Counted from the stretch's first letter, positions 1 through 64,000 are shown. The stretch: 64,000 nucleotides of DNA from Takakia lepidozioides (GCA_030704615.1 CM060731.1:72726001-72790000), one strand, 5' to 3'. Numbers and translations are program-made. Notes: generated from the sequence alone by a model not told the origin.

Positions 1-720
1 TAAGGATAACATCCTAACCCGTACTGGTTGTCCTTTGGAATTTGTGAGTGAACAGGGAACTCATTTCATGAATGTCATAATCAAAACCCTGACAAGAGAG
101 TTCATGATAGTACACCATAAGAGCACACGTTACTATCCACAGGGTAATGGGCAGGCAGAATCCACGAATAAGATCCTCTGCACTATCTTAACTAAGATAG
201 CGGGGGCCAATCAAACTGATTGGGACAAGAAGTTATTCACAGCATTATGGTCTTATCGCACTTCATATAAAGTGACTATGAGGCATACACCTCTCCAACT
301 GGTTTATGGAGTAGAAGCATTACTCCCCATAGAATTCCAGATACCCACACTAAGGACGAGAGGAATGCAGCGATGGGGGTTGGAAGAATCCATAAGATTG
401 AGGGAACAAGAACTCTTCAATTTGGAAGAAGTATGAACAGATGCAGCAGATAATATGCTCCGAATACAAAATCAGAGGAAGTTCAGGTCCATGGAGGGGA
501 GCATTGCTATCCATTAAGCGAGTAGAGTTTGAAGGCTGGGAGGAAAGAAAAGTGAATGTTTATACTCATATGCATGAAGTCAAAGAATTTAAAGAAGGAG
601 ATTTGGTGCTTAAGCTGAAAATGCCATGGCAGGGACAGTTCCAGATCAAGAAGGTCTATGGGAATGGAACGGTCGATCTGCAGACACTGGAAGAGGAAGA
701 GGTAGCACGGGTGATAATAA
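1..720 (+). mobile_element. Degenerate Ty3/Gypsy integrase fragment (rve core and C-terminal region), truncated by window start
   Basis: ORF 35-436 has SEQGTHF...YYPQGNGQAESTNK...WDKKLFTALWSYRT (integrase core). ORF 441-~720 has FKEGDLVLK...PWQGQFQIKKVYGNGTV (GPF/GPY-like). Stops and frame breaks are present. Confidence 0.85.
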
Positions 721-1559
721 CAAGCTCAGGGGCTATCGTGGTTACCACAGGGAAAACTCTCAAACACGACCTTTTCATTCTGCAGGATGCACGGGAAAAA
801 GACAATGAACTTGGGGAACGGACAAAGGTTAGATCAGGGATTATATGTTCTATGCAAGACTGCAAGGTAAGTGAGGGCTACCCTGATGTGCTAGCTGAGT
901 ATGCGGCTATATACATCAAAGAGGCATACATCACTAACGCTCATTTACCATATCTCAACGATGTTAAGAAACATACTGTGTTGGGGGATGTGGTAGGAAG
1001 CACCACACTTTGGAATTTGAAGCTACTGAGACATGAGGTTTAGGAAGTTCTACTCCTTTGTTTGTCAATAAAGCCCTTACTTCTAGCAGTAATCTGTTGA
1101 ATCTAGTTTTTTCCAGGTAAGTGTTTAGCGACATTATGATTGAACAATGAAGCATATTTTGTGAATTTATATACAAAGGCTGGTTCGAACACCACATGAA
1201 TGTGTGTGTTGTGATTGTGATGTTGTTGTTTCTATGGATGGCATGTTTGATTGTAGTTGTCTTTTAGACTGTATGATATTGGTGCTTCTGTCAGTCTGTG
1301 CAACAGGGTTGGTGGTAGAATCTTTCTTTGTCACACTTTGCAACTGCTAGCAGGGTTGGGGGTCCACTCTTTGGTCATTGGAAGATTAATGCAGGCTCTC
1401 CTTCCCTGCAGAGGGATTGTGTCTTGATATAGAGGGCCAATTGCTTTGCCAATTGTTGTGCTTATGAGAGCTCCACATGGTTTGTTTAAATTTCATATTA
1501 ATTTACTTCATTTACTATTTAAATTAGTCATTTGAAATTGAATAATATATAACAAATTT

Positions 1560-2238
1560 TAAAATCTACATGACCTACACGTGTCATTCACACATACTCC
1601 AACAAGACCACGTGGCATCTGTAGTGTTGTAATGATATAGTCACACCCATAGTAATGTAGTCATACATGTATTCAGGAAATGTGCCACATGTCATCGTCA
1701 GCGATGTACTGAGTAGTTATGTAGTCATCAGTGTAGTCACACAATGTAGTCATGTAGTCATAAAGTTACGCCTACATCACTATACTCCATCCCACGATTT
1801 GGACACGTGTCATAGCAGAGGGATTACGTGTGTCACGCAGACAACTATCCATGTAGGCGGACTTCTGTAGTAGTTATCATGTTAGTCATGACATGTAGTC
1901 GTGTAGTCGTGTAGTCCACTGTACCATATGGTCACACATGTCAAATCCCAAGGATCCCACGTGTCACGCACAAGCCTCTCCATGTAGGCGCAATGTTGTA
2001 GTGATATAGTCATAACTTACAGTCGTGTAGTTATTTCTGTTATGACTACATCACCAAACCCTGCATCATTATCCCATGCCACATCCTCAGTGACGACCAT
2101 GACTTCGCACTTATCACTCCGTAGTCATGGTAGAACTGACTTCGTGTTTGTCACTGTAGAGTGAGGTAGTCGTAAAAGCACTTATCACTGCAAATACAGT
2201 GATATCCGTAGTCATAAAAATGTTAATCTATACTAGGG
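1560..2238 (+). mobile_element. CACTA (En/Spm) element end with subterminal GTAGTCAT repeats and degenerate TIR
   Basis: Dense GTAGTC(A/G)T / ATGACTAC motifs. The terminal ccgtagtcataaaaatgttaatctatactaggg (to 2238) matches the ...aaaacgttaatctgtagtagtg end at 31789. Followed by ATA. Confidence 0.75.
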
Positions 2239-2387
2239 ATAGGAACTAGTGTGTTAAGTTGAGTTGGGTGTTTCCTAGAACAAATCTAGGCTGTCATTGT
2301 CAGCTGCTAGCAGCAATGCAAGGATGTATGCATGATTTGTGCAGAGGCGCGGATAGCTGAAGGAGCAGGGATAGAGTGTGGGTCCAG

Positions 2388-3555
2388 TTTCATCCAAAAG
2401 GACCGGACTTCAAGCTCCGGATTACCTGTGGATCAATAACTACAAGAAACTTGCAGGGATAGATGATCAACTGAATGCAACAACTGCAGCAGCACAATTG
2501 ATGAAATCAGGCACCTCAACCATGACCACAGCTTCTGAAAGAGGATCAAGAGAGGGAGTCCACAATACCTCTTCTGGCACTTCTGGGCATGTGAAGATAC
2601 TTCGTGCGGCAGGCAGACTGGCAGAGGCTCTACAGACTATAAACCAAGAGGCAGATTCAGATACGTATGTATGTCTCTTGCTTAAGTGCATCAAGATGGG
2701 AGGTCTGGAAGCTGGAAAGCAGGTGCACACTCACATTATCCAAAGTGGATTCACGTCAATTTTTTTTCTACTCAACTCCCTTGTCAACATGTATGTTAAG
2801 TGCGGGAGCATCATGGATGCTCACCAAATGTTCAACAGAATGCCTCAACGATGTTTGATCATGTGGAACATAATGTTGGCAGGATTTACCAAGCACGGGT
2901 GTGGTAGGAATGCTTTGGAGACCTATGAGCAAATGCTGCGCGAAAGGGTGAAGCCCAATCACATCACATTTTTTTGTTTTTACAATGTGCAAGCCAGGGA
3001 ACTCTGGAAAAGGGGAAAGAAATCCATGGTGACATCGTCAAAGCTGGAATTGTACCAGATGTCATTCTGAAAACTGCTCTGGTGGACATGTATGCCAAAT
3101 GTGGGTGCATTAAGGATGCGAAGGGAGTTTTCAGCACTATGGCTGAACGAGATGTGGTGCCATTGGACGCGATGCTTGCAGGGTATGCAGAGCCGGGACG
3201 TGGTATGGAGGCTTTGGAGACTTATGAACAAATGATGGGAGAAGGATGAAGCCCGACCACATCACGTTTGGGTGCGTTTGCAATGCGTGTGCAAGCCTGG
3301 CAGCTCTGGAAAGGGGCAAAGAGGTCCATGGTGACATTGTCAGAGCTGCAATTGTACCAAATGTCATTTTGAACAATACCCCCATGGACATGTATGAAGG
3401 GAGTGTCCGTTAGTATGGCTGAACGAGATGTGGTGTCGTGGAGTGTGATGATTGCAAGATATGCACAACAAGGTCTCGGGATGGAGGCTTTGGAGACCTA
3501 TGAGCAAATGATGTGCGAAGGGGGTGAAGCCCAACCACATGACGTTTGTTTGCAA
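2388..3555 (+). pseudogene. PLS-class PPR pseudogene with the second half of an OSB-type PDF motif at its start
   Basis: After cag (2385-2387): FHPKGPDFKLRIT, then frameshift to LWINNYKK. Then PPR motifs LNSLVNMYVKCGSIMDA, TALVDMYAKCGCIKDA, DVVSWSVMI. Several frameshifts and stops; truncated at ~3555. Confidence 0.85.
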
Positions 3556-4300
3556 CTTGGTCTCCCACCTTAAACTGTCATCCCAGCATCCACCAGCAAA
3601 AACAATGAGTGAAAATACCATGCACGCTAGACTACGGAGGTCCAAGCATTATAGTACTTAAGTACCGGGAGGGGGGCTGCAACTATTAATAGGGATGGAT
3701 GGAGGGAGGGGAGGGAGGAACGGTAGGTAGGAAGGTCTATAGCCAATAAGTTGCAGCAAACAACATACATAGTCACACACACACATTTCAATTTCGTTCT
3801 TTCTACCTATCTACCCAAAAGGCTATGCCAAACACAAGGTCTTATGAGTACTTTCTGTACCTACCCTTGGCAATAAACTGAAGTAAATCCCTCACAATGG
3901 TCTCCCACTGGATGCGGAGTCTATGACCACAAGGATACAACAAATGTGAAGGACGGTAGTCTACACTCCAGTGGCCACATAAACAAAATTGGAAAAGAAG
4001 GTCATGGACTTACACCAAGCTGACTTTCAGGCGGCTGCGAGAACTGCTTGAGAGGGCTACTTTCCAGCTCCTCTGCTGACTTGTTGACAACATGGAGCCG
4101 CTTCATCATAGGTCCCTATATCACAAACCATTACAATTTCTTCAGTGGCATTACAACCTGAAATACACTAGTTACATAGCTCACTCAAGAGAAACCCACT
4201 GCTCATGCAATTCACAAGCAACCCAAGAATTCCAAATGTGGACTAGACTTACATTACATTGTTGTACCTTCTGACGATTACACTGAGCAAAATTATAGGG

Positions 4301-5245
4301 CTATTGTCCAAAGAGAGGCTCAGACTTCAGAAACTGTGGAATACTAGGAATCTTGCTTGCCCTCTCCAAGAACGGCCACAACACATCGAGTAGATAGCCA
4401 TCTTTTGGCCCTGATGATCGCATTTTCCATGGCTCCGGATATATCCCACTAAATGGAGGATTGTTTGATGCCTTTCTTGGTGTGTCATCAACAAGAAGAG
4501 TGTCTTCAGGACCCCATTTTGGCCACTCTTCCCACACTCTTGATAGGTTCTTCAAATATATGGGCTTTGCATCAGCCCCCCTAGCCAATGGGTCAGTAAG
4601 CTCTTCATAGTATAGGGCATCCCACTGGAAAATAAGATTAGTGTGCCCTTTGAAAATAAAGTCCACCATCGGAATGAAGTTGCGAGCTTTGCAGCAAGAC
4701 CACACTGCCACCTCAAAGTGTGCAAAACACTTTTGCAAAAAAGAAATACAGCTGGGTCTCAAAACTACCATTTTCATCCCACACAACTTCCCCACAAATC
4801 CTTTGGGAACAGTTGTTGGACCACTAGTATCAAAAAGATTGGCGGAGCGGTTTGAGACCGTAACTGGCGATCAATCTCAACTCTCCCCTAACCCTATCAC
4901 CAATGATGATTTGCATCTGTCCAAGCAGTTCGCCATAGGGAAGGTAGGCACTGAGACAACAATTTCAAGTCAGTCTGCCTCTGGTACAAAGGAAGCTACT
5001 GATCATGATGCCCGTGATATGTCTGAGAAGCCTGGTACACCGGATTCAGGTATGCATGATTCCTTGGGGAATTCACATGGGGAGGATGGGACAGATGCTA
5101 CGGCATTCAATTGGTTGTGCATCCCACTGGGGCTGATATGTTTCAGCCAGGTGAGCGTTTACAGTCTCCCCCACCTCGCAAGCACTTGCTAGTTTTGGAT
5201 GTGAATGGATTGCTCTGTGAATCCACCAGAACCATTCATGCCAAA
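4301..5245. pseudogene. FCP1/NIF-like HAD phosphatase domain split across both strands by an internal inversion
   Basis: The minus ORF 4301-4795 has LRPSCISFLQKCFAHFEVAVWS...YLKNLSRVW...TLLVDDTPRKASNNP. The motif-I part RKHLLVLDVNGLL is on the plus strand at ~5177-5245. Confidence 0.8.
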
Positions 5246-8200
5246 TGTCACTGGACCTGCCAGGGGGACATTAACCCCCAATTTGAGCATCATTGCCTTA
5301 TGAGAGTCCATCATGTTCTGCATCCATGATTTCATCTCTAGCATATCAGACCCTTGAGCCTCGACTTGTTTTTCCATTGCATCCACATTTCCGACTATGG
5401 CAGAATACGCTACACTCGCTTCCTACCATATAGACAGAAATGCATAAGACAACATGTTCCAGCAAGTTTTTTTCCACCTGCCAATATTTGAGCACAACAT
5501 CAAGCACCTTACCTATCAATCCATATTGGGTGATCATACCAACCAGACACATATTCATCAAACACTGGCAACCATGACTACAACATGTTCACCTGTACAA
5601 AAATACTGGTCCCACTTTTGTTCTAGCAAAGCAGTAAATTCAGGCATAGGTCCTTCTACCACACATGCAGTCCTAGGGATACAATGATCACACGCAGCAA
5701 CTTCTGAAGTAAAATGTGTTAACCCTCTACTAAACCCCTTGATGGACTTAGACCTGGCCAGACAGGGCCGTCCTAGGGATACAATGTTGGCTTATAGTGA
5801 AAATCAACAAACCCAAACCCAACAGATCTCAGTCCAAACCAAGAAGTGGTTAGAGGTACCAAACTCAGTTTTGTCAATCAACACACTGGCACTCTTATAA
5901 GTACATATATTCTTTCAACACTTAAATCATTCACTCATAACTTGAGCAACCAGACGTGCTATAATACACAAGGCACACATGTACTGAAAGCACATGGTTG
6001 TTGAGTCTCACTTACCCGCCTATCACTCCCAGCTGACTTCCTTGAGACAGAGTATTCTTGTATGTCAGCCAACGTAGGGGGGCACCTGGTTTCTCTTTCC
6101 TACATATGAACCCAACATAACAAACAATATGAAGCCAATGTGCAATTTGTACTCAATGGCTCAACCATACAAAACCATAACAAAACCACTGAAGATAATG
6201 CAACGTCAAGATTGAACAATCATGTCAGCACAGAAATGATTTTATACTAAAGCTCAGCTCCAAAATTGCTTGAAATACTGAACCATAAGCCAACCAGCAT
6301 TAAAGATTGGCATTCATAGAATGTATTGAGAGGAGTACAGTGAGAAAGCTCATGAGGGTTCTTACTAAGCATGCCTCCATGCTGTCCTTCCCTCCCCGGC
6401 CCGTTTTGGTGTGATGCAGGCATTTGCCGTCTTCAAGTGAGTCTGCACTTTGGAGTACTGTTCTGTACTCCAATAGGAGGTGAGGCTCTTCCAATGCTCA
6501 TCAGACACGTCCATGGGTTCCCCCCCACCTTTCTGCCATTCCTTGTGCAAGTCATGTCGTCGGGACTTGATCATAATTGTGCCTATTGTGTTTCGCAACG
6601 CAATATCATCCAAGTCACGTTGGACATATTCAAATAGCTTGGCCAGGATTTCCTTGAGCTCTTCAATGATCTCATCAGGCTGATAGTTGATGGCTATAGA
6701 AGGATCACAGATACGATGAACGTGACCTTTGAGGGCCGCATGCCAAACATTCCTCGTTTGACCAACTGGTTTTCCTGCCTTGTTCACAACAACTACAGTT
6801 GCAGGAAGACCTTATGCCTCTATTTCTTCCTTCACTTTATATGCCACGGCCTTCACAGCATAATTTGCTCGTCTCAAGGCATTGGTTCCGTCAGCCTTTG
6901 ATTGAACCACATCCCCTGCAGGTTGAACCATTGGCACCTGTGCGGGAACGTTGAAGGGTTGATTCGGCTAGCTACCCATCGGTGGCCATGGTGGTTGGGA
7001 ACCACTCGAGGATCCATAGTGGTCATATGGGACCTGTGCATACGGCGGAGGATATTCAGGTGGCCTGCCACCTCCATAAGGAGGAGGAGGTGGGCGATAT
7101 GGAGGAGGAGCATAAGGGCCATAATGGCCGGCTGCATAATTGTGTTGGGGGGCCGTTGCGTACTGACCCTCCACATTGCCAGTGGGTGGATGCTGGTTGG
7201 GAGCCGGGTACTGAGGCATAGAGTGATATTGAGAGCCTGGTACTGGTGGCTGAGTATGGAAAACCTGGGGGGACTGAGGGCCGACTCCTGTGGCATTTTT
7301 CTGCTTTTCTGCTTCTGTTTTTGTTTGCCCTGGGTTTCCATACATGAAACACAATGCCAAGTAAATCCAACTACAAGGACCACACCATATCATGACATAA
7401 AGGTGTCATAAAGTATAAACAGTACGCATGATTTGTACAGGTCTGATTACCCAGAAATCAGACAGATCTTGGCTAGAAAATCGGCCAAATTGGATTGGCT
7501 TCAATGATGTGTGCCCAAGACTTTTCCGACCCCTTTTATGTATGGGTTTTGCCTGAAATCCATACCAAACATGCAGTAGGGAGGGGCATACCTGAAAGCT
7601 GTGAGAAAAGATGGAATGTGCTCAACATACGAGACCTACTGCTTACAAAGTTGTAAATAGTGCTATGGAATATGGGGGCCACATGCACATGGGCAATGTG
7701 CAGCTCCTCCACTCAGAAAATGGACAGACAGAAATGCACAAGCTGAATCTAGACAGAGAATGTGTTTATGACAGCACACCCCCTTCGAAACCAAACATGC
7801 AAATGAGGGACAGACCTACAAAGCACGGAAGAGACAGAACAGAAAGAAGAAGAATATTGACACGCAATTAAATCTGCCAAGTATTTAGACAATCCCTCCC
7901 CGGATCATGGCCCCTAATGAAGTCCGCATGATACTATTCGGCACTCATGAGGTTGTGCTCACCTTCGGAATAAGTGGTGAGAGACTACAAATATGCCCAT
8001 AAAATGCACTCACAGATAGAGACGGTGTGCCTGCACCACGTTTTTTCCCTGCGTGCACCACTGTGTCTGCATCTGCGTCCTCCGACATGGAGTCGGCTGA
8101 ATCCCCAATCCCTTCCTATACTGCTCCCTTTTGTGGTGGGGGGTAAGGATTGTCGTCGTCTATGTCAAAAATTACTTTGGGCTTGGCAGTTGTTCGAGTC

Positions 8201-8761
8201 ATGGTGACGAGTTGGGCACTTCGTCTTGCCGGACCTTTGATAGGAGCTCCACAAGATCGTGCCTTCCGACGCGGTTTCACACCCGTAATCCCGCAAAAAT
8301 ACTTCCATTGCGGCCCACAGGTTACTTGACTATCTCCCCTCTTAAACGACTAACACAAGACAAATGCAGCTCATACCCTAATGTTCATAAAGGGAAAATG
8401 ATGAAGTGCCTTACCGCTGTCCCAATGGCTGCCCGTCAAATGCGGTTCACTCCCGCCTACTGCTATGAATGCACTCCTATACCCTAAACTACACTCAACT
8501 TGCACTTTTCAAGCCTTTTCTACATTCACACCAACAACGCCGCCTCTCGATCACACCTCATCTACTGTGCAAATGGGAAGAGATCACACTGTTAGCTACC
8601 ATGCATGCATTGTCAAAGGATTGGGTCACTGAACTGTTCGATCCTTACCTTTCGAAGTCCTGCTTCAACTTTGCCGTGGCATCCTTCACGATGGCAATGT
8701 TAGCCTCACGTAGCTTCTCGTACTCAGTGAGAGGAGCAATGACAACCTTGGACTTCACCAT
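5246..8761 (-). mobile_element. CACTA TnpA-like multi-exon gene (Ptta/En/Spm transposase_24-like domain), degenerate
   Basis: ORF 6365-6787 has PMDVSDEHWKSLTSYWSTEQYSK..LKTANA (Ptta-like). There is a Pro/Tyr-rich exon at 6968-7393, a coiled-coil exon at 5246-5386, and a probable first exon MVKSKVVIAPLTEYEKLREANI at 8761-8650 ending in a gtaagg donor. Exon linkage is inferred. Confidence 0.65.
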
Positions 8762-8872
8762 GAATGATCATGCAGCTCACTAGCACACACCGCAAGAGGT
8801 AGATATATTGTAGAGAGAGCACTGAGGACACAAAGTTGCAGAGGCTCTACATGGCATTGCATACTACGAGCT

Positions 8873-11800
8873 ATGAACGTTCAACGTCTGTTCGGCCGTC
8901 ATGGTGCATATGAGCCACGCATGCGATTACGAGATGACAAACTATGGCGACTCGAGGAGGCGTACGCCATATCAAATGGGAACAAGAAAATGCTTTGCAA
9001 TTGCACTGAATGTCATGGATCCAAATGGCAGTTGTTGGAGACAATGAAGAAGCACTACCTCAAACATAAGAGGGATCCAACTTTGCGCAGCTGTACTATT
9101 CCGGTACATCCACATGAAGTACACTGTCCTTCAGGACTTAGCAATCTCCAAGTTTGAATTTGAAACCATTTTGGTGTGGTAGTAGTAGCCATGACTTCAC
9201 CACTCCACATGTCGAAAGTTGATTGGCGAGTTGTAGTCATGTAGTTGTGTCTATGACTGCCCTTTATACACATGTCGATATGTCGTTGGCTAGTTGTAGT
9301 CGTGTAGTCATAAACACATATAGGAACATGACTACGTCACTAGAACTATCTGCCATGTGTCACAATGTCGTTGCTCAAATCGAAGTGATGTAGTGATAGC
9401 CGTGACTACATTTGTCCACATGTCATAATCTACATATATTGTGAATGAACCGTGGGAAACACGGGATGCAGAGACATGCTGATTCTGATGACGAGGAGGA
9501 TCGGGCTGAGTTTGGGCAGGGGCCTAATGAAAGGGAGAACAATACGGATCATGAAGGTGGCGTGGAGGCAGAAATTCAACGAGCATTGCAGGAAGCTTTT
9601 GAGTTTGCGGATGCAAACAGGGAAGATCCGATTAATGGTGGAACTCGGGCCGAAGACAGCCCCAACGAAGAAGAATCCATGGACAATGCAAAGAATGCAG
9701 AGAATGGCCCAAACCTGAGTCAGGAGTTGACCCCAACTACGATACGCTATTTCGACAATCTCAGTGTAAACTCTACGAAGGGAGCTCGATCAGCCGATTT
9801 GAAGCTACTTTGCACTTGCTCAACTTGTGCACCACCCACAAGTGCACCAATGGCTTTGTGGATAAGCTTCTTGGATTGTTGCACAAAAGTTTTTTGCCGA
9901 AACAGAATTCTCTGCCGAAAACTAATTATGAAGCTAGAACTATGATTGCGAAGATGGGATTGCAGTACACCCAGATCCATGCCTGTGAGAAAGGCTGTGT
10001 ACTCTTCCGTGGGGAGAATGAAAAAGCAGAATTTTGCCCGGAGTGCAAGACATCGCGTTACATTCTTGGTCGTGGGACTGTACCCAGAAAAACACATTTC
10101 CCTGTCATCCCAAGGTTGAAACGCATGTATCGATGCAAATCAATCGCGCACCTTATGACATGGCACTTTAGACATAAGAGTCAGGATGGATTGGTTCGAC
10201 ATCCAGCTGATATCAAAGCCTGGGCCCACGTTGACTCCACATTTGCGGATTTTGCTTCAGAACCACGAAATGTACGATTTGGATTAGCCTTAGATGGAGT
10301 AAATCCATACAATGCTCAATCCACGAGTTGGAGCACATGGCCCATCCTGTTGGTCAACTATAATTTGCCTCCATGGTTGATGACAAAGAAGTTTTTTGTC
10401 ATGTTAGCACTCCTTATCCCTGGAAAGGAGTCTGTTACATCTGCGAACATTGATGTGTATTTGATGCCCCTAGTAGAGGAGCTACAGGAATTGTGGAGAG
10501 GCATCATAGCAATTACGATGTTTCCCAAGCTCTCCAACAACGCCAATTCTTGCTACGGGCATTACTGCTATGGTCAATCCATGAACACCCTGCATATGGC
10601 TTGCTCGTGGGTCAGGTTACTAAAGGTTATGCTGGTTGTCCAGCCTGTGGACCCGAGGTGGATTCACAGCATTTACATGCATGTTCGAAGACTGTGTTCC
10701 TGGGCCATCAGAGATTTCTTGCCCACAACCATCCGTATAGAAGATCAAGATTGTTCAATGGTGCTGTTGAGCATAGAGTGGCTCCACAAACGCAAACGGG
10801 AACACAAATAAAGAAATGTGCAATTGACCTGATTGCATGGATAGCGGCAGGGGGGAAACTAGATACGCCATCAGACCCTTCCAAATCTCACGGAGTGAAG
10901 CGATTATCAATTTTATATGCCTTGCCTTACTGGGAGGGCCTCCTCATACGACATACGTTTGATGCTATGCATTGCGAGAAGAACTTTGTAGAGAATATCA
11001 TTAAGACTATTTTTGGGGAGAAAGATACATTGAGGGTTCGGCGTGATCTTGAATTACTTGGGCTGCGTCCATCATTGTGGTTGCAACAACATCCAGATAG
11101 GGCAGATACGTTAATCATGCCTCCTGCTCCTTATGTTCTGACTGAAGCTGAGTTGAAAGTTTTCTTGGACACTGTGCGAAACCTTAAAGTACCCACAGGA
11201 TACGCATCAGCTTTCAAAAAACACGTGATAAAGAAAAAACTATCTGGCATGAAATCACATGATTACCATGTGTTCATGCACCAAATTTTACCGCTGGCTA
11301 TTTGTGGGCTCATGGCAACAGGTGTGCGCACTACAATTTTGCGAGTATGTCGTGTATTTAGGAGGTTGTGTGCAAAAGTAGTGAATCCTGCAGAGTTTGA
11401 GGAGTTGAAACATGAAGCAGTTGTTACACTCTGTCTAATGGAGAAAGAGTTCCCACCATCATTCTTTGATGTGATGACACATTTGCTTGTCCACCTAGTG
11501 GACGAGCTCGATTTATGTGGTCCTGTGGCATCACGTTGGATGTACCCCATGGAGCGGGCAATGAAAGAAATGAAGGGGTATGTCCGGAACATGGCAAAAC
11601 CCGAGGGCAGCATGGCTCAAGGATACATTTTTTATGAAGCTCTAGGATTTTGCACGGAGTATATGGCAGGATATGATGGAACCGCACGAAGGGTGTGGGA
11701 TGCAGATGAGGAAGAATCTGTGGCCGGTGTAGTTTTGGAAGGAGCCGGCAAACCTCGGAAATTGGGTGACTTGCATGCTATTGTACACGATTACATCATT

Positions 11801-12672
11801 CAAAATCATCCAAGCATATCCGATATGTTGAAGTAAGTCCACACCCTTTCAGATCTGAATATTTTGTTGATTTGATCTTTTTGTACTGCCCCATGCTTAG
11901 TCTGTGTTGGCTAAATAGCCTCGACATTTTGTGCCAGGAAATATGAAGAGGAGTCCACACAAATGGATGCTTGTCCTCTATTTGCTGCTTGGCTGCCAAA
12001 TGTATATGGGAACATCTATCTGGAATTCAAGAACATGTGCTTGAAGATGGCGTACGACAAGAATTACTGGATCTTTCAAGACCCCCATCATATTATGCCT
12101 TGACATACAAGAGTATGTCAGGATATGGCAACCATTACAGGGCTACATCCCCAGGCATGAACACATCGAGTATGGCATCCTTTGATTGTGGAGTCTCATC
12201 AATTTTCAAGCATGAGACGGAATCTGTACGGTATGTGGGTCTTATCAGGGAGATTTTGCAGATCGACTATGGCACTACACGGCCTGTAGTGTTTTTGTGC
12301 TCCTGGGTACGGGCCCAAAATGTGGGTCGTCAACCCAGATCAATGAAGGAAGATGATTGTGGCTTCACGTTGGTCAATTTCAATCAAATGCTACCACCCT
12401 CTGAACAGCCTTTTGTATTGCCAGTATAGGTTGATCAAGTCTTTTTCTCTGAGTGTGTGAAGGAATGACAATGGAAAGTTGTATTGGAGAAGAGCCCCCG
12501 ATCACGGAGAGTGGTGTGTGATATCTCAATTTCTATTGATGATCTGAGAAGAGTTGAAGGCTTGTTAGCTCCACAACAACTACAAGAGACATTGACTACT
12601 GGCCGAACTCACAACCGAATTCAGACAGTGACACCAGAGCAGCTAGCCTCATTGTACCGACCCCCATACTGA
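8873..12672 (+). mobile_element. CACTA TnpD/Tnp2-like transposase gene with introns, frameshifted
   Basis: Transposase-associated Zn motif (CNCTEC..KKHYL) at 8873-9100. Transposase_21 motifs IHACEKGCVLF, RHPADIKAW, EPRNVRFGLALDGVNP, YNLPPW. DUF4218-like DAMHCEKN, KSHDYH, FPPSFFDVMTHLLVHL, WMYPMER. DUF4216-like YVGLIREI..QPFVLP. Frameshifts at ~9780 and ~10500; stops near 12430. Confidence 0.92.
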
Positions 12673-13049
12673 CGACGCAAGGTACAACCCCCTGTTGTCC
12701 AGCAGGTCTGTCATAAAGACACAGATACCTCCACCGACGTTGAGGCTATGGTCAGTGATGATGACACAGATACCTCCATATTCACAGACACGGATTCAGT
12801 CGATGGCAATTAGATATGCTACCCTTGTGCATGTATTACATGTCATTCCAAATAAATGTACTCTTCTGTCCCCATGTAGTCACATTTTTTTGGGTACCAA
12901 CTGTCAATGAATATTGATATTCAAATATGCTCACAATTCCTCCATGCTATAAGCTGTTGTGATCAAGCACTAGTGGATTGGCCACTAGTAGGGCCATTTA
13001 TTCATATCCAGATTGTAAAACATTGGCACCCAGAAGTTGGGAAGTGACC

Positions 13050-13340
13050 CAGTCTGGCACTTCACCATTCTACACTTCTAATATCTTCCAGTGTGCAACT
13101 ATTAGCACTGATTTCATCACTGGCAACCTGCAGTAATATCCCTATAGCAAAAAAATCCCATACCCACATCCTTGGGCCTTTGTCTAGCATCAACTACAAC
13201 AACATATTGCCACATTTGGCATACATCTACGCCAGGGCAATATCCAGACTGATATTGGTACAATTCACGCTTTGATCCTGTCAATTCTTTGCCCCTTTGT
13301 AGAGTTGTAGACGGGGTGGCATGCATAGCAATATCTTGCA
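13050..13340 (-). pseudogene. Highly degraded PPR remnant
   Basis: The minus strand contains atgtatgccaaatgtggcaat (MYAKCGN) preceded by a LQRGKE-like motif. Confidence 0.5.
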
Positions 13341-13905
13341 AACCTGGCCTTGTGCATCTTCACCCCTTCTACCACTCTGAATCACTCGCATCTGTTGTCG
13401 CCATTTGAGTGGTTAGATTGTTGAGAGACCTGTAAGACCATCCCAGTGGAACATCAGCTGGCTTGCTCCCCACCCCCTCTCTAGCTTGCAATTGAATCAT
13501 AATCTTATCTAGTTTTTTTCTCTCATCTCCAGGAAAATGACCCGCTATCACATTGCTGCACTGTAATTCTGCCAAAATCTTACAATGTCAGGCTATGGCT
13601 GTCATCATAGCCTCCACACCAATGTATGGATGTGTCCTTCATGAGCAACACTACCCCAAGTCTGCCTTCACCCTGCCCTAACCACAAAACGAAATTAAAG
13701 AATTTCAGTCAACTGTGACCAACATGGGAGGTTTTTGGTGGTTCAAAGCTATTTCACGAGTAAAATACTTACACCACTTGGTTGTGGTGGAAGACCTGCA
13801 ATTATACCATATCGTACACATCACTTACTTGTGGTGGCAATCTTGCAATCCAATATCCACAAGCAAGCAGATTTATTTCGTCTTGACCAAGCTGTCATGG
13901 CAAGC

Positions 13906-14579
13906 CTGTCGTGCGCATACATATCGCTACACAACTACATCGCTGTCCAAAACCACACAACACATGTGCACGCCACACACTAGTATATCACTAGTCCACC
14001 ACTAGTCCAACCACTAGGCTACAACTAGTCAGTCACTAGGCTGTCACTATGCTGCCCACTATGGCAGTCACTAGTCCACACAATGATAAAGAGGAAGAAT
14101 ACAAGCACAAGCTCATGCGAGCTCACAAAGCTGAAGCATAAACTCATGCATATATAAATTCATCACTCAAATACAAGTCAAGCCAAGTGCACCCCACGCC
14201 ATGGGGAATCCACACTACAGCGCCATAGCTAGGCGCGGTGAGGCTCAACTCGAGAAAGATGAGCCTCCCGCGCTTGTCGTGAAGATAACCACTCCAGGGC
14301 CTAAATCTGCCTTAACCCCTGGATTGACACTTGGGCCAATCCCAAATGTCAATATATAAAAGCTAGCTATTTCCTAGCTAGTTTCACACTAGTGGTAAAA
14401 TAACTTGACAGCTGTCGTGCGCATACATATCGCTACACAACTACATCGCTGTCCAAAACCACACAACACATGTGCACGCCACACACTAGTATATCACTAG
14501 TCCAACCATTAGGCTACAACTAGTCAGTCACTAGGCTGCCACTATGCTGCCCACTCTGGCAGTCACTAGTCCACACAAT
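13906..14579. repeat. Two ~170-bp direct repeats (13906-14084 and 14412-14579), probably LTR sequence of the adjacent Gypsy remnant
   Basis: Near-identical copies TGTCGTGCGCATAC...AGTCCACACA. The second copy abuts cgcccccctagc, a PPT on the minus strand. Confidence 0.75.
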
Positions 14580-15506
14580 CGCCCCCCTAGCTGGTGCTTA
14601 GGTCCCTCTAAGTCCACGTAGCCACAAGATGTGATAGTGACCATAGCCTCACTAAGTCCTCCACCACTATCCCTACTACACTCAAACTCGATAGATCAAG
14701 AGGCCGGGTGCAAGAGTTGCCCCATCGTTAGTTGCCGTCTTGCAACCTGTGAACTTGAGCTTGGGATCTCATGTATTGACTCCTATGAGCTTGGCCTCCC
14801 ATGTCTTGTTAGCTCCCTCCAGTCATGTCCACTGCCACTATCCCAAGCAGTGTGGACACAACCAATCTCCGTCAGGAACCTTCTCAAGAGGTGGTGTCAA
14901 GCATCCCATATGCCAACCCCTTGAGCATCGATCACACACCAGCATGGTGGCTACCCCTTTGGCAGACCCACAGAGCATGCACCTCAAACCTGCAGTACCA
15001 CTGCCAAGTTTGGGTCAACTCTGCCATCGACATTGGGAAGGTGACATGGCGCACAATTACGCACATGGTCCTTCCAAGTCATGCCATCCCGACCCTCCAA
15101 GATCAGGACCCCTGAGGGCAACACCTCTCGAACCCTCAGAATAACACGCCCTGCAGTAACATCCAGAGTCGTAGGAGCAGTCTGCTGCAAATAAACATAG
15201 TCACCAGGGCTAAACCTCCGAACCCCAGGACGATATCATCCACCACGTATAGTGGCATACCTCAACGTATCACGGTGCTGTGCAATGGCAAGGTTCTCAA
15301 AAGCCATGGGCATGACTTTCTTGAACAACTCTGCATGCTGATCACATGCACGTACCCACACGTCCGGATCGTCAAGGTTAAGGATTTGAGCAGTGTCCCT
15401 ACGAATGGCTGCAGGCAAATCCGGCTCTCAGCCAAAGAGAAGGAAATATGGTGAAAAGGAGGCAAGTGATGCTTGTTTGCTGAACCTGTAGCCCATGGCT
15501 AACCAA
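14580..15506 (-). mobile_element. Gypsy integrase C-terminus with a terminal PHD finger (degenerate)
   Basis: Minus translation PWLAMGYRFSKQAS..FSPYFLLFG*EP...AIAQHRDTLRY...FSPGDYVYL...HVRNCAPCHLP, then after a frameshift CMLC...CDRC...WHMGC...WLCPHC* (~14985-14838). Confidence 0.85.
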
Positions 15507-15600
15507 GGGGGGGTGCTATTCTGTGAGCCTGGAGGCGTGAGCCTGTGAGCCCAAGAAACCGTGAGCCCAGCACAGGCTCACGCCACGTCAGCATACATAC
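15506..15600 (+). mobile_element. Probable DNA-transposon terminus (G-run followed by repeated GTGAGCC motifs) truncating the Gypsy remnant
   Basis: gggggggtgctattctgtgagcc followed by three more gtgagcc copies and an inverted ggctcac. No partner end was found. Confidence 0.35.
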
Positions 15601-15749
15601 AGGGCCTATTTCCGCGGGTGTCACCTATTTCCACGGGTTGATCAGCCATTTCCCGGGAATGCAGAGTGGATATGTTACATCCATTGTATCCATTGCATCC
15701 ATGCAGACGTTATCAACATACCAAGCCCTCACAAGTTTATGTGGGTACG

Positions 15750-16025
15750 TCGTGAGGAGGTGCACACTGACATGATCTAAAGCGGAACCCTGCGAAATCT
15801 TTTCTTACTCACCACCCTTGCGAACATGCCAGGTATGTGCGGGAGCATCATGGATGCTCATTAGATTTGAGAATGCCTCACAGCTCTTTGATGAGGTGGA
15901 CTTCACCGTGATGGATTCACCAACCATTCTTCTAGCAGGAATGGTATGGAGACCAACGACCAAATGATGCGAGAATGCTGTACACGAACCAAAGTCGTTT
16001 GTTTGTTTTTGCAATGCACTCAAGT
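15750..16025 (+). pseudogene. PPR remnant similar to the 2720-2990 region
   Basis: EEVHTDMI*SG..LFLLTTLANM..MCGSIMDAH*. The string tgcgggagcatcatggatgctca is shared with 2801-2823. Confidence 0.7.
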
Positions 16026-16540
16026 CTGTGAGGTCCAGAGAACACTAAATAGATTGAAGGAACAATCCGGGCAGTCCATGCAACCCCCATCTCCAACAAT
16101 AGTTTGTTCCCATTAATGTGCATTCCACGCACACATTGCAAACAGGACAACAAGGACACACTACCATCCCATTTCAAATTTGGCCCCGAATAAAACCAAA
16201 AGAAAACTTCATATCAAGTGTCACAGTCATCAGAATCAGTCTCGACCTCCTGTGCTATGTCATCCACAAAGATTCTGGCCCCAACACCACGTCTTCTACC
16301 ACGGCCGTCGATGGGTGGACTCCGAGTGCCATGAACGGTCATGCTTGTTGCGAGTGCCTCCGCATAGACAGGTAGCACGCAAGACCGAGGAGGACTAGAA
16401 AGAAGTCCAAATAGGTGTGATAGCCCTGGAGGGCAAGTGGAAGCACGCGGACTCCTGCACATGTCGACAAAAACCCATTCAGAACACAATATGCAATACA
16501 CAAGTCCAACGAAGAGGATGTCTGCCATGTGAACTTTGCC

Positions 16541-19500
16541 TCAAGAAGAGTGATTCTCGATATTGAAACAACAATGCAAGCATCCACAGGTTGAACAGGC
16601 AAAGTCGGAGTCCAGCTCCTTGTCGGAAGTCTCCTCTGTATCAATATCAGCGGGACGGGGCTTCGGAAGGACTTGAGAAGTGTGTCCACCCAAACCCATC
16701 AGGAGATTATTGTAAATCTCAGCATCCCCTTCAATCCCAAAGAGATGTCAGGCACTGGCCTTGCAAGCGTGGTACGAAGCACCTGTAGTGGAATAGAATG
16801 AAGGAAGCAGACATTGAAGACACATATGGAACGGTGGGAAGTACTGAAAGTGCAAGCTGAATCAAACCTCATGAAATCCGAATGTTGAAGAGACGAACCT
16901 GTGCCCATTGACAAATCCAGAACTCTGGCGTCTGTGTAGGTGCAGCACTCCACAATCGTTTGAATGGTTGGAGGATCTGTCCTGTCGTCTATGAACTTGC
17001 CCCCATGAGTGATGGCGAACTCCGAAATGCCGGCCGGAGTCAAGGTGGATGCACTCGGACGAGACAAACAGCTTCAAACAAACGAGTCTGCGAACAACAC
17101 ATCCAGAAGGAACTAAGAAGCTTCAAAAATCAGGCCCCTTCATATGAGTTCGAGCGACCTACACAACTCCATCCGAGAACCACCAAGAAGAGGAAGAAGA
17201 AGGCAAATTTACCATCTCTCCCGGACGATCCCCCTTCGTAAGGTACATGTTGTTCACACAATTCCATGTCTTCGGGACTCTCATGCCCGAGGCTTTCAAA
17301 TAGCTGGCAAGTGCACGGCGACAGCGAACGTCGGCGGACTGTATGAGCACCAAAACACCTGCATCGGACAGGAAAAAATTGCAAAAGGAGAAAACCCACC
17401 GCCAGTAGCGCTCATCAAAAGCATTCCAACCCGGACAAACACCCGATGGAGGGACATCTAGGACTGCCAACCCATCAGGGATGTCCAAGATTATGAGTTC
17501 GGCTGCATGTTGCTTCTCCTTCCCGTTCACCCAGGATTTGGTCATTTTAGCCTGCAAACAAAATTACAATGGAATACTCAAGAGGATTGAAACGATCCAT
17601 GCCCACTGCAGAGAAGAAGCAAAAGAGAACACGCACCGTGTCGAGGAACTCTACAATCCTCTCCCACACTGGTGATGGCTCGCCCTTGTAATCAGATTTC
17701 TTGGACTCCATCATGGCAAGGAATCCGACGTTGGCCATCTCCAACCTGGTAGGGCGAATGACCCTTGTCGGATGTTCCACTGCATGGTACGGGTCCTTGG
17801 GATCAACCACCCCCTTGTTCTTTCTCACGGATCCCCTACCATGCGGTGGAGTCTGCTGGACATGCACCACTGGGCCAATATCTGCAACACTTCCCTGCCC
17901 TTGTGCCACCTTCCCTCTACCCCTTCCTTTCCCCACAACACCAGCAACATCTTTCCCCTTTGCCTTTCTACCTCTACTCGGGGTATCCTGAGCGGGAGGC
18001 TCCTTCTCTGCAAGAGTCCTCAAATTTCGTTCATGAATGTCGAGGTCGGCTGCTGCGGCAGTGGCTGCAATTCGCTCATTCTCTCTCCTCAAAGACACCT
18101 CCGGAGCTGAGGTCTCAGAAGGAGGGCAATCCAAATACCAACCACAAGAAGAAAGATGGTCTGGGCCCCAGTCATGCAAGATCCCAGTAGTAAACATGGT
18201 CTGATTGCCAGCAGGGACAAGCCAGAGGTCCACGAAATCTGGATGTTTGTCCAAGCAATTCTCTTCCATGAGAACAAACTTTATGTACCTGCAGGAACAA
18301 AGACAGCCTCATTATGCAATGCAATTATTGTCTCTCAGATTTTCCATCACACCAGGAAGACCCCCTTAAACTGTATGCGTCACAGTACATTGCAACCACA
18401 GCACACTAAGTAGCCTGAACGGCCCAGGGTGTGCACCTGTAAAGGCATCGTTTCCAGGCTTTCTCTCCTTTTTCTTGCTGGTCAAGGTCATGTGTTCGAC
18501 TGATGCCACCCTCCTTGCTGAACTCTCTAAAGAAACAAGAGTGTCACACTGTGGCTCTCCATTTCCTCATGTATGCTTCGAAGGAGACCTTCGGTGCTGT
18601 CATAGTGATGCCATAGTCAGCTAGCTGAGTATGCAGAACCGACCGTGCCCTTTCTTCCAACTGCAAAACAATTCAAATGCAAGAATGAACCCAAAAAAAA
18701 TCACAGCGAATGTGAGAGGCAATGGAAAGAGAAGGACAGGAAAAGATAAAAGAAAGTGACACAGGAAAGGACATCACACCTGGCTCCAGTAAGTGGCCTT
18801 GTGTAGCCATGTGTCCAGCACATTGTCACTGACTGGAATGACACACTGGGTCTTCTTCTCTTTCTCCGGCTTGGGGAACATGTGGGTATCCCTAACTGTG
18901 GGATCGGAGTTCCATATCTGTAGCCACTTCACCTTCTGTTCTGAAGACACAACGGCGGTAGACAACCTGTGTAACTTCTCCTGGGCCATCTCTGGCTTGC
19001 CTGGCTTGTTATAATGGTTTTTTATCTCCAAGAGAAACTGCGATCCGAATGATGGGTCGGCAATTCTCAACTGCTTCACAAAAGCACTCATTATAGTCCT
19101 TCTTGTAGCGGTCATCTCTTTTTGGATGTGAGTCTCAACCCCCTTTGCTGTCCTTCTCTCCTCAGGGGTTGACCTGTAGTATTCCAGTTTGCCACGCTCC
19201 CATGCATCTGCAATGTCTTGCTGCAAGGGAATGCACGAGAGTTGCATCAACCCAAGGGCAAGGGAAACAAACAGAAACAAACATGTGGAAGCAGGAATAT
19301 GGAAAGGGCAGATGAAGGAAGATGTATCTCACCGTGTACATGTACTCCATGAAAGCCTCACGTGTCAACGATTACCACGTTTCCGATGTCTTGGAGCTTT
19401 CGCACTTCTTGTACGTCTCTGCTGAAAGGATGGTCTTGAAATTGGTCAAGGGCATCTGCCCGATCCTTTGTATCCTATACAATGTGTGAACCAGACTCGT

Positions 19501-22500
19501 TTTGACATGCGATGTCTCCGTTCCTCTGCAGAATGATATCTGAAAGTCAGAATGAAATTCAAGGACTTTAATCAAAGAACCACAGAACTACAAGTGGAAC
19601 ATGTAGAATGAGAAACCAACCTGTTCACATCATTCATTGCCGTCAGAAGACCCATCATGTTCCCCTCACAATCCAGCACCATCGATCGAACAGAGTAATG
19701 CCACTCTTCCTCCTGTGAGTGCAGCCTCCCAATAACAGCCATCCATGCAAGCAATCGGTGGTTCCCATCCCAAACGTGAAACATCTTCCCCGAGAATGCC
19801 TGGGTGGAAGGTTTCTTGGAGAGAAGAAGTTCGAAGGATTCGTTCACCTGTCTCCAAATAGGATCCCAGGAGTCCACGATTGACTCATCCACAAGGAGCT
19901 CATTGCCTGTGGAATCCTTTGTACAAACGTAAAACACTGCGGATCCATCCAAATACCCATGAACAAACTCGGCCTCTAGCTTGAGAATGTCCTTGATGAG
20001 GGGTGGTCGAACGACGGGCATGGAAACCATCCTACACAGAGGAATCTTCAACCTCCCACCCGGGGCAAGCTTACTTTGCACCACAAGCTGAGAGTTTACC
20101 TTCTGACCCCCCAGCATCTCAGCGGCTTTGCTTTCATAGAATTCATCGTCAACATCAACAATGATATCCTTCCCCAGCCCCGAAGGGATCTCCTCCGCCA
20201 CACTTTGCATCTTCTCCTGCAGGGTTGTCCATTCAAATTGATATAAGAGTGAGGCATGAGACGATGGTGTTTGAGCATGGCAAACAGGCCATGTGTCGAA
20301 GAAAAGATGAGCTCAAACAGTGTGCGTTGACGCACACTGTTTGAGCTACAAGGTAAGTGTTCATTGAACCTCAATGAGAAGCCCTTAGTGGCCGATTTTC
20401 AGATGTAAAAAAAATAAAATGTGAGCTCAAACAGTGTGCGTTGACGCACACTGTTTGGGCTGCAAGGTAAGTGTTCAGTGAACCTCAGAGACATGCCACA
20501 TAAGTGTTCATTGAACCTCAGAGACATGCCAGGTAAGTGTTCATTGAACCTCAAAGAGAAGCCCTTAGTGGCCAATTTTCAAATGACAAAGGCAATGACA
20601 AGGTGAGCTCAAACAGTGTGCGTTGACGCACAGTGTTTGAGCTGCCAGGTAAGTGTTCATTGAACCTCAGAGACATGCCTTGTATTGCCGAATTTCACAG
20701 GGGAAAAACAGTGACAAGGTGTGCTCAAACATTGTGCGGCAACGCACACTGTTTGAGCTGCCAGGTAAGTGATGATTGATCCTCAAATACAAACCCTATG
20801 TGGCCGATTTTTGGATGACAAATGCAATGACATGGTGAGCTCAAACAGTGTGCGTTGACGCACACTGTTTGAGCTGCCACGTAAGTGATGATTGATCCTC
20901 AAATACAAACCCTATCTGGCCGATTTTCAGATGAAAATGCAATGACATGGTGAGCTCAAACAGTGTGCGTTGACGCACACTGTTTGATCTGCCAGGTAAG
21001 TGTTCATTGATCCTCAAATACAAACCCTATGTGGCCGATTTTCAGATGACAAATGCAATGATATGGTGAGCTCAAATAGTGTGCGTTGACGCACACTGTT
21101 TGAGCTGCCAGGTAAGTGTTCATTGAACCTCAGAGACATGCCTTGTATTGCCAAATTTCACAGGGGAAAAACAGTGATATGGTGAGCTCAAACAGTGTGC
21201 GTTGACGCACACTATTTGAGCTGCCAGGTAAGTGATGATTGATCCTCAAATACAAACCCTATGTGGCCCATTTTCAGATGACAAATGCAATGATATGGTG
21301 AGCTCAAACAGTGTGCGTTGACGCACACTGTTTGAGCTGCCAGGTAACTGTTCATTGAACCTCCGAGACATGCCTTGTATTGCCGAATTTCACAAAGGGG
21401 AAACAGTGACAAGGTGTGCTAAAACAGTGTGCGGCAACGCACACTGTTTGAGCTGCCAGGTAAGTGATGATTGATCCTCAAATACAAACCCTATGTGGCC
21501 GATTTTCAGATGACAAATGCAATGATATGGTGAACTCAAACAGTGTGTGTTGACGCACACTGTTTGAGCTGCCAGGTAAGTGTTCATTGAACCTCAGAGA
21601 CATGCCTTGTATTGCCGAATTTCACAGGGGAAAAACAGTGACAAGGTGTGCTCAAACAGTGTGCGGCAACGCACACTGTTTGAGCTGCCAGGTAAGTGAT
21701 GATTGATCCTCAAATACAAACCCTATGTGGCTGAATTCAGATGACAAATGCAATGATATGGTGAGCTCAAACAGTGTGCGTTGACGCACACTGTTTGAGC
21801 TGCCAGGTAACTGTTCATTGAACCTCCGAGACATGCCTTGTATTGCCGAATTTCACAGGGGAAAAACAGTGACAAGGTGTTCTCAAACAGTGTGCGGCAA
21901 CGCACACTGTTTGAGCTGCTAGGTAAGTGATGATTGATCCTCAAATACAAACCCTATGTGGCCGATTTTCAGATGACAAATGCAATGACATGGTGAGCTC
22001 AAACAGTGTGCGTTGACGCACACTGTTTGAGCTGCCATGTAAGTGATGATTGATCCTCAAATACATGCCGTTTGTGGCTGTTTTTCAGATGAAAAAACAA
22101 TGACAAGGTGGGCTCAAACAGTGTGCGCCAACGCACACTGTTTGAGCTGCCAAATAGTGGAGAATTGAACCGGGCATATTGGCCCTATCTGGCCGTTTTT
22201 CACACCATCAACCAAGTAAAATGCGGGGCTCAAACAGTGTGCGTCAACGCACACTGTTTCAACATCCAATTCGTGGTGGATTTAACCTGTCGTAGTTCCC
22301 CAATTTGGCCGTTTCAGACATCAACAAGCCAGCAAAATGGAAGGCTCAAACAGTGTGCGTCAACGCACACTGTTTGAGCTTCTTGTTCGCGGTTGATGCA
22401 ACCTGGCAGAGATGTCGTGTGTAGACTATGTTCATATCGAAATAGAATCTCAACTTGGGTTCACATCTACAATGAAGCACAAAGGTGGGTTTCAAAGATC

Positions 22501-22815
22501 GAACCTTTTTTTTTGCTGCTCCAGAAGACTCCCCAATCGCCGGGGACCCTTTGCGCTTCGGACTGCTCTCCACGCCTCTCATGTTCTGGAGCATCTCCCC
22601 CATCCTCTCTTCCACTATTAGGTTCTTTGTGAGGCCAGTGTCAACATCATCTTCGGCGTCTGCCTCTCCCTCGGATGCAGTGTCCTCCTCATCTGTTTTT
22701 GGAACTATGGCAGGCTGCTGTTCTTCCCCGGATTCCTGCTCTTCCATCGCCGAACTTTGCTCTTTGCCCTCTTCTTCCGCCTTTTCCTCTTCGGCCACTC
22801 TTTCCATCCTCATTC
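16541..22815 (-). pseudogene. 9-exon gene for a ParB/Srx-like domain fused to a beta-class N4C/N6A DNA methyltransferase (~1050 aa); this copy is disrupted
   Basis: GT-AG exons: ~22815-22505, 20216-19621, 19525-19333, 19220-18780, 18660-18437, 18288-17637, 17551-17213, 17087-16899, 16782-16541. Motifs: KMFHVWDGNHRLLAW (ParB GxxRxxA); ELIILDIPDGL (motif IV-like); LSDAGVLVLI; spliced IVECCTYTDARVLDLSMGT|GASYHACKASA*HLFGIEGDAEIY (motifs X, I, II). Stops at 19372, 18544 and 16748; one frameshift in exon 8. The start is uncertain (possibly up to ~22960). Confidence 0.8.
20310..22380. repeat. Tandem array of 18 near-perfect 38-bp palindromes (AGCTCAAACAGTGTGCGT-TG-ACGCACACTGTTTGAGCT), ~116-bp period
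   Basis: Copies start at about 20310, 20424, 20606, 20722, 20838, 20953, 21069, 21185, 21301, 21417, 21533, 21649, 21764, 21880, 21996, 22111, 22227 and 22343. The ~78-bp spacers fall into two related types. Confidence 0.97.
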
Positions 22816-23959
22816 TATATCTGGCTCTATTCTTGTTTCTAGAGCTCGTGAAGTATAATGACTTCCTTCTCTTCCTCCTCCGCTGGAAACAAGGGCTCCC
22901 CACGATGCCTCTAGAGCTCTCCAGTTTGACGTTTGCAACAAGGGTTGCTATTGCATGTAACCAAAATCAAAATTGGACATTGTCAACCGTATTTGGATGC
23001 GGGTGTTGTTATTGTGTGCGAACGGAATTTATCCATTTCGGCGTCTTTGTATTATTCAAGAAATAAAATGCTAGAAAATATGACATACGTTGCATGTACT
23101 TGTGATATATGTCAGATGTACTTCGCCGCCTGCCAATAGATGGGCATTAGAGAGGTGAGTTCAAACAGTCGTGCAATCAGTTTTCAGCCCACTGAGCTAG
23201 TAAGGAAGTGCCCAGTATACGACTTATGTGTCACACATTAGTGGAAAAATAAACCAACACCAACTTTCACATCCCTCATCCCATTAGAGCTTTGCCAACT
23301 TCACTGCCTCTTTGGAATGCCCCCCCCCCCGTGAAAAAGCAAGTATAAAGCAAATTCCCAGAGACATGTTTACCAGTGATATATGTCTCGCTGGTAGTCG
23401 TTGAGAAACAAGGCTCTTAAGCTTTGCCCACGAACTCAACATCAAATATGAGTGTTGAATTGGGAGGTATGACACACAACCCTGCAATCCAGCAACTTCT
23501 CACGGTTTAGAAAAGACCTTTCAAAAATGAAGAGAAGGAAGAGATTGAAAGGGAACTACGTGGTTCAGGGCTGGATTAAATGGGGCAGCTTGGCATCAGA
23601 TGGGCCTTGGGTTGCTGCCTACAGCAAAATAGAGAATATGGCATGCTACTGGAGGCATATCAATTGCATATCAAATCCTCCTTGTCCACAACTGACAGAC
23701 CTCTAGAGCTGGCACCAGCAACAATCCATATTTTTTATCTAGGCCATCACCATTGCCAAAGTAAATTTGCCCCTACCTCTCTTGACATAAGATGCCTCTA
23801 TTCTCACTGTGGAATTAGAACGGGAGAACCATGCACTGGTATGAACAGACTCTTACATGGCAGAAACCCTCGACAAACGGGGAGAGAGGAGAAGAGAATG
23901 GAGGTACCGCCGCCCTCGGCAATTGGTGGTTTTTTGGGGAAATAACATAGTGAATGCCT

Positions 23960-24225
23960 ATAATTACTTGTAGGGCCTCCCTCCTATGACAACCATGCTG
24001 GGCATATCCTGCGATCATTGCATTCCAAGACACCACATCTTGTTCGGCCATATCATCGAACACTCCCTTGTCATCCTTGATGCTACCACATTCAAAATAC
24101 ATGTCCACCCAGGTAGAGTTTAGAACAAATACCTCTCGTACTATTCCCATTTTGAGGCTGTCCAATTTCAAGTTCGCACATTCATTGCAAACGCAACCAA
24201 TTGTGACCTTGTCCGGCTTCAGCAT
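23960..24225 (-). pseudogene. PPR remnant, truncated at 24225
   Basis: LKPDKVTIGCVCNECA...WVDMYFECGSIKDDKGVFDDMAEQDVVSWNAMIAGYAQHG. Confidence 0.85.
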
Positions 24226-24562
24226 CACTAAAAGAACTCGTTGTATAGTCGAATACCAATGTCATGAAGGGGGGAATGTATCAAATTGTACACTTGAAGA
24301 CTGCAAACAGGGACAACGATTACAAGTCAATTCAAAGTCTGCAAACTGCATGACTCAATTAAGTATGCTATTTACTACTTCGTGATATTTGCCCACGCCA
24401 CTACATAGTGAAACTGCAAACTGCTTCGAGCTCCAGGTCCAATATTTTGCCAATATCAAATGGATACATGTTCACATATAACAAGTGCTTCATTAAAGAT
24501 AGATGGATGAGGTCATCCAATGGATGAACCCATTCATGTATATGCCTTAAGATGCCACGTGT

Positions 24563-25288
24563 TGTCGCGCACCTCACTTCGGTAAGCTCCCCCCTCAAGT
24601 CATAGATACTCGCTTGATGCGCGCGCCTAGCTCCCAACATGGCCGCCAGGCCAACTTGGAACTCCGGCTGCTCACCGGGGCATAACGGTCCCCCCTTTGA
24701 TCTCCCAAAGAACCCTCCAACGATTTGGAACCAGTGGAATTCCCTTTGGTAGTTGGCAGTCCGGAACAGCTCCCCACTCTTTGGTCGCTTTCCGGCTCGC
24801 TCGCTTACTAATTAGTTTTTGGTCACCAACGGGCTTGCACCGTTCTCGGGGTTACTACTCCATATATATACTTTTGTAGCTGTCCGCGGGGGTTTCACAA
24901 ACAACCATGCCATTTTATGGCGAACCACCACGAACACCCTCGACTCCCGGTGATGAGTCGCGGTGAGTCTTGGCCCACCCACCACGGCCCCTATGGACCG
25001 TGATGAGTCCCAAGACTCCCCACGACTCCCACCACGAGGTCTCCGCCCCAGGGTGAGTCCTATGCCAGCCCCACTAAGTCTCGCTAAGCTACCACCACCC
25101 CTTGTGGAGCCACCCCCACTGCAACCCGGTGTGCGGGGCTCCACCTAGTGAGCGCCTCCGCCTCCTTGAGTGCTTTGGGCACTCAAGGGTGCTTCAGCCC
25201 CCCTACCTATCGCTGCCACTGCCCCCACCACAGGGGCAGCCCCTCTTGTGTCCCGACCCCCCTGCCCTCAAGGCAAAGGGCCGCGACA
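24563..25288 (-). repeat. 3' LTR (726 bp)
   Basis: Direct repeat of 30733-31439; TG...CA termini. Confidence 0.96.
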
Positions 25289-26194
25289 CACACCCCTACC
25301 AACAGGGAGTCGATGTCCTCATCGGCTTGTCCATTTTGTGGAAACAAACATCCAAGTTGTGGCGTCCCACATCAAGGAGTTTGTTTCCGTACCATGGCGT
25401 CCCATGGCAAAGAACCAAACCCCACACTTGACTCTACTCTCCACTAGCTAGTTCGGCCGACTTCCTCCAAGTCTCGGCCAAGGGTGGAGCCTCTCAAGCT
25501 CCTCCCGGTGCACTCTTCTTGGCCTACTTCAAGGCCAAGGAATGATCCTCCCCGAGGATCGAATCACCTTACTGCAACAACATTGCTTGCGACCGCTCAT
25601 GATGCCGCTTTTGGCATCACCTTGAGCAAGGGTTCACCTCGAACCCTCTTTGACTAGGAAGATAACCTTGAACCAACCGCGCGCCCCAATCACTACAATT
25701 GGGTCCGCCTTGGAATGTTGGCCTGAGGTACGGAAACACGCCGAAGCCGCACTACGACTTCGTCCCGAGGCTACACGATTATAATACGTGAACGGAAGCA
25801 CGTAGCTTCCGCGTTAGCCCGCACTACAAAGCAACCCCCTCGGTAGCGCAGTTATAGTATGCGCACGCGCCAGGTGCGCACTAGCACGTGAACTCCTAAG
25901 GAATGCGCAAGTTTTCTTGCCCCTTGGATGGGAGTCACCCGATTTCGATACTGCGCAAACACACGATTAACCCAATTTACCTCTCCCACTTTTGTAAGCT
26001 AGCATGCATTCTACACACTAGCCAACCACACCATGCATCACCTTTCCAAACAAAATAGGACGCACAACATTTGGAACCCATTTCCTTTATAACAAATTTT
26101 TGTACAGTACAAGTTTTTGCAATCGGATTCCTAAGCTAGCTAAGCCGGGCTAAGCATGCATTTCCTCCCCCACGCTCCAAGGTTGATGTCCCCA

Positions 26195-29100
26195 TCAACG
26201 CTTCTTCCGCTTTTGAGGTCGCCCTTCGAAAACTGCAACCGCCTTGGATGCGTTTCCCATTTCTGAGGCACGCACCCAAGATGCCTCCACATGATGATAG
26301 CCCTTCCATTTGACGAGATACTCCGTTTCTCGGTTCTTGAACCTCCTCGACTTAAGTACTGCCTCCACCTCATACTCAGGTTCATTTTCATGATCCAACA
26401 GCACAGGTGGCGGACGCAACACTTGATGCCGATTCGGACGCGCTTCATCTTTGAAGTAAGGCTTCAAAAGGGAGACGTGGAATACTGGATGCACCTTGCT
26501 GTTTGCCGGCAGCTCCAATTCATACACATCCTCATTCATAACCTTCCAGATGCGAAAGGGTCCCGCATATGGAGGTACGAACTTTGGACTCACTTCCGGA
26601 GGTAGTCGGAAATTCTTGATGTTCAACCAGACCTCCGTGCCTGCCTCAAACTTCACTTCCCTCCGCTTCCGATTCGCCTGTCTTTCATACCGTTTCCTAG
26701 CTTTGGCAATGTTGTACTTTGCGAGCTTCAACAAACGCTCGCGTTCTTCCAGTACCGCCGCTACTGTCAGTTCCTCAACGTCCTAGGCGGCCCAACTTGT
26801 CGGCACCAGAGGTGCTTTTCCATAGACCAATACGAAAGGGGAAACTCCTGTTGCGGAGTGTTCTGTGTTATTATAACAGAACTCTACCGCGTCTAAGTGT
26901 TCCACCCAGTCTGTTTGGTCTGCCGACACGTAATTCCGCAAGATCTGCTTCACTACAGAATTCACTCTTTCCATTTGACCGTCGGTCGTAGGTCGGAAGG
27001 CGGTGCTCATCTTCAGCCTCGTCCCCATTTTCTTCCAAAGTGCCCTCCAAAATTTACTCGTAAACTTTGGATCGCGGTCCGAGACAATATCCTTCGGGAC
27101 TCCATGATGCTTTAAGACGTGGGCGAAGTAAAGTCGCCCTGTTTCTTGCGCCGTTGCCGTCTCCTTGGTGGGGATGAAATGGCCCATTTTACTGAACCTA
27201 TCCACCACCACCATGATTGCATCGAATCTTTTTGACAGCGGCATAGCAGTCATGAAATCCATCGAGACGCTTTCCCAAGTCCCCTCTGGAATTGGCAAGG
27301 GTTGTAACAGCCCCGCTTGCTTTTTGTACTCGCTCCGGTTTTGTTGGCATGTGGAGCATGTCTTGACATACTCCTCTGCCTCCTCCCTCAGTTTGGGCCA
27401 GAAATACTCTTTCTTCAAGAGTGCCGCAGTGCGCTTGGCTCCGCCGTGGCCCGCAAGCGGGCTATCATGGCATTCTCTCAAGAGGCTATCTCTGATCCAT
27501 CCCTTCGGCATGTAGAGACGCTTTTGCTTATACCGGAGCAGTCCATTTTGCAAGTGGAACTGCAATTTAATCCCCATCCTCAAGTCCTGCATCACGGACT
27601 TCTCCAGATCATCCTTCCGGCAAGCCTTCCGGATCTTCCTTTGGAGCGCCGTCTTGCCCCTATACACCAACATGAGCTGCTGCTTTCTACTTAAAGCATC
27701 GGCCACCACGTTGTCCTGTCCCGGTTTGTACTGGATATCCACGTTGAACACCGCCAAAGTATCTTGCCACCTAAGTTGTTTTGGGGACAACTTGGGCTGC
27801 GTGGCAAAATACTTCACCGTGACATTGTCCGTGAACACCTTCACTGGGTTGGAACCAACATAGTGGCGCCACAGCTCAAGACAGTGCACCACCGCCTTCA
27901 TCTCTTTCTCGTGCGTCGGCCACCGTCGCTCCACTTCATTCAGTTTCTTACTTTCGTAAGCCACTGGACATCCATCTTGCATCAGTACACCCCCAATCGC
28001 GAAGTCCAACGCATCTGTATGAATCTCGAACGGACGATCGAACTCCAGGATTTTCAAGACTGAAGCTTCCGCCATCCGCTGCTTCAATTCAGCAAAAGCT
28101 TGGCCACAAAAGGTGTTCCATGCCCGACTTTGGATTTACACAGAAGGTCTGACAGCAGCCTCGCGATCTTGGCGAAATTTCTCACATACTTCCGGTAATA
28201 GGAGGCGAGTCCTAGGAATGATCGCACTCCCGGGACCGAAGTCGGAGGCTCCCAGTCCAAGATTGCCCTCACCTTCCTGTCATCCATTTTGATCCCATCC
28301 TGTGTAATCACATGCCCCATGAACTCCACTTTTGTGACCCCGAATTCGCACTTTGAAGCTTTGGCATACAGCTTCCGTTCCCGCAATTTCTGGAACACCC
28401 TTTTGAGGTGCTCCAGGTGCTCCTCCTTTGTTTTCGAATACACCAAGATGTCGTCGATGTACACGATCACAAAGTCATCCAACCACTCCTGGAAAAGGTT
28501 GTTCATCAGCGTGCTAAAGGTCGTGGGAGCGTTGGTGAGTCCAAAAGACATCACCAAGAACTCATATGAACCATACCTTGTCCTGCACGCGGTCTTCTCC
28601 TCATCTCCTTCCGCCAGTCGAATTTGATGATAGCCGGAGCGCAGATCGATCCGGCTGAAATACTTTGCTCCTGCCAACCGATCGAAAAGGTCGTCAATCC
28701 TTGGCAAAGGGTACCGGTTTTTTATAGTCACCTTATTCAAAGCCCTGTAATCGACACACATCCGCAGCGTCCCATCCTTCTTGTCTGCGAATAGCACCGG
28801 GGCTCCGTAAGGTGACTTACTCGGCCGGATGTACCTCTTTGACATTAGATCTTTGAGCTGAGTCTTCAGCTCGACCAACTCTCTGTGGCTCAACCGGTAG
28901 GGCGCCTTGGCAGGCGGTTCCGATCCCGGTATCACCTCAATCTTGTGGTCAACTCCTCTTCGCGGTGGCAAGCCGCTTGGTAAATCCTCCGGCATCACAT
29001 CCTGGTATTTCTCCAAAATCCCCTTGATCCAATCTGGGCTCGGCTCCCCATCGCCTTCTCCCTTCACTTCTCTAATGTGGAGCAAAAATTGGGGCTCATG

Positions 29101-29370
29101 TGCCTCCTCCACGGCCCACTCCCTTGCTGACAGAAGGTTTATTCGCCCTCCCACGGGTTTGGGCGTTTCCGACACTCGTAAGACCTCGCCACCATTCCCA
29201 CATGGCAGCGTGACTACTCTCTTGCGGCCATCTATGACCGCTCCGGATTTGCTCAAAAAGGTCATCCCCAAAATGAGATCTACTCCATCGATCTCGCAGA
29301 TGGTGAAATTCTCACGTCCCTCCCAACTCCCCAGTTGAAGAGGAACATCAAACGCCAACCTTGTCGCCAA
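26195..29370 (-). pseudogene. Gypsy pol: protease end, RT, RNase H, integrase and chromodomain; one frameshift (~28100) and one stop (26783)
   Basis: [33 protein letters not shown], integrase HH-CC, SMDFMT, VSDRDPKF, GPFRI, VHPVFHVSLLK, and chromodomain EYEVEAVL..EYLVKWKGY..ASWV. Confidence 0.95.
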
Positions 29371-30731
29371 TTGCGGTTCTCCTTTGGCTGCGACGCTCTT
29401 GTGTCCACCAACAACGACACGTTAGTTCCGGATATTATCCCATCCACGAACAATAATTGACTCCCTTTACGTAAGGCGCCAGTTTCCTGATACAACTCAC
29501 AAGAGAATTTGCCTACCTTGCAAGTCCTGGCGACCACCGCTTCCACCAAGCGACTGATGGTATCTTCCGACAGCTCTGTGGTCACCCGAGTCATGTTCAA
29601 TTGCCGGGGCTTCGTGCACTTCTTGGCCATGTGCCCGGGCTCCCCGCAATTGAAACACACTCCATCAAAGGTCGCCTTCTGTCCGCCATAGGCCGCTCCA
29701 CCCGCTTTTCCTTTCGAAGCACCGGGTGCCGCCTTGACTTGTGAAGGCCCTCCCTTCGATTTCCACGTGCCATTGTCGCCGCGTGGCCTATCCCACTTCT
29801 TTTCCGGTCGGAAGGAGTCACCTTCCCGCCGGGTCTTCTTGTGGTTCAGCTCCGTACGGCCTTGTCTTTCACCCTTAGGGACATCTGAGAAACATTCAGC
29901 CCTCTCAATTGCCTCGTTCAAAGTCTTAGGTGACTTCTCCTCCAACTTCCGCCTGGCCCATGGGGCCAGTCCCGCCACAAAGTTGAAGACCATTTCTGGT
30001 TCTGCCATGTCCGCGACTTCGAGCAACAGCACATTGAAAGCCTGGACATATCCCCGAATGTCATCTGTTTGCTTCAAATTCCTCATCTTGTCCCGGGCGA
30101 GCCATGACGCGTTGAGGGGCACAAACTGCCTCTTCATCAATTCCTTGAACCCACTCCAGTTCAAGGTCTCCGGGCTTGGACCTCGGTCGTGAAGGCGTTT
30201 CTGCCACCATTGTTGAGCATAGCCCCTCAAATAGGTGGGAGCCACTTCCACCCGATCCTCGTCACTCAACTTGGCCGCCCGGAAGTACTGCTCTAGCTCC
30301 AAGAGCCAGGTGTTGAGTGCCTTCCGATTTCGGACACCCTCGAAGGTGCCGGGTTCCTTAGGCTTCACCTTAAACTTTGCCTTAGCGGAAGTGGCATTAG
30401 CCGCCTTCAACACGTCTTTCAACGTCCCGCCAAATTGCGCCAACAACCCTTCCCAGAAGGCTGCCGGCATGGGAGGCATCTGTTGGTCGGTCGGAGCTCT
30501 CAAGGATTCCTCAGGCTCCGACTCCTCAGATTCCTCCCGCTCTTGAGCGGCCTCGTTTTCGGAAACATGCATCGCTTCCTCAAATGGCCGCCTCGGTGAT
30601 ACGTCGCCCCCATTGGGCTCACCGGGATCATCATCTTTTGGGCCGTTCCGCTTTCGCTTTGGCTTGCTCGACCCCATGATGAGGCCAATCCCAAGGATGA
30701 TCGCGTACTGAACTCTAAGCTCTGATACCAA
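29280..30731 (-). CDS. Gypsy Gag with CCHC knuckle and start of protease (frameshift after LVDTRAS)
   Basis: [12 protein letters not shown], retrotrans_gag-like core, [22 protein letters not shown]. Confidence 0.9.
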
Positions 30732-30732
30732 G

Positions 30733-31439
30733 TGTCGCGCACCTCACTTCGGTAAGCTCCCCCCTCAAGTCATAGATACTCGCTTGATGCGCGCGCCTAG
30801 CTCCCAACCTGGCCTCCGGGCCAACTTGGAACTCCGGCTGCTCACCGGGGCATAACGGTCCCCCCTTTGATCTCCCAAAGAACCCTCCAACGATTTGGAA
30901 CCAGTGGAATTCCCTTTGGTAGTTGGCAGTCCGGAACAGCTCCCCACTCTTTGGTCGCTTTCCGGCTCGCTCGCTTACTCACTAGTTTTTGGTCACCAAC
31001 GGGCTTGCACCGTTCTCGGGGTTACTACTCCATATATATACTTCTGTAGCTGTCCGCGGGGGTTTCACAAACAACCATGCCATTTTATGGCGAATCACCA
31101 CGAACACCCTCGACTCCCGGTGATGAGTCGCGGTGAGTCTTGGCCCACCCACCACGGCCCCTATGGACCGTGATGAGTCCCAAGACTCTCCACGACTCCC
31201 AGGGTGAGTCCTATGTCACCCCCACTAAGTCCCGCTAAGCTACCACCACCCCTTGTGGAGCCACCCCCACCGCAACCCGGTGTGCGGGGCTCCACCTAGT
31301 GAGCGCCTCCGCCTCCTTGAGTGCTTTGGGCACTCAAGGGTGCTTCAGCCCCCCTACCTATCGCTGCCACTGCCCCCACCACAGGGGCAGCCCCTCTTGT
31401 GTCCCGACCCCCCTGCCCTCAAGGCACAGGGCCGCGACA
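30733..31439 (-). repeat. 5' LTR (707 bp)
   Basis: Adjacent to the PBS; lacks a 19-nt segment (accacgaggtctccgcccc) present in the other LTR. Confidence 0.96.
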
Positions 31440-31789
31440 CGTGTAGTGATGTAATCATAGAAACAAAGATGTGAAACCTCTAGTAGTCATGTAGTCATAA
31501 GCTTATATGGCATGTCATCAATGTGTAGTAGTGGTGTAGTCATTTAGTCATAAGCTTACGTGGCACGTGTCTGACGTGTAGTATTGCGTATGACTACTAG
31601 TTATATAAACCAAGCCTATGTTCTTGGTCAACACTGTTTGACCGCGGCTCCTAGTCATGTAGTAAAACATATGACTACATTAGATTAAAATATATTAAAA
31701 TTCGCCCATCAATGGGTTTCATCACTTCGTACTCACACATATAAGGTTTAGATCACCCGTAGTCATAAAAACGTTAATCTGTAGTAGTG
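31440..31789 (-). mobile_element. CACTA end with intact TIR (CACTACTACAGATTAACG on the minus strand) and GTAGTCAT subterminal repeats; target of the Gypsy insertion
   Basis: The plus strand ends ...aaaacgttaatctgtagtagtg at 31789, with many gtagtcat/atgactac motifs. The flank reads ATA on the minus strand. Confidence 0.85.
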
Positions 31790-31838
31790 TATATGCTCAA
31801 TTGCATTTGCTACTCTCTGTAATCCAACAGGCATTCAC

Positions 31839-31922
31839 CTTTTTGCCTCAATTGTCCCACCATTGACTGGGGTCAGAAAAGTATTCATTCTACGGCTTAT
31901 CCTCGTCTATGTTACCTGTTCC
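31839..31922 (-). pseudogene. Exon encoding the first half of an OSB-type PDF motif
   Basis: Translation DEDKP*NEYFSDPSQWWDN*GKK followed by a GT donor (aag|gtgaat, 31838). The stops lie at the expected W (TAG from TGG) and R (TGA from CGA) positions. Confidence 0.7.
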
Positions 31923-32011
31923 TAGATACTTTCATGTTGTCACATTGGTAGTATCATGTCAAAGTCAATCCAAAGTATCAAAGGTTCACTCAACCAGCTA
32001 ACTTGCAAAAT

Positions 32012-33110
32012 TCAACCTGAATATTCAACAAGGGTTTTATCCAAAATGATATCCCCCACAATTCCACTTTTGCTGATGTCAGCGTGAACCTGCTTGCACT
32101 TCTCCAGGGCTCCTAGGCTGGCACACGCATTGAGAATACAAGAGAAGCTGACCCTATTAGGAGTCATCCTGTCTTGCTGCAATCTCTCATATGTCTCGAA
32201 AGCCACCATACCACATCCATGTTGAGCACACCCTTCGATCATGGTGTTCCATGATACTTTATCTCGTTTAGCCATATTGTCAAAAGCTTGACGCGCTCCC
32301 ATATTTTGCATACATGTCCACAAGCGCAGTCTCCAAATTTATGTAGCATGCAATTCCAAATTTAATGATGTCAGCATGGACCTCTTTGCCCTTCTCCAAG
32401 GCTCCTAGGCTGGCACATGCATTGAGAACACAAGTGAATGCGACCCTGTTGGGCGTTAGCCCTTTCTTTTGCATTTGTTCATACATCTCAACAGCCTCCC
32501 TGCCATACTCATGCGGAGCATATGCTGCAATCATGGTCCTCCATGAAACCACATCATGTTGTGTCATATTGTCAAACACTAGACAAGCATCCTTTATGCC
32601 CTTGCATTTTGCATTTATGTCAACAAGGGTATTCTCCAGGATAATATCTGGCACGATTCTAGATTTGCTTATGTCATCATGGACCTGTTTCCCTTTTTCC
32701 AGAGCTCTGAGGCGCATGCATTGAGAATACAAGTGAATGTGACCCTGTCAGGCGTCACCTCATCCTGTTGCATTTTCTCATAGATCTTGAAAGCTTCCAA
32801 TAGCGTCCCCATGCTGGGCATATCCTGCTATCAACAAACTCCAAGAGACCATCTCGTTTAGCACATGCTGTCGAACATTTGACGCACCTCTTTCATGCTG
32901 CCACATTTTGCATACATGTCGATAAGGCTATTATCCAAATTGATATAGGGCGCAATTTCAGCTTTCATGGTGTCAACATGCACCTCTTTGCCCCTTTTTT
33001 TCCAGGGCTCCCAGGCTGGAACACGCATTGAGAACACAAACAAACGTGACTGTGTTGGGTCTCACCCCTGCTTATTGCATTTGCCTGTACATCTGGAAAG
33101 CCTCCCTCTA
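32012..33110 (-). pseudogene. PLS-class PPR pseudogene
   Basis: Repeated NSLIDMYAKCGSM, DVVSWRTMIAAYA, PNRVAFTCVLNACASLGALEKGKEVH across frameshifted ORFs. Confidence 0.92.
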
Positions 33111-33428
33111 CGCTGACACTGATCACATGCGCTCAAGGATGCCATGACATCGTCCCTTCCCCGCGCTGCAAGACACCTTTCACGGTTGTCTTCGGGCATT
33201 TCGGGCAGTATCCAAAGAATTTGATGACGATGACGTGCTTACGAAAGGTGGCGACGATGACGTGGCACTATGGCACCCTATACCTGTTCTACGCTAAACT
33301 AGCTTCTGACCCTCGGTCGTCGCTAGAATTAGGATACTCAGGGCCGTTTTCAATGCATTAAGGGTCCAGCAATACAGAGGCCAAAATGAATATAGTGGTC
33401 GGATTTGCCAAAACAATTTAATTGCCTA

Positions 33429-34249
33429 TATAGCTTTGATTTGCCCCAAAGGTCATTTTTAGACGCTTCTCATTGTTTGATAATTGGGACTTGAATGCGG
33501 GCATGTGTGGTTGTGGCGGGGCCCGCAGGTGGCACAAGGGGTCGCGCAGGATGGGACAACCCCTACCCGGCGGGGTCAGTCTGCTTGGGTGAGCCGCCCC
33601 GGGGCGCGCGCAGGGGGAGCGAGAGGGGGAGCGAGTCTGTTGGGCCCACAAAACACGGGGAGCGAGTCTGTTGGGCCCACAAAACACCTGAAGATATGTA
33701 GATAAATAATTAATTATTTCAAGGGTTTGCAAAAAGCATCGGCTAGTGTGATGGTAAAGATCACCTTGTGACGAACGTGAGGTCTGATGTCCAAATCCTG
33801 GCAAGTGACATTGTGGCGGTAATGTGTGTTAATTATAAATATATATTTTGTTTGAGGAGGGTCTGAAGGTTGGAGTTAGGCGCTCGCCAGTTGGAGTCCG
33901 TTGTTGGTTAGTCCGCTCGCCAGTCAGTCCGCTCGTCAATCGCCAGTTTGCTGGTGAGTCCGCTCGCCAATCCGCCGGACTGGGTCAGTCCGCTCGCCAC
34001 TCGCCAGCTGGTCGGTCCGCTCGCCAGTTGGAGTTAGTCTCTTGAGGGTTTGGCCAGTCCGCTGGAAGGTCCGCTGCCGTTAAAGAACTAGGACTTAAGA
34101 AAAAATTCAGAATCTACACCCCGTGAAAGGGGGGTGGGTTCATGAGCTCACCCCATGGGCAGTACTGGCGGGGCCCATAGGTGCATTCAAGTCCCAATTA
34201 TTAAAAAATCAGAGGCTTTTTAAACAACTTATAAGGGCAATAACTCTAT
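33429..34249. mobile_element. MITE/foldback-like element with ~65-bp degenerate TIRs and internal GTCCGCTCGCCA repeats
   Basis: ataattgggacttgaatgc (33480-33498) is the exact reverse complement of 34183-34201, and weaker similarity extends outward. Confidence 0.6.
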
Positions 34250-34523
34250 GACGTTTTTTGTTCTTAAATATATTAAGGTTTTTAATGCGCGCGCACCCCA
34301 CCAATAGGGGCCCATGGAGTCATCCGATGGGCCTCCCCGAGGGTCCAGAGGGGTCCACTAGGTCATAGGCCGGGCCCACCAGGTCTCTAGAGGATCCACT
34401 GTGCAGGTCAAAGGCCTAGGCACCCGCCCATGGCATGCTAGAAGAAATGAAGACTTAGGAACATTTTGGGATAAAATAAATATTAAGGTCTTTGATGGTT
34501 CGGGCACCGCAAGTGGGTAGTTG

Positions 34524-35142
34524 CAGCCTATGGTGGACCAAAATGAGACACACCATCCTCAACCATTGGATTCGCTTCAATTTACGATCTCAACAGTCTA
34601 TTATTTGACCATTAAAGATTTTATTTTCAAATCGCAATAGTTTCAGATCACGATAGTTTTTTTCAAATTTGACCTTGATCCACCCCGGGGGTCTACCCTT
34701 GGTCTATGTATTTAATGAGGTAGTGTTGATATTTCAAAGAATTCTATATGTAAAGGACTTTCCGAAAATAGTTATTTTGAATGCTCAAAATACTACATAA
34801 AGTCTCTTTTACTTAATATTTTTGAGTGGATGTTTTCATTCTAGATTCTGTATCCCTCAAAGCACATTTGGTGTTACTAATTGTCTCATGCTTTAAAAAA
34901 ATCCATAACGGCCTTTTCTATGGACTATAACAAATCCTTATGGACTTGTTCAAAAGTCCATTATTTCTAACCATTTGCTTTTTTGGTTATGAGACTTGGA
35001 ATAGGGGAATATATGTAGTTGAGCCTTCATAACTTAGTCCTTTTTTACTATCAGCCTTGCCATTTAGGAGTATGATAATTTACAACTAATCAAGGTCCAA
35101 AAAAACAGTGTTGTGACAACATTTTTGGTCCACCGTAGGCTG
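34524..35142. mobile_element. MITE with ~22-bp TIRs (CAGCCTAYGGTGGACCAAAA), between two ~190-bp degenerate direct repeats
   Basis: cagcctatggtggaccaaaa at 34524 and ttttggtccaccgtaggctg ending at 35142. The flanks 34305-34480 and 35142-35345 resemble each other. Confidence 0.6.
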
Positions 35143-37346
35143 GGGCCCATGGGGTCATCCCCTGGGCACCAAAGGGTCCACTAGGTCACGGGCAGACACC
35201 CCTCAGGATTATGAAGGATCCACTATGCACTTGTGAGGGCGTCCCCTGTCAGGTCTCTGGAGGTTCCAGAGCAAGTCATTCGTCATGGCGCCCGCCCGCG
35301 GCATAGTAGAAGAAATGAAAACTTAGGAAAAATTTGGGATAAAATTATAGCCAATTCAACAAATATTTCATGAACACATGCCGCACTTAGCAGGATGGAA
35401 TGCAAGATCTCACATATACCATTCAATGCTCTAAACTAAACCATCACACTATCCATCGCTTTCTAGAATCTGCCGAAACGTTTAATGTTTTATTGTGCAT
35501 ATTTGCTTGGAGATAGGTCATGGCTCCTATGTGGTGAGATCTTCTTAGCTATGGTGCAATGGAATGCACCTCAGCATTGTGGAGCTCTACGGAAGGCCCC
35601 TCCCCGCCATAGGTGCGCCGGTGCCTTAAAGCTGACCTTAGTATAATGAGAAGGCTCGCTTTTTTTCCTTTTCAAAAAAAAAATTAATAGGGGACAGACT
35701 CGAGGTCCTTTAAAATTTATTAATGATGAAAAAAAATAACCTTGCATGCGCCATGGAGGCTGATAATTGAGACATTGCTCCGTAACCAAGTTCAGGTGTA
35801 AGAGAAAGAGAACCATAACATTAATAGCTACATAAGCCTAGAGGCTGCCTCGCTTGCGTTTTGGCTTACAAAGGATAGCTGCACTTTAGATTTTCCTTTC
35901 TTAAAACTACGTCAATGACGCCAATTTACTTCTGGCTCTTCACCTTCAGTGGGGGAGCACCTGGCGCTAAGGGAACTCCCAGCATGCAGGGATGGAGTCG
36001 TGCCATTCCACTCGTGAATCTACGTTTTTTTTCGACCCCCTTACACAACGGTTATTTCTTCAAATCCTTGTGTAGCTTACTATATATCCCCCTTTTTAAT
36101 TCCTGGACCATCTTCTAATGGATAGGGCCCACACAAACTTGGGGGGCTTATTTATTCTCACTGCCTTGTTAATTAATATAGTTATGGTCTTGATTGCATT
36201 TTTTCATTGGCCTATGTGTAGAACCCACTAGATTAGTTACTCGTAAGTAGTAAATAGCAGGCTGGAGGAGTGTGCTCTCCTCTTCTATATACCCTCTTAG
36301 GGCGGTGGCCCCGACATCCTCAAGGTGTGCCTACATGAGTGTGTGATTGTGGTTTTATCATCGCATGTGTTTATGTGTCCATAGGTGGTTGGGTGACATA
36401 ATGCAAAACTGAGTTAGGTAAGAAATTGAAGATTTTAACCTCATAGTTACAAATACGAATCCCTATGCTTTTGTTTAAAACACATTTTCAATAAGGATGA
36501 ATAGCAAAAACACATAAAAATGATGAGTCAAACACACAGTTCAAGACGATGATTTGGAGACATTACATAAAGACGATGATTCAGATACACACCTAAGAAT
36601 GAGATGAAATATTGGAACTTATAATGTCCATATAAAGCTGAAAGAGCTTATGGGACAAAAAGAAACAAGAAACAAGTTGAAAGAGTATTAAAAACAAAGA
36701 GTGAAAGAAGAAGCAGCCCACAAAGTAGCTACTCCTCGAGGGCTGGCCTAAGGGCCAAAGCTCCCTGTACATAAGCTGCCAAACATTTCTGATCCTCATA
36801 ACAGAAGACCTCTATAAGAGATTGGGTTTTATGGAACAAACAATGGAATCTCCCACAGAGAAAGACAATTTTAAGAGTGCATGGTGATTATGTCAACCAT
36901 GTACTATGGAATGGCCCTCACATGCCATTGTGGCGGGTAAGGCGGTGGCAAGCCGGAGGGTGAGCTGCCACCGAAACCGCCATAATGGGTGGGGGCCCTT
37001 ACCATAACGTTAAGGATTGTGTCTGCCGCTCTCTCATTGGCTTGCAAGTCCTAATCAACTTATTATGTTTCATAATGTGCTAGTGGCAATAGGCCTAGAA
37101 TTTTGCTTTTTAATCCTCCTCCAAATCACGATACTGGGCAGGTAAAATCCTTAACGTCATTAATGACATCCCATAATGTCATCCCAAAATTATGACATCC
37201 CATACGCTTACATTGGGAAGTAGTTAAAGAAGAAGTTTCAACCCGTGTTGCTTTGATATCACGTTTAGGACATAACAAACTAGTATGAGTATTCAATGTT
37301 GAACTGATGATGCAAACAACCGAAAATCTCATTTCTCTGGGCCTGT

Positions 37347-38340
37347 CTAGCTATTGAAGCAGCAACTCCCGGTGATGAGGTTATGCATGGAAGAAGTTGT
37401 AGGATCAGCGATAACAACGTCCGCCAATGTATACAACCCGTCGAGAAAGTACAATGTCAACCTGCCGTCGAGTGGAATGGTGATCATGGGACTGGAGTGG
37501 AGTACGTGTATCTGCTCTCGAAGGACATGAACCCCGACTTCGTGAGTAACCGTAACTGCTGCATCTAAGACGACATCGTGAGTTGCAGGGCGTTCTCCAC
37601 CGCAAGGGCAACGAAGAAGACGTACACCGAGTGAGTCGATAGGATGACGACAAACACACTGTTGTAGTCCTAATACATAGAAATGCAGAAGAACAAGTCT
37701 AACTCGCACGGAGGTGGTAAATACAGCAGAGGGACATACGAAAGGGTGCAACGGTTGGTTGTATCGTGGGCCGCGCACCTTCTCCGGGCCCAACGCAAGA
37801 GAGAAGTTTCGCCTGATGTGTATCCGAAGGAGCATCGGAAAGCATGTTGGAAAAGGAGTGTTGGTGCGCACGTTCCATGATGGTATCGTGTAAGTGCTCC
37901 AGACCTTGACTGACCAACTGTTCGAAACTTGGTGACATACAAGCTCATGCTAATTGTATTGGGAAGAGATCTCGTGCTAAATGAAGATGTTGCTGGAAGG
38001 GCAAAGAGCCATCGTAGGTTCCCACTTCCCACTTCTATGCTCTCCTTTGCGCATGGCCTCACATATCAACCATTCCAACACTTGCTGGCCTCCCTCCCCA
38101 TCGGCTGCTCCATTGTTCTCCCTTTTTTCAGCATTCAGAAATAACCCTGCCAAGATTTGGGACCCTTATTTGGCTTTGATCCACTGCCACTTGTTACACA
38201 GCCTCGTGGATCATCAGCCGGATGCTAAGGATAGTCGAAAGGGTGGATGTCGTGGTGAAAATTAAGATGACTTGCAAAGTACCGACATACTTTGGATTGT
38301 GGTTTGCATGCCATTCAACAACATTAGGAATTGCAACCAA
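37347..38340 (-). mobile_element. Non-LTR retrotransposon fragment, CRE-like (Zn knuckle plus restriction-like endonuclease C-terminus)
   Basis: CVCRHPIDSLGVRLLRCPCGGERPATHDVV..VGVHVLRE..RQVDIVL..TLADVVIADP, frameshifted. Confidence 0.7.
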
Positions 38341-39020
38341 TCTTTCGAAGTATAAAGGGGTGGCCCGGTGGACCAGCAAAAGCAAGTTCTAGCCAACAAC
38401 TCATTAGATCCACCCTGACATCCTAGTAAATAAACCTAGGAACATCAAGACCAATATATAATTAGAAATGGGGTAGTAGCTGGAAGGTTAAGTGGCTCTT
38501 GATTCCACAGGCTATGGCAGGAGACTTTGGGCTCTCTCTCTCTAATTAGAACATTTCAGAGAAGCAATTCTCTTTTTCCTACTAGTAAACATAACTCTGG
38601 GTAAGGAAGTGCAAAAAGATGGTGGCAGTCAGAACATGACAGAACACGACAAAAGCTCTATACAGGGCCACCCAAATAAAACAACGGTATACATAGAAGC
38701 TGCTTGTAGAGCAATGCTGAAGTGTGTATACACAGAACCATAGCTCATGGCACCAAGAAAGAATCTGGACATGTCTGAACTAGGCCCTTTCCAATCAATC
38801 AATACACCATTTCTCCACAGTCGTACAACCAAGTGAGGGGGCTCAGCTGGTGTACCACCAAACCCCTGGAAGAGTCTCCCTTTTCGCATACACTGATACA
38901 AGCTACCACTGATTTTCTCAGGTTACATACTTTTGAAAGGGCAACAGAAATCACTCTCCTGGTCATCTTCAATCCAGAAGCCCATTCCACGTGGAATGAA
39001 CTCCTATACTGAGACATATG

Positions 39021-41719
39021 TCAGCTCTTGGTCTTTGAGTGCTTCACAAGCCAGTCAATAACAACATCAATGTTGGTCGAGTTCTTGCATGAGATGGTGT
39101 AGCATGCCACCTCCCTGTCTGCCAGGCCTGTCAGCCCCCTACTCCACCCATAACCAACAATGGACAGTCTGTAATCAGACCCATGTTTGAGGTGCTGTCT
39201 AAATGCAGAAGTTCCCACAAAGGATCCTCCCAGATATGAGCAGGTCGTAGGTTAGTATGACAAATAAAGAGAACATGAGACAAATGAAATGGAGAGACAG
39301 GGACCCGTTGTCTATCTATCCAACCTACTTTGCATTTACCTACATTGATTGTAAAAACACCAGTTAATGAGGATTTCTTCCGCATTCTGTTTGGTAAGGG
39401 GGCAATATTTGGCAGCTCTCACCTTGTATTGATTATTTGAACTGCGTTTGTGAAATACATCAGATTGAAGGCAAACCACCATGGCTAGATCAAGAGCTAG
39501 AGCAAGACAACTGACATGTTCCTTTACTACAGCTCTATCTCTATCATGGACTAACAAGACCTATAGTCAGTCTGGCCCGAGTGTCAAAAGTTCTGCTAAA
39601 ATGATGGCTTGTTGAGTAGGCACTTACATTTGGTCAACGAGAGCCTGCTTTGAAATGGCTTCAGGCTTGTCCAGCTTGTTGCCCAGAACCAACAATGGAA
39701 TGCCACTTAGTGATGGTTTGTTTAACAAATCATGCAGCTCTTTCCTGGAGATTGGGATGTTATCCCTGTCTGCAGCATCCACCACATACCTGCGATGCCA
39801 TGGCCCATCAGGCCACTTCAAAGTCATGCACTATACACAGGCAGAGTGACAATTTTGATTTCTTCTGAGTAACAGCTCCCAAAAACTGCAGCATGATAGA
39901 GAGGCAGGCTGCTGGGGAAAGCTTGGGAAACTGTCACCAAGGAAGGAAGACCTTGTATTATCGACTGATGTAACAGGTGGCCATGAAACTATCTTTCACT
40001 TTAAGACTGACACTAGGCCAAACATTCTTGTGCACAAGGACTGCAACAAACCCACACTGATGAATAAGTACTGAGTTGTTTCCACCTCAACAACGTGCCT
40101 GCCAATCCAAGAACGCTTCTTGCATGATTCTACTAAAATTAGCCGGGCAGATTGGAGAGACAGTGAGAGAGAGAGAGAAATGACATACACAATTGCAGAG
40201 ACTCCACGACAGTAGCGCTCCCACATACTCCGGAAGCGTGGTTGGCCACCCAAATCCCACAGCTTGATAGTTACATTGCCTTTGGACACTTTGCGCATGT
40301 TGAAGCCCACCTGCACTCCCCATTCACACCCTTCTCCTAAATATTTCCATCCTTTCAATAGTCATAAAAAAGCAATCACTTTCGCATTACTATATGAAGT
40401 ACAGCTCCCTTATTTTTAGCCCCTTGTTATAGCTCTCTCTTCTAAGACTTGTCAGTGGCAGCTCAAAATATAGCAGTTGAGCCAATGGGAAAACCAACTT
40501 GAAGACTATTCATGGTTTGGAGCTAGCTCATGCCAAAAGCCGATGAATACATTTTTGATATCGGCCTGAGATTCAATCCATTTGGAAACAGAAAATGCTG
40601 GAAAATCATATGGCGTCATAGGAAGGGGGGAGACAATACCGTGGGGATCATATCTTCATTGTAACCGCCAGTCTGCAGTCCCAAGCACAAATCCAGGGCA
40701 TAAACCAAAATTCATCAAACCGAGATCTATGGCGTGCAGAATGAATTTGATATCATTCAGATGGACCCACTTTCTGACTACACCTACTGAAGTGTTAAAG
40801 CATAAGCACATCTCGTCATTACAATTCTCATTGCAAATGCGTAACTGCGGCTTGACCTAAAGTATTAGGGTTGACAGACAAAAATGAAAACACGAGGAGC
40901 TTCAAGGGGCTCTCCCATTGTGCAGCATACCCATACCCTAACTAGACAGATTCACAGTGAGGATTCATGTATTTGATCCCAAAAGATTGTGTTTGATAGA
41001 TAAGAAAGAAACAAGCTGCGCTAAATCCTGGAAGGAATTATCTATTCATACTCCTATTATATCACGTATCAGAAGCCTCTACAGGAGAGTTAATTAAGCG
41101 TTCAGATTACACATAGCATTGTTGAGACTACAAGAAGCTTCAGTGACCCTCTAACAAAAACACGTAGAGTGGTTGCGAGACAGACGCACCGCAATCACAT
41201 TGACAAGAGACGTTTTCCCAGCGTTTTGAAGGCCTATCAATGACAGTTCCATTTCTTGCTTAAAAAACAGGCTGCCCAGATCCACAAAAAAGCCAACATG
41301 AGATCAGCCAAGCTAGGACCAACACCTCGAAACCAGTTTGCTTCCGAGCAGGAGAGGGAAAATCACCCGCATCATTTCACATCCCCTTTCAACAGAATCC
41401 AGTAAAAGCCAAAATCTAAAAGACTCCATCTTCCAAAGGATGGATACTGCCATAGTCAATTGAGCAATCAACTATATCATCTTCCTCACATTGCCATCCA
41501 GAAATCCTGCTCGATTTTTCCATCCCCTGACTCCGCCAGGCCATACTTGGATAACAAAGGAACCCTGAGAAACCCAATCCAGTCCTATCCGCTGACTTCT
41601 TACTCTAAGTTGACTCCTTTCCCAATCAATACCCCGTCAGTGTCTCCCCATACAGAAAGATCGAGGCTTATCCTAAAATACCTGCGAAGCCAATTAAGAA
41701 AGGACTCCCACAAACCCAT
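39021..41719 (-). CDS. ARL8: ADP-ribosylation factor-like GTPase ARL8 (6 coding exons)
   Basis: [12 protein letters not shown] | [27 protein letters not shown] | [11 protein letters not shown] | [41 protein letters not shown] | YVVDAAD..LGNKLD | [38 protein letters not shown], with GT-AG boundaries. Confidence 0.96.
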
Positions 41720-42853
41720 CCTGCCGCCTCCCTCCGCATGCAAAACCTGTGGTTTAAAGCGCCTTGAGTCAACAAGAAGAACAAGAGACCAAACTGTCGC
41801 CCAACTCAGTTCCCCCTCTTGTCCTCCAACCCTGCTTCTCCACCTACAGGGATCCAACAAGCAGAATGGCCCGCTGACACACCACCTGCTATAAAAAGAG
41901 AGACAGGAAGGTACACACTGGATTGACAAGGCTGCTAGGGATGCTGAGGCGATCGTGAAGGAGCACTGGCACTGCCAGACTCAGAAAGAGAGATGAGAGA
42001 TGAAGATAGGCTAGGACCTGGCTCAGATGGGTCCCAGCCTGTGCCACGTGTCTGTCCCTGACAGGCCCTCCAACTGCCCACCCAGCCACCCCTGCTAAGC
42101 GGGCCCAGCTACAGGCAGGTGCCGGTTAGGATAGCCTGTAGTGTTATCCAGTATGCCGGTTTTTGTCTCTCTTCCCTTTGTTCTTTCTTTCTGTTTATGA
42201 ATTGCAAACGGAAATGGAAGATTTGCATGTCTCAACTTGGCTTTTCAGAGAGTGCTTTGCAGGCTCAGGCTTCAGTCTGTTGCAAACATGGGAAGAGGGA
42301 GGGTTAGTATCTGCCATTGATGTGGCCACCGTGAATTTCACTTACATTGAAACCAAATCGATTGTTTGTTTGTTTACATATGCACATATGCACAAACATG
42401 CTGAGCTCCGCGGCTTCTGAGACTTCAACTTACGAGTACAATCCCCTTCTTCTGTTCCCATATGCTTACAACCTTTGGGAGGCCCATGCTTGTCTGCATG
42501 CGACAAGGGCCCCAGACCCAACAGCATTTGCCAATCGAAAGCCGGATAGCAGCCCTGCGGTGCTGCTACGGGGATTAAAGCACACAAGTAGCTTGCTCCT
42601 TTGAGAACACCCACTGGGCCAGTTTCGTGGCAGAGAAGCTCCACGATTTACCCCTACCTCAGTTACAAACAAAGCATGGGCAAGACCTTGCGGCCAGACC
42701 ACAGCTACTTCAACAAATTTCTGCGCAATCCAGAAGTTGAACATGCCTTCTCACGGGAGTGACACAATTTTTTTTGTTTTTTTGTTTTGGAGGCTGAGAT
42801 TCATAAAAGCAGGAACACAATACTTTGCCCAGAGAACGAAACATTATGTGGGC

Positions 42854-45800
42854 TCAACCTTCCCAGCCTCCCACTCCCCGGGCTGTCCGTTTGCCTTCCA
42901 TGGCATCCTTTTTCCACTTGCAGCTCACACACAGGAAGGGACCTTCCCATGGTCTTGAGCTGGCTGAGAAGAATGCCCCAGCATGCACTGAGATACTTTC
43001 ACTAGCTTCAATATCGCGCTGACAGATAGCACACACAAATAGGCCGTTCCCTCCATGGACTGAGGATGACTCTCCTCCACCCAACCTGCAGGCAACCCAG
43101 GGATACATCATAACACAGTGGTCAGTGTCATCTATGCTATCCTAGACTCACTGCAATATAGGCAAAATACATAAAAGAAGTTACTATAATATACTCCAAG
43201 AGACCTGCTTTTTCTACATGTGCCAGCGAACTGACAGTTAGCATCACCCATTGGACCCCAAAACATTGTCGAAGTTCAGTAACTCTGAAGGGAACATTGA
43301 AACAGATTTTCATGAATCTGTACAAAGAACACATTCATGAGACTGCACAAATCCGTTCACAAACAGCACCCCTCCAAAGATGACATATCCCTACAATCAT
43401 ATATTACGTACTGCAATCAAGCAAACGGTGTAGCTGCACAGAGGGTTAGGAAAAGGTGCTTGAAGATGTTCACTACCGTTCAGCCAGCATGGCAGAACCT
43501 TCCTCAAACAGTTCCTGCATGACAGATACTTCCGCAGATCTTCTGTCTTTGGCAGTTGTCACTCCACGCCATCGGAAGAATCTAAGGATTCTGCTTTGAT
43601 TCTTGATCACTGCGGGAGGAGGCCGAGAACTGCTGGGTGGAACTAAGTCAACTACCAGGCATGTTGTGTCATCCCGTAGTCCTCGAGTCCTCAAGGTCTC
43701 CTGCAGTTTGAACACCATTTCCTATAAGACAGTCTGCAGGGACACAAATCTCTTCGCTTTAAATGGAACAGGGCACATAGTACCAGACTATATAGCAGCC
43801 AAGCCTACGAACTTTATTGCTTTCTCTGCGGAAGCTATGAAGTTCATTTGATTCTTTCTTTCTTTCTCTGCATAACTCTCAAAATCTACCTGCGCAATGA
43901 GCCCAATGAAGGCTTTACCCAATAGAAAATGAAGGCATTGTTCCCACATTGCTGCCAATGCCCTGTCCAAACTAGAAGTAAGACGGATCAAACAAGAGAC
44001 CACACCAATAACATACACAGGAGGCCCTACTAGTCTCATAGACAACTCTATGGCACCGAACATCACCTTCACACAAACTTCTATCATTCTCAAGTCAGAA
44101 TCCTTTCAATAACTCTAATAATCTATGTGTATCAGCTGTCAGCAAGACAAAATGAGACGTTCATGATATTCTTCTTACTTGGAAACCTCAATCCCCACCT
44201 TTACTATGTGCTTGGCTGCAACGTCAGCTTGCTGTAAACCTCGGCAGCATTTTGCAGCTTTTTCTGAGCTCAAGGCATCCCATACACCATCTGAGGCAAT
44301 AATGAGCCTGCCTCCTGCATTTGACAGCTGCAAATCAACGTTTGGTTACTTACCCAGCAGCACTGAACGTTTTTTGAAGACAGATCAGTTCGAATGGCAA
44401 CAACACACAATACCATTGCAGCAAAAGAGGCAAAAAGTTTCCTGCAACATATAACCATTTACTTGCCCCAGATGAGTCTGAACCTCCCTGTTTTTCTTTA
44501 GACATCCAGACCCAAAGCACATTCATAGCAATGCACAATGCCCCCCCAGCAAGGGATGCAAAATGGTCCTGTGGGGCTAGTGATGTTATTTAAATGACTG
44601 ACTTTGATCCAATGCGTCTTGTCTTCATGCACCGACCTTAATTTGCTTGACATAAGGTATAGGCACAATGTACTCGCCAACATCCATGTCTCCAATTGAT
44701 CTTGAAAGGCAGAGACCACCCGGCCAACACCTCAACGGACCAATCTGCAGGTCAAGCAAGAGCCCTTGCTCAGGCTGATGGATAGAGATTTATAGATACC
44801 ATAATCAACAAAGTGTTCTAGAAGGCTACACTAATCTCAAGGCTACATTCAACATCAGTCTCTTAAAAAGTATTAGAAAGACAACACTTACCCCAACAGT
44901 TGTAGCAAAACCCATAATTCACGCTTATGAACATACAACTTATCACCATGTTGTACCAAAATTTCAGGGTTGCATGGAAAGCAAGCAGTGGACAAGCAGT
45001 GGAAACAGAACTAAGTGACAATGGTTGTTAAAACATCAGTTTTCTCATTCTTGGAAAGCAAACTCATAAAGCAAATGCATTCAAAGGCCGCTTTCAAATC
45101 TCAAAATTGTGCCTTTGGTACAGGCTGCGCTCTTAAGGTTCTCACCACCTCAGCTGCATTGACAACCATTGGCAAGCTGAAAGCTACAGAGCTGGTATCC
45201 AACTTTCAACTTCAATCTGCATAGGAATAGATGAGCTTATATTGTTTCTGATGTTACCTCAGCACCACCAACAATGCTAAGCCTGCCCACCTCGCCTCCA
45301 CTTGCTTTGATACGCTCCCTCCTGTAGTCATTAAAAAGAAAATTATTTCAGAGACAATCTACTCTTAGAACCTCAGGTTGACTGGTATTCGTCCATCCGC
45401 TGATCCCCTCCCTGGCAGCAAGTCTACCTGACTGCCTTCCCAACAATATACATGAACCACAATATGCCTCTCCAGAGAGAACAATCACTGCAGAAGATGC
45501 TGTGCCCAACACACTTCATAAGCAGGGCGATAGGGTTTCATCAGACCCAGTTGTTTGATGGATGTTAGAGTTGGTGTAAGGGTTGCTTGTCTTGGCACAT
45601 TCACCAGCACCACTGCTTATAATGGAGAACAAAACACAACAGTGGAAGGGAAAGGAGGAACTGATGGGATGCGATGACAATGTGCAAAGAGGGACGATTG
45701 AAGGAGCAGTAATCTGATTGAGGGGCAAGGCTGTGGGACACATTTGCCTCTGGCGGGAATTTCGTAAGATGATAAACCCTGGCAGATGGCAAGGGACCAT

Positions 45801-47610
45801 GCCCACATTATTAAAAGTGGATTCCAGCCAGACATCTTGCCAAACAAATACCTTTGTCAGCATGGCGTGTGGGAAATCTTACTGTTGCGTACAAATGTGA
45901 GACATGATTTCGTGACCAATAATTGCAGGTTGAGCCTAGCCAAGGACAGTGAAGGGGCATTCTTTTCTATAACACAATGAGAAGGGATGAAGCCATATAA
46001 GATCACATCCCCAAAGATGAACAGACCCAGTAGCCCTGGAACAGGGCAAGTCACACCATAATGCTGGATTTAAGGCGGTTATCCAAGTGGGTAACACCCT
46101 TGTCGGCAAATATTGCAGTTATGAGGGTGTGGTGTATGCCTGCAAGGTGTTTAACACAGTGCATTTCTAAGCAGCATGCTAAGTGAGCAATCTCTGGAAA
46201 ACCATAATTGCAGCATGTGCTTAGTGAGATCATTGGAGGAGGATTTCAAACTCTGTTTGGAAAATGCGGAGAAAGGGCATGAAGGCAGACAAGGTTACTA
46301 TTTGCTAGACAAGGTTGCTTTCATTAGCATCCTCAACGCATGTCTTAGCTCAGCAGCTCTCGAACAGGCCCAGCAGCTTCATGCGGGCACCACCAAAGCT
46401 GGATTTGAGTCACATATCCAAGTGGGGAATGCCTTTGTTAGAGTGCATTTGCAATGGGATGTTGAGTCGATGTGTGCAAAGCCCATACGACTGTCTATGT
46501 GCGACAAACATTTGTTCACCTTGACAGCTCAAATGAGCCAAGGAAGGTCAACAACTGGTATGGCAACGACGTGGAGCATGAAAAGAATGATGAGAAAGAA
46601 TAGAAGATGGTGAAGAACTGACTCTTCTTGATTCGTATCAAGTCTGTGATCAACAGTAAGAGCTGTCACCGTGCCTTGTGAATCAAGCACACAACGGGAG
46701 TCTCCAACAGATGCCACCGTTACGGTCCATCCATCAATAACAACAAAGGTGACAGTTGTCCCTGATGTTTGCTCTGACAACAGAAAACATTTCAGTGTTA
46801 ATTCTTCCTTTTGTTAAACACTGCAACACTGAGATGCATAGCAGGATGTGACCAAGTAAACAACCTCAAAGGCAGGAGGACCGTGAGTTCTTGGTTTCAC
46901 AGTACCTTTCATCTGGAAATCCTTATCAGTCTTCACAAATCCTGCAACCAGTGCTCGTGGCAGAGCTGCCAACCACTCATCTCTCCTGAGGCCACGGGGG
47001 ATTGCACTCAACACATCATTCAACAGATTTTCCTTGGAGTAGATAGCTGCTGCTGCTCCATTGTGACCATCAAACACCTGGTCAAAACATAAAAGCAACT
47101 CACTTTTCCAGTTAAAACCACGATCTGCAAACCTTAGCAGCTCGCCATGCGCATACCGAACATCATCAGGGCAACTATATTACTTGAAAACATTGTAGCA
47201 TCCCAAACCATACTGCCACAAACAAAATATTGTCAATCTGACCATGTAACAGGTATGATTGATCTACCAAAGTGTATGCGAGAGGAACTGAGACTTCAAC
47301 CCAAGCAACAGGACCCAGAATTGTGCACTATCAGACAGAACATTTCACGATTCAAGAAGCATACCCCAAAAACTCCAATTGTCGAGGAGGCATCCCCCGG
47401 TATTATTTCGCACTCGGTGTTTACAAGGGCGAAGTCCTCTCCTTTCCTCGGTTGGATTGCTAGACCGGCCCGTAAAATTGGATTTTCCAATACCTCATTC
47501 TTCAACTCATAGCTGAGTAGGGAGGCCAAGGGGACCATTTGTGGAGCCTTAGCATGGCCATGCCCCACCCCATTCGAGCGCTTCACTCTTCTGGTCTGTT
47601 GTGAGCTCAT
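42854..47610 (-). CDS. Protein phosphatase 2C (plant clade H-like), multi-exon
   Basis: RKGEDF, VFDGHNG, SGTTVTFVVIDGWTVTVASVGDSRC, DHRL, PGGLCLSRSIGDMDVGE, LIIASDGVWDAL, GLRDDTTC, ELFEEGSAMLAER, and C-terminal CAIC..PWEGPFLC..C. Confidence 0.94.
45770..46450 (+). pseudogene. PPR remnant lying antisense inside a PP2C intron
   Basis: HAHIIKSGFQPDI; DKVAFISILNACLSSAALEQAQQLHAGTTKAGFESHIQVGNAFV. Confidence 0.75.
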
Positions 47611-50228
47611 GATACTCTTATCTCACTGGAATACTGAGCATTTACTGACGCACTTGAAAGCTGGATGTCTCTGTCAACAGACAGGTCTCCTGAAGTCCAA
47701 AAGCATATATTAGAATAGCCAACTTAGCAGCATCGGCAATGTGGGAGGAGAGTTTGTAGTTTGCGTCCTAAGGAGCCAAGTGCTGCATACCTCATTCTCC
47801 AACTACAGATGATTGTCCTAGGAGATACTATGCAACAGTTAAGTTTAAGATGCAATAACAACACTTGGTCCAAGCAATCCGCTGTGTATCCTTGCATATG
47901 ACCCTCCTTTGGTTATATCTACAATACTCTTCATCTACCTCTCCATTGGAGGTAATCTCTTTCACTCTATCATTTTGACCGCCTCAGGGCTTTGAGAAAT
48001 TCTGCACTTTCAACTCTTCGAGCTCCAACTTAAATTGTTGAGCCACGTTCTGTGCCAGGGTCATTAATGCCAAAATCATCCCTTCTCACTGTACGTGCTC
48101 AGAATTTACATACCAAAGTCAGGCAGGAAATCTGATTTAGCTGGGGAGTTCAATTTAGATTGTTTCAACCTATAGCCAACCCTCTCTTTCTCCATCCATC
48201 TCCCTGGGGAGAAAGTGACGATTCCTTGAATGTAACTCTCTCTCTCTCATTTTCCTTGAATATGGTTAGTGGGTAACACTACTGAGAAATTGCCTAAAGC
48301 CATCATTGTGTTGAGAATCTGTCCGGAACAAGGCAAACAGAGAGACCACTAGTCTGCCCTAAATGGTTAACCTAAAACAGCCTCTGGCATCTTAGTTCCA
48401 TGGCCATTTTTCACAGTTGGGAGACAAGCAGGCAAGAGTTGAACGCTCACCTTGCTGCTGCGGTATTGCTACAATCAAGGTACATTTCCAGGCTCTATGA
48501 GCACTTCAAAGTGCATAGAACACTCCTTAGTATGCAGATACAAAGAGACAGGACAGTTTCAAGAGCTTACGTGACTAGCTCTAATCTGAACCCATGAATA
48601 CTATCTGCAGTCTAAGGGCTTCTATGTAGGACCTACTGCTTGAGTACATTGCAAGTGATGTTCTGGGTACCCAAGTGTACATTTGACTTCCTTACCGACC
48701 AATGTGGCTTACCCTTGGTGGAATACTTATTATGCTTAACTTTACTCATACAGCTCTTATAACACCTTCCTTTAGGAAATGGGTGCATAGTGTTGGGAGA
48801 CCCATCACCCCCTTCTGGAGGATTGGGAATGAGTGCTCACTGATCAATGTGCCTTCCCTTTGTGGGTAGAACTTCATGTATCCTTCCAAGCTCCTAAGAA
48901 TAGTGTAGCCTTACCACATGAAGTGCTATGCCAAACTACCGATTTCCTTGACATACACGGCCTCTCTTTTGGAAATGGGTGCTTAATGTATGGTGACCCC
49001 CACCCCCTTTCTCCAGAGTATAGGCTGAAAATGGTGCTTACTGCTGGCTGAAATGGCTGAGAGACGCTCCCTTACCTATCTTCTCTTTGTTAGTCTGACC
49101 TGTAACAGGGATGACTTCAATTGCAAGTCTAAAGGGTTAAAGCCTGGGTTCCATCACTACCCTGTTGGTTTCTTGATTGTCTTTTGTTTGCTGGGATTCC
49201 TACTAAGGACAAGAGACTAAGGGAAGTCAAAGCTTGAGCTGTTTCATGCCTAGAGTGACTAGGTCTGTATTGTTTTTCTATATACACAATCAATGTGAAA
49301 TAATTTGATTCACAGTCGAAAGATCTAAGAGCATGTGGTAACACAGAAGGGAGTTGCACCTGTATTGACACCATACTACGACTACTAGTGCTTTGCTCCC
49401 GAGGATATAAAAGTGACAATTTATCTATGATCTGCCTATTTAGTATGCATCTGATTGCCACTTAGAACGTCATACATCTGCTTGACCAGTGAGGATATGA
49501 CAATGGCGGTATGCAGGTTGAGGCAGTTTGATGGTGCCTAAGCCAGACTGTATCATGTCATAACAGAGGTAGACATAAATAATTATGTTTCCTTGTCTAG
49601 CATTGACATGCTATGCATATCTCCCTCCCCCGGCCAGAATTTCACAATCTGGTAGATGAAAATTGATTGCATTCTCAAAGGCTTGCAACACATTCGATTC
49701 AACCACATTTCTTCATATATCTGTCAGTAGCAATTCTAAAAATTCCTTCAGCTGTGACTGATTCCCGGTGCTGCACCTAAGAGCTACTTTACAGGACATG
49801 CTGTATGAGACTAGCGCAGGTTACTGGATCCTGAACTTGTAACTGCAAGAGTAACGTTCTTTGAGCTCGTGCGAGTAATGCAGCATATAAGGGGAATAAA
49901 GAGTGGCAGAATGTCATTCTACGAAATTAACGAATGAAGAGAAGAGTGCAGATTGTTCCAGAAAACAAAGAAGGCCAGGGTTTCCACGGACTTAACACAG
50001 ATTTCCAGAGCTAAAACTACCGAGAATGATCATCCGCAACAAATTCAGCACACATTTCGCATTGTCTGGAGATAATAATTCAGTGAAGCAGAGGAAGCGC
50101 ACCGCAGCCTTCACATCGCCACACAAAATCATCCAGACGATACACATACTACGAATCTTCGCTGTCTGCTTTCACCAGAAACAACCGAAAAAATAGCCTC
50201 GCACAACTTACCAACACAGGGAGAGTAC

Positions 50229-50600
50229 CTGGAGTATGAGCCTGACGTCAGCTGCATAGCGAGAGAGAGTCCACCGAAGGCGGGAGTGATGCGATCCCCG
50301 CCTCATGGATCTCGGATGCCCTTTAACAACTGGCCAAATACAAGCTGAGCCACGCCCGGAGATCACAGACCCCCGCCCTTGCACGAAACTCGCAGGAAAA
50401 CCAACAGCATACCGAACACAGCACCGCAAACCTCCCACACCAAGTCAGAGACAATGCCGCACGAAACGGGCCTTCTCGCACCGCGCTTTTCCCAGACGAT
50501 CCGCGCTAGTAGTGCCTGCTCGGGATCTTTGTCCATGTCGCTCGCTCGCTCTCCTCAACGAAGCTTTAGCGAAGCGAGATGCGAGCGAGATGACCCCCAG
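50229..50600 (-). other. Probable non-coding first exon (5' UTR) of the PP2C gene, followed by a ~2.5-kb intron
   Basis: GC-rich island, donor ccag|gta near 50228, and acceptor ttcag|gaga near 47689 just upstream of the ATG. Inferred only. Confidence 0.45.
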
Positions 50601-51609
50601 TCAAAACCCGCATATTCTGGCCGGTAAAACCTCGATATAACTTGATTTACTATTTACAGCACCGTAAGCCTACTTTCCTTGTAATAATAGATATATGGTC
50701 GTAGAATAGTGTGCAGTCGATAAGTACCGCTACAATATCGGCTCCAATTTAAGCCCCGCTCATGTTCCTGCCAAATATATCCAATTCCTCCCCTATAAAC
50801 TGAATAAAATATTGTGATCTGTGGCAGGGACTAGAGTGTGGTGGTTTAATTCTGCCGTCCTTCAGGTGAAAATCTCTCATAAAAATAGATCTGCTGCCTT
50901 GAATGGGCCCTTCATAATTACATGTCCAGTATTGGTATACATATATTTCAAAATACAAATTATTATTATTTTTTTGAAAAAGGGAAACACCTGGGAGCGA
51001 CAGCTCACAAATCAGGCCCCTTTGTAGTGAGAGGAGAAAATAACCTCTTTCATTTATGCGCCATGGAGGCGAATGAGTGGGACACCGCCCAGGCACCCGC
51101 CAGTAGCAAGATTTGACCCCAGAATCATCTGGGTGGCACTCAGTGCACTTAACCATCTGAGCTACTGACTGTTGGACAAATTAATCTCAACCATCACCCC
51201 CACGGTAGACTCCATTCCATTGTCCTTGGTTAAATTTTCACAATTTTTGTTTTCGTTGAGAAGTGAAACACCCGAACCGCAAATAAGAGCCTCTTCCTTT
51301 GCGGGTACTTGCAAGAGTACCTTTCCTTTCCTTCCGGAGGAGTCATCTTTCTTTCTGACCGAAAGGATAAATTAATCTCATTCAAAGACATCGGCATGAC
51401 GTGCCCAGAACAAGGCTCATGGGACGCTCGCCCAAAATATGACGAATGATGGAATCAATATATTAAGCAAGGTAGTTTGTTTTGTTTTGTTTTGTTTGGT
51501 CGTTGAGATCTCCCAAAACGCAAGGCCTCCGTCCGGAGTCTTAATAGCGCTGAAAAGCCCTCAATGAGTAGCGGTGCTTCATAATTCTTGGAGCTGTAAT
51601 CCAACACCC

Positions 51610-51760
51610 CCTTGCCTCCCTCTCCGTTGGCCGCTCCATTGCTCTCCCTTTTTTTGACCTTCAGAAATCTACCCTGGCAAAATTTGGGACCCTTATTTTA
51701 TAGGCTTCAATGTAGATTATTCCGCGGTCTCACAAATGAAATGGAGCTTCATCCCCTTCT
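51610..51760 (-). mobile_element. Second short fragment of the CRE-like element
   Basis: gctccattgctctcccttttt..ttcagaaat..accctg..atttgggacccttattt matches 38107-38171. Confidence 0.55.
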
Positions 51761-54700
51761 CCTTAAAAAAAGAAAAAGAAAAAAAAGAAAAGAGGAAATA
51801 AAAAGATAAATAAAATAAAAATGGAGTGCGGAGCAGTTTCATCGAAAATGACACATTTTAAAGAACAACGTATGGGAAGAGGATCCCTGATGGGACCTGC
51901 ATTCATCCATGATGTCACATCTGCAATTTCATTCATCAAATACCTTGGGGAACCTGCCATGAGGACTTTGGGGAACATTCTCGGGGAACGTTGGGAGTTA
52001 CAGATGGCTACACGCGGCCGTCGACAGTCGCAGGTCCCATGTCTGTGCATTGGTCTACAGGAGGCGCGAGGGTGGGTTTCTGGGTTTGCGAGCGCCATAG
52101 ATTGTGTATCCGCCATCGCCATCCCTTGGAGCTTCCCTCTGTCGGTTTCGACTACTGATTGCTGCTGCTTCCAAGTCTTCCTTTTGAATTTTGCATATTG
52201 CCGTTCTTGGACACTTGGGAAGTGTCCATTGTAAGTTTTGGAATTTAATTTTTTGGGTTGTCTTGTGGTTGGTTTTAGCGACTTCAGAGAACAAGGAAAG
52301 TCGCTTTCTGCTGGTATGCTGAACTGGATCAATTCCATGTCTGAAGTCTGAAGCTATATCAGTAGTAGTGATACAAGGAATCAAGTTTTCATGTTAGAAA
52401 CATGCTCAAAGTTGAGTGTTACATGTCTATGAAGAGAGTTTATGACCCTCATAAGCGGCTTGGATTTTCGGTCGTGAATTGTCCGGTTACTCACCCATGG
52501 CAAACAATGTCTATGGGAGGTGGCGGCACTGAAGGGTGGGATGTATGGTGTGAAAGAACTGCACGCCGAAGGTTGGTCTGGAAATGTATGATGTGGTGGA
52601 GATGTAGTTTATTCGTAGTTTGAAACTGTTATGCCTTGAGATCATGGACATCTCGGAGTCAATGGACTCAGCGTTGCTGGGTTCCATGCCAATTTACGGC
52701 TGATTTCGGTAACCTGTTGGTAACATTGTAATATTTTCAGTATCTCTAACTGTACAAAAGAAGTGCTTGAATTCCGGATTGTGACCTGATGTTGCACAGG
52801 GTCTAGCGATTCTGTAGAAATTTGAGCCCTCAAACATCACATTTTGGGTCAAACCTATTTGGTTTGTACAGCAAATTGCTTGGCTGTTTTGAGGTGCACC
52901 CTCTTGCTGGCCAAGTTAGCAGGCTGTGTGTACCTAGCACACACTGATTTGTTCTGCCATGTGGAGATTGCACCTTCCCAGAAGAGGAAGATTGGCAAGA
53001 ACCCCAGGTCCATTGCTTTCTGTGTTTCTTTCAAGCGATGGCAGTACCTAACAGCATTGCTGAAAGCATGTGCCATCAATGTTGTCAAGCAGAAAATGGC
53101 AATACCTCAGATGACACTCAGTTCGAAAATCCCTGGACACAGCCAGAGATGCTGGGACCTGAAGGCGAGAATTTTGCCAAGGCAACAAAAGATGGAAAGC
53201 ATGCATGGAAGTCAAAACCATATTTCCATCTCAATAATCAGCAAATGACCAAAGCTAAGGCAGAAGCTCAAGTTCCCCAGTCAATTTGAAGCATAAGCCA
53301 CCTTCAGTGCAAAAAATTTCAAAGGACACAACAGGCTCTGACTTGGAAGCCGCTGAGGCTCTCTTTCTTTGGTGACTTCACCCTGTTCATGTCATGCATA
53401 AAGTGACCAAGGATTTGCACGTTGTCTCATACTTGTTGAACTTAGATGGTCCTTTGTGCAATACCCAGTGGGGGGCATTGTTGTCAAGTTGTCTCAAATA
53501 TTGGAGCTGTGGTGCAAGTAGCTTATTAGTGTCCGACTGCACGCAAGATTCTATGGGGCAGCATAAAGTTAAGGTATGAGGCCACCTTCTTGCTCAGTCT
53601 ATGTTTAGAATGTAAGATACTGTTGGTAGTCGCAGGTCCTCTGCTTTAATGGAAGAGTATGAAGTTTACCAGGATGGGGAACAAACATAGTTTAACTTAG
53701 ACTTAAGGTGGTGTGAAAATTTTGGCAGTTGATAGTGAGGTTGCACAAGGGACCTGATGCAAGGATAAAAGACCCGGCATGGCAAGTATGGACAAGGGTT
53801 TTACAATAGACCATGTGGTGAAGGCTGGCAAGCTCATCTTTAGTGCACCTAACTAGCCTCAGTTCCAGGTTTGCTGCTCTTTAGTCCGGCATCTATCTGC
53901 AGCAGTCTCTCTTGTATACACACAGTGTTGGAAATACTGGAGGGCTTTTGGTTGTCAAGGTGTCTGTCTAATTCATCATTGTAGCATGTCCTTCTATAAG
54001 CCTGGGTTATGGAAAACAGAGCACTTTGCTGTGTGACCAACATACCAATAACTTAGGTTGCTCTCCCTACTTTGTCCTCTACAACTAGTGCTTCCCACAG
54101 CTCCCAGGCATGGGATTTTCCTCAAGTCCCTTTGACCTTCATTCACATCAGGCCTAAACCAGAAATAGTTTGGTAATTCATCTGCTTGGCTTTTGAGTTT
54201 TTACTGCATGAAACTTCTTGTTTATTGTTCTGGTTACCATCACACTGATCCATCATACTTAGTGTTGATGCAGGTTTTGCATATGACGACAAAGTGAATG
54301 AACTGGTTCAGATCCTAAGGCTGGCTCGGATACTTCCATTGGCAGTGACACCCAATCCTGACCTTCTGTACCACAGCCCTTTAATTCCCCTCTCAGCCAT
54401 GTGTAACACCCGTCAATTGAGGCCTTTGTGGAGAATCTTCCACAGCAATAAAGTGAAACTGGATTCTGGAAACCATCGCACTGAGTCTGAATTGTAAGGC
54501 CCAGTGATGTTTCTTTCATGTCCATTCGAGGTTGTCGACGGTGTCAAGGAGAGCATATGTGGAGGACTTGTTTGACCATGACTTGGGCGGTGCTCACTCT
54601 GACGGCGACTGTCGAAACCGGACGGTAACTTGGACGGTGGGGAGTGGGCCTCCCAAGGGAGGGCGACAGTTAACTGGCGTCCATCCAAACATCGACTAAC

Positions 54701-55282
54701 GCTAACGTGGACACTCTGGTATCCAAGCTGTCGTTTGATATGTACCGGACAGACGTCCTGGGCGCAACCTCATGGCACACCTCCCGAGGCGCTTCATTCC
54801 TTTCACAGGAATGTGGGAGCCTTTCTTCCGCTTTTTATCCACAAACTTCACCTCCCCACCCTAATGATTGCAACATGATCGGGGTATGATAGTTACTATA
54901 ACGAGGACCATGCATGGCTGATGGGGCGGTCCAGGTAGGATCTAGAGTCTAAAAACAGCGCAGCTGGGTCACTGAGAATCACGTTCAACTGGTTGATCCC
55001 TCGAAAATTTCACCTTGGTGGTCATGCAAGTGTGGGTGGGTGTTTAGCTCACGATCTTTCATACCAGTCGCAAGCTTGCAACATCAGGTTGGCAGGGATG
55101 CCCCTTTCAATTTGACGTCTCATTGAAACTTGAAAGCCCACACTGTAATGAATGCAGCAGCTGAGGTACTGCATCCTAGCAACCCGGGCAGGTCAGGCAT
55201 TTACACAACATGTTGACTGCCCTTCTATTACAAGGACACGTTAAAGAATCTTTATCTTTATCTTTATTACAAGGACAGTGTG

Positions 55283-56051
55283 TACCGTGGACAACCGTTT
55301 AGGCGATAATTAATTCAACATGAAAGTGCCTAATCAATTCTGTGAATTTTTCAGATTTTGGCCTAATTGTTGGGAAATTATGGGACCAAAGTGCCTAATG
55401 CCTAAAAATTCCACCAAAAAACTTGCAAGCCTCTTCTCATGAAGTTGTTTGTAATAAGATTGAACAAAAATCAATACAAATATATTCGTGAGGAAATAAC
55501 TAGCCTACCAGCCTACCACAACTCAAGAGTACCATTATCTAAGAGGTTTCACCATGCACCAGCATACCAATATGAAACCTACCCAATGACCAATGTATCA
55601 AAGCCTTGAACCAGCGTGCCCACCCAATGACCAATGTATCAAAGCCTTGAACCAGCGTGCCCACCCAATGACCAATGTACCAAAGCCCTCTACCAACGTG
55701 CCCAGTGGACTATCGATATTGAACTCCCCTAAAGTGTGAGAGTGAAGGGAGAGCTTGCTTGTACCAGCTTGAGCCCCGGAGCACCCAGTACAACAAAGAG
55801 GGGCAGTTTTAGGGTTTCAAAGGAAATGAAAGGTAGTTGGAGCCTGGAAGGGCCCATGGGCATTGGGTGTCTATTTTGTAATTTTATTCTTAAGAAAATA
55901 AATGTTTTCTCTTCTCATGGGCCTAATTCCAAAAAATTATAGCATGAAGATGCCTAATTTGAGAAATTGTTTTCAAAACATGCCTAATTTTCTGATTGAT
56001 TGATTTTATTATTAGGTGCAAAAATGCCTAAACGGTTGTCCAGGGACGGTA
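55283..56051. mobile_element. MITE (Tc1/mariner-Stowaway-like ends) with an internal 41-bp tandem repeat
   Basis: tggacaaccgtttaggc (55288-55304) is the exact inverse of 56026-56042, and both ends start TACCGT. acccaatgaccaatgtatcaaagccttgaaccagcgtgccc occurs ~3 times at 55581-55703. Confidence 0.7.
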
Positions 56052-57605
56052 TAATTACCGCCTACAATTGTGGAGGAGGTGACAGCTGGGGAGGGGATGT
56101 TAACATAGTTTAAAGGCCCACAAGAAGAATGCAGCTGAGAGTTAAGTCTGACTATTTTCATCATACCTACTGACTGGAATAGACATGCCCTACCTGTGGA
56201 GTCTCCCATGTTGGAATTGGCCCTGTTGGTTCACTTTTTCTGACTGGAATAGATACTTTAATTCCTTTATACAGAGAATGTTTTTACAAGAAGGTACACT
56301 TCTGACTGAGGTTGCAGTCCTCGGGTGTTGGTCCCTGTCCAGATGGTGGACCCACCTCTCCATGCGTGGCCGTACTTCTCCCTTCTGGGTCAGAACTATC
56401 TTTCAGGGACGTTATAAACTTGTATAATTTCATTTCTTCTTTCTCTCTTCGTCCGTACGCAAGTTTGTAATCAAGACGTCCGAAGGAAAAGTATGCAAGC
56501 CGTGCGTAGGAGGCAGACCACCTTATAGAGAGGTATGTACGTATGTACCAGCAGCAATGTCCTGATCCTGTCCTATACTAATCTTGATGTAGTCTTTCTA
56601 GACACATTAAGCCGGATCCCTCGAGGTGGCCACGGCTACCGGTGTTCACTCGACAAACACCTGTGCTCGTAATTTGTAGAAGGATATGAGAGGGACTTGA
56701 ACAGATATGGAATTTTGAGCCAAAGCTGGACTTTCATGTGCACCAAACCACACGGGATACATGCATAAGTTACAAGAGTACATGTAAGAAGCATGGCACA
56801 GGTCTTTAGCGATGGACTGGAAACCAGCTCTAGCTACACATGATGTGGTATCGTATCGGTAATCAGGCATGACCTGGGTTGCTCCAAAAGTTGAATCTTC
56901 TTTATTGATCAATCTAAACCTGGAAAGAGCAGTAACGAAAACTCGTACGGAATACTACGAATTGACGTGGGACTAAAACCTGTTGCGGCCCTGAGACAGA
57001 AGGATTCTTCTGCTGGTACATCTGAAAAAATTTAATGTCTGCAAATTGTAACAAGTTCCTATGCCTTGGGACCTCCACCAACGCAACCTGAGCCAACCCT
57101 CGATCTTGGCAAGCACACATGTGTCGGGCACATGTATAAGATCATTGAGTAGCCGATCTTAGTGTACACACGTATATTGTTTGATCAGCTCCTGGATTGA
57201 TGTCTGGCCTCCAACCAATGAACATGGATCAAGCCTCAATTTCGAAGTTGAGGAGGCTCTCCATACCTCCACGATCAACTCTGCTTTAGTTAGATTACCA
57301 TCCTGACACAGAATCATGCGTCCACCAGGCAGAAATGCAGTGAACAAGCCTCGAGCGAGACCCTGAATCTCAATTTGGCCAAGACCTGCGTGCAACAAGA
57401 GAGCTAGACCTAGCCTAGACATGCAACACCTTGGAGTCTAATAATGATCATACTGCTCAGGTCGACTGAGACCCTCGGAAGAATCCTTTGAAGTTCAAGA
57501 ACCCTTGTTTTGATCAACCTTAGGAAGTCTCGGATGATCCTAGGAAGACCCAACTTGTGAACATCCAGTAAATAAACATGCCAGATTATATGCTCAGACC
57601 TCGAA

Positions 57606-58628
57606 TCAAAGGCAAGATGGCCCATGCCCTAGGCGAAGCTCCAGATCGAGAGTCTCAGGTTGATCTTCCTCACTCGGAAAATTTGATGTCGGCTCGGAAA
57701 AACTACGAGAGAGTTTGCTGAAGTTGATAGTTTGGTGCCGCTCAGGAGTGCTACCTCTTTCAAACGCTGGAGCAGATTGGCTGTACGGGTGAAAGGCGCC
57801 CAATTTTAAAGTTGTCTGAGGCAAACTCACCACTAACTCCACAGGCTGCAAAGTGGTCGGCGAGCTTTGGAACCTATGCGTACTGTTGTCGGTAACACCG
57901 CTCGAGACAGAGTTGGAATTTGATGTGAGTGATTCCTGGGATAGTGGTGAGGTAGGCAGGGGGGAGGACGGAAAGGGGGATGAGGACTGCAGAGCTGTCA
58001 AGTTTGAAGACCCAGGCATACTGCTCAACTGAGGTACTAGTGGGCCTGGAGCTCGTGGGACAACATTGCCAGTAGGCAGCGAATTCGAAACAGCGATAAT
58101 CTGAGGTCCCCCCGCCGAGTTCTGAACGAGAAAGTTCTCAGAGTGCGCTCGTTGCAGAGATGCGCCAGCCGGTGCAGGGATCGAGTAGAGCCAACAAAGC
58201 TGGGAGGTTGGGGCCCCAGTGCCAGACTGCTGCAGTTCACCGCCTGCGCTGACAACTGGAACTGGCGGTGGTGTGATGAGCGAGGCTGCATTTCTGAGCT
58301 GTGCCATCTGATTAGCATGAGCTCTCTCTCTTCTGTGGACGTTCATGTGCCCCCCCAAGGCCTGTGCAGTCCGAAACTCCCTCTGACAGAAACTACATGA
58401 ATATGAGCGCGGGGGCCACTGCCCGCTGCTGCTAGCATCTTCAGCAAAGGCCCGGACCTCCCATGACTCAGTTTCCATGGTGCTTGCAGCACTACCAGTG
58501 CTGCTGGTCCATGCACCCTGCCTGCCTGCTGCCCAGGTGCCTCCCGGCCCCAGCCCTGCCCACGCGCTCCTTCGGAGCTGGTCTTGCTCTTGCTGCTGTG
58601 GGTATGGCAGCACCAAGTGAGTCGTCAT
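57606..58628 (-). CDS. SUPERMAN/ZFP10-like single C2H2 zinc-finger repressor with EAR motif
   Basis: Intronless 340 aa; [33 protein letters not shown]; C-terminal LDLELRL. Confidence 0.95.
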
Positions 58629-61600
58629 TTGTGCGAGTGAGCGAGAGAGAAAGAAAAGAATCAGAGCTCTAGGTCTACAGGCCTTACGAGATCAAGCAGA
58701 TACTCCTAGACATGCAATTTGCTCAAAATCGACTAGCTCTGCTCGATTCCGAACTGAATTGACTCACAGACCTGTGTACGTCTGGATACAATTGCAGCCA
58801 GCTATGACAGGTCAAGGCTCAAACTGATTTTTTCTGAGTGCGCAGCCACATCTGATATTCTCAGTAAAAATTTCGATCTGCTCTCTGCGACGCTGCATTT
58901 GCAGATCTATCTAATCCAAGCTCTTCAGCAATAGCTGCCTCTGGCCTGCATGTGGATTGTGATGTTCAAATCATCCACCGATAGCACAAAGGACCACAGA
59001 CCCTCTTCAGGTTTGATCTGCGAAAATCAAGCCTTGGAGCCCTCCTGCTGCATGTGTTTCCACTCCAGCAGTCCCGATCTCCAGAGAGCGAGATGGCGAG
59101 AGAAGGAGTGAGAATGGAGGAGCTTTAGAGCGCAGGGTACATAGAGGCAGCGGCAGCTGTGGTGGGCCTGCTCCTTCCAACCCAAGACGGCGCGCACGAG
59201 CGAGCCGCCACCTGCTACTTCCGGTCACCGGGAATCTCAACATCATTATTACCATTTTCTCTATTTTATTATTCGTTATTAATTCCTTCCTAGTAACTTT
59301 AACCAGGGTTACCTGACTCAGCGAGGTTCCGCGGACAGCGCGATACCCCCGGCCTCACGAGAATAATAAAAAGAAATAATAAAATAAATAAATAAATTAC
59401 ACTAGTACCTAAGATCCACATCACTAATATTGTCGTTAGTAGAAGGTCCCCCCCACAGTTGGCAAATTCCTAGTTGGAGAGGAGTTAACTTAACTCTGGT
59501 CAAAAGTTCCTAGAGAGAAAGTAATAAAAAATAAAATAAAATGCGAACAGCTGGTCCACCGGCTGCAGCCGGTGAGGTCTCGGAAAGGACAAGACGAGGA
59601 CCTGGGGCGAATCGCCGGCAGCGGTCGGAATTTCTGGGCGCTGTCGCCCGTGCAGGGCTGTCGCGGCAGCGGGCCCCGGCCGGCCCGGTTGATGCCCACC
59701 CGCCACGCGCCCGGTCACCGGGCCCCCCGGTTGCCAGGTAGGAAAACAGTGGATACGACGGGAATAGCCGGTGGCGGACAGGTTTCGCCGGACTAAAGTC
59801 AAGCTAAGTTAGTCGAGTGATACTGGCAAGGCTATCCCAGTTGTGAATACAGTTGAGTTCTGTAAGGGATCCTTTTAATATTCTTCAGAGATTCTTAAAC
59901 AATCCACTAAGAAGCTTACCACCTGCGTGACGGTAGGGGCGGCTTAATTTGGGAACTAAACAGTGTGCCAAAAGATACACTCAAATAAATAGTGCTCTCT
60001 AGGTTTTATCACTTTGCTTTTTGTTCACACCGGGAAATTTGGTACAGTCAAACCTGGATAAGTATTTAGCATTATTGACCGAACTTAGTTTTTTAAGAAA
60101 TAAGAGATATGTTAAACCTTCTTTTTAATTACGAGGCAATTAAAAAATAGGATTAAAAAATCGGCCTTAGTAAGATTTGAGGGAGGAGGGAGGAGGGAGA
60201 AAAAACTTAACTAAAACAGAAAAATAACAATAGAGAAATAATGGCAAGTTTGACTGTAATGGTTTCATTTAGTGAGATATGGAAACATAAACTGAGAACC
60301 GTTATCCAAATGTGCAATGCCACTAGATTTTTCAAATCAATACGATAATATTATCGGTTTGATTAATTATTCGGGTCAGCCATGAGAGAGAAGACTCCGA
60401 CCAAAGCCAGCGTAAATAAGAGCCACTTACGCTACAGCTACGATTATTGAATCATGTCTAATAATCTTCCCATCTAACTATTTTTACCTGAGATTTTAAG
60501 GTTATATTACTCCCACCGCTAACTTGTTTTCCATTTGCGGGAAATCTATCCTGATGACAATATACGACGACGGGTTATGTACGCAACATGTGCGGGTATC
60601 GCGCAATAGTTACAAAAATGGACGTTTATTTGTACTACTTATTTGTACTAGGACAGCCCGCAATAGTCTGAATTATATTTGCGGAGAATCCAACTAATAT
60701 TAGTAGGAATCATGCAACGGTGGAAACAATACGGTTTCGAAGTTGGAATAATAAGACATGATGTCACAAGTTTGCAACTCACTTATGTAAGTGAGATCAC
60801 CCAAAACAAAAAACAAAAATATCACTAAGTGAGACTACCAACGCTGTACATAAATATACAAAAAGTCGAAAATTCAAACATAAACGGATACAAATACAAA
60901 CAAATGAGTCGCTCAAAGTCTCAAGTGTGGTCGACCCTTGTCTGTAGCGGTGGATCTGAGATCCTCAATAGTCATAAGCTTGAGTGGAAAATCGGTAAAC
61001 ATAGACTCTCGGGAGTGGTCAATGTCAATAATCAACGAGTTTGATGGATCAAGTGACTACTTCCACAACATTAGCTTCTCGGGGACTGCACTTCCTGCTT
61101 CTCTGGGACTATATTAGTAAGTGGAGACTGCAACAGCAGTTTTCGTGGTCAAATCGAGGTGCAGCACCTGGATCTTCTCACGCTGCAAGAGCAAGGAAGT
61201 TCAGCAGATGCGAGTATGAGTGACGAGGCCAAATGTCACGGAGATTGGAAGCCGGCGTTACAATCTCTGTGTCAGAACCGTAAGTTACAGTACCTCTTGT
61301 CTTTCTTCCTGCCAACTTCGGCAAAATCGCCATCGCGTTCACTAGCTCCCACATCGCCTACACAGTGTGCATGCAGTGAGATTGGGCTGGCGGCAGTTCA
61401 GCAAGCTGCATGAGTCCAAACGACAACAGATGGCTCTTGTTTAAGTCATGAGATCAGATCATATCATACTTAGTTCTGGACTACGTTTTATTATAGACCA
61501 CTTAGTATGATCCTCTTGTAGTCGGAAACCAGTCGGATGAGCAGTAGGACCGCATCTTTGTCTTTTTTTGGCCCCTCAAGACCCCAAGAGGATGCTGGTA

Positions 61601-64000
61601 GATATACTAGCGCCAATGGGGTCTGGTCGACTTATCTGGACAAGGGGCTCGGCATCTTTCACTCAATACGCAAGAAAAATTCAAAAAATTCTACATGTAT
61701 TCGGATAGCAATTCTTGCATTTCCACTTGTCCATGAGTTCTAAATGCGAGATGAACAATTTCCAGGTCGGAGTCCACTGTACAGTAATAATTTTTTTTTT
61801 CTGCACACCCAGTCACTGAACCTAGGTATTATTTGGGCTTCTCCCAGCCTCGAATCAGATCTGGTAACTCGCGCAACGTCATAATTCTAACCCACTTGAT
61901 CGTGGCAAGAAATGTTTTAGTTGCCTCTTCATCATGCCGTAAAAGCGGTGTCGGAGCCAGCTTCATCATTTCAACTGATACGTGAGAGACGCATCTGATG
62001 ATATTTACTGGCAGGCTCCAAAAGCCTTAAATAAAAATGGAGACTTAACGAAGTGAGCACCGAGAACCTAGTAGACATGACAACCTACTGGGAGTAAATA
62101 ACGCTTGGTTTGGGCCGCTTTGAATGCTGCTGCGTGCAGGGTGTTAGGAAGATCCCAAACCCGAGTGCCCGTTTTCTCTCGTTGTCACTACTATACGTAG
62201 CTTACTTCCAAATCTGGAAAGTAATAATCTCCTCACCTCTTGGAGTTGAGGGTTTCTTTGTGAGAACTCCTCGCCTGGAGTGTGGAACAACTGGCTACAT
62301 GTGACATGCTATTACAAGGGCCCACCCACTAAACCCAACTAGTCGCACCTCGTGTCCACCTCCCCTAAAACTAGCGGCTGTGGTATCCATGACTAAGGCT
62401 TGGAACTGTAATGTAAGCGTGAGACGTGCTTTGAAACCCAGCAATCATCGCCACAGTCACAGGGCTAATAAAACAAGGGTGAATCTAGATTTCAACTTCG
62501 AACTAGTGTGCACTGAGGTCCCCCTCTTCTCCGTATTATATTGGGTATACAGTGCACACAACATTTCAACGAACGGGGAGAACTGGCAGCCAGTTACATG
62601 CTAGCCGAGTGGTTTCGAGGAATTTCCGAGCACTTGATAATTGAAATCTTAGAAACTTTATAGAGGAAGGTTACAAAGGTAATTGACCGATTGTAGTTAC
62701 CACTACTTAGGGGAAGCAACCGACTCCCCAACCCAGGCTGGTTCTAGAATGAGGGGCCACTACTCAAATTATTTCCCTGACGCAGCAACATTTGTTTCAC
62801 CGCCGGCCGGCAAAGCTTCCTTGTCGAGGCAGGCTTGGACGCTTGGACCTTCGTGTTGGAGGTATTTGATCATTTGTCAAGATTTTGACTGGAATTTGAC
62901 TTGGGGTCCCATGAGAGCTCCTGAATCCCGCAGCTTAATAAGTACAGTACAGTACTTTTACTACCCACATTCTCCAAGCACATGCCATGCCGCATGATGA
63001 GAGATAAATTTCAGGGAGCTTGGCACATTGATGGCTGCCTAACTAGTAAGATGCTGTAATCTCACACCAGAGCTGAAATCATCAGTAGAATCGCAGCATC
63101 CCATAATTCTTGTCACGCCTCATCAGGCAGATGCAGGAGGTGTGCACCATCCATGCGTCACATCGCAAATCTGAGTAATATCCTGAGAAAAAAACACCCA
63201 ATTGGCAAGCCTCCAATGGGATATCCTACGCCAAATTTGGACTGAAACACGCCAGCAAATTAGGAGTTCCCTTTCTGTCAGGCTCCACTGGGATCTGGAA
63301 ACTAATCTAATCCTAAGTCGCTGACGTCCATGGAATCCAACTTCAAAGCTCCAGGCACGGATCATTGAAGCCTCTGGCAACAAAGTCTATCTCAAGCTGC
63401 TCCATCCTTGTACTGAATATGATGGGCACCAGGGGATTTTAGTATGTACTGCGCAGATTGCCCCAACTTGTAAATGTATAAGCTAATGACTGCCTTAATG
63501 TCCCGTTCAAGATTTGTAACAGAGGGGAATATAAAGCTAGAAACTGGGGTACAATTTAGTATAACTTCCAAAATTGAACAACAGCTAATTTTGCTGAGGC
63601 TTGGGATGGGATGGAGCGAAGAACTGTAGAAGAGTTCAGTAGATTCCCAACAAAAAGAAGTGTGCTAAATCACCTGAGAATGAGATATGGAATATTCTCA
63701 ATAACAAGTAAGGCCAATCTATCTAGAACTTTGGGCCGGCAACACCAAGCCAGCTAAGTTGGCTGGGAATCTAGTTGACAGGATACATGATCCCAATGTT
63801 GGTTACAATTTGGCGAGATAGTGCTGAGAAAATGGCTTGGCATTACAAAACCCAATTGATTGAATTTGTGAATGAATGACGTCGGAAGAAAGAAAGACAA
63901 TCAACGTGGGCGTCGGGACAAGTGAGTCTAAAGACATGTGAGCAAAAAAGTTATGGGGTTTCCAGCTGGTTCAAACTTGTCCAGCAAAACAAACGTAATG

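Follow-up and report, generated by a model that had tools for sequence, protein, structure and literature searches.

A probable Mutator-type passenger, a ParB–methyltransferase gene, in a decayed CACTA element of Takakia lepidozioides

RESULTS

Two TSD-matched ends delimit a single CACTA insertion

The DNA analyzed here, called the window, is a stretch of 64,000 nucleotides from Takakia lepidozioides (GCA_030704615.1, CM060731.1:72726001–72790000), in which a CACTA element holds a TnpA-like gene, a TnpD gene and a gene with ParB and methyltransferase (MTase) domains, together with several inserts. The right end of the element (31445–31789, plus strand) is made up of subterminal repeats and a terminal inverted repeat (TIR, 31755–31789) followed by TAT. 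Its 18-nt terminus (31772–31789), already recognized in a first-pass annotation, is exact and unique, with 0.03 occurrences expected by chance. The same annotation placed the opposite boundary at 3556; this position is an inversion breakpoint in a PPR pseudogene, and the left end lies outside the 3556–31789 interval, where a TIR (2204–2238) and a GTAGTCAT-rich subterminal region are inverted in place (1560–2238, minus strand; inner limit approximate). The left TIR and its right counterpart agree at 30 of 35 positions, compared with 22 of 35 for the next best site, and the two ends are alike over the terminal ∼35 bp only, as expected of opposite ends. The left terminus is decayed and begins CCCTA; the right one begins CACTA exactly. 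After re-inversion, both ends are flanked by the 3-bp target-site duplication (TSD) TAT, found at 2239–2241 (minus-strand reading) and 31790–31792, for which a chance match would arise roughly once in 30–64 cases. GTAGTCAT occurs 18 times in the window (1.5 expected), with clusters at 1657–2215, 9233–9335 and 31483–31766, and subterminal repeats of this type are thus present near both ends. We also considered whether 2204–2238 is the right end of a second CACTA copy, which was ruled out because the subterminal sequence differs and the TSD matches.

The host sequence on either side is a PPR pseudogene. Its left part (2242–3556, plus strand) was inverted together with the left end and, once re-inverted, reads in the same direction as the right part (31793–33107, minus strand); continuity of the PPR E-domain across the insertion site is plausible by eye, without Pfam support. 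All of the genes noted earlier fall within a single CACTA insertion whose two ends share a TSD. No RNA family was found by Rfam in positions 1–34000.

The CACTA genes and the inserts that enlarge the element

A broken TnpA-like gene with a proline-rich part occupies 3900–8767 on the minus strand (lower limit approximate) and contains, on the same strand, a Transposase_24-like core (6363–7012) and a NIF/FCP1-like domain (4304–4816, E 1.5e-13). It has no Pfam match within the window; its assignment comes through L018, the single CACTA relative examined over its full length, whose gene has the same layout, resembles it (E 8e-4) and matches Transposase_24 weakly (E 0.012, below cut-off). A piece carrying NIF motif I (about 4870–5260, limits approximate) lies on the plus strand, opposite to the rest of the gene, as the result of an internal inversion. 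In it, the HAD/FCP1 motif DxDx(T/V) is missing and reads DVNG, a non-canonical form, with DLNG in L001 and NVYG in L018. Of the TnpA plus HAD-phosphatase gene proposed earlier, the NIF domain holds and the likeness to TnpA is seen through L018, but the DxDxT motif is absent and the piece that should carry it is inverted.

The TnpD transposase is a pseudogene with frameshifts and stops (8873–12810, plus strand), consisting of a Transpos_assoc-like exon (8873–9157) followed by Transposase_21, DUF4218 and DUF4216-like parts. Pfam matches above cut-off to Transposase_21 (PF02992, E 8e-41) and DUF4218 (PF13960, E 1.6e-36) confirm its identity. As had been reported, the subterminal-type motif recurs in intron 1, where the GTAGTCAT cluster at 9233–9335 lies between the first exon and an ORF at 9445. 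The TnpA-like, TnpD and ParB-MTase genes were described as similarly lightly decayed, which is upheld as a qualitative likeness because each has several stops or frameshifts. L018 is 11.2 kb long, has the TSD TTC and carries TnpA-NIF and TnpD head-to-head without a ParB-MTase gene; the head-to-head pair is the family plan of this CACTA. The CACTA termini, 3-bp TSD, subterminal repeats in both orientations, TnpD domains and TnpA-like gene are those of Spm (CACTA/EnSpm), from which the window and L018 differ in two respects: the TnpA-like gene faces TnpD in head-to-head orientation, and it includes a NIF/FCP1-like domain. We found no published description of this layout in the literature searched.

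The three genes do lie inward of the right TIR, but what lies directly inward is a young Ty3/gypsy chromodomain LTR retrotransposon that went unmentioned in the first-pass annotation. It is 6.9 kb long (24563–31439, minus strand), has the TSD CGTGT and is nested in the right subterminal region; its LTRs (24563–25288 and 30733–31439) show 13 differences in 707 aligned bases. A second, older gypsy remnant (13906–15577, minus strand) and three PPR fragments also sit between TnpD and the right end. The remnant has an integrase-end-like frame with a PHD finger (14841–15014, E 6e-12) and a 179-bp direct repeat pair (13906–14084 and 14412–14579). Two of the PPR fragments, at 13208–13370 and 23970–24230, are on the minus strand, flank the block and are of compatible phase, with no TSD seen; the third (15755–16068) is on the plus strand. 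The 'giant' size of the element is due to the 6.9-kb gypsy, the second gypsy remnant, the PPR scraps and the ParB-MTase gene.

A ParB-MTase pseudogene with a non-canonical motif IV

The ParB-MTase accessory pseudogene (16217–22903, minus strand) has about nine exons and is collinear with its homologues in L017 and Ceratodon. It comprises an acidic exon 1 (about 22490–22903), a ParB exon (19620–20210), helical middle exons, and MTase exons with motif IV, DIPDG (17210–17550), and motif I, DLSMGTG (16891–17073), all on the minus strand; in-frame stops are found near 18545, 16750 and 16542. Scans of the window's own ParB and MTase exons against Pfam, PHROGs, NCBIfam and PADLOC gave no match, PDB sequence searches returned nothing for ParB, and single-sequence structure prediction was uninformative (pLDDT 34). 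An AlphaFold model of the ParB exon reached a pLDDT of 86, and its top Foldseek ranks were Noc, ParB and Srx, with a probability of 1.0 but a weak E-value (9e-3) and a TM of about 0.3. Residues G149, N150, H151 and R152 are conserved in at least 90% of sequences, and the resulting GNHRxxA falls within the GxxRxxA motif type. A ParB/Srx fold in the window gene is supported by this model.

In the MTase part, motif IV precedes motif I, the order of the beta class, and both motifs align to 5HFJ. Profile matches were obtained to PF01555 (E 5e-5, below cut-off) and to PADLOC MTase_II (E 3e-5), and the window's MTase exon matched the family alignment A3, which itself includes that exon, with an hhalign probability of 98. 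The earlier reading of a ParB-MTase with an amino-methyltransferase fold is thus borne out by the structure match and the profiles. No prokaryote could be identified among the best 150 profile matches, which came from a library without organism labels; those of the long matches that were checked belonged to plants or had no label.

Across 108 homologues, motif IV reads D-h-P-[ED]-[GN], with Asp in 91 and Pro in 86, and none has the aromatic Y/F/W at the stacking position. The motif I Asp is present in 49 of 49, and Ala mostly replaces the first Gly of FxGxG. The family therefore departs from the catalytic motif (D/N/S)PP(Y/F/W) of active N6A/N4C methyltransferases. Since the catalytic aromatic is missing family-wide, methyl writing by ParB-MTase, and with it the proposed self-marking through amino-methyltransferase activity, appears doubtful from the sequences.

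Linkage to Mutator-type transposases in other carriers

We compared nine independent ParB-MTase loci, all outside the source genome. In seven of them (L001/L024, L002, L003-6, L012, L013, L017 and Ceratodon L025), the gene is head-to-head with a Mutator-type transposase, and TnpD was found within 10 kb of ParB-MTase at none of the nine. P0107 and P0228, whose contigs are of equal length, showed no linkage within 10 kb. The transposase matches SWIM above cut-off in L017 and has a D..D..CxxH conserved by eye, with no MULE match in Pfam or PDB. L001 and L024 are 96–98% identical over 13 kb, have different flanks and possess 55-bp TIRs and 10-bp TSDs (or 9-bp TSDs, should the terminal A be part of the element), showing that this carrier family has been recently mobile. 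The Mutator-type linkage and these mobile copies rule out a single-copy host gene; ParB-MTase is a transposon accessory gene with multiple carrier loci. It had been attributed to a toolkit of the CACTA family, which the data do not support: its partner at seven of the nine loci is of Mutator type, linkage to CACTA was never seen in the nine loci outside the source genome, L018 lacks the gene, and the palindrome core described below is absent from the rest of the CACTA element. Around the window module, we found neither a remnant of a Mutator transposase nor, beyond chance matches, a pair of TIRs or a TSD.

CpG-containing palindromes accompany the gene

The array that had been noted beside the gene lies within it, in intron 1 (20301–22454). 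Its unit is 116 bp, with a 232-bp higher order, and it contains 18 copies of a 38-bp palindrome with the core TGCGT-NN-ACGCA. In the window this core is confined to the array and occurs nowhere else in the CACTA element, including the CACTA ends and the TnpA/TnpD promoter. The array shows no sign of protection, since its CpG observed/expected ratio (0.53) does not differ from that of the window (0.55).

CpG-containing palindromes are found near or inside the ParB-MTase gene in every carrier. At eight loci the core is TCGG-NN-CCGA, with 1–22 copies compared with 0.03–0.15 expected. The window-type core occurs at 12 sites in L017, the closest relative (0.23 expected), and at 20 sites in Ceratodon, where a 138-bp array upstream of the ParB exon accounts for 9; L001 and L024 also have one palindrome site near each element end. 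Neither core is present in the CACTA relative L018. Co-evolution of the palindrome core with the ParB clade looked good at two versus eight loci and was lost on adding Ceratodon; it is not shown, because Ceratodon falls apart from the window and L017 in the ParB tree.

DISCUSSION

On balance, we favor the view that the window holds a decayed CACTA element with a Mutator-type ParB-MTase passenger, likely a VANC-like self-regulator in its native elements. A CACTA element of the plan left TIR, TnpA-NIF (minus), TnpD (plus), right TIR would have entered a PPR pseudogene cluster of a seed-free plant, and its left end would later have been inverted along with its flank. The foreign block between TnpD and the right end, with PPR scraps, a gypsy remnant and ParB-MTase with its intronic palindrome array, would include an accessory gene of Mutator-type elements that lost its transposase and TIRs. 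This passenger may represent a single capture or a nested remnant, now broken like the rest of the element; capture by CACTA is favored because an equally old nested insertion would be expected to leave behind a Mutator transposase remnant, TIRs or a TSD.

Several other histories and functions have to be weighed. It is rather unlikely that this CACTA family took over the cassette from Mutator-type elements and then multiplied with it as working cargo. The gene does sit inside TSD-matched ends without a trace of Mutator TIRs or transposase, its decay is comparable to that of the CACTA genes, and in red algae such cassettes pass among elements of Plavaka (EnSpm/CACTA superfamily), Mutator and Zisupton type (10.1101/2025.02.11.637652). 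However, the palindromes are lacking near the CACTA ends and the TnpA/TnpD promoter, neither the nine outside loci nor L018 link the gene to this family, and host PPR scraps border the block. It is improbable that the pieces are independent of one another and came to lie between the CACTA ends through inversions in the PPR pseudogene cluster or through misassembly: at least two inversions are visible (the left end and the NIF piece) and internal PPR fragments lie on both strands, but breakpoint reuse beside the right end would be required, and that end retains its own flank and TSD.

As to function, we give limited credence to the possibility that the protein works as an amino-methyltransferase, its active site being unusual, and places 4mC or 6mA marks on the element that carries it. 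The strongly conserved Asp and Pro of motif IV and Asp of motif I, the beta-class order as in M1.HpyAVI-type structures and the 4mC writers known in Marchantia and bdelloids would fit, but not the lack of Y/F/W in all 108 homologues or the Ala at the first Gly of FxGxG. We consider it unlikely that the palindromes are bound by the Mutator-type transposase, through its cysteine-rich N-terminal domain, or by host bZIP/WRKY factors, with ParB-MTase doing something else. The palindrome core includes TGACG and TTGAC and does not follow the ParB tree, L001 and L024 have single sites near both ends, and transposases are intrinsic sequence-specific regulators (10.64898/2026.08.24.746577). Against this, most sites are in ParB-MTase introns, far from the ends, the array remains attached to the gene even after the transposase has gone, and in red algae ParB genes adjoin inverted-repeat arrays with an unrelated transposase (10.1101/2025.02.11.637652).

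A self-binding system acting on its own repeats, as suggested in the first-pass annotation, remains the best functional reading, and the palindromes, enriched in every carrier, are probably the predicted binding sites of ParB-MTase itself. As a VANC-like, sequence-specific self-regulator, the native protein would bind the CpG-containing palindromes that lie in the introns of its gene and close to the ends of the element. Its ParB/Srx domain, with the motif GNHRxxA, would bind a nucleotide and might act as a clamp or spread. The MTase fold, which keeps the SAM-site aspartate without the catalytic aromatic, would more probably read bases or shield them from host 5mC than write 4mC or 6mA, and the divergent transposase promoter would thereby stay usable. 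On our estimate, the MTase domain is somewhat more probably non-catalytic than not; altered catalysis is conceivable but less probable, and another role is considerably less so. A bolder proposal, which we regard as very unlikely, is a portable parS/ParB-like module of land-plant transposons, in which a nucleotide-gated clamp and a repurposed MTase act at intronic palindromes by non-canonical marking or shielding, the window recording a functional transfer from Mutator-type elements to CACTA.

The system had been taken as undescribed; like cassettes are, however, published for algae (PMC12477816; bioRxiv 10.1101/2025.02.11.637652). In Ectocarpus, Sola1-1_Ec32 has an accessory gene of ∼1100 aa with ParB-like and N4C/N6A MTase domains, for which binding and modification of its own element were proposed; by its published description it shares with the present family the two domains in one gene, the strand opposite to the transposase and a large DNA transposon as carrier (PMC12477816). 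It differs in being a Sola-1 element of a brown alga with no array described, compared with Mutator-type carriers (here CACTA) of land plants. The Ectocarpus study cites green-algal precedents (Iyer 2011). The giant red-algal Plavaka elements of the EnSpm/CACTA superfamily, with the accessory genes PAG2 and PAG3, carry a superfamily-hopping cassette with, by published description, a ParB-domain gene beside tandem inverted-repeat arrays and an N6_N4 MTase domain (bioRxiv 10.1101/2025.02.11.637652; Curr Biol 2025); the best PDB family, 7BNR ParB, is common to both systems. There, the two domains belong to separate genes, in which ParB is joined with a 2OG oxygenase and the MTase with SET, whereas here ParB and MTase form one gene without SET or 2OG, the array lies in an intron and motif IV departs from the canonical form. 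VANDAL elements resemble the present carriers in their Mutator type, their accessory gene and their family-specific motifs amplified as intronic tandem repeats, the targets of VANC (PMC5735166). VANC, however, has DUF1985/DUF287 and non-palindromic 9-mers, and its function is experimentally shown, whereas here it is predicted. Prokaryotic beta-class N6/N4 MTases and ParB/Noc share the motif IV-before-I order and the ParB/Srx fold with GxxRxxA, but their DPPY/SPPY is replaced here by D-h-P-[ED]; the same comparison of motif order and ParB fold, and the same difference, apply to the MTases of phage ParB–terminase loci (PMC4738411). Marchantia DN4MT1 differs in having TSPPY, with no ParB mentioned.

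We conclude that the cassette is a land-plant variant of the published algal type and that the window copy is a dead passenger, a fossil that is of value because it may record how the cassette passed from one superfamily to another. In the literature consulted, the only transposon anti-silencing proteins with a shown function are VANC and the TnpA/transposases of flowering plants; for the algal ParB-MTase cassette, a role has been proposed only. With the catalytic aromatic lost throughout the family, caution is due, as 'self-methylation' may not be the right model. The cassette is now known from land plants, among them the culturable moss Ceratodon purpureus, which has a chromosome-level genome, and from Mutator-type families that have moved recently; its presence in them, with candidate target palindromes, makes the self-binding idea directly testable. 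The Ceratodon gene corresponds to KAG0624017.1 plus its ParB exon.

CACTA ends and family plan

The 18-nt right CACTA terminus at 31772-31789 is exact and occurs once in the window, which bears out the intact TIR that the first-pass annotation, made from the sequence alone, had placed there. The same annotation had the element begin at 3556. At 2204-2238 lies a decayed terminus that agrees with the right end in 30 of 35 positions (22 of 35 for the runner-up site), with only the terminal bases in common and a different subterminal sequence. TAT precedes this terminus on the minus strand, the same triplet follows the right end, and the PPR pseudogenes flanking both ends read in the same direction after the left segment is re-inverted. 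We conclude from the match, the triplet and the direction of the flanks that 2204-2238 is the left CACTA end, inverted together with its flank, and that 3556 is an inversion breakpoint. A second breakpoint may lie within 1-1050 or to the left of the window; a further gypsy integrase fragment is present in 1-1050, adjoining the inverted end. The subterminal motif GTAGTCAT is ∼12-fold enriched in the window and forms three clusters, one of which is in the first TnpD intron, confirming its reported recurrence there. Two similar 19-nt words resembling a CACTAGT-type terminus (plus-strand positions 14385-14403 and 23234-23252, E 1.5) are probably due to chance.

The ParB-MTase gene with its array, TnpD and a TnpA-like gene with a NIF domain are present where annotated, and all genes of the element are broken. 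Both TnpD and the NIF domain score above the Pfam cut-off. In the window (3900-12810) and in a CACTA relative retrieved via TnpD (outside locus L018, 1258-12491, TTC duplication), TnpD stands head-to-head with a TnpA-like gene that either includes a NIF/FCP1-like domain or precedes one. The L018 element, in the order left TIR, TnpA-like plus NIF (minus strand), TnpD (plus strand) and right TIR, lacks ParB-MTase; the head-to-head TnpA-NIF/TnpD arrangement, ∼11 kb, is therefore the family plan. This layout is kept between distant seed-free plants, and no description of such a CACTA family was found in the literature searched. The HAD-phosphatase domain proposed beside TnpA is upheld as a domain, but its motif I is non-canonical (DVNG in the window, on a piece inverted in this copy; DLNG at the ParB-MTase locus L001; NVYG in L018), so that phosphatase activity is doubtful on sequence grounds.

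Two additions account for the greater size of the window copy: a block of ∼11 kb that separates TnpD from the right end, and a 6.9-kb gypsy insertion. The latter (24563-31439) is a young chromodomain element with TSD CGTGT, LTRs that differ at 13 positions, the left being 19 bp longer than the right, and a pol region spread over several frames. A second gypsy remnant within the element (13906-15577) has a PHD finger following its integrase end, together with a pair of 179-bp repeats that abound in CCACTAGT motifs and are spaced just ∼330 bp apart. Both gypsy sequences, as well as three PPR fragments within the element, had been overlooked. The PPR fragments in the window are of the PLS type, and its host genes are intron-rich; with the nearest named relatives (below), these traits point to a seed-free plant as the source.

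The ParB-MTase gene and its carriers

Gene models in the window were searched exon by exon, and the full-length architecture of the ParB-MTase gene (16217-22903, minus strand) was deduced from collinearity with homologues. A large profile search was added because the word search is blind to full-length fusions and no family scored above the profile cut-off for the MTase part. By word search, the 212-aa ParB exon has 115 relatives, with a GNHR motif conserved to at least 90%. An AlphaFold model built with their alignment (pLDDT 86) had Noc, ParB and sulfiredoxin as its top-ranking Foldseek matches (E 9e-3, probability 1.0). Towards the C terminus the protein has a beta-type amino-MTase fold. 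Motif IV reads D-h-P-[ED]-[GN] in the 108 homologues covering it, with Y, F and W absent from the stacking position throughout; the motif I aspartate is invariant and the first motif I glycine is mostly alanine. Judged by these residues, the MTase fold is under constraint, but canonical amino-methylation is doubtful. The window gene and its closest relative, at outside locus L017 (63% in ParB), are collinear up to the contig limit of the latter, exon 1 included, which places the window array (20301-22454) in intron 1. The nearest named relatives are from Ceratodon and Riccia; a distant ParB-exon homologue is found in the liverwort Riccia sorocarpa (P0112, KAL3693787.1).

Nine independent outside ParB-MTase loci were compared. 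Within this sample, drawn from outside the window's genome, and contrary to the proposed linkage with CACTA genes, TnpD adjoins the gene at none of them, and at seven (L001/L024, L002, L003-6, L012, L013, L017 and Ceratodon L025) ParB-MTase stands head-to-head with a Mutator-type transposase of ∼1250 aa that combines D..D..CxxH motifs with a SWIM finger. The upstream sequence of L014 is just 4 kb, and no such transposase is present within 10 kb at L015. L001 and L024 are 96–98% identical across 13 kb, lie at different sites and have 55-bp TIRs and 10-bp TSDs, and thus represent a recently mobile Mutator-type element. The window holds no trace of the Mutator-type transposase, its TIRs or TSD. 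The transposase, with a core 55–57% conserved among L001, L024 and L017, gave zero MULE profile matches and may belong to a Mutator-like lineage not described before, marked by a cysteine-rich N-terminal domain. Directly outside the L001 element (1-3006), a degenerate MTase-like motif I is followed on one strand by a NIF domain; this gene region is possibly a second accessory cassette.

Palindromes and the role of the module

Palindromes with CpG sites lie within the ParB-MTase gene or upstream of it in all carriers. The window array repeats every 116 bp and contains a 38-bp palindrome 18 times; the core of this palindrome, TGCGT-NN-ACGCA, occurs at 12 sites in L017 (0.23 expected) and 20 in Ceratodon, nine of them within a 138-bp array that lies upstream of the ParB exon. 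TCGG-NN-CCGA is found in eight loci at 1–22 copies versus 0.03–0.15 expected, partly in 117-, 74- or 85-bp arrays; at L014 (1-14794), 85-bp arrays in both orientations fill the introns and upstream region, with 22 sites. Both motifs are absent from the L018 CACTA element. Co-evolution of core and ParB gains no support from the ParB tree, in which the window gene and L017 are joined (99/97) and Ceratodon falls outside that group.

In its native elements, ParB-MTase is most likely a sequence-specific self-regulator, to judge from this anatomy and by analogy with VANC, whose targets form tandem repeats in introns (PMC5735166). The protein, a candidate binder of its own intronic palindromes, would when bound protect the divergent transposase promoter from host silencing, acting less as a writer than as a reader or shield. 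Alternatively, the palindromes may serve as sites for the transposase or for host factors (10.64898/2026.08.24.746577). In L001/L024, individual sites are also present close to each end of the element.

For the window itself, we lean towards the module being a dead passenger in one CACTA copy. That it is working CACTA cargo seems rather unlikely: the core is confined to the array, with none near the CACTA ends or promoter, so that nothing indicates that the CACTA element took over the palindrome system. ParB and MTase genes do adjoin inverted-repeat arrays in Plavaka elements of red algae (EnSpm/CACTA superfamily), and that cassette passes between superfamilies (10.1101/2025.02.11.637652); Ectocarpus Sola1-1 has a 1104-aa ParB plus MTase gene on the opposite strand (PMC12477816). 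By description, the window type would work like these, and with such cassettes known the system can no longer be called undescribed, as had been suggested; for land plants no report was found in a literature search that left most subscription papers outside. That the parts are rearranged neighbours is less probable still.

Minus-strand host genes in 38600-50300 and 57606-58628 include an ARL8-like small GTPase, a PP2C-like phosphatase, one intron of which holds a PPR fragment (46033-46457), and a C2H2 zinc-finger gene of a single exon (Pfam zf-C2H2_6). A short dispersed repeat has two copies (38074-38171 and 51600-51698, 83%), and an AT-rich non-coding element at 33400-35350, with internal direct repeats and tandem repeats of 30–31 bp, resembles a further non-autonomous transposon.
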